From the NCBI GenBank assembly GCA_965219095.1, contig OZ244719.1:482142-546141 (forward strand): 64,000 nt of DNA. The letters run 5' to 3'. Below, one piece after another: positions 1 to 64,000 of this stretch (the first letter of the stretch is position 1; each line of letters starts with the position of its first letter). Made by a program: the position numbers and the translations under genes. The DNA is from Bdellovibrionales bacterium. GTDB lineage: Bacteria > Bdellovibrionota > Bdellovibrionia > Bdellovibrionales > UBA1609. The notes beneath the pieces were generated by a model. That model worked only from the letters and a program-made list of their open reading frames with translations. It did not search any database and was not told where the DNA came from.

Positions 1-204
1 ACAATGGCTTTAATGGCGACAAAAAGCCTCTCAGCTGTCCAAGCAAGTCTTGGGCATAAGGATCAAGCTATGACTCAAAGGTATGCAAAAGTGGTGGCTC
101 TCATTAACTCGGATATGGCAGAAAAAACAGCTCAGATGTATGAAATGAACTCTTTAGGTTCATCTCCATCACGACAGATCACGACGTCTTTACAGACAAA
201 ATGA
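1..204 (+). CDS. int: Tyrosine integrase, C-terminal end (partial, runs off the window)
   Basis: LGH..TQRY catalytic His/Tyr motif; nucleotide sequence identical to the 3' end of the integrase ending at 23923. Confidence 0.9.
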   Translation, partial: TMALMATKSLSAVQASLGHKDQAMTQRYAKVVALINSDMAEKTAQMYEMNSLGSSPSRQITTSLQTK

Positions 205-408
205 ACTTTAGGATCAAAAGGATACTGGTAGTTGAATTTTAAAATTTTTTAAAATTTAAAAAAAGAATTCTAGCAGGAACACTTGGAATGAAAAACTCAC
301 GACGGAAATCACGACTTCTCACTAAAATAGCTAAGATATCACTCATAAAGTAGAGCGTGAAAGAAGTTCTAGCAGTGGAAAGTTTAAGGGATTTTTTGAA
401 AGTAAAAA

Positions 409-440
409 TTAAAACCCTCTCTAAAAAAAGAGGGTTTTAA
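409..440. terminator. Bidirectional intrinsic terminator between integrase and pilin cassette 1
   Basis: ttaaaaccctct-ctaaaaaa-agagggttttaa hairpin with A/T tails. Confidence 0.8.
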
Positions 441-464
441 GAAAAGTTTTTTAAACTTAGAAAG

Positions 465-896
465 TTAATATGCTGTTAATATTTTGTCTTGCTTGATTTC
501 CCATTTCTGAACACTGGTTTGGCCTGAGTTCCCCTCTGCACAAGCTGTAAATTTCTGGGGATTCACACTATTATCTATTTTACATGCTGCTCTTGCAATA
601 GCTGAAGTTTTCGTGCCTACAGTATTTTCATGTGCCAGATCACTTGCTCCACCTGTCACACACCCTGACGGTAGTGTTGTAAGTGCAGTATTAAAGCCAA
701 TTGTGTAATGGGTTGCTCCATCAGGTTTATCAAAACCTATGATGTTAAGATTATGGCAATACCCTGTGCTTTCATACTGAAAAGCTTTTTCTGCTGTATA
801 AAGAGCCCCTAAGTTAGTTTTAGCTTCACCGCTTCGTGCTTTTTTTCTAAACCCATCGAATGCAGGAATGGCAACTGCTGCAAGAATTCCTATAAT
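465..896 (-). other. Leader-less type IVa pilin cassette 1 (143 codons, open to stop)
   Basis: Manual translation: IIGILAAVAIPAFDGFRKKARSGEAKTNLGALYTAEKAFQYESTGYCHNL...KFTACAEGN...WEIKQDKILTAY*. In-frame TAG two codons upstream; no start codon or G|FTLxE prepilin leader. Confidence 0.9.
784..895. repeat. Pilin-helix direct repeat copy 1 (putative att site)
   Basis: Near-identical to 18524-18635 and 24520-24631; 834-895 identical in all three; identity stops abruptly after ...gaattcctataa. Confidence 0.92.
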
Positions 897-1081
897 CGGC
901 TAAAAGAGATCTGCTATGTTGTTGGAATCAGTAAAAAATAAATGAATATAAATAACTTATCCATTACTGTAAGCACCTTGATTTTCCTGAAACTTCTCGA
1001 TAGTACCCACATTTTAATTATTGATCACCTACAGATCACACATAAAATTAAGGAAATAATTTATACATACTCATATGAATT

Positions 1082-1210
1082 ACCGCTCTATCCAAGCTTA
1101 AATTTCTCTTATAAGTTTTTCTTAGAGGGAAGATTTTATGGAAGAAAGAATTAATTTAAAAGAGAAAATACAGCTTTGTCGAGAGGAGAGTTTGAACAAA
1201 AAGCTTCATC
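1082..1210 (+). mobile_element. IS66 left-end/tnpA start remnant
   Basis: Similar to the reverse complement of about 50285-50410; a further remnant lies at about 8111-8175. Confidence 0.7.
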
Positions 1211-1272
1211 TTTGCTTCCTCCAAACTTGAAGTCCTTCTTCTTTTGTAAATTCTTTGCTATACCTGTTGGCG

Positions 1273-1899
1273 TTAGGTTTTCTGATCATTTTTTACCTTG
1301 CCATTAAGACCGACTTGTTGAAGAAATTTTTTCCAAATCAAAATAGATCGATCTATAAACTCCTTATGCTCATAAGAGTATTGTTTTTTTTCTGAATAGA
1401 AAGTGACTTTAATTACGTGGCAATCACGAGTATAATCGTATGCACGATAAAACCCTATTTTTTCGCTAAGAGATGGTTTGTTTAATTTTAGATGCTTTAA
1501 TCCATTTGCAATATCTCGACAAATTAAAAACTCTGGGAAGCAAAAAAGCATACAAGAATCTTTATTCAAGTCTTCACTTATAGATAAGTCAACATAATCC
1601 TTTAAATGGAAGCAAACTAAGACAAAGGCATGAAGATAGTCTATTATGTCTTCAATATTTTTATCATTAGCTATACCTAAATATTCAATTCGCCATTTCC
1701 ATCTTAATAAAGCCTTCCACTGAATTTTCCAATTATCTTTATCCTTACCGAAAGCCAAACCAACGTTGTGAAAGCCTGCCTCACCAGGTATCCAAACATC
1801 ATCTCTTGTATCAATTGATGTGATTGTATATGGTGGTTTATGACCTCCTTTTTCTAATTCTCTTACGATACTCTCAATATCTTTTTTGTTTTTTTCCAT
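1273..1899 (-). CDS. Hypothetical protein, possibly HEPN-like
   Basis: 208-aa ORF with helical C-terminal half FHLKDY...CRDIANGLKH (R..H motif reminiscent of HEPN RNases). Confidence 0.5.
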   Translation of the reverse strand: MEKNKKDIESIVRELEKGGHKPPYTITSIDTRDDVWIPGEAGFHNVGLAFGKDKDNWKIQWKALLRWKWRIEYLGIANDKNIEDIIDYLHAFVLVCFHLKDYVDLSISEDLNKDSCMLFCFPEFLICRDIANGLKHLKLNKPSLSEKIGFYRAYDYTRDCHVIKVTFYSEKKQYSYEHKEFIDRSILIWKKFLQQVGLNGKVKNDQKT

Positions 1900-2051
1900 T
1901 TAAAAAATTCTCATTTAAATATCTCAGAATTAACTTATTACTGCACTGGAATTTTAATTTTTTCTATTTTTTATTTAATTTTAGCTATTCTTTTTTCTGT
2001 ATATTGTCAATACAAGGGGCATTATGTTTTGTCATGAGGATTTTTTTGGTT

Positions 2052-2156
2052 ATCTTTTTTATGAAAGAACGTTAAGTTAGTTTCTTAACAGCCCTTGACT
2101 TCTACGAGGAGGATGTTTCTTAGATGCTTTTGCCCACAGATTCTCGGGAGGAGCCA
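2052..2156 (+). repeat. Chimeric IS66-end + ISL3-end repeat, copy 1
   Basis: About 105-bp direct repeat with 4743-4848. Confidence 0.75.
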
Positions 2157-2610
2157 AATAAATAAATATAAATAACTTATGCATTTCTGAAAGCGCCTTG
2201 ATTTTCCTGAAACTTCTTGATAGTACCTAAACTTTAATTATTGATTACCTACAGATCACACATAAAATTAAAGATATAATTTAATCCATATTTTCTTTCT
2301 TTTTACAACTTTGAGATAATAGTCCTGTTTTGTAGCCACTCTGTGTCACTATGTTTAGAATCTCTTATGATAATTAGGGTCATTTTAATCTTGTTGTACT
2401 TGGGGGGCAAGCAATCAATAAGGTAGCTTGTATGCAACGCAAAACAACCTTTTGGTAAATAAATGCTTAATTTTAGTATCACCTTAATTTTCATAGCTTG
2501 GATGTCATTGAAAATAACGCACATGAGAATAGATTTTTATGAGCCAAAATTTTTACTTTTGAAATAAGCATTGAAACTTTTACATAGATCAACCTAAAAT
2601 AAAAATAATT

Positions 2611-2859
2611 ATGCCTCAATTAAAATATAGAGATTTACCTTGGAATTTAAAGAGAAGAATAGATGCTTCAGGGCCTATGATGCAACCAAGGAAATCTGAA
2701 AATCCCACGGTAAATGGTATTTTAAAAAGACTAAAAACCTCTGAAGAACGAGCCTTACAAGCAAAAGCATCTGCCACCGCAAAACAAAAAAGAGATGTTA
2801 TTGATCTTATTGAAAGCTACTTAGGAGAACACAGTACATCAAGGTCTGCTGAACTTTAA
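2611..2859 (+). CDS. Small hypothetical protein
   Basis: 82-aa ORF ending 3 bp before the methylase start. Confidence 0.5.
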   Translation: MPQLKYRDLPWNLKRRIDASGPMMQPRKSENPTVNGILKRLKTSEERALQAKASATAKQKRDVIDLIESYLGEHSTSRSAEL

Positions 2860-2862
2860 AAA

Positions 2863-3180
2863 ATGGCGAAAAAGAAGAGAAAAAAGAAACCGGCTGTTTC
2901 AAAGCCAATTGAAATTTATAAACATAAGAGTAAAAGAAAAAACAATCCTCATGTTGGAGGAGTCACCTCTAAAAGAGAAAGTCCAAAAGTTAAAGCTAAA
3001 AAATATCAGTATGACTCTCATTTAGATCCGCTACTACAGTGGGCTGGTAAAGCTGAGCGGACTTCCTTTGAAGTGCCAAGTGTATCCCTTCATGTTCATG
3101 AAAAAATTGATCCAAGAAGCATTATTGAAACTGTAAGAAATAGAAATTCTATAGATTACGAGCAACTTTCTCTTTTTCAG
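2863..3180 (+). pseudogene. N-terminus of a type III R-M Mod-like adenine DNA methyltransferase, truncated by IS-derived DNA
   Basis: YDSHLDPLLQWAGK..VPSVSLHVHEKIDPRSIIE motif typical of this methylase N-terminus; sequence switches at about 3180 to a segment repeated at 24817-24905. Confidence 0.7.
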
Positions 3181-3282
3181 AGGATGTTCCATTTCTCGGT
3201 GGAATTATTAGAGGGCGATTTCATGTTTAAGCGACCTTTCTTTGTTTTGCAATCATTTTTTCTAAGTTTTCTTTAAAGTTTT

Positions 3283-4660
3283 GGCTCCTCCAGGGAATCT
3301 GTGGGTAAAAAGTAGCTAGAAATCCCCAAAAAAGCTCATATTAGCCAAAGCAAGAGTAAGATATCCTGTCTTGTATTTTTGAGTTCTTTAAGGCCTTACT
3401 GGCCTCTATCGCCGCTGGCGATTGAACTCAAAAACATTCATTTTATTTGCTGTATTACATTAAAATCTTAAAAAAGAAGCACCTACTTCCCAGATGCCTT
3501 AAAATGTTATTCAAAAAAAAAAAAACAAAGGAGGGAAGAGATGCTTTTGAAGACTATACTAAATGATTGTTTAAAATGGAAGTCTTTTGTGTATGGAGAC
3601 ATTTATTTTTCAAAAGATAGAAAGTCAATTAATGTTCCTATTAAGGCTCGTAAAAATGGCCAAGTTCTTTGTAATGTTTGTAAGAAGCCCTAGTGTATGA
3701 CACCAGTAAATCATCACGGGACTTTGAATCCCTTCCTATTTTAAGTTACAGGGTGTTCTTTGTTTATACTGTAAGAAGAGTCAATTGTCCTTGCTGTGGG
3801 GTAAAAGTTGAACATTTACCTTGGGCTGATGGTAAGAAGAGTTTAACGATCTTTTACATGAAGTACTTAGCTGACTGGTGTCGTCACCTATCTTGGAAAG
3901 AGGTTTCTTGTAAGTTTCAGGTCAGTTGGAATCAGGTCTATGCTTCAGTGGAGTGGGTTGTAGAGTATGGTTTAAAACAGAGGGTTTTAGAGGGGATATA
4001 TGCTATAGGAGTCGACGAGATACAATGGAAAAAGAACCATAAGTATCTCACCTTAGTCTATGAAATAAGCAAAGAAAGTGTTCGTTTGCTATGGATAGGA
4101 GAAAAAAGAACAGAGGAGAGTTTCAACAAGTTTTTTGATTTGCTAGGAGAGAAGTCAAAAGATATACAGTTTGTGTGTTCTGATATGTGGAAGCCCTATT
4201 TAAAAGTTATAAAGGAAAGGGCAAGTCAAGCTTTGAATATATTAGATCGCTTTCATATTGTAGCAAAACTCAATAAAGCTTTAGATGAAGTGAGAGCCTC
4301 AGAACATAGAAAAATGAAAGAAGATGGCTGTCAACCACTTTTAACAAAAGCTAGATGGCCTTTGTTAAAAAATGCAGAAAATTTAAAATCTTATGAGAAA
4401 GTAAAATTAAGGCATTTAATACAGTACAACTTAAAAAGTATCCGCTGTTATCTTTTAAAAGAAGACTTCCGACAGTTATGGACCTATGTTTCACCAACTT
4501 GGGCTGGGAAATTTATAGACAGTTGGACGAAACGAGTCATGCTTTCAAAAATTGAACCCTTAAAGAAAGAAGCAAAAACCATACGAAGACATAAAACTCT
4601 TATCCTTAATTACTTCAAAGCTAAAAAAACCTTCTCCTCAGGGATTGTAGAGGGTTTAAA
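3283..4660 (+). mobile_element. ISL3 family element; transposase has a premature stop (3691-3693) and 3' truncation
   Basis: ggctcctcc left end; ATG at 3541; GVDE / SDMW / LDRFH / GIVEG motifs. Confidence 0.9.
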
Positions 4661-4728
4661 TGTAATAGTCGCAACTTGATCTGACAGTTACCCTTTCTGG
4701 GTTGATAAAAAACTGTCTGTCAGTTTGC
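4661..4728 (-). mobile_element. IS481 right-end remnant
   Basis: Reverse-complement match to 62490-62554. Confidence 0.75.
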
Positions 4729-4742
4729 GTTCTGTTCAATCA

Positions 4743-4848
4743 TCTTTTTTATGAAAGAAAGAACGTAAGTTGGTTTCTTAACAGCCCTTGACTCCTACGA
4801 GGAGGATGTTTCTTAGATGCTTTTAACCACAGATTCTCGGGAGGAGCC
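4743..4848 (+). repeat. Chimeric IS66-end + ISL3-end repeat, copy 2
   Basis: Direct repeat of 2052-2156. Confidence 0.75.
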
Positions 4849-4855
4849 GATATTT

Positions 4856-6187
4856 TTATGAAGTTGAAGTTTCAGCCAAAGCATCAATCCAATTATTAAT
4901 ATATCTAGCTTTGCTTTGAATTACATGAGATTCAGCCAAACCTTTGATTTCTTTAAGTTGATTCACAAGTTTGTCAATGTCTTTTTTACGAACTTCCTCT
5001 CTTTCCTTTAGCATACATAACAAAAAGTGAAAGCGTGCCTTTTTTGCTGCAGCAGGAGTTTGTACCTCTCTATTTGATTTCTTACTTTTACTAGAACGAG
5101 TCTCTCCAAAGTTTTTAAAGTTATTAAGATCATCTTTGATTACACCCTTACATATTGCACAATCACAAATTTTTTGAAAAAAATCATGGTGAGTATTGAT
5201 ATGAAGATTTTCAAATAATAGCTCTATCTCAGGAATTCCAAATTTTCCATGCAATGGTGGAAAGTAATAATTTATAACTGGAGTCCCTCCCCCTAAAACA
5301 GGCATAATATTTTTTTTAGAACCATAGCCTACACCGTGAGAAACACTTGTCATGCCAAATTTAGATAGAAGGTAAGAGAAATACCCTCCATGCCTATTAA
5401 ATACTTCAAGCCCGTTTTCCTTATATTTTTCAACTAGTCTGCGAAATGAAGAAAGATAGTTAGCACTTCTTTCGCTTTCATCAAAGTCATTTATCCATAG
5501 ATAAACCCCTTTGAAACCATTTCCCAGCTTTAAAATGGCATTAATAAAATTAGAGTCTAATAAAAGATCATAATCGAAACAGAGACTTAGATATAAATCA
5601 TTAGAGTATGAAAGAGAATCTTGACGGATTTTTTGATATATATTAATCCAGAGATCTTTTCGCTTTTTATCTATAAAAAAATAAGGCGTGAAAATTATTT
5701 TTGGCATTGAGAGGTCATTTGCAAAAGAAGCTGTTTCTTCGTCTTCTCGTAAGATATTTTTAATTCGATTATTTTGATACTCAATTACAGATTTACAAAT
5801 ATCTTTTCGTTTTATATCGCCATCTAAGTCCTTCAAAGTAATGGCCTTACTATTTTCAACAGCATCACTAAAGCTATTACCTAATTTTAAAGCTAATTTT
5901 TTATATGAAGCTTTAATTTCAAATCCTTTTTTAGTTTTAGATTTTAACCATTGAAGATCAGAAATGAGTTGCCCATCATGCGAATAGTATTCGCCAAAAG
6001 AGTAGGTCATAGGATCAATAAGATAATCTCTATTATTTTCTTTGCAATGCTTTATTATTAAACTTGCAACGGCATTAGGAGTCATCTCTATTAAGTTTCC
6101 GCTAAAGGTAACCCCATCGAAAAATCGAAGAATCTTATCAAAATAATCTTTTTCTGAGTGACTACCATATCTTAAAAAAATATTCAT
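4856..6187 (-). CDS. Hypothetical 443-aa protein, putative TIM-barrel with CxCxxC..H zinc site (TGT-like or Sce7725/beta-like)
   Basis: CDCAIC...RFHF motif; alternating beta/alpha pattern; last gene of an overlapping four-gene operon. Confidence 0.6.
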   Translation of the reverse strand: MNIFLRYGSHSEKDYFDKILRFFDGVTFSGNLIEMTPNAVASLIIKHCKENNRDYLIDPMTYSFGEYYSHDGQLISDLQWLKSKTKKGFEIKASYKKLALKLGNSFSDAVENSKAITLKDLDGDIKRKDICKSVIEYQNNRIKNILREDEETASFANDLSMPKIIFTPYFFIDKKRKDLWINIYQKIRQDSLSYSNDLYLSLCFDYDLLLDSNFINAILKLGNGFKGVYLWINDFDESERSANYLSSFRRLVEKYKENGLEVFNRHGGYFSYLLSKFGMTSVSHGVGYGSKKNIMPVLGGGTPVINYYFPPLHGKFGIPEIELLFENLHINTHHDFFQKICDCAICKGVIKDDLNNFKNFGETRSSKSKKSNREVQTPAAAKKARFHFLLCMLKEREEVRKKDIDKLVNQLKEIKGLAESHVIQSKARYINNWIDALAETSTS

Positions 6188-6600
6188 TTTTTTCTTATTC
6201 CTTGAGCTTTCTTAATAGATTCAGTTTTATATCTCATATTTATCACTTTAGATTTTGAAGGTTTCAATGTTATTCTGCAGTGTCCAGATGAATCAACAGC
6301 AATGACACCCACTCCAAATGGTTGAAGTTCTTGCAAAATTTTCTTGTTAATTTTCGTTTTAGGCATCGCTATGTAAACATAGTCAGAACAAAGCTGGTAT
6401 ATAAGTGCTTGTTGTAGAGCTTTTTTCCATTTTATTAATTTTAATTCAACAGACACTGCTTCCATATCCTTAGAGTAAGTAAATAAATCTATATTATACC
6501 TATAGAAACTCAACTCTTTACAAGGAGGATTAACATATTTGTTTTTTAAAAAACGAAAAACAGGTGTTAAAAGCTGAGCTTCCTTACTAAAATCCAACAT
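6184..6600 (-). CDS. Small PD-(D/E)XK nuclease-fold protein
   Basis: E...IDL...VELK...ALQQAxxY...DYVYIAMP pattern. Confidence 0.7.
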   Translation of the reverse strand: MLDFSKEAQLLTPVFRFLKNKYVNPPCKELSFYRYNIDLFTYSKDMEAVSVELKLIKWKKALQQALIYQLCSDYVYIAMPKTKINKKILQELQPFGVGVIAVDSSGHCRITLKPSKSKVINMRYKTESIKKAQGIRKK

Positions 6601-7174
6601 TTTTTTCCTCCATATCTCTTAATTTATTCTCTAAATAGAGTATGTAAACCATTGAACATATTCCGATCATAAAAAATACAGCACTAAAAATAAGAGGATA
6701 ACATAATATATATCTATCCAGATTATTTACATTTTTCTCGTAGAGTGCCATTAAACACAGAATAATGAATTCTAGACCAGCAAGAATTAAGGATAGATAT
6801 TTTAGAAGGCGTGAATAAATCTTCCACTTCCAGTATGCAGTTTTTATTTCACTATACTGTTTAAAGAAAGTATTTTTTTTCTCTAAATAATCATCTAGCC
6901 AATTCTTAAAGGCTTCACTCTCAGCAGGATTTTCCATGCCTTCTATGTACTTAAGACCCTCATCCTTTTCAACATATACATTAGGAATAGGTTTTAATAG
7001 CTTGGTAAGTTCTTCTGCTATTTCACCTGTTATTGAGTTTTTTATATTTAATATCGAACTATAAATGTATTCAAAAAAATCTTTTTTTCTTTCACTAAAT
7101 TTAAAAAAATAGATAAGATAGGCTGTTAAAAGAAAACCATGAATCCATGTAATAGTTCCATAACTCAAAATCAA
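6587..7174 (-). CDS. Membrane protein (about 3 TM helices)
   Basis: One N-terminal and two C-terminal hydrophobic segments. Confidence 0.7.
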   Translation of the reverse strand: MILSYGTITWIHGFLLTAYLIYFFKFSERKKDFFEYIYSSILNIKNSITGEIAEELTKLLKPIPNVYVEKDEGLKYIEGMENPAESEAFKNWLDDYLEKKNTFFKQYSEIKTAYWKWKIYSRLLKYLSLILAGLEFIILCLMALYEKNVNNLDRYILCYPLIFSAVFFMIGICSMVYILYLENKLRDMEEKNVGF

Positions 7175-7782
7175 AACCCTCTTTTTAAAACTTGCTTTTT
7201 AACCTCAGATTCAGTTGTCATACCAGGGTATTTCTTATAAACATAGTAAAGCAAATCACGAAGAGAATATTTACTAAAATTAGATTTAATTTTTCTAATC
7301 TTATTAAGAGTCGGTTGATGCTCTTCAGAGTTAAGCATGCTTTGAATTTTACTTCTGCCTTTTTCCGTAAGTTTAAATCTTTTTTCAACATAACTATCAG
7401 AGTAAGAACTATCATCTTCCTTTCCAATTAAATCTTCAAATTTTATTTCAACTGATTCAAACGAAGTACTTTCACCCACAACTTCACTCTTGATATAACC
7501 AAGGTTTTCTAAAAACTCTAAGGAATCATAAATCTTTGATGAAAAAGGCCCTGCTTTATAGGGTTCAAACTTAAAGCCATCATCTAGGGCTTGAACTTCT
7601 TCTTCAGTTTCTAATAAATAGAGAAATTTTTGAAGACGAGTTGCCCCACCTAGTTTACCTTGAAGACTTGAACCCTCAGCATCTAATCCAATCATGCACA
7701 AAATTAAAGATTTTGTGTTCATACTCATAAGTTCAGACCCCTCATAACTAAACTGTATCCCATAATGCAGAATAGGCAACAA
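7171..7782 (-). CDS. Winged-helix protein of the Panacea/DUF4065/YwgA antitoxin-like type
   Basis: TRLQKFLYLL...F.PYKAGPFS..IYDSLE.L...GYI, FKLTEKG, YVYKKYP; true start may be a downstream Met. Confidence 0.65.
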   Translation of the reverse strand: MLPILHYGIQFSYEGSELMSMNTKSLILCMIGLDAEGSSLQGKLGGATRLQKFLYLLETEEEVQALDDGFKFEPYKAGPFSSKIYDSLEFLENLGYIKSEVVGESTSFESVEIKFEDLIGKEDDSSYSDSYVEKRFKLTEKGRSKIQSMLNSEEHQPTLNKIRKIKSNFSKYSLRDLLYYVYKKYPGMTTESEVKKQVLKRGF

Positions 7783-8510
7783 ATTAAACCGGTGACTGAT
7801 GATAGAAGCTATGCAAGTAGCCCAGCCAAATCTAACAACAGTTAGTACACTGTAAAGCTATAAAATCAATATACTTTGAACTCCAAATCTAATGGCCGAA
7901 CCTACAAATGTATAAATTATGTGTTGTTTTGCGTTAGGACTTCCTATGATAAAGCTAAAGGTTGCTATCACAAGACCAATCACCGAAATAAGGGGGCAAA
8001 ATCACATTGTGAGCCTTGATTTGATATCGATAAGGGAAGATTCAAGGCTTGCAAGCCGGCTTTTCAAAGAAGCCATAAAATAACTCCTGCTAGAAACACC
8101 GTAAAAAAAAGTCGGTTGTCTGCCCTATCCAAGCTTAAATTTCTCTTATAATTTTTCTTAGAGGGGGATTTTAGAAGAAATCCTAAAGGAGGCTCTGGGG
8201 ACTTTAAGAGAAAATTGACTATCCGCAGAAACAGGAGAAGTCCACTTTTGCTACTGAGCAACGATTTGCGACGCTTATTGTTGATCTTGAGGTATGGATG
8301 GAATCAAAAGTTCTTTGGATTAGTGAGTTAAAGGCTTTATTAGAAAAATTCGGAAATCCTAGGCTGTAGCTAATTTTATTGGTGCTAGTGAAGCGTTTGT
8401 CCGGAAAAACGTCCGAATTTCGGACATTAAAAAGCAAAAAAAATAATTTCAAAAAAATATTAAAAAAATCCCTAATTATTGCTATGCTTTCCTAAAAAGA
8501 AGGAGACAAA

Positions 8511-8845
8511 TTGCCAACACTTGATTTTAGAGGAAAGTCTATGCAAAAAATTATGAAGAAAAAAATTGTGGGAAAGCCATTGTTTTCGCATCAACTTGTT
8601 TTGAGAAGGCAAAAGAACTTTCTCAAGAAAGCATTACTTTATTGTCAACTTCCATTCGCTATCCATAGAATAGTAGGATCTTAATGCATTTAAAAGAATT
8701 TCAAGAATCTATTTTAGAAAAGCTAGATAATTACTTAGATGCTCTTAAATATGAATATAGGGAAGAGTTAGACATAAAAGAGGTAAAAAAAGGCAAAAGC
8801 TACCAACTAGAGGAATACTTACAAAAAATATGGAGCAAGTTTTGA
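8511..8845 (+). pseudogene. Collapsed type III R-M mod-res remnant
   Basis: RBS + LPTLDFRGK (Mod N-terminus) joined to ...CQLPFAIHRIVGS* (Mod C-terminus), TAATG overlap, then MHLKEFQESILEKLDNYLDAL (Res N-terminus) stopping after 53 aa. Confidence 0.6.
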
Positions 8846-8855
8846 AAAGAGGGTT

Positions 8856-9926
8856 TTGATTTTGGAACGTATGATAAAGCAATATTTTTTCTTATTCCTT
8901 ATCCTAGTTTTTATTGTTTTAATTATTTTGCTTCCGTTTTGGTATGAGGATGTAATAAAAAGCTATTTTAAAATAGATGGCAACAATATCTCTAAGTGGG
9001 AAGTCATCAAGAGCTTAGGTTATGCTATTGGCGTAGTGGCTCTTCTTGCACAAATATCAATTTCTAGTCGCAGAACAGATGCCTCAGAAGAGTCAAATTT
9101 AAATCAACGTTACCATAACGCTATCGATCACTTATCGAGAGAAAATACAACAGCTAGGATTGGTGCTATTTATAACTTATATAATATATCAAAATCTTCA
9201 AGAGCTTATTGCAGAGTAATTTTTGATATATTTTGCACACACCTAAAAGGAAAAGGCAATAACTTTGAAATCAGAAAGGAAGAAAAGCAATTGATTGTTG
9301 ATAAGTTATTTCGAGCCAGAAAAGAAGATAGAGTTTTGAGTAATCCTCAAAAAGTAGAACTTCAAAATATAGACTTTACAGATATAAATTTTGAAAAAGC
9401 ATTTTTGAGAGAAGCAAAATTTATAGGAACTAATTTAGAAAGTTGTTCTTTTAAAGAAGCAGACCTAACTGAGTCATGCTTGCCAGCAGAATTAAAAGGG
9501 GTTAAAAGCATGGAGAAAGCAATATTGAATAAAACGGAGTTCAAATCTGGTAGTATTCTTAGAGGCCTTATCATGAATAACGGAAAGTGGAAAGATGCAA
9601 AGATTTTATATAGCGACTTGTCAAATGCAAAGTTAGAAAATGTGGATTTAACGAGAACAAAATTAACAGGAACAAAGTTAGAAAATGCAAATTTAAAAGG
9701 GGCAAATTTAAAAGGGGCAAATTTAAAAAAGGCTACCTTGGAAAATGTTGATTTAACAAAAGCAGATCTTTCGTATGCCAAGAACTTAACTTTTAATCAA
9801 TTGGTTGAGGTGAGTAGCTTGCACGGTATTATCGGATTAGATGAGAAAATTGAAAGGAAGTTAAAGACAGAAAAACCAGAGCTTTTTCAAAAAAAGCAAG
9901 AAAATATAAAGGAGGACGCAAAATGA
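8856..9926 (+). CDS. Membrane-anchored pentapeptide-repeat protein
   Basis: Two N-terminal TMs, AIDHL..ARIGAIYNL motif, A(N/D)LxG repeats. Confidence 0.85.
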   Translation: MILERMIKQYFFLFLILVFIVLIILLPFWYEDVIKSYFKIDGNNISKWEVIKSLGYAIGVVALLAQISISSRRTDASEESNLNQRYHNAIDHLSRENTTARIGAIYNLYNISKSSRAYCRVIFDIFCTHLKGKGNNFEIRKEEKQLIVDKLFRARKEDRVLSNPQKVELQNIDFTDINFEKAFLREAKFIGTNLESCSFKEADLTESCLPAELKGVKSMEKAILNKTEFKSGSILRGLIMNNGKWKDAKILYSDLSNAKLENVDLTRTKLTGTKLENANLKGANLKGANLKKATLENVDLTKADLSYAKNLTFNQLVEVSSLHGIIGLDEKIERKLKTEKPELFQKKQENIKEDAK

Positions 9927-10669
9927 GTAAAAATAAAATAAAAATCAATGGGAGAGAACAAGACATTCAGTGTGGTTTAATTAACGGGGAGAGTTTATAT
10001 TCGCAACTTAATATGTCATGTGATGGAGAACGGTTATTTTTAGATGTTCAAAGTGAAGTTGATATTCCAATTAACAAAGATGATTATATTGTTATATTAG
10101 GCAAAGAAAGCTTTGTAACTGGAAAATCTAAAATAGACGATAATCCTGCTTTAAAAAAGCAGATATCTATTAAAGTAGATGACAATCCTATCGAATTATC
10201 TAAACCCAAGATAACAGGAAAAGAAATTAAAGATAGTTGTAAAGATTCGCTACCCAATAGCAATCTTTACATAGACTTATTAAATATTCCTGATCAGCTA
10301 ATCAAAGATGATTTTATGTTAATTATTAACCCTGATCCTAAAAGCCCTGAGCATTGCTTTATAATAGTGCCTGTGTCAGATGATAATATTATTGATACTG
10401 AAGAATGTGCCAAACATAACAAAAAGCCTCCTAAAAAACAAGATAAGTATAAAATAAAAATAGATGGTCAAAAATATATTGCTCCTGCTTGGCAATTATC
10501 AGGTAAAGAAATATTAAAATTAGCAAATAAAGAATGGCAACAGTTTAGCTTGCAGCAAAAATTTAAAGGAGGAGAAAGAAAAGTTATAGGACCTGAGTCT
10601 AAAGTAGATTTTTCTACACCAGGTGTTGAACGCTTTGAAACTGTTCCAAAAGAAGCACAACAAGGATAA
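9923..10669 (+). CDS. Multi-ubiquitin-domain protein (three Ubl repeats, C-terminal Gly)
   Basis: Three IK(I/V)(N/D)...(I/L)xGxE-type repeats; ends DFSTPGVERFETVPKEAQQG. Confidence 0.85.
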   Translation: MSKNKIKINGREQDIQCGLINGESLYSQLNMSCDGERLFLDVQSEVDIPINKDDYIVILGKESFVTGKSKIDDNPALKKQISIKVDDNPIELSKPKITGKEIKDSCKDSLPNSNLYIDLLNIPDQLIKDDFMLIINPDPKSPEHCFIIVPVSDDNIIDTEECAKHNKKPPKKQDKYKIKIDGQKYIAPAWQLSGKEILKLANKEWQQFSLQQKFKGGERKVIGPESKVDFSTPGVERFETVPKEAQQG

Positions 10670-10671
10670 AT

Positions 10672-11052
10672 ATGGATTTTGAATTGCCAGAAGATGACGT
10701 AGGTTTTCTCAACAATTCGTTTGAAGGTAGATGGAGTACTATAATTAACTCTACAGAGCAGGGTATAATTATTAGGAACTATTCTTTACCAGAGGGTTAT
10801 GATCCATCTGAGGTAAAAGTAATGATTTTAATTCCACAAAATTATCCTATGGCTGCCCTTGATATGTTTTATTTATGCCCTGGGACATTTAAAAAAAATG
10901 GTCATAACATAGAACAATTAAGTGATGAATCTCATTTTGATAAGCAGTGGCAACGTTGGTCAAGACACTACGAATGGCAGGCTGGGACCAATAATATTGC
11001 AATACATTTGAAATTTGTTGAAAATGCTTTAATAGACGAGTTAAAAAAATGA
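10672..11052 (+). CDS. Prokaryotic E2 (family E) ubiquitin-conjugating-like protein
   Basis: LPEGY...ILIPQNYPMAALDMFY...WQRWSRH. Confidence 0.85.
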   Translation: MDFELPEDDVGFLNNSFEGRWSTIINSTEQGIIIRNYSLPEGYDPSEVKVMILIPQNYPMAALDMFYLCPGTFKKNGHNIEQLSDESHFDKQWQRWSRHYEWQAGTNNIAIHLKFVENALIDELKK

Positions 11053-12425
11053 AATACTCTCTCTCTTTAAACAACGAACAGCATCAGAAGCTAAAAAATC
11101 ATCTGCTTATAGATCATTTGGAATCTGTTGCATTGATCCTTTGCCATCAATCTAAGAGTACAAGTCAGATAAAGCTAATTGCCTCTGAAATTATTTTAAT
11201 TTCACATAGCTTATGCAAAAGAACAAAGGCCAATATTACTTGGCCAGTTGAAAAATATTTTACTCCATTGCAAATTGAGAGAATGGACAAAGAAAAATTA
11301 TCTTTAATGACGATACATAGTCACCCCAACGGATATAACAATTTTTCAAATTTAGATAACAATAACGATAATATCTTATTTAGATCAGTAAATAATTGGT
11401 TTAATGACGAGAGACCAAATGGTTCGCTTGTAATGTTGCCAAATGATCATCTCTTTGGAAGAGTTGTTAATAAGGCTGGGGATTTTACTCCATTATCACA
11501 CATTAGTATTGCAGGAAGTAATATAAAGATTTTAAAGCATAAAAAGGAAAATAGCAATGTACCGAAGTTTAGTAAACGAGTCGCTCAAACTTTTGGAAAA
11601 CACACACTTTCTACTCTAAAGCAATTGAATGTTGGTGTCGTTGGATGCTCTGGAACAGGAAGTATTATTATTGAGTTGTTAGCTCGTAACTGCATTGGAG
11701 AATTAGTTATTGTCGATCCTGATATAGTTGAAGAAAAAAACTTAAATAGGATATTAAATACTGCATCGAGTGATGCCAATAGGACAAACCCTAAAGTTAA
11801 AGTTCTAAAAAGAGCAATTCAAAAGTTAGATATGGGAACGGAGGTATCTGCTTACCAATCTACTACATCTGATAGAAAAGTCATATCGGCATTAAAAAAC
11901 TGTGATATTTTATTTGGTTGTGTTGATTCAGCTATTGGTAGATACCATCTTGATTGTGTGTCATCTGCTTATATAATTCCTTACTTTGATATTGGAGTTC
12001 GAATTGATGCAGATAAAAAGGGAAATATCTCTCAGGCAATTACAGTTGCCCATTATATTGAACCAGGACAATCGAATCTTTTGTCAAGGGGGGCCTATAC
12101 TAGTGAACAAGTGAGGGTGGAGAGTTTAAAGATACACAACCCAACTCATTATGAACAACAAAAAAAAGAAGGCTATATTTCTGGAATAGATGAAGATCAA
12201 CCTGCAGTAATATCAGTTAATATGCAAGCTGCGTGTATGTCATTTAATGACTTTATAGCACGTATTCATAATTATCGGCTAGATAGTAATTGTGATTTTG
12301 CTATTCAACAAATGAGTTTAACCCATGGATACTATAGACATCAAAAAAACAAGCAAGGACTTCATCCACTCTTTGCTAAAAATTTTAGCAAAGCCGATCA
12401 ATCTGATCTATTGAAATTGATATGA
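11049..12425 (+). CDS. JAB-peptidase-like + ThiF/E1 fusion
   Basis: N-terminal E..IHSHP...S..D; C-terminal VGCSGTGS, VDPD.VEEKNLNR, GCVD. Confidence 0.88.
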   Translation: MKYSLSLNNEQHQKLKNHLLIDHLESVALILCHQSKSTSQIKLIASEIILISHSLCKRTKANITWPVEKYFTPLQIERMDKEKLSLMTIHSHPNGYNNFSNLDNNNDNILFRSVNNWFNDERPNGSLVMLPNDHLFGRVVNKAGDFTPLSHISIAGSNIKILKHKKENSNVPKFSKRVAQTFGKHTLSTLKQLNVGVVGCSGTGSIIIELLARNCIGELVIVDPDIVEEKNLNRILNTASSDANRTNPKVKVLKRAIQKLDMGTEVSAYQSTTSDRKVISALKNCDILFGCVDSAIGRYHLDCVSSAYIIPYFDIGVRIDADKKGNISQAITVAHYIEPGQSNLLSRGAYTSEQVRVESLKIHNPTHYEQQKKEGYISGIDEDQPAVISVNMQAACMSFNDFIARIHNYRLDSNCDFAIQQMSLTHGYYRHQKNKQGLHPLFAKNFSKADQSDLLKLI

Positions 12426-12766
12426 TAAGATTATTTTTTGAAAAAATAAAAATATTTCTATATAACCTTTGGAAACCAAGCTATAGAACTGTCTGGACAG
12501 AAAATTTTCCAGAAAAACTCAAGAAAAGAATAGTTTATATTATTGGAAATAAAAAACATCCGTTTCAAGTTGTATTTTTGTGTCCTAAAAATTGTAATAA
12601 AAAAATTTTTCTTAATATATCAAAACAACACAATAAATTTGAACGTTGGAAGCTTATTGAACATAAAGATGGAACAGTCTCACTTGTTCCATCTATTTAC
12701 ATGAAAACTCTTGATTGTGACTGTCATTATTGGTTCAAAAGAGGACGCATCAATTGGATTCGATGA
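12422..12766 (+). CDS. DUF6527-like Cys/His protein
   Basis: FLCPKNC...W...SLVPSI...CDCHYWFKRGRINW. Confidence 0.75.
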   Translation: MIRLFFEKIKIFLYNLWKPSYRTVWTENFPEKLKKRIVYIIGNKKHPFQVVFLCPKNCNKKIFLNISKQHNKFERWKLIEHKDGTVSLVPSIYMKTLDCDCHYWFKRGRINWIR

Positions 12767-12990
12767 AGTAAATTAACCAGCTCATATTTTTAATCAGTGT
12801 AGTAGTTGTAACTTATCCCTATCAATCTTTCCAGAAAGACTTTTTTCAGTAACTTAACTTTGTCTAACAGACCTCTTTAGTGACTTTTTTACGATGTGTT
12901 CGTGATTGGTTCATGATTTTTTAAAAACCAAGAGCAGCAAAAGTTTGCTTTTTTCCTCAGAACAAAGTAAGTAGTCGCACGAGAAACTCT

Positions 12991-13383
12991 TTACGACAAG
13001 TTAAAAAGAAAAAACTGATCAGCTATTTCTATATCATTTCCTTTTCTTTCGGGATCAGGAAAAAACTCAGGCACTCTATCTCTTACTTGATAATAAATAT
13101 GTCTATGAGATTCTTGTTTTTTAAGCTCACTTTTATAATAACCTTCATCAAAAAGTTCTTTAAGTTCATAAAATTCATTTTCTAAAACATTTGGCGTTTC
13201 ATTTTCTTGAAACACTATAGAGTAAGACTCAAAAAACTCTAAAAGTTGAAGTTCAATAATCTTTGAATCAATTTCTTTTTTATCAGCAAAGCTAAAATCC
13301 ACACCTGAGCCTCCTGCCCATATAAAACTTTTAAAAGAAAAAGTAAAGAATAAAACTGTTATTATGAATAGGTTTTTAGCCAT
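12991..13383 (-). CDS. Hypothetical exported protein
   Basis: Signal-peptide-like N-terminus; overlaps upstream gene. Confidence 0.6.
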   Translation of the reverse strand: MAKNLFIITVLFFTFSFKSFIWAGGSGVDFSFADKKEIDSKIIELQLLEFFESYSIVFQENETPNVLENEFYELKELFDEGYYKSELKKQESHRHIYYQVRDRVPEFFPDPERKGNDIEIADQFFLFNLS

Positions 13384-13924
13384 GATTTTCTCCTTTTGGT
13401 TTTATGTTAGACGTTTTTATTATGCCTAAATTTATGTTATAAATAGATTTTTCAGATTTTTCTTCATTTTTTAAAGAGTTCTCTGAGCTTTCAAGAAGTT
13501 CAGAGATAATTCTGTCAAAATCCTGTTTAAATTTATTCATAGCTTCTTTGCTACAGGCCACTGTATAATTTGAGATTTTTTCTATAGTTTCGGGTTTTAT
13601 TTGAGCTAAGAGGTATCTTGTTTTTAAAATATGTTGATGTATGGCCTGATTTTTTGTGATTTCTTTTTTTGTGATGACAAAGTTTCTCTTCCCAGCTTTA
13701 TAAAAACTCCCTTCTTTGACAAGAAAGCCTAACTCCTCTAATCCGTCAATAGCATCTGTAGCTTCTTCTAAGGTTACAGAGAAGGTTTCTGCTACGACTT
13801 GTGGTGAAGCGGGAAGGTTTTCTATTGTGAGGTGAGCATGAAGTTCTGGCCAAAAAGGATCACAAAGCCAATTTTCTAAAAGCATGTTATCTCTTTCTTG
13901 AATGCTTTGTTTTACTTTTAACAT
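13376..13924 (-). CDS. DUF4423/TIGR02147-like wHTH protein
   Basis: W.ELH..L...VAETF.V..EEA..AI..LEELGFL and C-terminal Y.INL pattern. Confidence 0.55.
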   Translation of the reverse strand: MLKVKQSIQERDNMLLENWLCDPFWPELHAHLTIENLPASPQVVAETFSVTLEEATDAIDGLEELGFLVKEGSFYKAGKRNFVITKKEITKNQAIHQHILKTRYLLAQIKPETIEKISNYTVACSKEAMNKFKQDFDRIISELLESSENSLKNEEKSEKSIYNINLGIIKTSNIKPKGENHG

Positions 13925-14349
13925 AATTTAGCCTGCTTTCTTTTATACCTCATCTCTTGCAGGTGTTCTTTTAATCTTGTGCGTGAGTTTTCTATGGTTT
14001 TATTTTTATCAGCACAACGTTCACTAGAAGCTATAACATCTTTAAGAATCGATCTTTTATCATGTTTTGAAAGCCCCTTTAAAATAAGCTCCATGTCTTC
14101 TCCTATAGGGGTATCGCTTTGCTCTCTTCTTTCTAACTCATCTCTCACAATAGCTCTTAAGTTAATGCCTGCTAGTTTAAGGACTCTCATAAAATCATAA
14201 GAGTTTATATGACTTTTACCGTTTAGGAAAGTGCTTATAGTATTCTTATTGAGTTCTAAAAGACGAGCAGCTTCAAGAACTCCAATGCTATTATAAGTCA
14301 ATAATGAATCTAAGTTATTTAAAAAAGCAAAATCTCTGTTGATCTTCAT
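13918..14349 (-). CDS. XRE-family HTH regulator
   Basis: EAARLLELNKNTISTFLNGKSHI helix-turn-helix. Confidence 0.75.
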   Translation of the reverse strand: MKINRDFAFLNNLDSLLTYNSIGVLEAARLLELNKNTISTFLNGKSHINSYDFMRVLKLAGINLRAIVRDELERREQSDTPIGEDMELILKGLSKHDKRSILKDVIASSERCADKNKTIENSRTRLKEHLQEMRYKRKQAKLC

Positions 14350-14375
14350 AAGAAAAAAGTTTCAATATACTTTTT

Positions 14376-15971
14376 ATGATTTTCTTTTTAGGGGGAGTGA
14401 TTGCACATAAAGAGATTAAAAAAGCTCCTTATGCTTCTAAAAGGCTTGCGAAAAACTATAAATTTATAATTTGTATTTTTATTGGCCTTGTCATTTTAGA
14501 GACTCTTTTTTATCTACTTGTTTTAGACCTCTTGTTTTTCTGGTTAGCACAGCTTTTTGTATTTTGGATCTTTCAGGCTTTTTTACTTTTTATAACTTGT
14601 AATTTTTGGCTTAAGGATGAGAACATAAAATCCAAAAAACGCATTACAGTGGATCATTTGGAGGGAGAAGAAGTTGATTTCAAAACTTTTGAGAAGGCTC
14701 TTGAGTCTAAAGACTCAGCTCCTATAGGAGCCAATTTTGTCAAAAAAGAGCTTGTAAGTTTACCTGTCAGTTCTAGAACAGAGCATTTACTTGTTACAGG
14801 AGCGACAGGCACAGGAAAAACAACCTTGATGATGAATTTACTGAGGCACAGTTTTTTGCATAAACACCCTCTTGTGATCCTTGATCCTAAGGGGGAAATA
14901 AAGGACATAGAGATGATAAAATTCCTTTTTTGTGAGTTAGGAAGAAAAGAGGAAGACTTTAAGCTTTTTTCTCTTGCACAGCCTGAAAAGAGCTTGTCCT
15001 ACGATCCTTTGAAGTATGGAACAAGTGAACAAGTGAGGTCGAAACTGATGCTTGGCCTTAGTTTTACTCATGATTATTATGCTTCACAAGCCAGTCAGTA
15101 TCTTTCTATCTTGCTTTCTTGTTTTGAAGCTCTAAAAAAGAAAATGAATCTTAAAGAATTAAAACAAGCCCTCAACAACTCTCACAAAGAATTTATGGAG
15201 AAAAAAGAGCTGGAAGGGATGGAAGATGATGTAGCTTCTTTATCTCAAATTAAAAAAGAAGACCTTGCAGGATTAAAAGCTCAGGTTGAGATTTTAAACT
15301 CTAGAGAGTTTTCTCATCTTCTTTCTTCTTCAAAGTGTCAAATTGATTTAGTTGAGATTTTGGAAAAAGGTCAGGTGGCTTATTTTCAACTGAACACAAA
15401 CGGATATGGTGATTTTGCAAGACGTTTAGGCAAAATGATTGTGCAAGACTTGAAAGTTATAAGCAGTCAAATTCATGCAGGACAAATAGCACCTAAGTTT
15501 AACTTTGCAGGGATATTTATTGACGAATTTGGCTCTTTTGCAACAAGAGATTTTAGCGACCTTCTTAAAATGATCAGAAGCTCTAACATAGGGGTTCATC
15601 TTTTTTGTCAAGGCTTGGCTGATTTAAAAGCTGTATCTTCTGAGTTTTCGGATCAGATTTTAGGTAACACTGCTTATAAGCTGATCTTCCGTCAAGATGT
15701 CCCTCAAGACTGTGAAACATGGTCTTCTGTTTGTGGAACTATAGAAGATAAAGCTATGACCTTTCAAGTGTCATCACAAGAGATGTTAAGCGAGTTTGAA
15801 AAAACAGGCTTAGGTTCACTTTTTAACACCAAAAAGATGAAAGTGGATTTTGATGTTTTTAAGTCTTTAAAAAGAGGTCAAGCTCTTCTTATTGATAAAC
15901 TTCAAAACAAGCAAATTTTACTTCAAGTTTACAATGCTAAAGAAAAAAAGAAGAAAGGCTTGGAGAAATGA
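14376..15971 (+). CDS. Type IV coupling protein (TraD/TrwB/VirD4-like)
   Basis: N-terminal TMs, Walker A GATGTGKT, LDPKG, Walker B FIDEFG, Q..ADL, ILGN. Confidence 0.88.
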   Translation: MIFFLGGVIAHKEIKKAPYASKRLAKNYKFIICIFIGLVILETLFYLLVLDLLFFWLAQLFVFWIFQAFLLFITCNFWLKDENIKSKKRITVDHLEGEEVDFKTFEKALESKDSAPIGANFVKKELVSLPVSSRTEHLLVTGATGTGKTTLMMNLLRHSFLHKHPLVILDPKGEIKDIEMIKFLFCELGRKEEDFKLFSLAQPEKSLSYDPLKYGTSEQVRSKLMLGLSFTHDYYASQASQYLSILLSCFEALKKKMNLKELKQALNNSHKEFMEKKELEGMEDDVASLSQIKKEDLAGLKAQVEILNSREFSHLLSSSKCQIDLVEILEKGQVAYFQLNTNGYGDFARRLGKMIVQDLKVISSQIHAGQIAPKFNFAGIFIDEFGSFATRDFSDLLKMIRSSNIGVHLFCQGLADLKAVSSEFSDQILGNTAYKLIFRQDVPQDCETWSSVCGTIEDKAMTFQVSSQEMLSEFEKTGLGSLFNTKKMKVDFDVFKSLKRGQALLIDKLQNKQILLQVYNAKEKKKKGLEK

Positions 15972-15977
15972 GAAGAC

Positions 15978-16210
15978 ACCCAACCCAACCACTCTTTTAT
16001 AACCTATCACTACTGTGTACCTGTGGTGACGAAAGTGAGTTAGGGTGGTCAAATCTTAAACCCTTTCAACAAGTCGTAAGAATGGGCGTAATAAGGCCCT
16101 TTGATAAGGTCTTGTTTTCATTGGGTTTAGGATTTGACCACCCTAACTCACTTTCTAATCTCTCTGGTAGATGTGGTGTGTGATGTGTGGTGTGAGTGGT
16201 TGGGTTGGGT
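15978..16210. repeat. Long nested inverted repeat downstream of T4CP
   Basis: 17-bp perfect outer arms (15978-15994/16194-16210); 33-bp inner arms with one mismatch (16031-16063/16123-16155). Confidence 0.85.
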
Positions 16211-16370
16211 AGTAGGTTGGTGGAAAAGGAAAGGAAAGAAAATTTTTTTAAAGCTAGTCTTAAAAAAATTTTCTGTTTGTTAAATCTGCGGACGAACTTT
16301 TATAAGCTCTCCGCACTATCCTCTCTTGAAGCTCAAGAAAGGATGTAAATCAATAAGGAAAGGAGTAGAA

Positions 16371-16598
16371 ATGAAACTAAAAACTACAATTTATGACGCA
16401 CTCTCAGTCAGAGCTTATAAAGACTCTCAGGGAAACGAAAAAGTGGACTACCAAAGAATAGGTGTAGCCTTTGGTTTAAAGAACAAAAACGGTTTTTCTT
16501 TGAAGCTCACAAGCTTGCCTGTCTCAGGGGAGCTTGTGGTTATAGAAAGAATACCAAAAAAAGAGCAGAAAAATGATACAGAAGAAATGCCCTTTTAA
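16371..16598 (+). CDS. Small protein with acidic C-terminal tail, possibly ssDNA-binding
   Basis: aggag RBS; RIGVAF..K.GFSLKL..LP; ends DTEEMPF (SSB-like tail); followed by hairpin 16617-16637. Confidence 0.6.
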   Translation: MKLKTTIYDALSVRAYKDSQGNEKVDYQRIGVAFGLKNKNGFSLKLTSLPVSGELVVIERIPKKEQKNDTEEMPF

Positions 16599-16663
16599 AG
16601 GCTTAGAATACCAAATGAGGGAGCTTTAAGCTCCCTCGTTATATTTTGAAAGGAGAAATAAAA

Positions 16664-16924
16664 ATGAATAAAAAAGAATTGAAACCAATCAAGAAAAGTA
16701 GTAGTTTAGAGAACACTATTCGCCCTCAAAAAAAGGGCCTGTTCTTTGACAATTTAATAACTATTGAGGAGCTTTCAGAAAATTTAGGTTTATCTAAGAA
16801 GACTTTACAAAATTGGGTTTCTTTAAGGAAAATCCCTTATGTAAAAATAGGCCGAAAGGTTTATTTTAGGTCTTCTCGCTTACAGCAGTGGATTGAACGA
16901 AAGGAGTTCAAATCATGTCTGTAA
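16664..16924 (+). CDS. xis: Excisionase/HTH_17 recombination directionality factor
   Basis: LITIEELSENLGLSKKTLQNWV...IPYVKIGRKVYF; overlaps int start. Confidence 0.85.
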   Translation: MNKKELKPIKKSSSLENTIRPQKKGLFFDNLITIEELSENLGLSKKTLQNWVSLRKIPYVKIGRKVYFRSSRLQQWIERKEFKSCL

Positions 16925-18117
16925 CTAAAATTAAAAGAAAAAAAAAGAACGTCTATCAAGCTCAAGTGTATGTCAGAGGAGTGAGGCTTTCGAGTAAAGT
17001 TTTTGAAAACAAAACTCAAGCTTACATTTGGCATGATAGAGAAAAAGATCGCCTTGAAAAAGGTGAAACTATAGAAGAAAAAGAACTTAAAGAATTGCTT
17101 TTTTGCGATTGTGTAGAAAAGTACATCAAAGAGTATCTGCCTAAACTGAGAGCTTCCAGCCAGAGAAAAATCTTATTGAATCTGAAAAATCTTTCAGTTA
17201 ACAGCCCCTTAAATAAAGTCAAGATGTTAGACTTAAAGGCAAAGGAGATAAGCCTTTGGATTTCTTGGTTTCAAAAGAAAACTAAGAAGTGTAGGCAAAG
17301 ACAGAGTTTTAAAACAGAGTTTAGGCGACTTGTAGCTGTTCTAAACTGGTGGAGAAATTATGTTGACCCAAATTTTGTTGTTCCTGTAGTGAAAATGCAT
17401 AGAGATATTTGCTATGAGACAACTCAAAAACTAAGACGACCTGACTACTTTGCTAGACCAGAAGAAATACAGCTTTGGCTTCAAAAGCTTCAGAAAATAT
17501 CTAACCCTGTTTATTATAGACTGGCAAAGTTTATGATTTTAACAGGAGCTAGAGTGAGTGAAGCTTGTGGGCTTTTATGGAAAGAAGTTGTCTTTGAAGA
17601 AAAATTTGTACGTGTGGTAAGGACAGCTGATTGGGGAGGTAACAAAATAACTCTCTGTGAAGACACTAAAACGAAAGCATCTAACAGGCTTTTGGTTCTT
17701 CCAGAGAGACTTGTGGAGTTGTTAAGGGTTATGAAAAGTGAGTCTCCCGAAAATCCCTTAGTCTTTCATTCAAGAGAAGGTGAAATGGTGTCTTATACAA
17801 GCATTCGCTGGGCTTTTGATAAGTCCTTTAAGGCCTGCAATCTTCCTTGGAGAGGGACTCATATTTGCCGTCATACTTATGCCACAATGGCACTTATGGC
17901 GACAAAAAGTCTTTCCGCTGTGCAAGCAAGTCTTGGGCATACAGATCAAGCTATGACTCAAAGGTATGCTAAAGCGGTAGCTTTAATAAATTCTGATATG
18001 GCAGAAAGAACGGCTAGCATGTACGAATCGAAATCACTTACAAAATCACTTACGCACCCTCAAAAGACCCTAAATGAGTCCTCATTAAGGATAAGGGAAA
18101 GTGATTCTAGCAGTTGA
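16915..18117 (+). CDS. int: Tyrosine integrase, intact (unit B)
   Basis: TGARVSE, KT, HICRH, LGH, TQRY catalytic set. Confidence 0.95.
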   Translation: MSVTKIKRKKKNVYQAQVYVRGVRLSSKVFENKTQAYIWHDREKDRLEKGETIEEKELKELLFCDCVEKYIKEYLPKLRASSQRKILLNLKNLSVNSPLNKVKMLDLKAKEISLWISWFQKKTKKCRQRQSFKTEFRRLVAVLNWWRNYVDPNFVVPVVKMHRDICYETTQKLRRPDYFARPEEIQLWLQKLQKISNPVYYRLAKFMILTGARVSEACGLLWKEVVFEEKFVRVVRTADWGGNKITLCEDTKTKASNRLLVLPERLVELLRVMKSESPENPLVFHSREGEMVSYTSIRWAFDKSFKACNLPWRGTHICRHTYATMALMATKSLSAVQASLGHTDQAMTQRYAKAVALINSDMAERTASMYESKSLTKSLTHPQKTLNESSLRIRESDSSS

Positions 18118-18195
18118 ATTGTAAAGATTTAAAACCACTTCAAAAAGCAAAATGAATGGGTTTTTTTAGCTTGGATTTTGTGAGTTAAGAAAAGA

Positions 18196-18224
18196 AAAAC
18201 CCCTCCAAAAAAGGGAGGGGTTTT
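18196..18224. terminator. Intrinsic terminator after pilin cassette 2
   Basis: aaaacccctcc-aaaaaag-ggaggggtttt. Confidence 0.8.
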
Positions 18225-18243
18225 AAAGTAGAGTTTAAGTATT

Positions 18244-18633
18244 TTATGGTAGTACACTCAAACTTTTCTCATGATTAATTTGCCAGTTGGAATTTGTCGA
18301 ATCCCCGTTTCCTTCAGCACAAGCTATGAATTCATCACCTGCAGAGTTTAGCACACAGGTTGCCCCTATAATCTTAGCAACTACCGTAGCGGCAGTTGAT
18401 GGGTGACATTTATCCGTACAAGCAGTTTCTTTAAATCCAACAGCGTAGTGGCGTGTTCCAGAAGGTTCCTCAAATCCTATATTAGCTAGGACGTCTGAAT
18501 ATTTATCACCTTCATAAAGGTAGGCTTTTTCTGCTGTATAAAGAGCCCCTAAGTTAGTTTTAGCTTCACTACTTCGTGCTTTTTTTCTAAACCCATCGAA
18601 TGCAGGAATGGCAACTGCTGCAAGAATTCCTAT
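18244..18633 (-). other. Leader-less type IVa pilin cassette 2
   Basis: IGILAAVAIPAFDGFRKKARSSEAKTNLGALYTAEKAYLYEGD...FIACAEGN...WQINHEKSLSVLP*; upstream in-frame residues are not a prepilin leader. Confidence 0.9.
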
Positions 18634-18635
18634 AA
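18524..18635. repeat. Pilin-helix direct repeat copy 2 (putative att site)
   Basis: Near-identical to 784-895. Confidence 0.92.
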
Positions 18636-19023
18636 ATTGATTTGTAAACTTTTGTAAGTTTGCAGAATCACTAAAAAACAAAAAGAAAATAATAAATTAA
18701 CCTACCCATCTATTCCCGAATGTTAAGACTTTTCCCCTACATTGAACCTAGTTGATCACGACAAAATTCCGTACACGGACGCATATAAAAATCACGATAG
18801 TTCTAAAACAAACTTTAATTTCTTTTGTACTTACTTTTGAAAGCCAGGATTTAATTGTTGTATTATCTCTAGCGACATCCTTTCTGGTGCTTTTTTATCT
18901 GGTACTTTCTTATTTTCCTGTTACGTTACAGTAGGTTAGTGAGGGATATCGCAGTGAGGCCATTTGAAAGAAATTCTCTTAAAATCACTTGAAAAGAAAG
19001 TTTTTTTATATTATTATAATTGT

Positions 19024-19776
19024 ATGTCTTTAAAAAAACTCAATCATTCAATTCCTAAAGCTGTATGGGCTTCGATTCAAGCTGTTGCTAAAGAAACTCA
19101 AGAACTAGTAAAGTCTCAAAAAGAGAATGCCAAAGCTCAAAAAGAGACTGATCGCCAACTCAAAGAATCTCAAAAAGAAATCGCTAAAGCTCAAAAAGAG
19201 ACTGATCGCCAACTCAAAGAATCTCAAAAAGAAATCGCTAAAGCTCAAAAAGAAATCGCTAAAGCTCAAAAAGAGACTGATCGCCAACTCAAAGAATCTC
19301 AAAAAGATACTAATCAACGTATAGCACAACTCAACGAACTTTTCACAGGTCAATGGGGGAAGCTTATGGAAGCCTTTGTAAAAGGTGATTTAGTTAAACT
19401 TCTTCAAGAAAGGAACATCGATGTTAATGATATATGCTCTAATAGAGAGAAGACCTTTGAAGGTCAAAAATATGAGTTTGATATCATAGCCATTAATGGA
19501 AAAGAAACAGTAGCTGTGGAAGTAAAGACTACTTTACGGCTGAAAGACTTAACTTATTTTTTAAAAAAGTTAAAAACCTTTAAAAAGATGTTTCCTGAAT
19601 ATGAAGATAAGAAAATATACGGAGCTATGGCTTTTATAAAAGTGAATGAAGGAGCTGATAGGAGAGCTGAAAAAGATGGTTTATTTGTGATTCAAGCTGT
19701 AGGAGATAGTGGAAGCATTATTAATGCCAAACACTTTAAACCAAAGATCTTTTGTAATAACAATTCCAAAAAATAA
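19024..19776 (+). CDS. Coiled-coil tandem-repeat protein with C-terminal PD-(D/E)XK-like domain (DUF3782-like)
   Basis: KAQKETDRQLKESQKEIA repeats; QWGKLME...EFDIIA...VEVKTTL. Confidence 0.8.
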   Translation: MSLKKLNHSIPKAVWASIQAVAKETQELVKSQKENAKAQKETDRQLKESQKEIAKAQKETDRQLKESQKEIAKAQKEIAKAQKETDRQLKESQKDTNQRIAQLNELFTGQWGKLMEAFVKGDLVKLLQERNIDVNDICSNREKTFEGQKYEFDIIAINGKETVAVEVKTTLRLKDLTYFLKKLKTFKKMFPEYEDKKIYGAMAFIKVNEGADRRAEKDGLFVIQAVGDSGSIINAKHFKPKIFCNNNSKK

Positions 19777-19999
19777 TTCGATATTCTTTTGTAGCATAAG
19801 GTTCTGGAAGAGATCTCCAAAAGGCTTAAGTTAACAGTAAATCAGTTTCTTAACTGAGTTACAGCTTTCTAAGCTAACGTAAGGTGGCAGAAGGGGGTTA
19901 AGCTTATTACAAACGTCAAATTAAAAAAACAAATTCTTTTCTATGGAAAAAGCCTCAAAAGGTACAAACTCAGTTTCTTTTTGCTCCACTTAAATAAAA

Positions 20000-20160
20000 C
20001 TCTTAAAAGGCTTATTTCAAAGCAAAGAAAAGTCCTCAAAATGTTCTTTTAGGATGGTTTCACTGAAGAACAAATAGGACGAAAGCTCAGCCACTCTTGA
20101 AGCACAATTAAAAACATAAAAGCTCAAGCATTCAAGTCACTTAGGAAGAATTTAGAGGTC
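20000..20160 (+). pseudogene. Decayed sigma-70 region 4-like HTH
   Basis: KQRKVLKMFF / DGFTEEQIGRKLSHS*STIKNIKAQAFKSLRKNL with frameshift and stop. Confidence 0.45.
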
Positions 20161-20613
20161 AACATGGGGACACTGTCCCCATGTATAGGGGCAAAAGAAA
20201 ATTTTTATGCTCCTTTTTCCAGTTATAAACCCAAGTTTAGAATCAAGATGGAAGAAGAAAATCAACGTCACTCTGATAAACCTCCAAAGGGTTTTTATAG
20301 TTTGTTTGAAGATTTAAAACAAGCTTTCACATCACTTTGACCGATCGTAAAGAGGGGAAGCTCCAATTTGAAAAGTTAAATGGAGCTTTTTTAAAAGATG
20401 TGAGTTGTGTCTAATCAAAGGGGTAAAAGTGTGTCTAGAATTGGACAAAACCAAAGAGATGCCAAAGCTTAAAAGCACTTAAGATCATTTCATTTTTTCT
20501 TATTCAGAAAAAATGTTAAGAAAGTGTCTGACCTCCCTAAAAGCTTTTTTTCATTCTATCTTAAGATTTTCTTATTGGGGACTATTTTCTGCTTTTAACT
20601 ACTTATAAAAAAT

Positions 20614-20803
20614 GGCTCCTCCAGGGAATCTGTGGGTAAAAAGTAGTAGAAATCCCCCAAAAGAGCTCATATTAATCAAAGCAAGAGTAAGACATCCTGT
20701 CTTGTATTTTTGAGTTCTTTGAGGCCTTACTGACCTCTATCACCTCCGGTGATTGAACTCAAAAACATTCATTTTATTTGCTGTATTACATTAAAATCTT
20801 AAA
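20614..20803 (+). mobile_element. ISL3 left-end remnant
   Basis: Matches 3283-3475. Confidence 0.8.
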
Positions 20804-21013
20804 GAAAGAGAAGAAAAGGTGCGGAATGAAAAAATAAGAATCCTGAGGGTTCCTAGAAAGACCTTTTTTAAATTAAAAGAGCAGTTAGGTAATATAAAGT
20901 AAAGATATTGATCTGTTTTCTTTAAATTTCTCTAAAAACCAAGCTATTGTTTTCATATATGCACATTTTTAAGAATCTGTTTGAAAGAAATACACACTTG
21001 AATGCTGTTTGAA

Positions 21014-21109
21014 TGTTGCAGATCTGTTACAAATTTGCATATTTGTTACAAATGTAACAGATCTGTTACAAATGTATCGGATTCAGCAAATTTGTAACAA
21101 ATATGCAAC
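21014..21109. repeat. Cluster of direct and inverted TGTTACAAAT repeats
   Basis: Three TGTTACAAAT copies plus inverted TGTAACA copies within 96 bp. Confidence 0.75.
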
Positions 21110-21212
21110 TTTTCAAAAAAAAACAAGAAAAACCTTTTTTTTCATTTAAAACTTTATTGTAGCAAAAGGTTTTATAAAAGAGTCCTTTTTATAAAACCAA
21201 AAAGAAAGGAGT

Positions 21213-21945
21213 ATGTATGAAGCAAAAAACAAAAAAAGAGTTCTTATGAAGATAGAAGCACCTCAAAACCTTGTAAGCTTAAAAGCTCAAATCCAGACCC
21301 TTACTTCTCCAGAATTTAGAAACTCCTCTATACATGAAGAAAAAGAAATCGATCTCCTGGATGTTATGAAAAAAAATCAAATAGCCTATTTCCAGTTGAA
21401 TTTAAACAGCTATGGTTTTTTAGGTAAGAAAATCGGTAAAATTCTAGTTCAAGATCTAAAGGTTATAAGCTCTCAGATTCAATCAGGACAAGTGGATTTT
21501 AAGCCTTTACTTTTAGGGGTCTTGATTGATGAATTTGGATCTTTTGCTACACCTGATTTTTCAGATTTTTTAAAGCAAGTAAGATCTGCTGGTACAGGAG
21601 TTCACTTATTTTGCCAAGGCTTAGCTGATTTAAATGTTGTAAGTCAGAGTTTTAGCAATCAAGTGTTGGGAAGTGCGGCCACTAAAATCATACTTCGACA
21701 AGATGTGAAGAGGACTCTCGAAAAATGGGCTTTTACAGCTGTCACTAGGGGCACTGTAGGTAGGAGTTTTCAGGTCAGTGAACGCATTCTGGGGAACTTA
21801 AAAAAACAGGCTTAGGGAATCTTTTGGAGACCAAAAAAATGAAGATCGAACATGATGTTTTTAAGAGCTTAAAAGTAGGTCAGGCTGTACTCATTGATAA
21901 GATCAAAACCTCACAAGATTTGTTTCAAATTTTTAGCTTAAAGGA
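21213..21945 (+). pseudogene. Type IV coupling protein C-terminal remnant
   Basis: Paralogous to the C-terminal half of 14376-15971 (AYFQLN, IDEFGSFAT, GVHLFCQGLADL); no Walker A; frameshift near 21800. Confidence 0.85.
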
Positions 21946-22014
21946 GTGAGCTTTATGAGTAGTTTTAAAAAAATTCTGGAATTTTCTTATAGTGCTAAAA
22001 ACATGTCTTGCATG

Positions 22015-22178
22015 CACCCCCTTTCCTTTTCCCTTTGTCTTTATACACCCAACTCTGCTAAAACCTTCGGTTTTCACCGTGACCACCCTCTCCCGCTCAT
22101 ACTTTTTTTAGTATGGGAGAGGGTGGTCACGGTACCACAGAGTTGGGTGTATAGATGTGGGAAGAGGAAAGGGGGGTG
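22015..22178. repeat. Long nested inverted repeat downstream of T4CP remnant
   Basis: tatacacccaactctg/cagagttgggtgtata and accgtgaccaccctctccc/gggagagggtggtcacggt arms plus outer pyrimidine/purine arms. Confidence 0.85.
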
Positions 22179-22499
22179 TGAGAGGAGGAAAAAATAGAGA
22201 AAATTTTTAGAACTTTTAAATTAAAAATTTTCTCTATCAGGTTAAAAAATTTTTGTTTTTTTAAGTTTAACTTGAGTTTTTTTAATGGCCGAGAAAGGAG
22301 TAAAAAAAAAGGTCAAAAAACAAATAACAAATCAATCATGAAAGGAGTAGCATAATGCAAAGCAAGAAAAGTAAAATTTACGACACTTTTTTGAGTGCGT
22401 AAATTCATCATATTCAGTGAGGAAAAGTCAGAGTTCTTAGAAGAAACCAAATGAGGAAGTTTTTTAAGCTTCTTCGCCATATTTTGAAAGGAGAAAAAA

Positions 22500-22757
22500 A
22501 TGGATAAAAAAGAATTGAAACCAATTAAAAAAGGTAGTAGTTTAGAGAACACTATTCGCCCTCAAAAAAAGGGCCTGTTCTTTGACAATTTAATAACCGT
22601 AGAGGAATTAGCCTTAGCGTTTGGGCTGTCTCCTAGAACGATTAAAAATTGGGTGAGTTTAAGACAAATCCCCTTTATTCAGTTCAGAAGAAGGACTTAC
22701 TTTCTTAAAGACAGTATCCATAGATGGCTTCAACAAAAGGAGAAATCATGTCAATAA
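22500..22757 (+). CDS. xis: Excisionase/HTH_17
   Basis: LITVEELALAFGLSPRTIKNWV; first ~33 aa nearly identical to unit B xis. Confidence 0.85.
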   Translation: MDKKELKPIKKGSSLENTIRPQKKGLFFDNLITVEELALAFGLSPRTIKNWVSLRQIPFIQFRRRTYFLKDSIHRWLQQKEKSCQ

Positions 22758-23923
22758 CCAAACGTAAAAGGAAAAATAAAATAACATATCAAGCAGAAAT
22801 TTATGTAAGAGGAATTCGTCTGAAAGCAAAAAGCTTTCAAACAAAAACAGAAGCCTGTATATGGCACGATAAGGAAAAAAAACGTCTTCAAGAAGGAAGA
22901 GTTTCTCTTCAAGAAGAGTTAAGAGAACTTTTCTTTGAAGACTGTGTGAGAAGGTATCTTAAAGAGTATGTTCCTACTTTAAGAGATTCCAGTCAAAAGA
23001 AGATTCAACTTCTTTGCGAGAGGTTTTTTCTACAAAGTCCTTTAGCAAAAACAAAAATGTCAGATATAGACCATGTCAGTATTGACACTTGGATTGACTG
23101 GCTTTTTAGAAGCTTTAAAAACACTGTCAACCGCCATTCTTTTAGAATAGAGTTAAGGCGTCTTGGCTCTGTTCTTCACTGGTGGAGAAACTACCTTGAT
23201 CCAAGCTTTAGCTTTCCTATTGTTCGTGGTCATAGAAATCGGTGTTATGTGAAGAAGCGAGAATCTAAGGTGAAAAGGCCAGATTACTTTGCTAAACCTG
23301 AAGAGGTGAGGGCTTGGCTTAACGAACTTAAGAAGATTCAAAACCCTGTTTATTACCGTTTAGCTCAGTTTATGATTTTAACAGGAGCGAGAGTAAGTGA
23401 AGCTTGTGGACTTATGTGGAGTGAAATTGATTTTAAGAATCGTTTTGCAAGAGTTGTTAGAACAGCTGACTGGTCTTCTGAAAAACCTCAAATTCTAGAA
23501 ACCACAAAGACTAAGACTTCTGTAAGAGTTTTAACTCTTCCTGAAAAGCTCATAGAGCTTTTGTATGAAATGAAAGAGGAATCTAATAATCCTCTTGTGT
23601 TTTACTCTTCAGAAGGAAAAGTCGTTCCTTACACTACCATTCGTTGGGCCTTTGATAAGTCTTTTAAGACCTGCAATCTTCCTTGGAGAGGAACTCATAT
23701 TTGTCGTCATACTTATGCCACAATGGCTTTAATGGCGACAAAAAGCCTCTCAGCTGTCCAAGCAAGTCTTGGGCATAAGGATCAAGCTATGACTCAAAGG
23801 TATGCAAAAGTGGTGGCTCTCATTAACTCGGATATGGCAGAAAAAACAGCTCAGATGTATGAAATGAACTCTTTAGGTTCATCTCCATCACGACAGATCA
23901 CGACGTCTTTACAGACAAAATGA
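22748..23923 (+). CDS. int: Tyrosine integrase, intact (unit A)
   Basis: TGARVSE, HICRH, LGH, TQRY; start chosen by ggag RBS and alignment to unit B int. Confidence 0.95.
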   Translation: MSITKRKRKNKITYQAEIYVRGIRLKAKSFQTKTEACIWHDKEKKRLQEGRVSLQEELRELFFEDCVRRYLKEYVPTLRDSSQKKIQLLCERFFLQSPLAKTKMSDIDHVSIDTWIDWLFRSFKNTVNRHSFRIELRRLGSVLHWWRNYLDPSFSFPIVRGHRNRCYVKKRESKVKRPDYFAKPEEVRAWLNELKKIQNPVYYRLAQFMILTGARVSEACGLMWSEIDFKNRFARVVRTADWSSEKPQILETTKTKTSVRVLTLPEKLIELLYEMKEESNNPLVFYSSEGKVVPYTTIRWAFDKSFKTCNLPWRGTHICRHTYATMALMATKSLSAVQASLGHKDQAMTQRYAKVVALINSDMAEKTAQMYEMNSLGSSPSRQITTSLQTK

Positions 23924-24141
23924 ACTTTAGGATCAAAAGGATACTGGTAGTTGAATTTTAAAATTTTTTAAAATTTAAAAAAAAGAATTCTAGCAGGAAC
24001 ACTTGGAATGAAAAACTCACGACGGAAATCACGACTTCTCACTAAAATAGCTAAGATATCACTCATAAAGTAGAGCGTGAAAGAAGTTCTAGCAGTGGAA
24101 AGTTTAAGAGTTTTGAAGTAAAAAAAGACCTACTATAAATA

Positions 24142-24168
24142 AACCCCCCTTTTTCTAAAAAGGGGGTT
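24142..24168. terminator. Intrinsic terminator after pilin cassette 3
   Basis: C-run/T-run and A-run/G-run hairpin (aacccccctttttctaaaaagggggtt). Confidence 0.75.
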
Positions 24169-24185
24169 CTAGAAAGGTTTTCAGA

Positions 24186-24629
24186 TTAAGTACAGTCAGC
24201 TCCTGCGCCATTTGATTTTAAAATTTTAAGATTATCCATCTGCCAATTTGTTCCAACACTATCAAGCTTATTGCTTGTGTGATTTCCAAAAGCTCCAGCT
24301 TTGAAGGTTGTAGTTGTGTGTTCACATGCAGGTCCAGGAGCCCTTTTAGTGCCGGTAGCATGAGTAGAGTCGTGTTTTGCAGCAGCAGCCGCTGTTGCTG
24401 GGCATGTTCCCACTACAGCACTCGCCTTAAATCCGATAGAAAAATATTGCGTTCCCTCGGGTTTTCCAAAACCTATCAAATCCAAGTTATTACAATAATC
24501 GCCTTGTTCATAAAAGTACGCTTTTTCTGCTGTATAAAGAGCCCCTAAGTTAGTTTTAGCTTCACCGTCTCGTGCTTTTTTTCTAAACCCATCGAATGCA
24601 GGAATGGCAACTGCTGCAAGAATTCCTAT
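24186..24629 (-). other. Leader-less type IVa pilin cassette 3
   Basis: IGILAAVAIPAFDGFRKKARDGEAKTNLGALYTAEKAYFYEQGDYCNNLDLIGFGKPEG...WQMDNLKILKSNGAGADCT*; in-frame TGA nine codons upstream. Confidence 0.9.
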
Positions 24630-24631
24630 AA
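24520..24631. repeat. Pilin-helix direct repeat copy 3 (putative att site)
   Basis: Near-identical to 784-895 and 18524-18635. Confidence 0.92.
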
Positions 24632-25200
24632 AAAGAAAGAGATGAAGTTTTCCTCAAAGAGGCAGTTATGAAAATGGGAAAGTTTATTTTTATTACAAAT
24701 GAAAGGGGCTTAGATCGGAAGGATGTGTTATCGCTTTATCGCAGTAGAGATGGGATAGAAAGATTATTTAGATCTTTTAAGCACAATATTCTTGAAAAAA
24801 GGAGTAGGGTAAAATCAGAGGATGTCCCATTTCTCGGTGGAATTAGTTAGAGGGCGATTTCATGTTTAAGCGACCTTTCTTTGTTTTGCAACCATTTTTT
24901 CTAAGTTGTAATAGTCGCAACTTAATCTCTCACATAAACAATGTGATGAAAGAAAAGAATCTGTACAAGAAATTTTCAAAAACAGAGGTCTATAAAATTT
25001 TAGATAAATTAAAGTTCTATAAATTGGCCACAGGACAAACAAGATTAGGAGAGTTGTCCGGTAAGCAAAAGAGCCTTTATAAAGCTTTTAATGTGACTCG
25101 GGAAATCCCACACAGCTTTAAGTTGTAAAATCCCCTCTGACTAATGCGACGCATTACGAGGGCCGAATAAAAACCTAGTACCAAAATCCACAGAATTCAG
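24632..25200 (+). pseudogene. IS1634/IS4-like transposase C-terminal fragments with inserted IS scraps
   Basis: GKFIFITN...LYRSRDGIERLFRSFK; IS481 end at about 24907. Confidence 0.65.
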
Positions 25201-25204
25201 GAAG

Positions 25205-25721
25205 TTACAGTATGGGTCTGAATTTCATAAAAAATATCAATCTTTTTACGCTTCTCAAGGCTTTTTACCTCTGCTGTCTTTAAAAACATCCCACACTGAG
25301 AACACTCTGAGGGAGAGACAGTCTCCTCACTGTTTGTGTCTTTACTGTTATCAAGTCTAGAGCCCTTTTTTTGACTCCCACTAGCTTTCTTATTACGATT
25401 CCCTTGACGACTAAAATCTTGCGAAGGAGGAAGACCGCTGTTGCTGGAATTTTTTCAAACCTGTTTTTCTAAAAACACAACAATCAGAATGTTCACAACC
25501 TTAAAGAGAGATTCAACAATCACAGAAATTTCAGTAGGCACAGAACCTTTCTTTGCAAACTTATCAAAGTCACTTCTTATATTTTCAATCTCATTTCTGA
25601 TGGAGGTCTTATTTATTGTCATTTGAAAAAAGTATTTAAAAGAAAATCTGTAAGAACAAGACTTTTATCTTAAAACAGGTCTAAAGTTAGGGATAACTGA
25701 ACAATGTAGGTGAGCAGTTAC
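25205..25721 (-). pseudogene. IS66 (ISBst12-type) 5' fragment
   Basis: GTAACTGCTCACC end; NSSNSGLPPSQD and CxxC motifs on the minus strand. Confidence 0.6.
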
Positions 25722-25879
25722 GAATCGGTATGCTGTTTTAATACATCTCCTCCCAATAAAGGTGCCTTTGGACCTCTTGATTCTCTTAAAGGCCTCACCT
25801 CCCAAGCACTTTTATTGCTGTTTCCTTGAAAGTAGGGAAACTTTCCTGAAACCTAGTACCAAAATTAACAGATTTCAGG

Positions 25880-26649
25880 ATACAATGGAAAAAGAACCAT
25901 AAGTATCTCACCTTAGTCTATGAAATAAGCAAAGAAAGTGTTCGTTTGCTATGGATAGGAGAAAAAAGAACAGAAAAGAGTTTTAGGAAATTCTTTGATT
26001 TACTAGGAGAGAAGTCAAAAGAGATACGGTTTGTGTGCTCTGACATGTGGAAGCCTTATTTAAAAGTCATAAAGGAAAGGGCAAGTCAAGCTTTGAATAT
26101 ATTAGATCGGTTTCATATCGTAGCAAGACTCAATAAGGCTTTAGACGAAGTGAGAGCTTCAGAACACAAAAAAATGAAAGAAGATGGGTATGAACCCCTT
26201 TTAACAAAATCTAGATGGCCCTTGTTAAAAAATGCAGAAAATTTAAAATCTTATGAAAAAGTAAAATTAAGGCATTTAATACAGTACAATTTAAAAAGTA
26301 TCCGCTGTTATTTTTTAAAAGAAGACTTCCGACAGTTATGGACCTATGTTTCACCAACTTGGACTGGTAAATTTATAGACAGTTGGACGAGACGAGTCAT
26401 GCTTTCAAAAATTGAACCTATGAAAAGAGAAGCAAAAACCATACGAAGACATAAGCTACTTATTCTTAATTACTTCAAGGCTAAAAAAGCCTTCTCCTCA
26501 GGGATTGTAGAGGGTTTAAACAACAAAGTAAAACTCACTATGAGAAAATCTTACGGCTTTAGAACCTCTAAAGCTATAAAAATCGCCTTATATCATAACC
26601 TTGGAAAACTGCCAGAACCTCCGGAACCCACAGATTCTTTTGAGGAGGC
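25880..26649 (+). mobile_element. ISL3 3' fragment with right end
   Basis: ORF 25946-26677; ends cccacagattcttttgaggaggc. Confidence 0.88.
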
Positions 26650-26860
26650 AATTATTTTAACTTTAGTGAAATTATGACAGCTCAAGATAGGGATACCTCT
26701 TTAGCTGTCATGTCGGCTGTGATGAGTGAGTTCTCTCACCAGCTCTTAGAAAAAGAAGATCATGACAAGCTCATTTTTATTGTGGATGAAACACCTTTTT
26801 TCATTCAACACTCTTTTGAGACTTTTAAACTTTTGAGTAAAAACGTAAGAAAGCTTGAAA
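26650..26860 (+). pseudogene. VirB4/TraC-like ATPase fragment
   Basis: KLIFIVDET.FF.......LSKNVRK Walker-B region. Confidence 0.5.
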
Positions 26861-26889
26861 AGGATAAAAATCTGGAGGAAAACATGGAA

Positions 26890-26983
26890 TCTATTTTTAA
26901 AAACAAATGACTTTTTATCAAGACCTTAGAATAAAAACTAGACCTCAACTCAAAAAAACGGAAAACTTAAACGGAAGCACTAT
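26890..26983. mobile_element. IS630 end remnant
   Basis: Matches 53772-53868. Confidence 0.75.
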
Positions 26984-27045
26984 ATGTGAAAATAATTGCA
27001 AAGAAATAAAAAGTGTTTAAAAACCTTATTTTTCACAAATCATAG

Positions 27046-28182
27046 CTAAAATTTAAGGTTAAAGACGTTACCTCTTTTAGAAAGAAAGAAGATTTTTTTT
27101 GAATCCAAAATCACTGGAGGAGAGACAAGCCCCTCTCCTGGATTCATAAAAGCTTTTAGTTTTCCGTCTTTTAAACTGAGAGCTTTGAGAGCACCTTGAA
27201 ACTCCCCCACCCAAAGGTGCTTTTTTCCTATAACAGGAGCTAAAGCAATACCTTTTGTTTTGTAAGACCAGATAAGATCTCCTGATAGATTTAAAGCCAC
27301 AACTTCTCCTCTAGAAGTCGAATGATAAATGAGTCCTTTTTGAGAGTCTAAGGTGACAGAAAAAGCACTCCCGTAAGGTTTTTTCCATAAAACTCTACCT
27401 GTTGAAATATTTAAACAGTATAAATAGCTGTCAAAATTAGATACAAAGACCTTAGAGCGAAATACTACAGGTGTTGCATCTACATCTAAAAGGGGAAGGG
27501 ATTGATTTTCAGACTTTAAACTTTGAGACCATAACAAAATTCCATCAACAGCTCGATAAGCATTAATGATACCATTTTGAAAGCCCACAAGAAGTTTTCC
27601 CTTATAAAAAAAAGGTCTTCCTATACCTTTAACAGAAAGGTTATTTTCAATCCTCTCTGATCTTTCCCATACTTTTTTTCCTGTTTTTTTATCAAGAGAG
27701 TATACTTCTCCTAAAGAAGTTTGAAAATAAACCCGTTTTTTAGTCACCCAAGGAGAACTTACAGAAGTACTTTTTGTTTTATAAGACCAGATCTTTTCTC
27801 CTGTATCTAAAGAAATTACATAAAAAACACCATCTCTTCCTCCTAAAAATACTCTTTTTTCACTAATAACAGGCTCTCCTTCAACCCCCCCTGAAATAGC
27901 AAATTCCCATACTTTTCTCCCTGTCTTTACTTCAAAGGCTAATAGCTTATTTGAACCATTACTTACAACGAAGGTTTCTTTTTGAGGAGAAAAGCTAAGA
28001 TAGGAAGAACCCACAATAATATGATACTTATCTATAGAGTTTATGTTTTGAACCCAGAGGGTTTGGAATTCAATTTCTTGAAATTCGAGAGCTTCGTATC
28101 CAGAAACTTTAAAGAAGTTTTTAAAAGAAGAACAACTTGTTAACAAGAAAGAACTCAAAAAGAAAAAAAAGATGAATTTCAT
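27046..28182 (-). CDS. bamB: BamB-like PQQ beta-propeller lipoprotein
   Basis: Lipobox LTSC, repeated TG+..W propeller motifs, DVDATPV, downstream of yfgM-like gene. Confidence 0.75.
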   Translation of the reverse strand: MKFIFFFFLSSFLLTSCSSFKNFFKVSGYEALEFQEIEFQTLWVQNINSIDKYHIIVGSSYLSFSPQKETFVVSNGSNKLLAFEVKTGRKVWEFAISGGVEGEPVISEKRVFLGGRDGVFYVISLDTGEKIWSYKTKSTSVSSPWVTKKRVYFQTSLGEVYSLDKKTGKKVWERSERIENNLSVKGIGRPFFYKGKLLVGFQNGIINAYRAVDGILLWSQSLKSENQSLPLLDVDATPVVFRSKVFVSNFDSYLYCLNISTGRVLWKKPYGSAFSVTLDSQKGLIYHSTSRGEVVALNLSGDLIWSYKTKGIALAPVIGKKHLWVGEFQGALKALSLKDGKLKAFMNPGEGLVSPPVILDSKKIFFLSKRGNVFNLKF

Positions 28183-28895
28183 AAGGGTTTTTTAGATTTT
28201 AATAAAAACATTTTTAAATAAGCTTCTGCGTAAGATGACCAAGGGGCGTATTGTTTGTCTGTTTTAGAGAGCTTCAAAAGCTTTCTTAAAATTTGTTCTG
28301 ATTTTTTTGTATCCCCTAGCTTCCAGTACAGGAACCCTTTCCTTAATAAAGCTTCGGGGTGAGAAAAAAAGAGTTGTTTTCTATTTAAAATGTGTTCGTA
28401 TTGTAAAAGGGCTTTTTTGGTTTCCTTTCTATCTTCAAAAAGGCTTGCTTTAAAGAGATAGAAAAGACTGTAAAGAAAGTTTTCTTCTGGAATATGTTTT
28501 ATGGTTTTATCAATAAGCTCTAAGGCTTTTTGTTCTTGTTTGTAACGTCTTAGCATGGAAGCTAGATGCAAAACTCCTTGAAAGGTAGCATTTTGATCGG
28601 GGTAAGTTTCAAAAAGACGTTCCAGATTAGAGATATAGCTTTGGGATTCCTTTAACCACTCTTTATCTGTAGGAGTTTTTTGAAAGGTTTTCTTTATATG
28701 ATCTTTATGAGCTTTTTGGAGAAAATAAACTTTTTCGAAAACGTTTTTCTGAGCCTCTGTCTCTTTATACTGAAGACCATAAAAAAGAACACAAGACAAT
28801 AAGATAAGAACAAAGATAATCACAATGTGAGTTCTATTTTGTTGTAAAAAATGAACTAGTTTATCTTCTAAAAGAACGTGTTTTTTTTCCGACAT
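28179..28895 (-). CDS. YfgM-like membrane-anchored TPR protein
   Basis: Single N-terminal TM, TPR helices, synteny with bamB. Confidence 0.7.
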   Translation of the reverse strand: MSEKKHVLLEDKLVHFLQQNRTHIVIIFVLILLSCVLFYGLQYKETEAQKNVFEKVYFLQKAHKDHIKKTFQKTPTDKEWLKESQSYISNLERLFETYPDQNATFQGVLHLASMLRRYKQEQKALELIDKTIKHIPEENFLYSLFYLFKASLFEDRKETKKALLQYEHILNRKQLFFSHPEALLRKGFLYWKLGDTKKSEQILRKLLKLSKTDKQYAPWSSYAEAYLKMFLLKSKKPL

Positions 28896-30016
28896 TACTT
28901 TAACCTCTGCTTCATTTCCTTTAAGTTAGCAAAGGAGCGTGAAATACGTCCTTGATGATGAGTTCTCAGGTTTGCTATGTATTTCACTCTTTGCTCTGCT
29001 ACATCAAAGGCTGCTTGGTGAGAGGTGATGTTTTTCTTTTTCGCTAAATCATAGACTTTCATTAAGTTATCATAAACTCTCAAAGTCTTTTCATTAGCTC
29101 TCACAGTAGAATAACCTTCAAGTTCAGCAAAAACATTCATAAGACCTCCAGCATTGATTACAAAATCAGGAGCATAAAGGATTCCTAACTCTTCAAGAGC
29201 TTTAGAGTGGTTTTTTTCATCAGCTAATTGGTTGTTTGCTCCTCCTGCCACAATTGAGGCCTTTAATTGTGTTATGGTTCTGTCGTTAATGACGGAACCT
29301 AAAGCACAGGGAGCAAAAACATCACATTCTGCGGAAATAATATGCTCAGGTTTTGTAGCCTCTAATCCATACTTTTCTGCTATATCTTGTGTTCTGTTCT
29401 CGTTGATGTCACTGATAATTACCTTAGCCTTTTTTTCCACTAAATATTGAACTAAAAAACTTCCCACCTGCCCTAAGCCCTGAACTGCTACACGTACTCC
29501 TTCTAGAGAATCGGTCTTAAGTTTTCTTTTCACAGAGGCTTTGATGCCCATAAGAACCCCATGAGCTGTATGGGGACTGGGATTTCCAGAACCTCCAAAA
29601 ACTTCAGGGATTCCCGTAACATAAGGGGTTTCCATAAAGATATATTCCATATCCTTGACCGTAGTTCCCACATCTTCTGCTGTAATGTAAAGGCCATTTA
29701 AAGAATTTACAAAAGTTCCAAAACTTCGAAGTAAAGCCTCTGACTTAGCTTTAGGGTCTCCTATGATCACAGCTTTTCCTCCTCCTAAGTTAAGACCTGC
29801 TACAGCTGCTTTATAAGTCATGCTTTTAGAAAGACGTAATACATCAATAAGAGCTTCTTTTTCGTTCTCATAGTTCCATATACGAAGGCCACCTAAAGCA
29901 GGTCCTAAGGTGGTGTTATGGATCGCAATAATACCCTTAAGTCCAATCTTCTTATCATTGATAAAAAGAACCTCCTCATGGCCACCACCTAACTCATCCA
30001 TCGTATCAAATACCAT
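28895..30016 (-). CDS. Glu/Leu/Phe/Val dehydrogenase (leucine dehydrogenase-like)
   Basis: GPALGG, GGGKAV, TAEDVG, QGLGQVG, PCALG, GGANNQL, NAGG. Confidence 0.93.
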   Translation of the reverse strand: MVFDTMDELGGGHEEVLFINDKKIGLKGIIAIHNTTLGPALGGLRIWNYENEKEALIDVLRLSKSMTYKAAVAGLNLGGGKAVIIGDPKAKSEALLRSFGTFVNSLNGLYITAEDVGTTVKDMEYIFMETPYVTGIPEVFGGSGNPSPHTAHGVLMGIKASVKRKLKTDSLEGVRVAVQGLGQVGSFLVQYLVEKKAKVIISDINENRTQDIAEKYGLEATKPEHIISAECDVFAPCALGSVINDRTITQLKASIVAGGANNQLADEKNHSKALEELGILYAPDFVINAGGLMNVFAELEGYSTVRANEKTLRVYDNLMKVYDLAKKKNITSHQAAFDVAEQRVKYIANLRTHHQGRISRSFANLKEMKQRLK

Positions 30017-30362
30017 ATGCTCTCCCTTACTTTACAAAATCATAAAAAAAATTAGTCTTTAGAGCAAGTCTTTATAACAGGAAAAAGGAAGATAAAGGAG
30101 TTTATTTATTAAAAAAACTTCCAAAAGGCCTTTTTGATAACAGATGAGTCAAAAGATTTGGGGGGTATTATTTAAAAACCTAAGGATTCTTAAATCTTAG
30201 CGAAGAATCTTAAAAGTTTTTATGATTAAAAACCTTTTTAATAGCTTCACATCTCGTATGAGAAGTTTTTCCTAGTCTGTATAGTCTTTGAATTTTAGCG
30301 AAATTTTAGCTCAAACTCCCCTTTTTTTTGACTTTTTCCTACAAAGAGCTTAAAAAATAAGG

Positions 30363-30866
30363 ATGTCATCAAAACTGCCTTTTATCTTTCTCAATAGAAT
30401 GTCTCAAAAGGAAGAAAGCTTTTGTTTTTCTTCAAAAAAAGTCTCCTTTCTCATTGACCCCTATATCAGAAAAGTTATTCCTTACCCTAAGGATTACGAA
30501 ATCACCTTTACTATTAGTCCATTATCAAGGGTTTATGAGGTTTCAGGTGAGATAAAAACCTCTTTTCCTTTAGAATGTGTAGTCTGTTTGAGGGCTTATG
30601 AAGAGCCTTTAGAGAAAGTTTTTTGCGAAATTTGGTCCCCTCCTTCTCAGAACTCCCATTTTTCAGAGCGTCATTTACTTGGTGATTGCAGGAAAAAAAA
30701 AGATCTGTCTTATTTTCAGCCTCTAAAAAGTTTTAAAGTGAATTTAGGGAAGTGGTTGGAGGAGCTTCTTTTAAGCCTTAAACCCTCTTACCCTAAACCT
30801 CTTGATTGTGATGACAATTGTATTTATAGAAGAGAGTTCATGTCTTATACCAATTACAGAAATTAA
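30363..30866 (+). CDS. YceD/DUF177 protein; C-terminus replaced by an IS630 end
   Basis: V.G.I......CVVCL.....L and P.YPKP..C...C; last codons are the IS end tataccaattacagaaattaa. Confidence 0.65.
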   Translation: MSSKLPFIFLNRMSQKEESFCFSSKKVSFLIDPYIRKVIPYPKDYEITFTISPLSRVYEVSGEIKTSFPLECVVCLRAYEEPLEKVFCEIWSPPSQNSHFSERHLLGDCRKKKDLSYFQPLKSFKVNLGKWLEELLLSLKPSYPKPLDCDDNCIYRREFMSYTNYRN

Positions 30867-30869
30867 TCC

Positions 30870-33191
30870 AAGGTACAAGAAAAGATAAGCATTGGAATGC
30901 CCTTCTCAAGTGCTGTGTTCTTGCAAGGTTTTTAGAGCCTTCAAGTAAGTTAAGAGCTGTTGATTTAATTTTAAACCGCTTTCAGGAAAAGTTTACTCAT
31001 GATCAAGTTTTAAAGATGATGGATCATCTTTCAAATTCGGAGGAGAGACTTAAGTCAAAGCTTTCTGGTGTGATGTTAAAACGAAGTCAAGGCATGGAGG
31101 TCTTACTTTTTGACGTAACCACCTTATTTTGAGAGCATCATAGAGAGTGATATAAAAACCTTTGGTTACAGTAAAGATGCTAAGTTTAAGGGGGTCCAGG
31201 TTGTTTTAGCCCTTATGACAGATACGGATGGTCTTCCCATAAATTATGAGATTTACCCTGGAAATATGTCAGAAACAAAGACCTTCATACCTTGTCTTGA
31301 GAAGACCCAGAAAAAATACAATTTAAAAAAGATAAGAGTGACAGCAGATAAGGCAATGTTTTCAAAAAAAAATCTCTCTTATTTTGATAGCAGTTCCTTT
31401 TCCATGGAGTATATTATACCAATTACAGAAATTAATTCGACATTTTTATGTTCAAATTTAAAATTTTAAAATTGACTTAAGGAAAAGTTTCAATTAGGAG
31501 GCTTTAAAAAAGTTTTTTTTGAAGGGAGGTTGAGTTTTCATAAGATATGTTTATTTTATGTATATCTATTGTTGTGTGAATCGATTGATGGGTTAAAATA
31601 AGTGTAAAAAAGTGAGGTTAAGATGTAAAATGAAAAAAATCAGTTACGCAATTTAATTTATAGGTTCAAATTAATTTACAAGCTTGATTCATCTTGTTGT
31701 TTTGCCCAAGATCGAGTGCATAATTTTTTAATCCTGCCCTCCTGATCGCAAAAAGTATTCCAGGCCTCACAACAAGTATTCAGTATATGGTCATAGTTTT
31801 TAAAACATGCATTCGATAATTTGATCCTTCGTAATTGTTGCCAGACTTGTTCCATGGGATTTAATTCTGGACTATAAGGAGGTAAAGGCATCAGGGATAA
31901 ATTCTTAGGAACTATCAAAGTCTCTGTGGTATGCCAACTGGCTCTGTCCATTAAAACAATTCCATGATAGTTTTCTTGAATATTTTTAGATATCTTATCT
32001 AAGTGAATTTGCATCATCCCTGAATTACATTCCGGTAAAACCCAAGCACAGCCTTTATCTTTATCCGGACAAACTGCTCCAAAAATATAAGTGGATAAAA
32101 ATTGTCTTTGTCTCACAACTCTAGGTCGTGTGCCTTTTCTTGCCCAAATCCTGCTTAAAGAACCTTGCTGGCCTATTCTGCATTCATCCTGCCACCAAAT
32201 CTCTATTTTATGAGTCTGAATCTTTTCCTTTATTTTCTCCACCTCTTCTGGAAAATGTTCCTTAAACTGTTCCATAGCTTCTTGTGAACTTTTAGGATGA
32301 AGAGAACGACCACTGATCCATACAATATTAAGACGGTCTAAAAGAGCATAAACCCCAGAAAGAGAATAGCAACAGTCAAATTCATTTGCTAAAAGTTCCT
32401 GTATTCCCTTTGCTCCTATGCTTCCTCCTTCTCTCTTGTCTTGAATTTCATCTAACTTGATTTTGAAGTTCTCTTCTTCTGTCACTGGTAAACGAGGCTT
32501 GCGCCCTCTGCCTTCTCGATCTATCAATCCCTCGTAATCAAAGTCTACAAAAAAAGACTGTAACCAAGATTTGATACTGTGACGGTGATACAAAACCATA
32601 CCTGCTGTTTCTTGAATCGATTTTCCTTCTTGCATATGCTGCAAAGCTTGGAGTTTTATCTTGATGTTGGCACTTCTTTCTACTTTGTAAGTAGCTAGAA
32701 AATCATACCCTTGAATTTGTGTAACTAAATCTTTTTTCGACACTCTAAAAATTTAACAGAGTTTGATCAAAAAGCCAGGACGCTATGCGTTAAAAGAATG
32801 TCGAATTAATTTTTGGAAATGGTATTATATCCTGTCCCTTGAGGAAGATGTCTGAAAAGATAAAGAAAGAAATTTTAGACAAAAAAAATTATAGTACAAT
32901 CAATGAAGATAAGAGGGTTTTTAAATTTTCTTATGAACAAAAAGATGTCTTTGTGATTCACTCTGAGAAAAGGTCAGCTCATGATAGAAAAAAAAGAGAA
33001 AAGATACTTGAAATGATCACAAAAGCGCAGAACTCAAAGGGAGACATTCAAACAGAGAAACTGATTAAAAACAGAGGAATGAGTAAATATTTAGAGAAAG
33101 TTAAAAGCTCTACTCGACTGAATAAGGATAAAGTATTAGAGGATTGTCAGTGGTATGGAATTGTAGGAATTTGCACCAATATAAAAAACTT
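30870..33191 (+). pseudogene. IS1634-family transposase fragments interrupted by IS630
   Basis: FDVTTL, FGYSKD, GLPI.YEIYPGN.SE, TADKAM motifs. Confidence 0.75.
31415..32827 (-). mobile_element. IS630 family element (ORF 31676-32743)
   Basis: WQDE, MDRASWH, LPPYSPELNPMEQVW; terminal inverted repeats. Confidence 0.9.
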
Positions 33192-34710
33192 GCCTCCTCA
33201 AAAGAATCTGTGGGTTCCCGGAGGTTCTGGCAGTTTTCCAAGGTTATGATATAAGGCGATTTTTATAGCTTTAGAGGTTCTAAAGCCGTAAGATTTTCTC
33301 ATAGTGAGTTTTACTTTGTTGTTTAAACCCTCTACAATCCCTGAGGAGAAGGTTTTTTTAGCCTTGAAGTAATTAAGAATAAGTAGCTTATGTCTTCGTA
33401 TGGTTTTTGCTTCTCTTTTCATAGGTTCAATTTTTGAAAGCATGACTCGTCTCGTCCAACTGTCTATAAATTTACCAGCCCAAGTTGGTGAAACATAGGT
33501 CCATAACTGTCGGAAGTCTTCTTTTAAAAAATAACAGCGGATACTTTTTAAATTGTACTGTATTAAATGCCTTAATTTTACTTTTTCATAAGATTTTAAA
33601 TTTTCTGCATTTTTTAACAAGGGCCATCTAGCTTTTGTTAAAAGGGGTTCATACCCGTCTTCTTTCATTTTTTTGTGTTCTGAAGCTCTCACTTCGTCTA
33701 AAGCCTTATTGAGTCTTGCTACGATATGAAACCGATCTAATATGTGTAAAGCTCCACTTGCCCTCTCCTTTATGACTTTTAAATAAGGCTTCCACATATC
33801 AGAACACACAAACCGTATATCTTTTGACTTCTCTCCTAGTAAATCAAAGAATTTTCTAAAACTCTTTTCTGTTCTTTTTTCTCCTATCCATAGCAAACGA
33901 ACACTTTCTTTGCTTATTTCATAGACTAAGGTGAGATACTGATGGTTCTTTTTCCATTGTATTTCATCTACACCTATAGCTTGTATTCCCTTTAAAACCC
34001 TTTGTTTTAAACCATATTCTACGACCCATTCTACCGAAGCATAGACCTGATTCCAACTGACATGAAACTTACAAGAAACCTCTTTCCAAGACAGGTGACG
34101 ACACCAGTCAGCTAAGTACTTCATGTAAAAAATTGTTAGGTTTTTCTTCCCATCTGCCCAAGGTAAATACTCAACTTTTACTCCACAGCAAGAACAATTA
34201 ACTCTTCTTACAAAATAAACAAAAAACACCCTGTAACTTAAAATAGGAAGGGATTCAAAGTCCCGTGATGATTTACTGCTGTCATACACTGAACAGGGCT
34301 TCTTACAAACACTACAAAAAGCTTGGCCATTTTTACGAGCCTTAATAGGAACATTAATTGACTTTCTATCTTTTGAAAAATAAATGTCTTCGTACACAAA
34401 AGACTTCCATCTTAAACAATCATTTAGTATAGTCTTCAAAAGCATCTCTTCCCTCCTTTTTTTTTTTTTGAATAACATTTTAAGGCATCTGGGAAGTAGG
34501 TGCTTCTTTTTTAAAATTTTAATGTAATACAGCAAATAAAAGCAAATAAAATGAATGTTTTTGAGTTCAATCACCGGAGGTGATAGAGGCCAGTAAGGGC
34601 CTCAAAGAACTCAAAAATACAAGATAGGATGTCTTACTCTTACTTTGATTAATATGAGCCTTTTTGGGGGATTTCTACTACTTTTCACCCACAGATTCCC
34701 GGGAGGAGCC
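33192..34710 (-). mobile_element. Full-length ISL3 element
   Basis: Intact transposase; ends gcctcctcaaaagaatctgtggg / cccacagattcccgggaggagcc. Confidence 0.93.
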
Positions 34711-35790
34711 AAAAATATATATGATCTGTCCACAAAGGGAATCGTTTATGATGTGACCAATACTTATTTGTATGGGACAAAATGCCAGCTTGCTAAGCTT
34801 GGAAAAAGCAAGGATGGGAAATCAAAGCCTCTTATTCAAATAGGCCTTGCAACAACTCAAAAGGAAGGCATCCCCGTTTTTCATAAAACCTTCAATGGAA
34901 ACATACATGACAGTAAGGCTCTATTTTCTCTTATTAAAAGTTTTTCTAGCTATAATCTTCGCTCAGGTGTTTTTGTATCAGACAGAGGGGTAACATCTCG
35001 ACAGAATATAGAGGGGATAAAAGGCTTGGGGTGGAATAGCTTATGTGGTCTTCCTTTAAAAGATCGAGAAAAAAAAGTGCTTAGAAAAGCCCTAAAGACA
35101 AAACCTATAAGTCATGTTTCTAACATGGCAAGGCTTGGTAAAAACACTTTTTATATCAAGAGCTTTCCTTATAAGCTAGGTAAGATAAAAGGGAAGTTGG
35201 CTATTTGTTTCAATGAGCGCAGAAAAGTAGAGATAAAAGAATCCCGTCACCATGAGATAGAACATGCTCAAAACCAAATTCTTCAAGGAAAGCCTATAAA
35301 GACGGGCTTAGAAAAATACTTGACGTCTCAAGGAAGAATTAGAAAACAAGAATTAGAAAAGGCAGAAGAATTTGACGGCTATTTTTGTTTATTTTCTACA
35401 AAAAATATCCCTGACAGAGACATGTTAAAATTATATTTTGACAAAGATATTATAGAAAAAGCATTTAAGACTTTAAAAGGAATCACTCATCTGCGTCCGA
35501 TTCGACATTGGTTGTATAACCGAGTTATCGCTCATGTTTTTATATGTTATTTATCCTATCTTTTGCTGTCCGTTCTAAAGTTAAGTTTAAACAATCTTAA
35601 GATATCTCCTGAAGAAGCACTAAAAGAATTGGGAAGTGTGTACAAAGTTTATATGGAGGACAAGAAAAAACGCCATATGTTCTCTAAAATAGTCACATTG
35701 AGTAAATCTCAAGAAAAAATACTCAAAGCCGTGGATAAACACCTTGTAAAATGACAACTGTAGTGTATATTTTTAACACCGAATTTAGGT
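34711..35790 (+). pseudogene. IS1634 transposase 3' half
   Basis: YDVTNTY, GKSKDG, SDRG, IEKAFKTLK..LRPIRHW. Confidence 0.85.
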
Positions 35791-37406
35791 AAATGAGCTT
35801 AAGAAGAAAAAGGCCAAAGAAGATCAATTAAAGCTTTTTAATGATGAGCTACTTAGTAAGTTCAAGAAAATAGTATTTGGAAAATCCAGTGAAAAAAGAA
35901 AACTATCTTTTCGTAGTAGAAAGAAGCTTAAAAAGACAATTCTTCTTGAATCTGAGAGTTTAGTTCCTGCTCCTAAAGAAGGGGAGGTGAAGGCCTTAAA
36001 AGAGATAAGAGTAGATCATAAGCTCACAGACGAAGAACTTTCTGATATAGCACAGCAGTATGGTTATCCTAAGGACAGTGAGTGGGAGGAATTAAAGATT
36101 CAAGACGTGTCAGGAGAGGTTGATGTTCATGTAAGAAGCTATGTTAGAAAGAAGTATCATCTTTAGAAGTACCGTCTGAAGGCAAGCAAAGTGGGAGAAA
36201 AAGAGATCATAGTATCAGCTCCTGTTCCTAAGAAAATTGTTCCAGGATCTAAGTACTCCCCAAAATTTGCGGTAGAAGTAGCGAGTCAAAAGTACTTGTA
36301 TCACCTTCCTTTAGAGAGAGTAAGAAGAATGATGGAATCAGATGGTTTGAAGGTGAATTGTAGAACTCTTTATAATCTTTGTTATTTTGTGAGTTGTTAT
36401 TTAGAGCCTGTGAGAGAAAAGATCAAAGAGGAACTTCTTAAACTAGACAGAACGATTCATATTGATGAAACTCCATGGCCTATTAATAATTCACATCAAA
36501 AGGACGGCTACATGTTTGTTATAAGTCATCAGGGAGGAAGTTTTTATTACTTTAGTAGAGCCCTGTTAAAGAACTCTTAGGCTCTTATAAGGGGCCTATT
36601 TTAACAGATGGCTACGCTAGTTATAAAACACATTTTAAGGGTGAAAAGGGAATTGATCTTGCTTTTTGCTGGTCTCAGTGATAAGAAAGTTTATTGACAT
36701 AGAACAGAATTACCCTGAGGAGTGTGGAAAAGTATTAAAGCTTATGGGGAAGATTTTTAAAGTTGAATCAAAGGCAAAAACTTATGAAGAGCTCAAAAAT
36801 TTAAGACAAACAGAATCAAAGGATTTAGTTCTTTCTCTGCAAGATCTGTATTATAAACTTTATGGAGAAGCTCGTCCTGAGAGTGGGTTAAAAAAGGCTA
36901 TTGATTATAGCTTTAATCACTGGGATGGCTTAAATTTATTTTTAGAAAATGAGAAAATTCCTATGACAAACAATGAAGCAGAAAGAACGATTCGACATTC
37001 TGTGATGGGAAGAAAGAACTTTCATGGGTCAAGGACTCAGAGAGGAGCTGAAACAGCATCAGTACTTTACAGTATTGTGGAAAGTTGTAAGAAGGTGGAG
37101 TTAGATCCTAAGGACTATATTTTAATGGTTGTGGGAAACTCCCTCGATAAGATACCTATTAAAACGCCTTTTGAGTATACAAGTGAGCTTCGTTCTTAAA
37201 GAATAAAGCACAAAAAAAATCAAAATTACGAAAAAAAACTAAGAATTATTCTTTTAAGAACTTCTCTAATACTTTTGTAACGGGGAAGGCCTTAGGAAAA
37301 CGTCTTACAACGCCGTTTTACAACAAGATCAATAAAAACTTCTCCTTTAAAATCTAAGAAATATCCTCCTCAGTAGAAGTCAAGGGCTGTTAAAAAACCG
37401 ACTTAC
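35791..37406 (+). mobile_element. IS66 tnpC region, frameshifted, with right end
   Basis: YHLPLER, IDET, TDGY, TNNEAERTIR; ends ...accgacttac. Confidence 0.88.
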
Positions 37407-37890
37407 GATAAAGCTCGGCACAAACAGGAACATGAAACTTTTTTGTTGCGAACTGCCAAGACACAAGAGTTTGGCAATTATCAACTTTTCCACTCGCTCC
37501 ACAGTATTGTCTTCCAACACCAACAGAATGTTTGCCTTTTTTAGGAAAAGTAGTGTCATCAAAAATAAGAACGCCCTTTTTTAACTTTAGGTCTTTAAGA
37601 GATTTTGCAAAAAGCTTTTTCATTACAGAACGATGATCCCAAGGACTGTCTTTAACAAAATTTTGAAGAGAATCATAACTCACATTCTTTAAACGTTGAG
37701 ATATGGGCTGAATGGACTTTCGTTCCCCATCAAGTATCAAACCTGAAAGATAGTCATGGCAACAACGATGCCGATCAGAACGCCCCAGTTCCGAAGAAAA
37801 CACGGAAACAAAAGATGAAAGACTCTTCTTTATTTTTTTAACTCTGAATATCTCATACTCAACCCCTCCTTAGGTATCTTTGAGCCTATT
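37407..37890 (-). pseudogene. IS701 transposase 5' fragment
   Basis: YLSGL...ERKSIQP, IFDDT.FPKKGKHSVGV.RQYCG..GKVDNCQ. Confidence 0.85.
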
Positions 37891-37909
37891 ATAGCACAAC
37901 TTAATTCAC

Positions 37910-38374
37910 TTACCAAAGTAGCACTAAATAATCCATTGGGTTTATAACTTTTTTATCAATCATCAATTCAAAGTGAAGGTGCACTCCTTTTACTCGACCT
38001 GTACTCCCCATAAGACCGATAACTTCTGCTCTTTTCACTTTTTGTCCTGTTTTCACATAAATTTTATCCAAGTGAGCATATAAAGTCGCCCAAGGTTTTT
38101 TTTCTAAAATGATCATTTTTCCATAACCTCTATAACGTTTACCTGCAAAGATCACAACCCCCTTATGGGCCGCCAAAATAGGAGTTCCTCTTTGAGCAGC
38201 TAAATCAATACCTTCATGACGTTGTGAACGGTAAATGCTTTTCTTGAATCCACGAATGAATTTTGCTCTTTTCACAGGCCATTGAAGTTTTAAATCATAA
38301 GGTAAATAACGATAGGGAGGTTGAGAAGAACTGCAACCAAGAAAAATCAAGAATAAAAAGGAAAATTTCCACAT
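37910..38374 (-). CDS. M23 family metallopeptidase lipoprotein
   Basis: Lipobox FLGC; HEGIDL, YAHL, HLHFE. Confidence 0.9.
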
Positions 38375-39585
38375 AATTCTTTGACTTCATTTCTTATTTT
38401 TTCTAGAAGCTTTTCATTTTTAAAATCTTTTAAAATTAAAGCAAGCCATTTTGCAATTTGCTTCATCTCATTTTCTTTCATTCCCCTTGTGGTCAAAGCA
38501 GGGGTACCAACACGAATGCCACTTGTGATAAAGGGGCTTCTTTTTTCATAAGGGACTGTATTTTTGTTTACAGTAATGCCGGCTTTATCCAAAGCCTCTT
38601 CAGCATTTTTTCCTGTTATCTTTTTAAGATTCGTTAAATCAATAAGTATTAAATGGTTATCTGTCCCTTTTGTGACAAGATCGAAACCTTCTGAAAGAAG
38701 GTTTTTTGCTAAAACTTTTGCATTTTTTAAAACTTGTTTCATATAAACTGTAAATTCTGAGTTTAAAGCTTCTTTAAAACTTACTGCTTTAGCTGCAATC
38801 ACATGTTCTAAAGGTCCTCCTTGAAGGCAGGGAAAGATTTTAGAGTTAATTTTTTTTGATTCACTTTCTTGACATAAAATAAGCCCTCCCCTAGGACCTC
38901 TTAACGTTTTATGAGTTGTGGATGTTACCACATGAGCATAAGGAATTGGTGAAGGGTGAAGTTTTGTAGCTACAAGCCCTGCAAAATGAGCCATATCCAC
39001 AAGTAAAAAAGCTCCTACTTCATCGCAAATCTCTCTAAAGATTTTAAAGTTTAAAACTCTAGGATAAGCACTATAACCTGCTATAATCATTTTAGGCTTA
39101 TGTTTTAAAGCTAAAGTGCGAATACGATCATAATCTAAAAGCAAAGTTTCTGGATGAAGTTCGTAAGAAACAGCTTCATACAAACGACCACTAAAATTCA
39201 CAGGACTTCCATGTGTTAAATGCCCTCCATGAGAAAGAGACATCCCTAAAATCTTATCCCTGGGCTCTAAGTAAGCCATATAAGCTGCCATATTGGCTTG
39301 AGATCCTGAATGAGCCTGCACATTTGCATGTTCGCACAAAAAAAGCTTTCTTGCTCTATCAATAGCAAGCTGCTCAATTTCATCAATAAATTCACAGCCT
39401 CCATAATACCTTTTACGAGGATAACCTTCAGCATACTTGTTAGTAAGCTCCGATCCCTGAGCCTCCATGACAGCTAAAGAAGTGTAATTTTCAGAAGCGA
39501 TCATTTCTAGGCCTAAACTCTGCCTTTGTTTTTCTTTTTCAATGAAGTCAAAAACTTCTTTGTCTGTATTTTCTAAAAAACTCAA
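38347..39585 (-). CDS. glyA: Serine hydroxymethyltransferase
   Basis: [24 protein letters not shown]. Confidence 0.97.
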
Positions 39586-40037
39586 ACCAAAAAATCCTCC
39601 CCCTTAATATTGATTTTTTTCATTTTCTTTACTCTTCTTTCATGACGACCTCCTTCAAAAGGAGTTTTCAAGAACTCTGTCAAAATAGTTTGAGCTTCTT
39701 TTAAGGACACAAATTGTGAACCTAAACACAAAACATTGGCATTGTTATGCTGTCTTGCAAGGTGGGCTAAAGTTTTGTTAAAACAAAGGGCTGCTCTTAT
39801 ATGAGGGTAACGGTTAGCTGTCATAGCTATACCCTGACCTGATTTACAGATAAGAACTCCTTGAGGGCTTTGTTGATCTGCTTTAATTCCTTCACAAAGC
39901 TTTTGAGCATAATCAGGATAATCTACAGAAGCTTCATCATAACAGCCTAAATCCTTCCATTGAATTTCATTTACAACTTCCATAAGCTTCTTTTTTAAAA
40001 GAAATCCTCCATGATCTGAGGCTATCAATAATTTCAT
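39582..40037 (-). CDS. rpiB: Ribose-5-phosphate isomerase B
   Basis: ASDHGG, VDYPD, HNNANVL, FEGGRH. Confidence 0.95.
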
Positions 40038-41278
40038 ACTTCTCCCAACTTTTTAAAAATAAGACTTACATTGGTCCCTCCAAAACCAAAACTGTTTTTA
40101 AGAACATAATTAATTTTAACATCTCGAGCCTCTTTACCTATAAAATTTAAAACACAGTCGTCTAAAGGACTATCTAAGTTAACATTAGGATGAAGTTTTT
40201 GTTTTTTTAAAGACATAACACTCACAATACTTTCTATAGCCCCTGCAGCTCCTAAAGTATGCCCTATCATACCTTTCGTACTGTTAACTAAAACTTTATG
40301 ATCTTTAAACACCTTTTTTATAGCATAAGCTTCTGACAGATCACCTGAAGGGGTGCTGGTGCTGTGAGCATTAATAGAATCGATCTTGTCATAACAGATA
40401 TGAGCATCTCTTAAAGCTCTTGTCATAGCTAAAACAGCACCTTCTTGTGAGGGATTTGTTATATGATAGCCATCAGAAGAGGATCCATAACCTACAATTT
40501 CAGCATAAATAGGAGCCTTTCTTTTTTTTGCTCTTTCGTATTCTTCTAAAATAAAAATCCCACTTCCTTCACTCATCACAAAACCATCTCTATTCTTATC
40601 CCAAGGTCTTGAAGCACTCTTAGGATCAGAATTGGTCGACAAAGCCCTCATAGAAGTGAAACCTGAAAAAGCCAGAGGAGATAGACAAGCTTCTGTTCCC
40701 CCTGAAATCATCATATCACATCTATTATTTTTAATCATAAGATAACTTTCTCCTAAGGAGTGGCTTCCTGAAGCACAAGCTGAGGTGATGGAGTAATTAG
40801 GTCCTTTAAGCTTGTAACGAATTGTGATCTGACCAGATGCTAAGTTAGCAATCATAGCAGGGATCAAAAAACTAGTGACTTGTCTAAAATTACCCTCTTG
40901 AACAAACTTTGTTTGAGCTTCCATCAAAGGAAGTCCTCCTATTCCTACACCCACTATAGAACCTGTCACTTGAGCTTGAGCTTCATCAATTTCCTCTAAA
41001 CCACTGGATTTTAAAGCTTCTTTTGTAGCATAAAGGGCAAGAACAATAAAACGATCCATTTTTTTAACATCTTTTTTACTCACCACATTGAGAGGATCAA
41101 TTTCAACTGCACCTCCTATACGGACTTTCATTTCAGAAGGAAGATGGTCTAAGGTTTGAATTCCTGACTGGCCTTTTAAAAGATGACGCCAGCTTGTTTC
41201 TACATTTTGGCCTAGAGGGGTTACAGCACCTATTCCTGTAACAACAACCCTTCTTTCCTGCATAATAAAGTTTAACAA
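40034..41278 (-). CDS. fabF: 3-oxoacyl-ACP synthase II
   Basis: [28 protein letters not shown]. Confidence 0.95.
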
Positions 41279-41499
41279 CCTTTATTTTTAAGATAATCTA
41301 TAAGATCTTGAACTGTTTTAATATTCTCTGTTTCTGATTCATCAATAGAAACTCCAAATTCAGTTTCCATGGCCATAATGAGTTCCACAAAATCCAAACT
41401 ATCAGCTTCTAAATCATTAATAAAAGAAGAGTTCATTTTAATAGTATTTTCTTCTATTCCCAATTGCTCAGCAATAATTTTTTTAGCTTTTTCTTCCAT
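41272..41499 (-). CDS. acpP: Acyl carrier protein
   Basis: ADSLD.VELIM. Confidence 0.95.
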
Positions 41500-41514
41500 A
41501 CTTAACTCCTTTTT

Positions 41515-42258
41515 TTAATTCATGTACATTCCACCATTAACATGGAGGGTTTGTCCAGTAATATAACAAGACATTTCACTGAGTAAAAAGCTCACACTAT
41601 GAGCTATGTCTTGGCTTGTCCCTAATTTTTTCATAGGGATGAGAGAAGAAAGTTCTTTTTTGACCTTCTCAGTGAGTTGAGTGGTCATATCTGTTTGAAT
41701 GAAGCCAGGTGCTACACAATTGATCCGAATGTTTCGCGAAGCAACTTCCTTAGCTACCGATCGACTAAAGCCCTCAAGTCCTGCTTTACTGGCAACATAA
41801 TTAGCTTGGCCTGGATTTCCTGTACGAGCAACCACACTGGAGAGGTTCACAATAGACCCAGAACGTGCTTTTAACATAGGAGTTAAAGCCCTTTTGGTAC
41901 ACTCAAAGCTACCATAAAGATTAGTTTTTAAAATGTTATCAAAATCCTCTTCTTTCATTCTTAAAACAAGGCCATCTTTTGTAGCCCCTGCATTATTAAC
42001 TAAACCATCAAGCCTTCCTTCAAATTTTTCTAAAACCATTTGAAAAGTTTTATCAATGGATGGTATGGAGGAGTTGTTAAGCTGTGTGTAAAAATGCCCT
42101 TCTCCCTCTAATGCTATTAATACGTCTTTAATTTTGTCTTCATTTCGATTGTAAGTCAGGGCTAGTTTGGCTCCTTGTTGAGATAGAGTTTTAGCAATTT
42201 CAGCTCCAATCCCACGACTAGCCCCTGTAATCAGAAATCTCTTACCTTTATGGTTCAT
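41515..42258 (-). CDS. fabG: 3-oxoacyl-ACP reductase
   Basis: TGASRGIG, NNAG, YVASK. Confidence 0.95.
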   Translation of the reverse strand: MNHKGKRFLITGASRGIGAEIAKTLSQQGAKLALTYNRNEDKIKDVLIALEGEGHFYTQLNNSSIPSIDKTFQMVLEKFEGRLDGLVNNAGATKDGLVLRMKEEDFDNILKTNLYGSFECTKRALTPMLKARSGSIVNLSSVVARTGNPGQANYVASKAGLEGFSRSVAKEVASRNIRINCVAPGFIQTDMTTQLTEKVKKELSSLIPMKKLGTSQDIAHSVSFLLSEMSCYITGQTLHVNGGMYMN

Positions 42259-43166
42259 AACAACTCCTTTTCAAAAGCTTTAAACTCTTCTAAAGAATTA
42301 AAACTATAAACAAACATCTTAGGCCTTATCTTTCTTACAAGACCTTTTAAAACATTCCCCTGTCCTACTTCTATGGCAGAGGTTATCTTTAAATTATAAA
42401 GGGTCTCTATACAACTTGTCCATAAAACAGGAGAAGAAATTTGCTCTATTAAATTTTTTTTTAAAATTTCAGGATCTGTTTCAGCTTTTGCTGTAAAATT
42501 TTGAACCACATAGCAGGAAGCTTTTTTAAATGTTAAACTTTCTAAAACAGGCTTCATAGCCTCTTTAGCAGGCTTCATAAAAGAAGAATGAAAGGGGGCT
42601 GACACTTTTAAAACTTTAAAATAAATTTTTTCTTTTTGGTTTAAAGAGTTCATCATGTTGTGAACATGGCTTGTTTTACCACTCAAAACCACCTGTTCAG
42701 GAGAGTTAAAATTAGCTATTTCAAGTTGGAATTTCTGAGAAAGTTTTTTAACCTCCTCTAAAGATCGTTTTAAAACAGCTACCATAGACCCTTGTTCTTT
42801 TGAAGACTTTTGCATAGCTTCTGCTCTCTTCCTAACAACTCTCAAAGCGTCTTCAAAATCCATTACATCACTTGCTACTAAAGCTCCGTACTCTCCTACA
42901 GAATGACCACTTGTGGCTTCTGGTTTCAACCCTCTTTGTTTTAAAATTTGGGTATAAGCATAAGAGGTTAAAAGAATTGCAGGTTGGGTGTTCTGAGTTA
43001 AGGACAACTCACTTTCTGAACTTTCAAAAAGTAGTTTTTCAAAAAAAAGACCAAGAGTATCGTTAGCTTGTTCAAAAAGCTTTCTTACAGAAGAAAACTC
43101 TTGATAAAGCCATTTTCCCATATCTGGTGTCTGACTTCCCTGCCCAGGAAAAAGCCAAGCTTTCAT
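42255..43166 (-). CDS. fabD: Malonyl-CoA:ACP transacylase
   Basis: FPGQGSQ, GHSVGEY, SAPFHS. Confidence 0.95.
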   Translation of the reverse strand: MKAWLFPGQGSQTPDMGKWLYQEFSSVRKLFEQANDTLGLFFEKLLFESSESELSLTQNTQPAILLTSYAYTQILKQRGLKPEATSGHSVGEYGALVASDVMDFEDALRVVRKRAEAMQKSSKEQGSMVAVLKRSLEEVKKLSQKFQLEIANFNSPEQVVLSGKTSHVHNMMNSLNQKEKIYFKVLKVSAPFHSSFMKPAKEAMKPVLESLTFKKASCYVVQNFTAKAETDPEILKKNLIEQISSPVLWTSCIETLYNLKITSAIEVGQGNVLKGLVRKIRPKMFVYSFNSLEEFKAFEKELL

Positions 43167-43179
43167 GATTTACTTCCTC

Positions 43180-44160
43180 CTAATACTTTAAGTAAATACT
43201 GCCACTAGTTAAACCCCCTCCAAAAGCCGTGATAAGAATGTTATGACCTCTTTTGATACGTCCATCTCTTACAGCTTTATCAAAAGCTAAAGGAACTGTG
43301 GCTGCAGAACTGTTTCCCATTGTTTTAATCTCTATAATTACTTTCTTTTCTGGAAACCTGAGTTCTTTTGCCAGACCTCTTAAAATTCTTATATTGGCTT
43401 GATGAGGGACCAGCCAATCCACATCATTACCAGGGGCTTGTTTCAAAACGTTTTCACAACAAATGGACATGATGCGAATGGCTTTTTTAAATACATCATT
43501 ACCTTTCATGACAATTTTATCCAAATTTTTTCCCACGTTCTTTTCTGTAAGGGGCTCTAAAGATCCTCCTGCAGGAATTTTAATCAGATCTCCTAGAGAT
43601 CCATCAGAATAAGAATAATGGCTATAGATTTCAGAAGATTCCTCTTTTTCCCCTCTTCCCACCACCATAGCTCCTGCTCCATCACCAAATAAGACACAAG
43701 TACCCCTGTCCTTGTAATTGGTCACTGATGTTAAAACTTCTGAACCTACGACAAGCAAGTTTTCAACAGCTCCTGTTTTTATGAATTGATCCGCTACAGA
43801 CAGAGCATAAACGAAACCTGTACAAGCAGCCGACAAATCCCAAGCCATTCCTTCAAAAGGAAGTGCCAATTTTCTTTTCACTAAGCATGAAAGGTTAGGC
43901 ATACGGTAATCAGCTGTCATTGTGGCTGCTAACACCATGCCGATGTCCTTAGCTTTCAAACCACTTTCTTTAAGGGCTTTCTGAGAGGCTTTATAAGCCA
44001 TATCACTACAGCTTTCCTCACCTGCTTTATGTCTTTGAGCAATACCTGTTCTTTCTAAAATCCATTGATTGCTGGTATCTACAATTTTTTCTAAATCACT
44101 GTTAGTAATGACTTCTTGAGGAAGATAAGAGCCTGTACCTTTGATTTTTGTTTTATACAT
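43180..44160 (-). CDS. fabH: 3-oxoacyl-ACP synthase III
   Basis: AACTGF, PHQAN, GNSSAA. Confidence 0.95.
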   Translation of the reverse strand: MYKTKIKGTGSYLPQEVITNSDLEKIVDTSNQWILERTGIAQRHKAGEESCSDMAYKASQKALKESGLKAKDIGMVLAATMTADYRMPNLSCLVKRKLALPFEGMAWDLSAACTGFVYALSVADQFIKTGAVENLLVVGSEVLTSVTNYKDRGTCVLFGDGAGAMVVGRGEKEESSEIYSHYSYSDGSLGDLIKIPAGGSLEPLTEKNVGKNLDKIVMKGNDVFKKAIRIMSICCENVLKQAPGNDVDWLVPHQANIRILRGLAKELRFPEKKVIIEIKTMGNSSAATVPLAFDKAVRDGRIKRGHNILITAFGGGLTSGSIYLKY

Positions 44161-44183
44161 CTACAATCTACAATTTAAGTGTT

Positions 44184-44378
44184 TTAAGCTTCCGTTTCTT
44201 CTACAGTTTTTGGAGAAAGGACTTGTCGTCCTCTATAAAAACCACAAGAAAAGCACACAGTATGGCTCAGAGTCTCAGAAGAACAGTTAGGACACTTTCT
44301 GACTTGAGGCTTATAAACTTTTTGGTGGGTTCTTCGTTTCCCTCTCCTTGAACGTGAAATTTTACTTTTTGTGTTCAT
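44184..44378 (-). CDS. rpmF: 50S ribosomal protein L32
   Basis: SRSRRGKRRTH, CPNC...HTVCFSCGFYRGR. Confidence 0.9.
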   Translation of the reverse strand: MNTKSKISRSRRGKRRTHQKVYKPQVRKCPNCSSETLSHTVCFSCGFYRGRQVLSPKTVEETEA

Positions 44379-44441
44379 AAATTACTTTTAAAATTACAGG
44401 AATTTATTTTCTATGTCCAATCTTTTTTAAACTTCTTTATA

Positions 44442-44529
44442 ATACCATTTCCAAAAATTAATTCGATATTTTTTTAACGCATAGCCTCCTGGCTTTTTAA
44501 TCAAACTCTGTTAAATTTTTAGAGTGTCT
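44442..44529 (+). mobile_element. IS630 left-end remnant
   Basis: Reverse complement of 32740-32826. Confidence 0.75.
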
Positions 44530-44996
44530 ATCAAAAAGTATGTCAAGAAAAAACACTTCTCCATTTACAAAAAATATAAAAATTTTTTTTTGCATACGGT
44601 CACGAATATTCTAATCACCTAAGAGAAAACTTCCTGCATTTCCTTTCCATTTTTAATGATTCTTCCTTTACACATTGTAAAACAAACACATTCCTATTAT
44701 GCGTCTATTTGAACCTTTTTTAGTTTTAAATCATGAATTCCAAAGATTTAAAACCTTAGATTATAGTAAATTTCAGGAATAGAGGATGTGCTATTCGTCG
44801 AAATGAATTTTTTATAAATATCACTCTAATTACCTAAATTCGAGATAAATTTTACTCACTAGGATTTTCCATTTTAGGTCACCTCAAAGAAACTCCATTT
44901 CTATAGGGGAAATACAGGAATTTTCAATCCAAAGAAAAATAAGCCTTGACTTTTCTTAGGTTTATAGTGAGTATTATACTCACTAGGAGGTGTTCA

Positions 44997-46398
44997 TGAG
45001 CTTTATTAGAAGATACAAAAAGGGTGGTGTCGTTTATCTTGCAGAAGTAGAAAATCGATGGGTTAAAGGTAAAGTTGTTCAGAAATACATCCGTCATATT
45101 GGAAAAGAAGTTAATAAAGAGGCTGTCATTTCTCTTTCATCAAAAGATATTCAAATGGATGGTTAAAAATCTATGGTCCCTTGCTTGCCTTTCACAGCAT
45201 TGCAAAAAAAATAAATCTTCCAGAAATTTTAGGGGGAATACTCCAACGAAATACTAAGCATGACTTACGCTCACTGTATAAATTATAAAAGCTTACGGAA
45301 TATGCCAAAATGGTATGAAAGAACTGATTTAAATTTGCTTCTAAACTTAGATTCTTTGACAGAAAGTCGATATTAACGATGAGCAAATAGAAGCTTATCA
45401 GAAAACCATCTTTAATAAGGTCAAGAGAACATATAAATTAGATACCAAAGGTCTAGTTTATGACACTACAAACACTTATTTTCATGGAAAGGCCTGCTCA
45501 ATGGGAAAACAAGGAAGAAGTAAGGATGGTCAAAGACAAAATGATCTTATTCAAATAGCTTTGGTGACAACACAAAATGAAGGAGTTCCTGTATTTCACA
45601 AAACATTTGATGGAAATATTCATGACGCAAGAACTCTTTCATGCGTTCTAGAGTATTTACGAAAAAGTCAAATTCGTCCTCAACTGTTTGTTTATGATCG
45701 GGGTGTAGTTTCTAAAAAAAATCTGATGTCCTCTAGAGAAATAGGCTTAAATACCTTATGTGGCTTGCCCATTCGAGAGAAAGAAAAGGCTATTATAAGA
45801 AAGTTTTCAAATAAAAAATTCCTGGACAACATATCAAGCATAGTCCGAGTCAATAAGAGTAGTTTTTATGTGGGAGGAGTTGCTTATAAATTAGCTTCAA
45901 TTAGTGGAAAATTGGTAATTTGTTATAATGCATCGAAAAAATTAGAGGAAACAGAATCAAGAAGATTGGGCCTTCTTGAGGCTCAAGAATTAAGAAAAAA
46001 AGGGAAAAAGATAAATGAACGTTTTGAAAGATATTTAACAGCCACTGGCAGAATCAGGACAGAGCTTTTAAAAAGAGAGGAAGAGTTGGATGGATTTTTT
46101 TGTCTTTTCTGCACAAAGAAATCCATTTCAGAAAAGGAAATGGTAAGGATTTATTTTGACAAGGATGTTATAGAACAAGCTTTTAAAGTATTGAAAGGTA
46201 TCTCGAATATACAACCTATCAGATTTTGGCTAAACAAAAAAGTTAAAGCCCATGTGTTCATATGTTATTTATCCTATCTTTTATTATCAATTTTAAAAAT
46301 GAGATTAAATCATAAAAATGTTGGAATATCTCCACAAAAAGCCATTGAGGAGCTGGAAACAATGTATAATGTTTATTTTTCTGATAAAAAGAAAAAAG
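44997..46398 (+). pseudogene. IS1634 transposase, frameshifted and cut by ISL3
   Basis: MSFIRR..YLAEV start; YDTTNTY, YDRG, IEQAFK. Confidence 0.85.
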
Positions 46399-47920
46399 GC
46401 CTCCTCAAAAGAATCTGTGGGTTCCCGGAGGTTCTGGCAGTTTTCCAAGGTTATGATATAAGGCGATTTTTATAGCTTTAGAGGTTCTAAAGCCGTAAGA
46501 TTTTCTCATAGTGAGTTTTACTTTGTTGTTTAAACCCTCTACAATCCCTGAGGAGAAGGCTTTTTTAGCCTTGAAGTAATTAAGAATAAGTAGCTTATGT
46601 CTTCGTATGGTTTTTGCTTCTCTTTTCATAGGTTCAATTTTTGAAAGCATGACTCGTTTCGTCCAACTGTCTATAAATTTACCAGACCAAGTTGGTGAAA
46701 CATAGGTCCATAACTGTCGGAAGTCTTCTTTTAAAAAATAACAGCGGATACTTTTTAAATTGTACTGTATTAAATGCCTTAATTTTACTTTTTCATAAGA
46801 TTTTAAATTTTCTGCATTTTTTAACAAGGGCCATCTAGCTTTTGTTAAAAGGGGTTCATACCCGTCTTCTTTCATTTTTTTGTGTTCTGAAGCTCTCACT
46901 TCGTCTAAAGCCTTATTGAGTCTTGCTACGATATGAAACCGATCTAATATGTGTAAAGCTCCACTTGCCCTCTCCTTTATGACTTTTAAATAAGGCTTCC
47001 ACATATCAGAACACACAAACCGTATATCTTTTGACTTCTCTCCTAGTAAATCAAAGAATTTTCTAAAACTCTTTTCTGTTCTTTTTTCTCCTATCCATAG
47101 CAAACGAACACTTTCTTTGCTTATTTCATAGACTAAGGTGAGATACTGATGGTTCTTTTTCCATTGTATTTCATCTACACCTATAGCTTGTATTCCCTTT
47201 AAAACCCTTTGTTTTAAACCATATTCTACGACCCATTCTACCGAAGCATAGACCTGATTCCAACTGACATGAAACTTACAAGAAACCTCTTTCCAAGACA
47301 GGTGACGACACCAGTCTGCTAAATACTTCATGTAAAAAATTGTTAGGTTTTTCTTCCCATCTGCCCAAGGTAAATACTCAACTTTTACTCCACAGCAAGA
47401 ACAATTAACTCTTCTTACAAAATAAACAAAAAACACCCTGTAACTTAAAATAGGAAGGGATTCAAAGTCCCGTGATGATTTACTGCTGTCATACACTGAA
47501 CAGGGCTTCTTACAAACACTACAAAAAGCTTGGCCATTTTTACGAGCCTTAATAGGAACATTAATTGACTTTCTATCTTTTGAAAAATAAATGTCTTCGT
47601 ACACAAAAGACTTCCATCTTAAACAATCATTTAGTATAGTCTTCAAAAGCATCTCTTCCCTCCTTTTTTTTTTTTTTTGAATAACATTTTAAGGCATCTG
47701 GGAAGTAGGTGCTTCTTTTTTAAAATTTTAATGTAACACAGCAAATAAAAGCAAATAAAATGAATGTTTTTGAGTTCAATCACCGGAGGTGATAGAGGCC
47801 AGTAAGAGCCTCAAAGAACTCAAAAATACAAGATAGGATGTCTTAACTCTTGCTTTGATTAATATGAGCCTTTTTGGGGGATTTCTACTACTTTTCACCC
47901 ACAGATTCCCGGGAGGAGCC
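46399..47920 (-). mobile_element. Full-length ISL3 element (ORF 46405-47652)
   Basis: Near-identical to 33192-34710. Confidence 0.93.
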
Positions 47921-48413
47921 TAAAAATATAAAACCAGGTTTGGAAAAATACCTTACTCCAACAGGAAGATTAAGAAGAGATCGGTTGAATTTAGAATCTG
48001 AGTTTGATGGTTACTCTTGTATATTTTCTACAAAAAAGATCTCTGCAAAAGATATTGTTAATTTGTACTATAAGAAAGAGATAATTGAAAAATCTTTTAG
48101 GACCTTAAAGGGAATAACAAATTTGAGACCAATTCGTCATTGGCTTTACAACAGAGTTCAATCACATGTCTTTATATGCTATTTATCTTGTCTGATACTT
48201 TCAATTCTAAAAATGAAGCTTGAAAAGATGCAGATGTCTCCAGAGGAAGCTCTTGAAGAACTCGGTAGCATGTATAATGTCTATCTTTATGACCGAAAAA
48301 ATAAAACTAGACTTATCAAAACAGTAGCTTTGAATAAAGTTCAAGAAAAAATACTAAGATCTATTGGAAAAAGTCTTGTCAAAAAAACGTCCGTCTGTAG
48401 TGTACATTTTTGA
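47921..48413 (+). pseudogene. IS1634 transposase 3' fragment (different copy)
   Basis: IEKSFRTLKG..LRPIRHW. Confidence 0.85.
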
Positions 48414-48429
48414 GCACGAACTCAGGTGT

Positions 48430-48764
48430 ATTAAACGAGAGGAAGCAATAGAATTTCTTACTTTCCAGGAAAAAATCAATTTTTCTAAGCTATTCCAAAC
48501 GAGAAAAAAAACCAAAAGGACTAAAAAACAAAAGAAAAAATATACAGATCAAGAAATAAAAGAAATGGCGGCCTTTTGCATAGGCTATAAAATTAAGGAA
48601 ATGCGTTTTAAAGCAAAAAAGACGCAAAAAGAAATGTCTGATTTTTTAAATGTCACAATTTCAAAGGTGAGGCAAATGGAAAGAGGGTATATAAAATCTT
48701 CACAAATACCAGAACTGTGTAGATTTTTAAATGCATCGTTTGAGGACAAGTATTTTTTTTTTGC
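48430..48764 (+). pseudogene. XRE HTH protein fragment
   Basis: IGYKIKEMR....TQKEMSDFLNVT.SKVRQMERG; both ends cut by IS DNA. Confidence 0.6.
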
Positions 48765-48830
48765 GCCTTATATCATAACCTTGGAAAACTGCCAGAACCT
48801 CCGGGAACCCACAGATTCTTTTGAGGAGGC
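48765..48830 (+). mobile_element. ISL3 right-end remnant, inverted relative to 33192
   Basis: gccttatatcataacc...gaggaggc. Confidence 0.85.
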
Positions 48831-49286
48831 ATATTTTTTACGATATTAAAAATATCTCTTTGATGTCGCTCTATTCTTTCTTCAGTTAAAGAGTCTAAAG
48901 CTGACAATAGACGTTCTTCTGTTAAACCTTCTAAATCCAAAATAGTATTTAAGTCCGTTCTGGAAAACCAGTCTGGCATATTATTAACACTTTTGTAATT
49001 TAAGCAATGTGCATAAACCATGCTTAATATCTCATTTGAATAATTTTCCAATATGTCCGGGAGTTTGATTTTTTTTGATATTTTGTCTAGGACGATAAGG
49101 GGGCCATGAATTTTAACTTCAGAGATTTGAATGTCCTCTGAACTTAGTGAAATCACTTTTTTACCGTTCACTTCTTTTCCGATATAGCGAATATGCTTTT
49201 GCACAACCTTGCCCTTAATTCTTTTACTTTCTACCTCAGCCAGATAAGTTTTATTGCCTTTTTTTATTTTTCTTATGAAGCTCATA
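48831..49286 (-). pseudogene. IS1634 transposase 5' half
   Basis: MSFIRKIKKG..YLAEV; joins in frame to 34711 across an 8-bp target duplication. Confidence 0.85.
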
Positions 49287-49699
49287 TCCCCTCCTATAGT
49301 GTATAATATATACACTACTACAGATAGTAGTCAATGGCAAACCCCTTTCTTTTTCAAGAAATCTTGTCTTTTCTCAGAGGCAGAAAGACCGTTTTAAGAT
49401 GTTTTAAATGTTAGGATGTTTGTAGTGGATATTTTTTGCCCCGAATTTAGGTCATTTAACTCTCTTTTTAAAAGATTATTTTCTTTTTTATAAAGGTGAA
49501 TGAATTCATTGAAAATCAACTTTACATTTCCCAGATCTTTTTCCTCTCGAACAAACGAAGGAAGATGTTTGTATTCAGGGTTTTCGCTTTTTTTTAAATA
49601 AGGAAAAAGACTCATCTGCATACATTAATGTCAACATGTCTGTTTTTGTTTTGCAAGCTTTTTTTTAAAAAAAAATTAAAAAAATAATCTAAAAAAATT

Positions 49700-50426
49700 A
49701 TCTTTTCTTAAGCTCGTACTTTCTTAAAATTGAACCATGAACTAAAAGATTCAATTCACTCCTTGTTAACTCGGGAGAACTTAAATCACTTAAACTCATA
49801 AACCTTTCTTTCTCCATCCTCTTTGTTAGTAAAACAAGACCACTCCCATCATAGAACAGCCCTTTTTATCTCCTTCTATTAAAACCTAGAAAGAGATAAA
49901 GATCTCCCAAGTTGATCTCTCCTTTCATCTCACTTCTTACCAGATAACTTAACCTCTCAAAACTCCATCGCATGTCTATCTTTTGAGAGCAGACAAAAAT
50001 ACGGTAGCCTTCAGATAAAAAGATCATAAACTCCTCACTAACTCTAAAACCTCTTCCCAATCTAGACCCTTTAAGACTAAGACCTTCTCTTTCATCACAT
50101 GACTTTTCCTTTTTCAAAGAGACAGCCTTAAAAAGGGACTTCTTGTGAGAAACTGTTGAAACATAAGACTTCTTCCAGTTATTGATCGTGGAAGAGGTGA
50201 CCTTTGTCTCTTTACAAAATTTAGAAACCTTTCCTCTTTCAAAAAATCTAGAATCTCTCTCTTAAGAGCTTCTGGGTAGCGGATAAGCTTCTTGTTGGAA
50301 TTCTCCTCTCGACAAAGCTGTATCTTCTTTTTTAAATTAATCCCTTCTTCCATAAAATCCCTCCTCTTAAGAAAAACTTATAAGAGAAATTTAATCTTGG
50401 ATAGGGCGGTCATATAACCGAGTTAC
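49700..50426 (-). mobile_element. IS66 left end with tnpA/tnpB remnants
   Basis: GTAACTCGG end; IDMR.SF..L, LYLF, YDGSG.V...KR.EK. Confidence 0.8.
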
Positions 50427-50761
50427 ACAAGATCAATAAAAACTTCTCCTTTAAAATCTAAGAAATATCCCCCTCGTAGTAGTCAAGGGTTGTTAAGAAA
50501 CCGACTTAACGTTAATTTTGACTGCACTTTTTTAACGCAATCCAGTCATATAAAACTTTTATAACACACCACTTAAAATGCAGTGATCACGTCTTTTTGT
50601 AACTACTTGAATTCATTGGATTTTTGTAAAGAAGTCGCTAAAGTCGGGTGAAAGGGGGATTTTTAGTGGACAAGAAATAACTTTTAAAATAAGATTACTG
50701 AGTGAATAAAAGGAAACAAAATGAACAAAATAACAAATAGAATAACAAATAGGAGGATAAA

Positions 50762-51214
50762 ATGAAAAAATATATAATGACACTTGTCTTATTAGGGTTA
50801 ATGGCACCAAGTGTTTCTTGGTCTAATCGTGGTTCTCATAGTGAACATATGGACTGTGAAGCAACTCCATTCCCTTTTTGCTTAGTAACGACAGTAGTAG
50901 AAGGTGTGGGAACGGTAACCACAGGATTACTTGATATAGTTACTCATATATACTATCCGACGGATACCATCCGTCTAGGAATTGGACAAGGGATGTCTGT
51001 TGCTGATGATCACTTTGGCAGTGGTGATGAAATTGAAGTTCCCAACTATGATGCCAATCGTGAGCTTACTCTTGGTAGTGGATATGGCAGAGGTGTTCCT
51101 GTTAATAAATGCAATAGAGATCGAGGCATGGGTACCAATCGTACTAATGCTCTTTGCGTTGACATGAGCGGAAACACTGATGATGGTGCTTTACAACAAC
51201 AACAGGCTAATTAA
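50762..51214 (+). CDS. Hypothetical secreted protein
   Basis: aggagg RBS, signal peptide, four Cys, downstream hairpin. Confidence 0.75.
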   Translation: MKKYIMTLVLLGLMAPSVSWSNRGSHSEHMDCEATPFPFCLVTTVVEGVGTVTTGLLDIVTHIYYPTDTIRLGIGQGMSVADDHFGSGDEIEVPNYDANRELTLGSGYGRGVPVNKCNRDRGMGTNRTNALCVDMSGNTDDGALQQQQAN

Positions 51215-51246
51215 TCCGGGGCCATTGAAAAAGTAGATTTATTTTT

Positions 51247-51273
51247 GAGACTGCAATTTAAATTGCAGTCTCT
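51247..51273. terminator. Palindromic hairpin
   Basis: gagactgcaatttaaattgcagtctc. Confidence 0.7.
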
Positions 51274-51468
51274 TATAGTGTTTTTATTTTTAAAAAAATC
51301 TGGCACTGTAAATTTAATTTACTCAAGCTTCTCAGTAGGTTTAGAAAATACACATTTTTAAAATAGTTTTCTTAGCTTTGAATTGATTTGCTAGCTTTTG
51401 TGCTTTTGCTGTTTCTAATTTACCGGTCTGGCATACTACAATTTTTCTTTCCTATTTTGTAGCGAGAG

Positions 51469-52629
51469 CTATTTTTTATTGTACTGTATTAAATGCCTTA
51501 ATTTTACTTTCTCATAAGATTTTAAATTTTCTGCATTTTTTAACAAGGGCCATCTAGCTTTTGTTAAAAGGGGTTCATACCCATCTTCTTTCATTTTTTT
51601 GTGTTCTGAAGCTCTCACTTCATCTAAAGCCTTATTGAGTCTTGCTACGATATGAAACCGATCTAATATATTCAAAGCTTGACTTGCCCTTTCCTTTATT
51701 ACTTTTAAATAGGGCTTCCACATATCAGAACACACAAACTGTATATCTTTTGACTTCTCTCCTAGTAAATCAAAGAATTTTCTAAAACTCTTTTCTGTTC
51801 TTTTTTCTCCTATCCATAGCAAACGAACACTTTCTTTGCTTATTTCATAGACTAAGGTGAGATACTGATGGTTCTTTTTCCATTGTATTTCATCTACACC
51901 TATAGCTTGTATTCCCTTTAAAACCCTTTGTTTTAAACCATATTCTACGACCCATTCTACCGAAGCATAGACCTGATTCCAACTGACATGAAACTTACAA
52001 GAAACCTCTTTCCAAGACAGGTGACGACACCAGTCAGCTAAGTACTTCATGTAAAAAATTGTTAGGTTTTTCTTCCCATCTGCCCAAGGTAAATACTCAA
52101 CTTTTACTCCACAGCAAGAACAATTAACTCTTCTTACAAAATAAACAAAAAACACCCTGTAACTTAAAATAGGAAGGGATTCAAAGTCCCGTGATGATTT
52201 ACTGCTGTCATACACTGAACAGGGCTTCTTACAAACACTACAAAAAGCTTGGCCATTTTTACGAGCCTTAATAGGAACATTAATTGACTTTCTATCTTTT
52301 GAAAAATAAATGTCTCCGTATACAAAAGACTTCCATCTTAAACAATCATTTAGTATAGTCTTCAAAAGCATCTCTTCCCTCCTTTTTTTTTTTTTTTTTG
52401 AATAACATTTTAAGGCATCTGGGAAGTAGGTGCTTCTTTTTTAAAATTTTAATGTAATACAGCAAATAAAAGAATGTTTTTGAGTTCAATCACCGGAGGT
52501 GATAGAGGCCAGTAAAGGCCTCAAAGAACTCAAAAATACAAGATAGGATGTCTTACTCTTACTTTGATTAATATGAGCTCTTTTGGGGGATTTCTACTAC
52601 TTTTCACCCACAGATTCCCGGGAGGAGCC
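51469..52629 (-). mobile_element. ISL3 element, 3'-truncated
   Basis: ORF 51469-52371 stops after IQYN; left end present. Confidence 0.9.
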
Positions 52630-52758
52630 AAAAAACTAAAGCTAAACTCAAAAAAACAAGAATCCTTTAACCTGATAGAGAAAATTTTTAACTTAAAAGT
52701 CCTAAAAATTTTCTCTATTTTTTCTCCTCCCACACCCCCTTTCCTTTTCCCACATCTA

Positions 52759-53866
52759 TAGTGCTTCCGTTTAGGTTTTCAGTTTCCTAAGATAGAGAAG
52801 TTATCAGTTATCAAAGTTTCTAATTTAGATCTATGTTTTCGTATTCCTCTAAAAAATTGACTTAAACTTCCCTTGAAATCGTCATAGTTTTCATAATATC
52901 GATTCGCCGTGACCTCTTTTTTCATAAACTTCCAAAGCCTTTCTATAGGATTTAAATTCGGTGAGTACGGAGGAAGATAAACAAGTTTTATATTCAACTC
53001 TTTCGCTAACTTCTTGACAGACTTCGATCTATTGTATCCGGCCCCATCTAAGATAAGATGAATCTCTTTTTCATCGGGATGCTTCTTAATGAATATGATG
53101 GAGCATATCACATAGAAAAACTTCGTTAACTGTCTTATAACTCCTGAGCTCCACAAACATTCACTCTTTTTCTCCAGCCTGAATTGGTCTTCACTTCAAA
53201 CTTCTTACCCTCTCTTATCCAACCATATGAAATCGTAGGGCCCCACTCAGGATGTGTGGAATCAGCAAAGTAAACAGGACCGTCTTTCTTCTTAATTCTC
53301 TTGTATTTACGCACAAACTTTTTCTGCTCTTCTTTCTTTACCTTACCTGGTATCGCTGTGGCTTTTTTATAAGAAAAACCGAGGCGATGGAGAAGATCAA
53401 TTACACCACTTGTTGAGTACGTAACACCAAAATTCTCCTCAATGAACTGAATAACGGTCTGTGATGATGGAAAAATTCTTTTCTCTAATTCCTTTAAAAG
53501 CATTTTCTCCTCTTTCTTAGTTAAAAAGGACCTTTTAGGGTTGTAATTGTCGTTGATTAAGCACTCTATCCCACCTTTGTTATAACGATCTCTACAGGCT
53601 CTTATCGTGCCCTCATCAATGAAAAGAAAACGGGAAATATCTTTACACAACTCACCTTTATCTAAATGGAGAATTGTCATAATCCTTTTTACGTATTTAA
53701 TATTTTTCTCTAGAGATAGTTCATAGAGTAAATCTTTTCGCTCTTTTTTTGATAGAAACCCTGACATATGAAACTATTTTTAAAAATAAATGACTTTTTA
53801 TCAAGGCCTTAGAATAAAAACTAGACCTCAACTCAAAAAAAACTGAAAACCTAAGCGGAAGCACTA
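52759..53866 (-). mobile_element. IS630 family element (second type), split ORFs 53135-53767 and 52779-53156
   Basis: IRs tagtgcttccg...ttttcag, TA duplication, LDGAGYN, LPPYSPNLNPIERLW. Confidence 0.9.
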
Positions 53867-53941
53867 TATACACCCAACTCTGCTAAAACCTTCGGTTTTA
53901 GCAGAGTTGGGTGTGGGAAAAGAAAGGGAAAAGGAAAGGGA

Positions 53942-54169
53942 GTGCATGAAAGAGGAGCTCAGGTTTGTGGATATGCTCTAGTTTCTAGCTATGCTAAGAT
54001 TTATGGAAATGCTAGGGTTTTTGAAAATGCTAAGGTTTATGGAAATGCTAGGGTTGCTGGAAATGCTTGGGTTTTTGGAGAAGCTTGGGTTTCTGAAAAT
54101 GCTAGGGTTTATGGAAATGCTGAGGTTTCTGGATATGATGAGGTTTCTGGAAATGATAAGGTTTACTAA
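53942..54169 (+). pseudogene. Hexapeptide-repeat (NARVYG)n fragment
   Basis: 18-bp degenerate tandem repeats; 5' end abuts the hairpin relic. Confidence 0.55.
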
Positions 54170-54356
54170 AATACTTATGGATTATGATAAAAGCTTTGAG
54201 CCTGTAAATTAAATTGTGTAACTGATTCTCACTTTAAATATCACTTCCTTGACAAACAGCCATGTATCCTTTTGAAGTTGTTTTTTTATAAATCTAGTAC
54301 AGCATAACATTAAATTTTAATATTTTCATAATGCCTCTTAAACTTATTTCTAGCCT

Positions 54357-55771
54357 TATACCAATTACAGAAATTAATTCGACATTTTCATGTTCAAATT
54401 TAAAATTTTAAAATTGACTTAAGGAAAAGTTTCAGTTAGGAGGTTTTAAAAAAACTTCTTTTAAGGTGAGTTTAAGTTTTCATAAGATAAGTTTATTTCA
54501 GGTATATCTATTTGTTGTGTAAATCGATTGATGGGTTAAAATAAGTGTAAAAAAGTGAGGGTAAAATTTAAAATGACAAAAATCAGTTACACAATTTAAT
54601 TTATAGGTTCAAATTAATTTACAAGCTTGATTCATCTTGTTGTTTTGCCCAAGATCGAGTGCATAATTTTTTAATCCTGCCCTCCTGATCGCAAAAAGTA
54701 TTCCAGGCCTCACAACAAGTATTCAGTATATGGTCATAGTTTTTAAAACATGCATTCGATAATTTGATCCTTCGTAATTGTTGCCAGACTTGTTCCATGG
54801 GATTTAATTCTGGACTATAAGGAGGTAAAGGCATCAGGGATAAATTCTTAGGAACTATCAAAGTCTCTGTGGTATGCCAACTGGCTCTGTCCATTAAAAC
54901 AATTCCATGATAGTTTTCTTGAATATTTTTAGATATCTCATCTAAGTGAATTTGCATCATCCCTGAATTACATTCCGGTAAAATCCAAGCACAGCCTTTA
55001 TCTCTATCCGGACAAACTGCTCCAAAAATATAAGTGGATAAAAATTGTCTTTGCCTCACAACTCTAGGCCGTGTGCCTTTTCTTGCCCAAATCCTACTCA
55101 AAGAACCTTGCTGAGCTTATTCTGCATTCATCCTGCCACCAAATCTCTATTTTATTAGTCTGAATCTTTTCCTTTATTTTCTCCACCTCTTCTGGAAAAT
55201 GTTCCTTAAACTGTTCCATAGCTTCTTAATGAACTTTTAGGATGAAGAGAACGACCACTGATCCATACAATATTAAGGCGGTCTAAAGAAACATAAACCC
55301 CAGAAAGAGAATAGCAACAGTCAAATTCATCTGCTAAAAGTTTCTGTATTTCCTTTGCTCCTATGCTTCCTCCCTCTCTTTTGTCTTGAATTTCATCTAA
55401 CTTGATTTTGAAGTTCTCCTCTTCTGTCACTGGCAAACGAGGCTTGCGTCCTCTGCCTTCTCGATCTATCAATCCCTCGTAATCAAAGTCTACAAAAGAC
55501 TGTAACCAAGATTTGATACTGTGACGGTGATACAAAACCATACCTGCTGTTTCTTGAATCGATTTTCCTTCTTGCATATGCTGCAAAGCCAATAATTTTG
55601 TCTTGATGTTGGCACTTCTTTCTACTTTGTAAGTAGCTAGAAAATTATACCCTTGAATCTGTGTAACTAAATCTTTTTTCGACATGACTCTAAAAATTTA
55701 ACAGAGTTTTATCAAAAAGCCAGGATGCAATGCGTTAAAAGAATGTCGAATTAATTTTTGGAAATGGTATA
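54357..55771 (-). mobile_element. IS630 element, frameshifted copy of 31415-32827
   Basis: ORFs 55206-55685 and 54619-55101; same IRs. Confidence 0.9.
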
Positions 55772-55785
55772 AACAAAGGGAGTTC

Positions 55786-56460
55786 ATGTTAAAAATTATT
55801 TTAAATAGAGGCATTTTATTTGTTTTATTCTTTTCTACCTTTTCTATCTCTTGTACACATAGAAGTTTTGTGTGCTGGAATGAAAAGAATACAAAAGCCA
55901 TAGCTTTTGAATTTAGTGATGATTTGAGGTACGTGAAAGTTTCAGATATTCACAGCTATAACATTTTGAACTCAAAAAAGATTCCCTTAAATTCTAATAT
56001 GCCAGGAGGAACTCATAAACTTGAAATAAATCAAAATTCTATTACTTTAAAAGTGATACAAGATACGGTCTTTACAAAAACACAGCTGCCTTCGGGAAAG
56101 TTTATAAAATATCATAGTGAGATTAAATCTCAACATGATTATTTAAATCAAAGACGCTATCATGCTGTTTATCCTGTTGTATGGAAGTATGTTTTTAATA
56201 GAGATTCTTTAAAACTTTCTTTTTCTTTAATTCCACTCCCTAAACCTCGGAAGTCTATCGAACAAAAGTTTATTTACGACGAAAATAAGAAGAATCTTTA
56301 CCCTGAGAAAGTAAGAAATTTAACAGAAAAGGAGAGTGCTTTGATTTTCCCATCACATGAAAAAACGAAAACCTTTATTTATCCTAAATGTAAAGAAGAA
56401 GACGCTCATTCACTTAAAAAATTCCTACGAACCATTAGTAAATATCTGAAATTTGTATAA
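55786..56460 (+). CDS. Hypothetical lipoprotein
   Basis: RBS gggag, hydrophobic leader, SISC lipobox-like. Confidence 0.65.
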   Translation: MLKIILNRGILFVLFFSTFSISCTHRSFVCWNEKNTKAIAFEFSDDLRYVKVSDIHSYNILNSKKIPLNSNMPGGTHKLEINQNSITLKVIQDTVFTKTQLPSGKFIKYHSEIKSQHDYLNQRRYHAVYPVVWKYVFNRDSLKLSFSLIPLPKPRKSIEQKFIYDENKKNLYPEKVRNLTEKESALIFPSHEKTKTFIYPKCKEEDAHSLKKFLRTISKYLKFV

Positions 56461-56967
56461 ATTCTCTTAACATAGCTTTGTTGAATAATTATATCTTAAA
56501 TGGCTTTAATTTGATTTAAGGATTTTTTTCTTTTTAAATCAAATTAAATTGACTTTGAGGTATTTATTCAACAAAATACTCCTATCTGGCTTAAAAGTCG
56601 ATAAGAAAAATAAAAGTATGAGCTTCTGTCTCCAAGATGACAGATCCTTTCTCTAATTCAAAAATTCTTAAAGAGAGATTTTGATGTTTTTTATGCATGT
56701 GAGCACCTCATCCTTCCTGAAATGAACTTTTTTTAAACTTCAAAGAAACTGAACATCCTCGAAAAGCAAATCCATATAAGTCTATAGATTTGTATCAACT
56801 TCAAACTGAATGAAAAAGTTCTAAAAGTTCTATTCCTAACTTCAAATGGCCATCCTGTATTTCTCATAAAGTATAAAAAAGTTAATGACTATAGAAAAAT
56901 TACAATTTAAAAATTTTTAAATTGAATCATGTCATTTAACATTGTATGCTGATTATATATTTCTTTC

Positions 56968-57005
56968 GCCTCCTCAAAAGAATCTGTGAGTTCCCGGGAG
57001 GAGCC
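56968..57005. mobile_element. 38-bp ISL3 mini-element with 8-bp TSD
   Basis: tttctttc|gcctcctcaaaagaatctgtgagttcccgggaggagcc|tttctttc. Confidence 0.85.
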
Positions 57006-57090
57006 TTTCTTTCTAATAAAGGAAAAGCAATTATGCGAAATTGATAAATAGAAGTAAAAATATTAAAAACCAAAACTAAGGAGAACAGTA

Positions 57091-57795
57091 ATGAAAAAAC
57101 AAAAAATTGAAAAAGCTTTTTGCCAAACAGTTCTTTTATTGACCATGGGCTGGTTTCTAGTATCTATAACCGGCTGTAGTAGCTCAGAGGAAACAAAATT
57201 TTCAAGCTTAAACTATGTAAAGATAAAAGAAAGAGTACAATTTAGAGGTGCTGTATTCTACCACCAGGTTGACGAAAATATTTGGCTTGAATCTCATTAT
57301 AAAAAATCTTCCATAAAACACAAGGGTCAAATCTTAAAAAACGGAGAGATTCTGGAAGATTACGAAAAATCACCAGAAGACATATCAATATACGAAAAAG
57401 ATTTTAGAATTCTAAATATTAAAAAATTTTACCTTCACCTTCATCCTGAAAAAAATCAAGTGACTTATGTGGAAAAAGAAAATGAGGAAAATTCTTTCAT
57501 CGTACCAGCTTCTTTTTCTAAAGAAGCTTTCATTATTAAAAATGAAGATCTGCAATCTATTTTCAGGATGAACAAAGATGATATGCAAGAGTATATAATA
57601 AGAGCAAATTACCACACCCTCCTTGAAGTTATCAAAATATTTAATGTATATCCAGATCAAATTGAAGATCAAAGTATGGACATGAAAATGGACATTTCTG
57701 ATATGATTTGCTCTTTAAAGGAAAGAGTGTGTCGAATAGATCAACTAAATAAAAATATCTTATTTAATTTTTCTTGGCACAAACACAGAAATTAA
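57091..57795 (+). CDS. Hypothetical lipoprotein
   Basis: aggag RBS; ITGC lipobox. Confidence 0.7.
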   Translation: MKKQKIEKAFCQTVLLLTMGWFLVSITGCSSSEETKFSSLNYVKIKERVQFRGAVFYHQVDENIWLESHYKKSSIKHKGQILKNGEILEDYEKSPEDISIYEKDFRILNIKKFYLHLHPEKNQVTYVEKENEENSFIVPASFSKEAFIIKNEDLQSIFRMNKDDMQEYIIRANYHTLLEVIKIFNVYPDQIEDQSMDMKMDISDMICSLKERVCRIDQLNKNILFNFSWHKHRN

Positions 57796-57801
57796 GAAGA
57801 A

Positions 57802-57841
57802 AAGCAGGTTTACAAGTTTATAAACTTGTAAACCTGCTTTA
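57802..57841. terminator. Perfect ~40-bp palindrome
   Basis: aaagcaggtttacaagtttataaacttgtaaacctgcttt. Confidence 0.7.
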
Positions 57842-57879
57842 AACTGAACGAAAAAATCTGCAAACTTGTTTAGCTGATC

Positions 57880-58145
57880 CTCCTTTAGACCCAGACTTAG
57901 AACAACGAAATCAAATTATGAAAAAAATTGGAATTATGGAGGAAAAGAAGCTTGGAAAAAAGCTTCAGAATATCATAAGAGAAGTTTAGTAGAGACTCAA
58001 ATGTATAGGTGGAAAAAAATACTTTCACCCACTCTTGTTAAGTCGGAAATTTAAAAATCAAAAGACTGAAATAGAGATTAAAACCATGATCCTTAACACT
58101 CTTACCTCTTTAGGAATTCCGAAAACACAAGCTGTTGTAAGATGA
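57880..58145 (+). pseudogene. IS5 (IS903 group) transposase 3' fragment
   Basis: WKKASEYHKRSLVETQMYRWK. Confidence 0.75.
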
Positions 58146-58725
58146 AAAATCAACAAAAAGGCTAACTTCCCTGAGCCTGTAAATTAAATTGTGTAACTGA
58201 TTTTTTTCATTTTAAATTTTACCCTCAATTTTTCACATCAAACCTCCCCTTATATTCGATAGCAAATCTGTTCATAGCCGGTTTTCAGTCCCTTAAAGGC
58301 TTTGAGGTAAAAGTATTTTTTGTTAGCTTCATTTTGTCTCCTTTTTTTGCAAGATTTTTTAATATTATTGTTCTTTTCTTGCAATTATTTTCCTTAGAAA
58401 AATCTAAAAAAGCGAGGTATTTTAAAGACTTTGGGGTTTTTCACGGACGACTAACTTTACAAAAAATTATGAATTGTGCAACAAAGCCAAGTGAAAACCG
58501 TAAACCCTTATTTTCAAAGAGTTTTTATGGGATCGGAGAAATCTCTTAACCTATGAGGAGGAAGGAAGTGTCTATTTTAACTCTCTGGGCTTTAATAAAA
58601 ATATAATTTTTCAAACCCCTGGGCTTATTATAAACTTATGAAATTATTATATTTTCAAAACAAGGCTTATGAGCGTAGAGTTAAGTAAAAGTTGATTTTT
58701 TTTCTTTTTTTGATACAAAACTTTT

Positions 58726-59418
58726 ATGTCACGAGGAGTACAAAGACAGATTGCGGTTACCAGTGAAGTCTCTCACAATAACCTTTATGCAAAAGAAATC
58801 TTAAAAAACCCTCTTGTTTTTTGTGAAAAACAAGCTCCTCTTCTCAAAGGCTTTTGGAGAAAAAAAGCTTTTAAGAAAAAGAAAGAAAGAATAGCTTTAG
58901 ATTTAGAGATTGGCATAGGAAAGGGAAGTCATTTGGTGCATTATGGAAAGAGCCATAAAGATCGTCTTGTTTTAGGTGTGGAGCTAAGGTTTAAGATTTT
59001 AATTCAAAGTTTAAAGAAGGTTACAAAAGAGGACCATAAGAACATAAGACTTTTTCGTTATAATGCAAGTTTCTTAGATGATGTTTTTGACAAAGAAGAG
59101 TTAGATTGTGTGATGATTTATTTTCCTGATCCTTGGCCTAAGAGAAAGCATTTAAAGCATAGACTTATCCATGATGATTTTTTAACAAAACTTTCTCTTT
59201 TACAGAAAAAAGGAGCAAAAGTTTTCTTTAAAACTGATTCCTTAGATTATTTTGAATGGGTTTTAGAGAGAGTTCAAAGAAGTTCTTACAAAATAGAGAA
59301 TTTAACTTATGATCTCAAAATTTCTAAATATGATTCTAAAAACTTTATTACAGAATTTGAAAGAATTTTTAGGAGTCAAAATATACCTATTAAATATTTC
59401 TGTGCTATACGTACTTAA
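58726..59418 (+). CDS. trmB: tRNA (guanine-N7)-methyltransferase
   Basis: LEIGIGKG, FPDPWPKRKH, KTD, TEFE. Confidence 0.93.
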   Translation: MSRGVQRQIAVTSEVSHNNLYAKEILKNPLVFCEKQAPLLKGFWRKKAFKKKKERIALDLEIGIGKGSHLVHYGKSHKDRLVLGVELRFKILIQSLKKVTKEDHKNIRLFRYNASFLDDVFDKEELDCVMIYFPDPWPKRKHLKHRLIHDDFLTKLSLLQKKGAKVFFKTDSLDYFEWVLERVQRSSYKIENLTYDLKISKYDSKNFITEFERIFRSQNIPIKYFCAIRT

Positions 59419-59829
59419 TGTACTGATCGTGATTCAAAAATCCCTTCTTCTAGCAACCTGTATAAGCCCTCTGGTCTCTTTAAATCATTTAAAGTGTCCT
59501 TCAAAAAAGCCTTAATTACAAGATAAGATTTTCTAAATAGGCTTTTACAAGCCTATTTGGCAAATTGAAGGTATAAAGGTTCATAAATATTAAAATTTAT
59601 GTTTTTACACCTTCCATGTTTTTCTATATAAAAGTAATAATGAGCTTAGGTGATAAAAACCTGCCTTAGTTGTAATATTTAGGATTTATTAATAACTGCT
59701 AATGAGGCTTGTGATGGTGAATTAGAAGTTATTTTAGGCATGAAAGGAGTCTTGACATAGGGGAGATCTTTCGTATAAAAGAATCAGAAGAGAAAAAGGA
59801 AAAAACAAAATAAGAAAGGTAGGGAGATT

Positions 59830-60759
59830 ATGTCTGATAGAATAGAACAAACCATCATTATAGGATCAGGGCCTGCAGGCTATACAGCAGCTATTTATGC
59901 ATCCAGAGCCAATTTAGCTCCTCTTATGTTTGAAGGTGAGGAGTCTGGAGGACAACTTATGACGACGACAGATGTGGAAAATTACCCTGGCTTTCCTAAA
60001 GGGATTATGGGGCCTGAAGTAATGGAGCTTTTTAAACAACAGGCAGAAAGGTTCGGAACCAAGTTAATTATGGCCAATGTTGATAAAGTGGATTTTTCTC
60101 AAAGGCCTTTCGTCTTGGAGTCTCAGAGTAAAATCTATAAATCTCATACAGTTATTATAGCTACAGGGGCAACAGCTAAGTACTTAGGTTTAGAAAGTGA
60201 AAAAACTTTTTTAGGTAAAGGAGTTTCTGCTTGTGCTACTTGTGATGGAGCTTTTTTCAAAAACCAAAAAGTGTGTATTGTAGGTGGAGGAGATACAGCT
60301 ATGGAGGAAGCTTTGTTCTTAATTCGCTTTGCTACTAAAGTCTTGGTCTTACATAGAAGAGATGTTTTTAGAGCTTCCAAAATTATGGCAGACAAAGTTC
60401 TCCAACATGAAAAAATTGAAGTTCTTTGGAACACTGAACTTAAGGAGGTATTAGGAGATGATGTTGTGACCTCTATTGATGTTTATAATAATCAGACTAA
60501 AAAAACTTATAACCTTGCTATAGATGGTGTTTTTATAGCTATAGGACATAAGCCTAATACTGAACTTTTTAAAAGCCAGTTGAAGTTAAATAATGTAGGA
60601 TATATACTAACAGAGGGTAAGAGTACAAAAACTTCGATAGAAGGAGTTTTTGCCTCAGGTGATGTGCAAGATCCCCAGTACCGACAAGCTGTAACAGCAG
60701 CGGGAACAGGTTGTATGGCAGCACTTGATGCTCAAAAGTGGCTTGAGTCGCAAGAATAA
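59830..60759 (+). CDS. trxB: Thioredoxin-disulfide reductase
   Basis: GSGPAG, CATCDG, GGGDTA. Confidence 0.97.
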   Translation: MSDRIEQTIIIGSGPAGYTAAIYASRANLAPLMFEGEESGGQLMTTTDVENYPGFPKGIMGPEVMELFKQQAERFGTKLIMANVDKVDFSQRPFVLESQSKIYKSHTVIIATGATAKYLGLESEKTFLGKGVSACATCDGAFFKNQKVCIVGGGDTAMEEALFLIRFATKVLVLHRRDVFRASKIMADKVLQHEKIEVLWNTELKEVLGDDVVTSIDVYNNQTKKTYNLAIDGVFIAIGHKPNTELFKSQLKLNNVGYILTEGKSTKTSIEGVFASGDVQDPQYRQAVTAAGTGCMAALDAQKWLESQE

Positions 60760-60774
60760 GGACCCTTTATAGTT

Positions 60775-61275
60775 ATGAGTCATAAAAAGAAGATTGATAC
60801 AAAAAGGTTGGTTGATAAGATCGAAAAAATCACGAAAAAACGTATTGCTAAAGAAAAAGTTGTTTCTTTGAGTGATTATCGTAATTTGAAAAAGAAAAAA
60901 AATCAGTTTAACATTCTTGTTGTTGAAGACGATGATGTAATGAGAAAAAGCCTTAAACAAATCTTTGAGCAACAAGGTTACAATGTCTTATGTGCTGCTG
61001 ATGGCACAGAGATTTCAAGCGTTTTAGATGATATAGTTTTGGATTTGATTGTTTTAGATATTGGCCTTCCTTGGATCAATGGTTTGGAGTTAGCACAACT
61101 TATGAAACAAAGTCCTGATTTAAAAGATATCCCTTTGATTTTTATCAGTGGTTATGGAAGTGATGAAGATGTGAAATTAGGTTTTGATGCAGGAGCTGAT
61201 GACTATATTAGAAAACCTTTTGATGTAGATTACATTTGTAAAACAGTACGTACTTTATTAAAATTAAGCAGTTAA
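60775..61275 (+). CDS. Receiver-domain response regulator with basic N-terminal extension
   Basis: VVEDD, LDIGLP..NG, GADDYIRKPF. Confidence 0.9.
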   Translation: MSHKKKIDTKRLVDKIEKITKKRIAKEKVVSLSDYRNLKKKKNQFNILVVEDDDVMRKSLKQIFEQQGYNVLCAADGTEISSVLDDIVLDLIVLDIGLPWINGLELAQLMKQSPDLKDIPLIFISGYGSDEDVKLGFDAGADDYIRKPFDVDYICKTVRTLLKLSS

Positions 61276-61340
61276 AATCTTATAAACTAAAGAACCCGAG
61301 TTTCGACTTTTTTCAGGGCTAAAGGCTAGCTAATATAAAC

Positions 61341-62554
61341 TGTAATAGTCGCAACTTAATCTGACACGTCTCGAAATGTCAAAGAGATGAAAAGAGGTTA
61401 CCCTTTTAAATAAACAATACCACCCCAAAGGGTGGAGAAAGGATAACAAAAATGACATATCAAGAAAGAATTATAAAATCAAAAGTAGGTCTTTTGCAAT
61501 TAGCAGAAGAGTTAGGCAATGTATCTCAAGCTTGTAAGGTGATGGGCTTTTCAAGAGATACATTTTATCGTTACAAGACACTCAAAGAGGAAGGAGGTTT
61601 AGAATCATTAAGAGAGCAAAGTCGTAGAAAGCCTAATTTAAAAAACAGAGTTGATCAAACGACAGAAGAGGCTTGTTTAAGGATCGCTATAGAACTTCCT
61701 GCCTATGGACAGTTGAGAGCGTCCAATGAGTTAAGGAAAAAAGGAATTTTTATTTCTCCTGCAGGAGTTAGAGGGGTCTGGCTGAGAAATAATTTAGAGA
61801 CTTTCAAAAAGCGTTTGAAAGCTTTAGAAAAGAAGTCTGCAGAGGAAGGCTTGGTTTTCACAGAGGAGCAGTTACAAGCCCTAGAGAAGAAGAAACAAGA
61901 GGATTTAGAGTGCGGAGAGGTAGAGACAGCTCATCCTGGTTATTTAGGCTCACAGGACACTTTTTATGTGGGAACTATGAAAGGTGTAGGACGTCTTTAT
62001 CAACAAACCTTTGTGGACACTTACTCAAAAGTTGCTTTCTGTAAGCTCTATAAAACGAAAACACCTATTACAGCAGCTGACCTTCTCAATGATAGAGTGT
62101 TTCCTTTTTTTGAAGACCATGATGTGCCCCTGCTTCGTATGTTAACAGATAGGGGTACAGAGTTCTGTGGAGTTCAAGATCGTCACGATTATGAGCTTTA
62201 TTTGGCTATCAATGATATAGAGCACACAAAAACAAAGGCAAGACATCCTCAAACCAATGGCATCTGTGAAAGATTTCATAGAACAATTTTAGAGGAGTTT
62301 TATCAAGTGGAGTTTAGAAAAAAAGTGTACAAAAGCATAGAAGAGTTGCAGTCTGACCTTGACTTGTGGCTTGTGAAATATAATGAAAGGAGAACTCATC
62401 AGGGAAAAATGTGTTGTGGTCGAACACCTATGGAAACTTTCCTTGACGGAAAACAAAAAGTAAGGCAAAAGATGATTGAACAGAACGAAAACTGACAGAC
62501 AGTTTTTTATCAACCCAGAAAGGGTAACTGTCAGATCATATAACGTCTATTACA
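61341..62554 (+). mobile_element. Intact IS481 element (ORF 61452-62495)
   Basis: TGT...ACA ends, tataaac direct repeat on both flanks, TDRGTEF, PQTNGICERF. Confidence 0.93.
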
Positions 62555-62654
62555 TATAAACAAATACCTCAGACTTTTGTAAGATTTTCTTGAAAAAGCA
62601 ACTTACAAGAAAAAACACCTTGAGAGTTGCAAAAAACATACAAGGAGGTCTAAG

Positions 62655-62797
62655 ATGTTTAATTCTAATTCTAATTATATCATATCAATTTATGTTCTTG
62701 TCGATGATTTTTTAACCCCTCTCATACAGCAGCATCCAGAACTGGTTCCCAAAAATAAAGGAGGTTTTTCTTGTGCTATGTCTCCCAGCGAAATTGT
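62655..62797 (+). pseudogene. IS982-like transposase 5' fragment
   Basis: IYVLVDDF...MSPSEI truncated by the IS66 end. Confidence 0.55.
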
Positions 62798-64000
62798 GTA
62801 AGTCGGTTTTTTAACAGCCCTTGACTTCTACTGAGGAGGATATTTCTTAGATTTTAAAGGAGAAGTTTTTATTGATCTTGTTGTAAAACGGCGTTGTAAG
62901 ACGTTTTCCTAAGGCCTTCCCCCGTTACAAAAGTATTAGAGAAGTTCTTAAAAGAATAATTCTTAGTTTTTTTTCGTAATTTTGATTTTTTTTGTGCTTT
63001 ATTCTTTAAGAACGAAGCTCACTTGTATACTCAAAAGGCGTTTTAATAAGCATCTTATCGAGGGAGTTTCCCACAACCATTAAAATATAGTCCTTAGAAT
63101 CTAATTCCACCTTCTTACAACTTTCCACAATACTGTAAAGTACTGATGCTGTTTCAGCTCCTCTCTGAGTCCTTGACCCATGAAAGTTCTTTCTTCCCAT
63201 CACAGAATGTCGAATCGTTCTTTCTGCTTCATTGTTTGTCATAGGAATTTTCTCATTTTCTAAGAATAAATTTAAGCCATCCCAGTGATTAAAGCTATAG
63301 TCAATAGCCTTTTTTAACCCACTCTCAGGACGAGCTTCTCCATAAAGTTTATAATACAGATCTTGCAGAGAAAGAACTAAATCCTTTGATTCTGTTTGTC
63401 TTAAACTTTTGAGCTCTTCATAAGTTTTTGCCTTTGATTCAACTTTAAAAATCTTCCCCATAAGCTTTAATACTTTTCCACACTCCTCAGGGTAATTCTG
63501 TTCTATGTCAATAAACTTTCTTATCACTGAGACCAACAAAAAGCAAGATCAATTCCCTTTTCACCCTTAAAGTGTGTTTTATAACTAACGTATCCATCTG
63601 TTAAAATAGGCCCCTTATAAGAGCCTAAGAGTTTTTTAATAGAACAGGCTGAACGGCTCTCACTAAAGTAATAAAAACTTCCTCCCTGATGACTTATAAC
63701 AAACATGTAGCCGTCCTTTTGATGTGAATTATTAATAGGCCATGGAGTTTCATCAATATGAATCGTTCTGTCTAGTTTAAGAAGTTCCTCTTTGATCTTT
63801 TCTCTCACAGGCTCTAAATAACAACTCACAAAATAACAAAGATTATAAAGAGTTCTACAATTCACCTTCAAACCATCTGATTCCATCATTCTTCTTACTC
63901 TCTCTAAAGGAAGGTGATACAAGTACTTTTGACTCGCTACTTCTATTGCAAATTTTGGGGAGTACTTAGATCCTGGAACAATTTTCTTAGGAACAGGAGC
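62798..64000 (-). mobile_element. IS66 tnpC region (partial)
   Basis: Near-identical inverted copy of 36218-37406. Confidence 0.9.

Follow-up and report, generated by a model that had tools for sequence, protein, structure and literature searches.

Integrative elements in the major type IV pilin gene of a Bdellovibrionales bacterium: probable exchange of pilin heads at a site in the helix-coding part

Type IV pili are exposed organelles and common phage receptors, and they have been reported to be necessary for prey entry in Bdellovibrio. In the pilE/pilS system of Neisseria, one expressed pilin gene is accompanied by silent cassettes without promoter or leader, with a conserved 5' block and mosaic variable regions. 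In the orphan toxin/immunity arrays of cdiA and rhs, incoming C-terminal modules displace older ones, which persist as silent, start-less modules that recombination could reactivate; we know of no site-specific integrase or mobile element attached to each cassette of these arrays. Protein-coding genes that serve as targets of integrating islands are icd (phage 21 and e14), prfC (SXT) and dusA (dusA islands). For genomic islands in tRNA and tmRNA genes, PMC4383910 describes what may be called the Islander principle: the island integrates into a gene, restores it, and forms tandem arrays. Pneumococcal group 2b prophages are described in PMC7600539 as integrating within comGC, the gene of the major competence pilin, between nucleotides 58 and 59, whereby the gene is disrupted and competence is lost. 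The IncI shufflon, in the accounts of PMC5430464 and PMC9045228, consists of compact segments separated by short inverted sites, which the recombinase Rci inverts in the minor pilin gene pilV.

The locus studied here shares features with each of these systems and also differs from each. We analyzed a stretch of 64,000 nucleotides from a Bdellovibrionales bacterium (GCA_965219095.1, contig OZ244719.1, positions 482,142 to 546,141), hereafter the window; coordinates with the prefix C1 refer to the contig. As in Islander-type islands, there is a tyrosine integrase, a short att core in the target, a copy of the displaced gene end, and one integrase plus one target fragment per array member. Unlike those islands, however, the target is a major pilin gene, and seven members and nine heads occupy one locus in two opposed arrays. 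The restored part is a strongly divergent, surface-exposed head and not a faithful copy, so that integration would change the product. With the comGC prophages, as described, the locus has in common an integrase site in the 5' part of a type IV pilin-like gene (here around codons 24-28), but the element supplies an in-frame replacement of the 3' part. Neisseria offers the parallel of a single leader-bearing gene with silent leaderless cassettes, a conserved 5' block and mosaic heads; yet the present cassettes are the ends of integrase-bearing mobile elements and lie 6-25 kb apart. The displaced C-terminal modules that remain downstream as silent start-less cassettes recall the cdiA/rhs arrays, from which the locus differs by its protein family and by the integrase and mobile element belonging to each cassette. 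The described shufflon likewise combines a tyrosine recombinase with alternative C-terminal parts of a type IV pilin, whereas here each array has direct repeats, each unit has an integrase and cargo, and the major pilin gene is concerned. Assignment of the window to the shufflon class (Rci/sfx type) was considered and rejected, because its cores are repeated in direct orientation at distances of 6-18 kb and every one is accompanied by a separate integrase. Our full-text searches of open-access papers did not turn up any account of elements that integrate into pilA and bring a replacement head.

The basic layout in the window – an integrase gene on the forward strand, a terminator, and a leaderless pilin 3' cassette on the reverse strand – occurs three times, as seen from open reading frames, terminator folding and Pfam matches (PF00589, HTH_17, Pilin_PilA). 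A common block (771-896, 18511-18636 and 24507-24632) is 94-100% alike, and one 41-mer of it is exact in all three copies, compared with no match in 100 shuffles. The similarity ends at one and the same base, before TTATAGG (IGIL codons), and on the other side the cassettes diverge beyond about 112-126 bp. Each of them is open to its own stop, encodes four cysteines, lacks a leader, and possesses a hairpin with U-run as terminator (-17.4 to -21.1 kcal/mol; z-scores -3.5, -4.0 and -1.8). The layout, the open frames, the terminators, the missing leader, the roughly 112 bp of near-identity and the shared break upstream of IGIL had been noted by the first-pass annotation and are confirmed.

The window opens with the 3' end of the integrase gene of element E7 (1-204, forward strand; the whole gene, C1:481146-482345, encodes 399 aa), and its first 264 nucleotides are 100% identical to 23720-23983. 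A terminator common to this integrase and the convergent cassette 1 follows at 405-464 (reverse strand; -18.9 kcal/mol, z -3.5). Cassette 1, with head H7, extends over 465-896 (reverse strand; 142 codons from IGILAA to the stop) and includes the putative att core TTATAGGAATTCTT at 882-895 on the same strand; the core recurs at 18622-18635 and 24618-24631. Element E8 (897-18636, ~17.7 kb) extends from the arm adjoining cassette 1 through cassette 2. It contains an ISL3 transposase gene, an operon of four genes that lack Pfam matches, another operon of pentapeptide and ubiquitin-like E1/E2/JAB genes, a DUF4423 gene, and, all on the forward strand and assigned by Pfam, a TraG/TrwB/HerA/FtsK-like coupling ATPase (14376-15971, 531 aa), an excisionase-like gene of the HTH_17 (AlpA/Xis) type (16646-16924) and a tyrosine integrase (16915-18117, 400 aa). 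Two more copies of this integrase, with 99-100% identity, are located at C1:424604 and C1:450024. Cassette 2 (head H8; 18244-18636, reverse strand, leaderless, 129 codons) has its terminator at 18185-18243. The decayed element E9 (18637-24632, ~6.0 kb) contains a repeat-rich PDDEXK/Csx1-like gene, IS-related fragments, a truncated TraG-D_C gene (21213-21815), an HTH_17 excisionase-like gene (22500-22757, forward strand) and a tyrosine integrase (22724-23923, forward strand, 399 aa). The latter is 64% identical to the integrase of E8, and its DNA is ~99.6% identical to the integrase genes of E1 and E7. Cassette 3 (head H9; 24186-24632, reverse strand, leaderless, 147 codons; terminator 24125-24185) forms the end of E9. 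Where a leader would be expected, the topmost core is abutted by a truncated copy of an IS-like repeat (24634-24817, forward strand), of which nine copies, 98% alike, are among those listed; all eight others continue with ATAGTA..., which resembles the att core. Because this truncated repeat stands at the top in place of a leader, the three cassettes of the window are silent, and the earlier proposal that excision would expose the next head fails for this array: there is nothing to expose.

In the entire genome, ten copies of the pilin core were found. Nine of them, including the three leaderless cassettes of the window, fall within ~95 kb (C1:411346-506772), five on the forward and four on the reverse strand; the tenth is decayed and belongs to the other contig. 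Only the first copy has a leader; the remaining eight are leaderless fragments in direct orientation within each array. The complete prepilin gene (C1:411277-411777) precedes the window by 71 kb and has the opposite strand to the cassettes, and in it the leader MKKIQKIKKQKG is followed by FSLIELMVVVAI-IGILAA..., with G-1, F+1, E+5 and a hydrophobic helix, i.e. a class III leader; the N_methyl domain (PF07963) is matched with E 1e-10. According to a motif scan, it is the sole PilA-like leader-bearing gene of the genome, and among solved structures its best relative by sequence is PilA, a major pilin of type IV (E 3e-17). Relative to this pilin, the cassettes start at mature residue 12-13. Pilin_PilA (PF14245) is matched above the cut-off by H8, H3 and H6 and below it by H1, H2 and H9, and the AlphaFold2 model is unusable (mean pLDDT 43). 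The genes of the pilus machinery (PilB/PilT-like ATPases, prepilin peptidase, secretins) are open. The first-pass annotation had placed the att core within pilA and had named the absence of a leader-bearing pilA with this core among the observations that would refute its reading; the gene at C1:411277-411777 is such a copy. Probably, elements have inserted repeatedly into the sole major type IVa pilin gene, producing a hotspot of ~95 kb whose outer half lies in the window.

The position of the att site is indicated by insertions elsewhere. Three related types of arms (a, b, c) precede the cores, and nine orphan arms stand at other genome sites with unrelated DNA after them. In six of the nine, 12-13 of the 14 bases of the core are found again in this DNA, whereas 0.01% of random 20-nt windows reach 12. 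Since orphan arms are followed by only ~14 bp of the core, the att site is assigned to TTATAGGAATTCTT, the Ile-Ile-Gly-Ile-Leu codons, which agrees with the earlier placement of the core in pilA. At the locus itself, att-core direct repeats flank each element at both ends, together with the displaced pilin fragments and the one leader-bearing pilA.

Each of the seven elements (5.6-25.5 kb) has genes for a tyrosine integrase and an excisionase-like HTH_17 protein. Most also have a TraG/FtsK-like ATPase gene, full or truncated: E2 and E8 possess one, that of E3 is interrupted by a transposase gene, and E1, E7 and E9 retain a truncated form. In Pfam scans, neither a relaxase nor any type IV secretion family came up, so the elements would be mobilizable at most. 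Several carry anti-phage cargo (Druantia, a type IIG restriction enzyme, the ubiquitin-like operon). The two oppositely oriented arrays meet tail to tail at two integrase-less heads, H5 and H6, and the tally of seven full integrase genes, seven elements and nine heads corresponds to n+1 heads per array. H5 and H6 alone have the signature LFTAQKAFFYE; the other seven heads have LYTAE(K/R)A. Judged from these sequences, H5 and H6 are probably the ancestral heads, and the mirror arrangement would most simply originate from two ancestral convergent pilA genes. Among the relatives examined, none is close enough to show the empty site. Element E7 is a hybrid of an E1-type left part and an E2-type right part around IS66; several elements are decayed or IS-mediated hybrids, and the genome contains many copies of several IS types.

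What links heads to integrases is the comparison of two units. The segment leader-core-H1-int-xis (411341-415066) and the segment arm-core-H7-int-xis (483043-479317) are 99.7% identical over 3.7 kb, with the element arm replacing the leader; hence the head moves together with the integrase module and would become joined to the chromosomal leader when the element integrates, as had been predicted. The protein of cassette 1 is identical to head H1 of the leader-bearing pilA, and cassette 1 is therefore not a further variant. Sharply different heads (~45-60% identity over ~300-400 nt) do occur in units that have 98-100% identical flanks, and on integrase modules that are at least 99% identical; between H8 and H3, the difference lies mainly in one ~70-nt patch. 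As there is no att site between head and int, the integrase cannot reassort the two, and different heads on such modules point to cassette exchange by homologous recombination. This process, which had initially been set aside, has to judge by the sequences clearly shaped the cassettes. The original interpretation is partly supported.

We consider it probable that integrative elements accreted in pilA, each swapping in its own pilin head and leaving the old heads silent. In this model, attP would consist of an element arm joined to the ~14 bp TTATAGGAATTCTT, directly followed by a pilin 3' part that lacks promoter and leader, i.e. the rest of helix alpha-1, the globular head, and the terminator shared with the convergent int. 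In the chromosomal pilA, Ile-Ile-Gly-Ile-Leu is encoded by these 14 bp as well. Integration would therefore place the incoming head, in frame, behind the chromosomal promoter, the leader and mature residues 1 to 11-12, and the earlier head would be pushed downstream as a silent cassette. Seven elements would have integrated in this way, in two arrays converging on the two integrase-less heads. The first array, which retains the leader, would express the head of E1; the array of the window probably lost its leader by recombination at the look-alike site in the IS-like repeat and would now be silent. The in-frame exchange as an event, its activity at present and any benefit are what we infer from this anatomy; target repair, pilus-type conversion or a reservoir for recombination would be candidate benefits.

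The same picture would, however, be expected from accumulation under weak selection. We take seriously, without favoring it, the idea that pilA is targeted only for its conserved helix-coding stretch, as other elements target tRNA genes, and that the cassettes are neutral debris, the 3' end being carried solely for repair and pilus variation having no function. Target repair with a displaced fragment and tandem arrays are the ordinary rule for islands in the description of PMC4383910; IS copies abound in this genome, some of the elements show decay or hybrid structure, and one whole array is without its leader. Moreover, integrase modules at least 99% alike indicate recent insertions, so that open cassettes are no sign of selection. 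Passive debris accounts less well for sharply different heads between near-identical flanks, which suggest repeated cassette exchange or diversifying selection and not plain co-inheritance, and for the proximity of this integrase clade to pilin genes in several other genomes. The mosaic heads, whose borders are sharp and fall where the conserved block ends and close to the terminator, are what would be predicted if the integrase only built an archive, similar to pilS, from which cassettes left by the elements donate to the leader-bearing pilA by RecA-type gene conversion, anchored at one end by the conserved ~100-bp helix-coding block and at the other by the block of C-terminal codons and terminator, likewise conserved. 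This reading, which we regard as rather doubtful, gains from the cassettes' lack of leader and promoter, as in silent pilin loci, and from the inability of Int to reassort heads. But the exchanges may predate integration, in donor populations, and no conversion into the leader-bearing copy is seen: it has the very head of E7, and this runs on into an int that is identical too.

Orientation is an argument for a shufflon-like inversion, in which the integrase recombines the leader-proximal core (forward strand) with one or another of the window array's four inverted cores and places H6-H9 behind the single leader. One inversion would indeed fuse the leader in frame to any head of that array, and two Bdellovibrionales records (L134, L135) show a related integrase between a leader-bearing pilin and an inverted leaderless one, with inverted repeats of 187-195 nt. 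We nevertheless hold it to be unlikely: convergent ancestral genes explain the orientation alone, given the private signature of H5 and H6 and their lack of integrases; the sites would be 63-95 kb apart; and, in contrast to a shufflon, each cassette has a separate mobile element and int to itself. That the mirror arrays are artefacts of misjoined repeats is scarcely credible. Repeats are many (the core, near-identical modules of 3.7-5 kb, IS copies), yet each head and cargo block is unique sequence with consistent flanks, and it is in unique sequence, too, that H5 and H6 meet tail to tail. Independent short-read contigs from run X1 agree with element E8 over window positions 4796-14380 (9.6 kb) with 0 differences and also cover int and cassette regions.

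If a single integration replaces the exposed head of the sole major pilin, as our preferred model of accreted head-swapping elements proposes, gene transfer would directly reset the surface identity of the cell. The presence of Druantia, the type IIG restriction enzyme and the ubiquitin-like operon on head-bearing elements would join receptor change and intracellular defence on one vehicle. Furthermore, Neisseria-like silent pilin archives might originate as leftovers of repeated site-specific integration. For such questions, the locus supplies a defined 14-bp site and its partners (Int, Xis, arm-core, leader-core).

The integrases match PF00589 with E 2e-20 to 3e-21, and R213, K252, H316, R319, H342 and Y351, which we take to be the catalytic set of tyrosine recombinases, are invariant in all five aligned sequences. 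Relatives with 41-48% identity were found in Bdellovibrionales/Oligoflexia records only. A pilin gene is located in the flank at 12 of 42 scanned loci (10 distinct places), two of the 10 places having leaderless cassettes too. Homologues do adjoin pilin genes, but in other arrangements: the pilins have other orientations and are mostly leader-bearing. In L134 and L135, the inverted repeats begin within the helix-coding stretch, and int is succeeded by a conserved arm. The exact design of the present locus is so far unique to this genome. As a tentative generalization, a tyrosine recombinase clade confined to Bdellovibrionales/Oligoflexia and specialized on the helix-coding part of type IV pilin genes might drive the exchange of exposed heads in more than one way – here on defence islands whose arrival changes the type of pilus and which leave a nine-cassette archive, redeployable by excision, inversion between the opposed arrays or homologous recombination; in relatives with small genomes as a compact unit of promoter, leader and int between two outward-facing heads, which may flip. 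If so, pilus-type conversion would be part of the anti-phage or competition repertoire that mobile elements bring to predatory bacteria.

As a minor observation, the joints listed for k-mer contigs of four public runs, contigs that break at repeats, fit paralogous copies.

The core block shared by the pilin cassettes occurs ten times in the two contigs (C1 and C2) of this Bdellovibrionales genome, and nine of these copies lie inside C1:411346-506772, a locus that lies between a transaldolase gene and bamB-, TPR- and amino-acid-dehydrogenase-like genes. Five cores are on the plus strand (C1:411346, 423989, 449479, 468283 and 473893) and four on the minus strand (C1:474747, 482912, 500652 and 506661), the last three being the cassettes of the window (C1:482142-546141). 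A start codon and prepilin leader are found only in the first of the ten copies (C1:411277-411777), which reads MKKIQKIKKQKG/FSLIELMVVVAI-IGILAAV... This gene matches the N_methyl family (PF07963, E 1e-10), and the best match of its product among solved structures is a type IV major pilin, PilA (E 3e-17). Scanning the genome for motifs revealed no second PilA-like gene with a leader, just pseudopilin-like and minor-pilin-like genes; uninterrupted reading frames encode PilB/PilT-like ATPases, a prepilin peptidase and secretins. The PilA homologue search returned no relative above 53% identity outside the source genome, and an AlphaFold2 model of PilA based on an alignment of eight rows (mean pLDDT 43, pTM 0.27) was discarded.

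Within the window, ORFs and Pfam matches reveal the same order three times: a plus-strand integrase gene, a hairpin terminator and, on the minus strand, a leaderless pilin 3' part. Phage_integrase domains are predicted at 16915-18117 and 22724-23923 (plus strand), HTH_17 domains of the excisionase-like genes at 16646-16924 and 22500-22757, and Pilin_PilA on the minus strand in the cassettes; the terminators have folding energies of -17.4 to -21.1 kcal/mol. The block common to the cassettes (771-896, 18511-18636 and 24507-24632) is 94-100% identical, and a 41-mer taken from this block recurs exactly in each of the three but in none of 100 shuffles. The similarity begins at one identical base, before TTATAGG (the I-G-I-L codons), and weakens after about 112-126 bp. 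Cassettes 1, 2 and 3 comprise 142, 129 and 147 codons, respectively, each open up to its own stop and each with four Cys. The repeated layout described in the first-pass annotation is thus borne out by ORFs, Pfam, folding and the shared block. Over the whole locus, we number the exposed pilin 3' parts (heads) H1-H9, cassettes 1-3 being H7-H9, and the integrase-bearing elements E1-E4 and E7-E9; E8 and E9 lie within the window, and the integrase at its start belongs to E7.

One comparison links a head to its integrase. The stretch leader-core-H1-integrase-excisionase (C1:411341-415066) and the stretch arm-core-H7-integrase-excisionase (C1:483043-479317), where the arm is the element end in front of the core, are 99.7% identical and inverted relative to each other; the H7 module corresponds to cassette 1 together with the integrase of the window start. 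One module hence occurs in two settings, preceded in one by the chromosomal leader and in the other by another element's end, which argues that a head moves together with its integrase and becomes joined to the leader. This double occurrence is the outcome that would be expected if an integrating element has its attP before a leaderless pilin part. The earlier proposal that an incoming head would join the chromosomal leader is well supported by this anatomy, through the identity of the H1 and H7 modules.

The sequences preceding the remaining cores can be assigned to three arm types (a, b and c), which are related to one another. Orphan arms without a pilin core occur at nine other sites in the genome, where a few core-like bases follow them before unrelated DNA begins. 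In six of the nine, 12-13 positions of the 14-base TTATAGGAATTCTT match, and in the other three 8-9 of 14, while at least 12 core matches are reached by only 0.01% of random 20-nt windows. These sites represent junctions of secondary-site insertions. Such junctions confine the recombination site to about 14 bp where the shared block begins, and the other ~100 bp of identity is pilin helix-coding DNA carried by the element. The tenth core copy (locus L016, C2:2315419-2317655) complements this picture: its cassette is frameshifted and adjoins an integrase fragment, and its core begins at AGGAATTC, preceded by unrelated DNA. It is the remnant of an element that had inserted at a secondary site, showing the junction opposite to that of the orphan arms. 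An att site between head and integrase was considered and rejected, because both the leader-core border and the identity of the leader-H1-integrase and arm-H7-integrase stretches would be coincidences. The suggestion that the att core lies in pilA agrees with the presence of a leader-bearing pilA containing the core and with secondary-site junctions at the block start; as judged from sequence, replacement of the head on integration at an att site in pilA is well supported. A 34-mer of the core had no match in viral contigs.

Both pilin variation through a tyrosine recombinase, in shufflons, and silent pilin cassettes, in Neisseria, are established. As a rule, islands in tRNA and tmRNA genes restore the target that they split, and in tandem arrays each member has its own integrase and target fragment (PMC4383910). 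Pneumococcal prophages integrate inside the pilin-like gene comGC and destroy it (PMC7600539), whereas the elements studied here supply an in-frame head. What is new is the combination of a major pilin gene as the site, a divergent exposed head in frame, and an archive of several cassettes built by site-specific mobile elements. No description of such a combination came up in full-text searches of the open-access literature.

Heads differ between units that are 98-100% identical in integrase module and core. H8 and H2 share 28-66% identity at about 200-520 nt from the core start and 98-100% again beyond; H9 and H1 follow a similar pattern, and H8 differs from H3 mainly in one patch of ~70 nt. 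Because no att site lies between head and integrase, the integrase is unable to reassort heads, and homologous recombination or gene conversion between cassettes, either here or in donor populations, must have done so. The heads thus behave as exchangeable cassettes flanked by two conserved anchors.

The seven elements are accompanied by nine heads, with n+1 heads in each array. H5 and H6, the only heads that lack an integrase, stand tail to tail, 88 bp apart (C1:474341/474429), and they alone share the motif LFTAQKAFFYE; in the seven heads borne by elements the corresponding sequence is LYTAE(K/R)A. The simplest history would start from two ancestral convergent pilA genes, each of which later collected elements. 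An alternative history, in which an initially uniform array was inverted once at a look-alike site, was rejected because it does not account for the tail-to-tail pair. Synteny in two relatives (G008 and G016) revealed neither an empty site nor a convergent pair; the flanking chromosomal proteins had no match beside pilA.

Before the top core of the minus-strand array (window 24633 onward) there is no leader; its place is taken by one copy of an IS-like repeat, beyond which lie fragments of IS66 and ISL3. This repeat is truncated at the junction with the core, and all eight other copies run on with ATAGTA...; most of them read ATAGTAACCC, similar to the ATAGGAAT of the core. We infer that an integrase-mediated event at the look-alike site in the repeat may have removed a second leader, which would account for the border lying at the core edge. 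A search for the reciprocal product gave nothing, in line with a deletion. Since the array has no leader, cassettes 1-3 would be silent as the genome stands. The idea that excision exposes the next head does not hold here: internal excision would expose nothing, and in its present state the window's own array is unlikely to be an operating switching system. ISL3- and IS66-type elements and shorter IS-like repeats are very numerous in the genome, with hundreds of matches (including window 24634-26651), and in one repeat ATAGTA is a recurrent point of insertion, occupied by another IS (C2:374159/376096).

Four public metagenome runs from one study, available as Logan k-mer contigs, had word shares of 0.83, 0.68, 0.66 and 0.24. 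One of them shows no differences from window 4796-14380, which supports the assembly. Over window 4701-24700, the run contigs all break at the core and at IS copies. Twelve joints are listed, e.g. 18130 to 18507, 24108 to 24520, and 23863 back to 18130; they fit contigs from paralogous units with other heads, and none of them connects the leader with a head or reveals a circle or an empty site.

Integrase homologues (E 1e-20 or better) were found in six of 60 related genomes. A species-level genome collection yielded 21 loci, all from metagenome-assembled genomes of Bdellovibrionales, Bdellovibrionaceae, Oligoflexia or Oligoflexales, and seven metagenome contigs carry integrase relatives at 41-46% identity. 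The genome-contig search gave matches with an integrase alignment as query but none with a single integrase, and a protein atlas returned generic integrase clusters only. A pilin-like gene flanks the integrase in 12 of 42 scanned loci (ten distinct places, two of them retrieved in duplicate); the remaining 30 lack such a gene within 1.5-4 kb. In the 1.5-Mb relative G016, four of seven integrase copies are closely preceded, on the same strand, by a leader-bearing pilin paralogue (loci L029-L033, e.g. L031:1002-3243 and L032:4436-6376), and these paralogues have the promoter region and 5' coding DNA in common and then diverge. Two other Bdellovibrionales records contain compact units (L134:2641-5894 and L135:365-6464) in which an integrase on the plus strand stands between a leader-bearing pilin on the minus strand and a leaderless pilin on the plus strand. 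Their inverted repeats of 187-195 nt begin within the helix-coding part, and the integrase is separated from the leaderless copy by a conserved arm with a palindrome; L135 possesses an additional leaderless copy in direct orientation. This geometry fits an invertible promoter-leader-integrase segment that could serve two outward-facing heads. The pilin flanks across relatives indicate that this integrase clade is repeatedly tied to pilin genes. Integrase homologues beside leaderless pilins occur in L134 and L135; among the loci examined, a leaderless head convergent with an integrase on a cargo-bearing element was found in the source genome only. G016 also contains short N-terminal pilin stubs, e.g. 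L033:5004-5168.

The seven units between successive cores measure 5.6-25.5 kb, and all seven contain a full integrase gene adjoining the head and an HTH_17 gene. The integrases are of three types: compared with the first full integrase of the window, three copies are 99-100%, three 64% and one 63% identical. An ATPase gene of the TraG/TrwB/HerA/FtsK type is full-length in E2 and E8, interrupted by a transposase in E3 and truncated in E1, E7 and E9; Pfam scans did not detect it in E4, nor any relaxase or secretion apparatus in the elements. E7 is a hybrid, whose left 3.7 kb correspond to E1 and right 4.6 kb to the end of E2, with the joint at an IS66 copy; this copy (C1:477783-479317) and that of E1 (C1:415208-416741) have opposite orientations relative to the shared module. 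At L012/L013 (C1:431018-441710) and L014:4443-11158, the cargo of array elements includes Druantia genes (DruA, E 1.7e-169; DruD, E 3e-89) beside ORFs of 948 and 1839 aa, a type IIG restriction-methylase adjoining an HKD-Snf2 helicase, and Schlafen/AlbA_2 proteins. In E8, an operon at window 8856-12766 encodes a pentapeptide-repeat protein, Multi_ubiq, Prok-E2_E, a ThiF/JAB E1-like protein and DUF6527, with matches to PADLOC E1-E2 models; it looks like a ubiquitin-like conjugation defence system. Four co-directional genes at window 4856-7782 (443, 138, 195 and 203 aa) have no Pfam hits, and one of them matches the PADLOC candidate PDC-M19A weakly (E 1.6e-10). At its far end, each element has a gene (window 18964-19776; copies at C1:448286, 472807 and 475189) with 54/75-nt tandem repeats that code for a Lys/Glu-rich stretch; behind this stretch comes a part weakly resembling Hjc/PDDEXK or Csx1.

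Follow-up and report, generated by a model that had tools for sequence, protein, structure and literature searches.

Alternative pilin forms are known to arise from silent cassettes, as in Neisseria, or through one invertase, as in Moraxella. In Moraxella pilin inversion and in the R64 shufflon, a constant N-terminus is joined to alternative C-termini through inverted repeats, and in a shufflon a single dedicated recombinase is encoded next to a compact group of invertible segments. The pilE/pilS system of Neisseria gonorrhoeae consists of one expressed type IV pilin and many silent partial copies, which give rise to patchwork variants (excerpt of PMC13321361). Two further systems that are not restricted to pilins are also close in organisation. 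Tandem arrays of SXT/R391 ICEs, whose integration site is in the 5' part of a protein-coding gene, yield RecA-dependent hybrids (excerpt of PMC2786100). In rhs C-terminal displacement, a conserved core is decoupled from variable tips, and arrays of displaced tips lie behind one intact gene (excerpt of PMC2935791). Pilin-replacing integrative elements, or the combination of features presented here, were not found described in a literature search made mostly at the level of abstracts, and the word 'pilin' is absent from PMC10111431. In the locus described below, the silent pilin heads would belong to the ends by which mobile elements attach and would be recombined among these elements, linking mobile-element accretion and antigenic variation in one locus.

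The window analysed here is a stretch of 64,000 nucleotides (C1 482142-546141) from a 3.11-Mb genome of two contigs, C1 and C2, which is 94% complete and has a listed contamination of 0.56%. The region C1 411-507 kb contains nine copies of a helix-coding repeat, of which five are forward and four are reverse; all have a common first base and are 91-100% identical to each other. Each begins a pilin head, and the modules are named by their position in kb: M483, M500 and M506 correspond to heads 1, 2 and 3 of the window, and M424 and M468 to the heads at C1 423989 and C1 468284. E411 (C1 411277-411777) is the sole copy of the nine that bears a leader and methylation motif (N_methyl, PF07963); its best solved relative is the type IV major pilin PilA, and pilus ATPase-family genes were found in the genome. 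The other eight C1 heads are leaderless. Most head pairs are 31-54% identical, yet all eight silent heads stay open from helix to stop, which suggests that they are expressed in turn or were recently imported. Seven of the nine heads are followed by a terminator and then by a convergent tyrosine integrase, which is int3 at E411, M483 and M506, int2 at M424, M449 and M500, and int4 at M468; these seven modules thus combine six different heads with three integrase types. The remaining two, M473 and M474, are placed tail to tail. They have one terminator in common (L049:7893-8871, equivalent to C1 473893-474871) and are exactly alike over 44 nt where the helix repeat ends, and their junction is the centre of the mirrored array. 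Core-to-core distances range from 5.6 to 25.5 kb. This layout would fit serial integration of elements at a site in the helix codons, each element bringing a replacement 3' end. Coupling-protein genes or remnants are the only transfer functions recognised among the array proteins scanned; a complete conjugation module was not recognised in them, and the three VirB4-family matches all lie outside C1 411-507 kb. One frameshifted and truncated head on C2 (G000:C2:2315434-2317655) is a displaced remnant, joined to unrelated DNA upstream, to what is probably an insertion sequence and to an incomplete integrase gene with 77% similarity to int3.

The array resembles Neisseria pilE/pilS in having one expressed pilin, silent leaderless copies, mosaics and recA, and one of its silent copies equals the expressed one. 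It differs in that the silent copies sit at the ends of integrase-bearing elements and have their own terminators, and in that an integrase route for switching would be available. No G-quadruplex motif was found in a pattern scan of C1 405-510 kb. With the SXT/R391 elements, as far as the excerpt describes them, it shares a tyrosine integrase, a common site in a protein-coding gene at which integration presumably occurred, tandem arrays and mosaics; unlike in those elements, a Bet/RecT homologue was not found, most transfer genes are lacking, half of the array is inverted, and the recombined part includes the hypervariable, replaced portion of the host gene. Compared with the rhs system as excerpted, the gene here is a pilin and not an Rhs protein, and the tips travel with a tyrosine integrase and recombine internally; the likeness is analogous only. 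As in the shufflon and in Moraxella, inverted helix repeats (five forward, four reverse) would join a constant N-terminus to alternative C-termini, but there are seven integrase genes of three types, elements of 5.6-25.5 kb, repeats of about 100 nt, and direct as well as inverted copies. The array fails a defining feature of each of the families compared.

The sequence-only reading of this DNA had started from two int3 modules in the window. Positions 1-388 equal 23720-24108 except for one extra A in a poly-A run of the second copy (first mismatch at 265, equality resuming after a 1-nt gap), and the identity stops before the terminator, the next bases after 388 being G in one copy and A in the other. 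The leftward extension that had been proposed as a check shows that the match continues for 2,685 nt outside the window and breaks at 2,686, with mismatches only at 16, 100 and 1,981 nt beyond the window edge. In total, the match between the two copies covers about 3,073 nt and is interrupted by 3 substitutions and 1 indel. This shared block of about 3.07 kb (21019..24108, forward strand; 99.8% identical to the copies at head 1 and at the expressed pilin) contains a coupling-protein remnant (21213-21815), an excisionase-like HTH_17 gene (22500-22757), int3 (22748-23923; Phage_integrase, PF00589) and a spacer. The int3 copy at head 1 enters the window only with its 3' end (1..204, forward); its full reading frame, C1 481170-482345, is 100% identical in protein to 22748-23923. 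The leaderless head 1 (465..895, reverse strand), a silent copy with a weak Pilin_PilA match below the cut-off, begins with a helix-coding core (784..895, reverse), and the crossover point would lie at the core start, at about 889-896. Head 3, also leaderless (24186..24631, reverse), abuts a genome-repeated sequence upstream. This 67-nt sequence (24633-24700) occurs at 8 other genome sites, stands directly against the head-3 helix repeat where an element end or a leader is expected, and is likely the end of an insertion sequence.

Heads 1 and 3 share a helix repeat that is 98% identical across 112 nt, and they diverge strongly beyond it, as do their terminators: protein identity is 31% beyond residue 36, and pS is 0.61-0.83 outside the helix versus 0.008 between their integrase genes. 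Point mutation alone is therefore insufficient to account for the heads. A third int3 module is present at E411, which lies 70 kb to the left of the window and has the same head as head 1 without any difference. E411 and M483 show zero differences through the first 2,875 nt, and the expressed head thus equals the silent head at 465-895, a result that a duplicated element would also give. The description of the carriers as otherwise identical elements does not hold, as they are 6.0, 8.2 and 12.6 kb long and have only about 3.1-3.7 kb in common. The int3 element with head 3 is the one of 6.0 kb, and its type A far end (18637..18835, 198 nt) is 95-97% identical among copies.

The identity between copies 1 and 3 ends at the last base of a 20-nt block (369..388, forward), which is 15/20 alike to a block at the int2 stop codon. 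The latter block (18107-18126), extended by 4 nt (18107..18130, forward), marks the border of identity between int2 modules with different heads. The border thus lies at the last base of the block in the int3 family and 4 nt past it in the int2 family, and the two main versions of the block are almost confined to the array, with one stray 4-mismatch match each. The block at 369..388 is likely a vestige of an older integrase 3' end, and the wider stretch 295-388 resembles a putative vestigial second integrase end. Two pairs of TCACGA direct repeats were found by motif scan at 169..314 on the forward strand (starts at 169, 179, 297 and 309; genome background 0.14 per kb), and two further occurrences of this hexamer are present in the far end of the int3 elements. 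Arm-type sites are a feature of lambda-type integrases, and by analogy the TCACGA repeats are probably such sites; if so, the part that can be replaced, with the crossover point on one side and the arms on the other, would be the head together with its terminator. All array terminators are homologous, and copies 1 and 3 are loosely alike for about 20 nt past 388. A terminator-like hairpin follows head 1 (408..439; -18.9 kcal/mol for a 66-nt stretch, z -4.0), the fold at head 2 has z -3.9, and the hairpin at head 3 (about 24136..24174) is weaker, with z -1.8 and 12 of 200 shuffles folding equally well.

The stretch is also present as contigs in three public sequencing runs (X1, X2 and X3), all of one study and one of them perhaps the source of the assembly. 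Depth in these contigs does not equal copy number, and the contigs break at the 112-nt helix repeat and cannot phase heads to chromosomal positions. In X1, an integrase-end contig (depth 15.3) ends exactly at 388 and continues either into head 1 (9.2) or into a second head (6.8); the head-3 contig of this run shows 0 differences but reaches only 30 nt into the integrase side, which misses the bridging rule by one nucleotide. X3 contains the continuation into head 1 as well as a loose end whose sequence is that of the head-3 terminator. X2 provides a single contig that spans 57-720 into head 1, and its bin for the head-3 terminator has a depth of 1.4, which is no evidence either way since contigs drop rare variants. 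The head-1 allele of X2 carries six changes within 15 nt (741-755) that alter three residues, at a depth of 4.7 in the error-prone range, and its bases, compared by hand, fit no single assembled head. The junction of leader and helix was found in X1 and X2. The coupling of heads to integrases is thus supported by the run contigs, and the physical order of the array comes from the assembly only.

These data bear on the possibility that the pattern is an artefact, either of repeats that were collapsed or polished or of haplotypes of different strains joined in one array. The genome being a two-contig assembly, the presence of two long, mirror-oriented repeats that are exact over 2,875 and 2,953 nt and the uneven depth of the X1 head contigs (3.1-9.2) would be compatible with such an origin. 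The branch at 388 into both heads in contigs of two of the three runs speaks against a plain misassembly, as do an unbranched X1 contig of 1,160 nt across most of int3 with 2 differing letters, the private substitutions and different IS insertion points of the copies, and the listed contamination of 0.56%; a mixture of strains, moreover, would still leave head and integrase decoupled in the population. An artefact is therefore considered quite improbable.

The int2 family repeats the pattern of the int3 family. The int2 gene of the window (16915..18117, forward; 63% to int3) has three near-identical copies in the genome, which are followed by three different heads: M424 is 99.3-99.5% identical to M449 and M500 over 3.3-3.9 kb, and its head is 41-44% identical to theirs. 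The neighbouring int2 element ends in a type B far end (897..1060) that is 97.6% identical to the 164 nt upstream of the M468 head. Head 2, which with its terminator occupies 18196..18635 (reverse), is mosaic, being similar to M424 in nt 1-200 and to M468 in nt 300-530. The alpha-beta loop of M449 and M500 is 91-92% identical to M424, whereas their C-terminal part is 44-45% identical to M424 and 71-79% to M468 and M474. At informative sites, M449 and M500 side with M424 in nt 101-150 (22/1) and with M468 in nt 301-400 (24/5 and 25/4), and from about nt 500-550 they revert to matching M424. Triplet tests gave p=0.0002 in four of five cases; in the fifth, with M424 as child, clustering was absent (p=0.82). 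A test of compatibility between neighbouring sites, which the conserved helix can bias, gave p=0.0005 over 144 sites. In the AU test, the C-terminal tree is rejected by the alpha-beta-loop data (p=2.8e-6), but the loop tree is not rejected by the C-terminal data (p=0.097), so that the result is one-sided. The C-terminal part and the terminator, in short, are like those of the int4 module and are carried on int2. M449 and M474 have 2,953 nt of exactly identical upstream sequence and different heads, an apparent footprint of exchange at the helix repeat. At the right-hand join of the M468-like segment to int2, homology to the assembled donor is almost absent; a plain two-sided homologous exchange thus fails for this join unless the true donor is missing, and either such a donor or microhomology may be needed. 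The claim that pilin and terminator form the exchanged unit proved too narrow, as left borders also occur at about nt 200 and about nt 300 inside the head; given these mosaics, the exchange unit is variable and is not always head plus terminator.

Two other explanations were weighed. In the first, a second site-specific cut would be made at the 20-nt block by the integrase or by another factor, with head and terminator as a true cassette. The borders of both families, which lie at or 4 nt beyond blocks that are 15/20 alike, and the near confinement of the block versions to the array are in line with such a cut. These are only two borders, however; the block overlaps the int2 stop codon, so that the gene end explains both conservation and border; by eye it is unlike the helix core; and the borders at nt 200 and nt 300 inside heads have no such block. 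A second specific cut is considered the least probable of the explanations. In the other, only the backbones would have been swept: the heads would be old residents that never moved as units, their diversity old and imported with the elements, and gene conversion would have homogenised the integrase block up to the end of homology. The loose similarity for about 20 nt past 388 with all terminators homologous, the integrase block at 99.9% versus far ends at 95-97%, and clustered patches in the int2 and int3 backbones are all compatible with this. One int2 copy has a private cluster of 8 differences within about 180 nt, another int2 copy has one of 7 within 120 nt, and two int3 copies differ from the third at 6 positions within 65 nt; recombination is thus not specific to heads and runs through whole elements. 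Sweeping of the backbones leaves unexplained, however, the mosaics inside heads (an int4-like C-terminal part and terminator on int2) and the equality of the expressed and a silent head. In pairwise comparison it looks like a swap of heads, and the question is one of direction rather than of a full alternative; as an explanation of the whole it is unlikely.

That recombination has decoupled head and terminator from the integrase, as the sequence-only reading had claimed, is well supported by the saturated pS of the heads beside a 99.9% identical backbone, by the repetition of the pattern in the int2 family and by the contig branch at 388. The presence of one integrase module beside different heads is probably the result of homologous recombination among the elements of the array, which would swap whole heads or parts of heads through crossovers in or just after the helix repeat and in the shared integrase block. 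The helix codons of the pilin would contain an att site at which elements integrated, and each module would represent the left end of one such element; the head would then be part of the att region, with the crossover point on one side of it and the arm-like repeats on the other. By acting on the helix repeat, the integrase could bring a new head behind the leader, through excision between direct copies or through inversion between the five forward and four reverse copies. Crossovers by the integrase at the helix would keep a head joined to its own integrase, and therefore their separation needs a second crossover. The most probable source is the host RecA, recombining direct and inverted repeats as it does in tandem SXT/R391 arrays (PMC2786100); it could act anywhere in the 3-kb shared block, and the visible border would then be the point at which homology runs out, at the end of the integrase and arm block. 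Heads 1 and 3, for instance, would trade places without loss if two helix repeats underwent an inversion and a second inversion then took place within two int3 blocks, and repeated events of this kind would homogenise the backbones and build new combinations of heads. The gene recA is present (C2 1498143-1499120). PF03837 (Bet/RecT) and ComEC each have zero matches in the 94% complete genome, and routes through transformation or Red-type recombination are therefore unsupported. A diversity-generating retroelement was considered and rejected; the genome has no PF00078 match, and the differences include indels, synonymous sites and terminators.

As to selection, the heads of M449 and M500 differ by 31 nonsynonymous and 9 synonymous changes and their integrases by 6 and 13 (Fisher p=0.001). 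The head pN/pS of about 1.0, available from this one comparable pair, is above that of the integrase and not above 1. Diversifying selection, as it had been worded, is unsupported by this value, which relaxed constraint also gives; as a factor acting on the heads it is plausible. The heads would likely stay functional and diverse by taking turns of expression under frequency-dependent selection, such as recognition by phage or host. Recombination of heads would keep renewing the pool of pilus variants available for switching on, and a fast turnover of pilus types is predicted for natural populations of this apparently uncultured Bdellovibrionales-like bacterium.

Close relatives of the integrases come from Bdellovibrionales or Oligoflexia. 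Among the best 80 of 313 related integrase loci in genome contigs, 13 (from 9 genomes) have a pilin within 4 kb, and none shows the convergent layout of head and integrase. No genome of the same genus is present among the 60 relatives searched. In 25 loci of relatives with multiple pilins, 34 of the 37 pilin matches have leaders and none lies with a related integrase. One genome (G024, L143-L152) contains 15 dispersed pilin matches; nearly all of the 10 loci fetched have leaders and none has a related integrase, and its pilin diversity follows another route. When metagenomes were scanned with int3, the 12 loci returned matched only distantly or over a short length. In viral contigs, the integrases found were all distant ones (24-31%, among the best 80 of 432) and the helix motif had 0 matches, and therefore no free circular form was found. 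In another genome (G016; L033, L035, L037 and L038), related integrases in conjugative-type elements adjoin paralogous pilins in the same orientation, complete or truncated, which may be cargo or targets.

In two loci, L085:2698-5903 and L129:347-6500, an intact pilin is accompanied by a related, divergent integrase, by arm-like repeats and by a leaderless head in inverted orientation. Their integrases are 81% alike mutually and about 41% to int3, their four heads are 43-56% alike, and the crossover lies about 8 codons deeper in the helix than in the C1 array. Behind a two-gene insert, L129 also has a leaderless copy in direct orientation, which is 98% identical to its expressed head. The layout of both loci is that of a putative two-state inversion switch. 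A wider reading in two layers is offered tentatively: the integrases would pick a stored head by excision or by inversions of 60-95 kb, recombination of the heads embedded in att sites would make new ones, conjugative helpers would trade heads between cells, and the same clade would be reduced to a two-state switch in other Bdellovibrionales. If this were true, it would trace an evolutionary path from a mobile element to a system of antigenic variation.

Several other features of the window were identified. The int2 element contains a cargo operon (9923-12766) with multi-ubiquitin, prokaryotic E2, ThiF/JAB and DUF6527 domains, which by these domains looks like a defence system. A gene at 18964-19776 possesses 21-nt coiled-coil repeats and a weak match to Hjc-like nucleases; several elements have a similar gene immediately within their far end, and the number of repeats differs among these genes. 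A tandem repeat with an 18-nt period is found at 53921-54208. Finally, a repeat of about 200 nt (20613-20806) with very many copies in the genome is probably a miniature transposable element.
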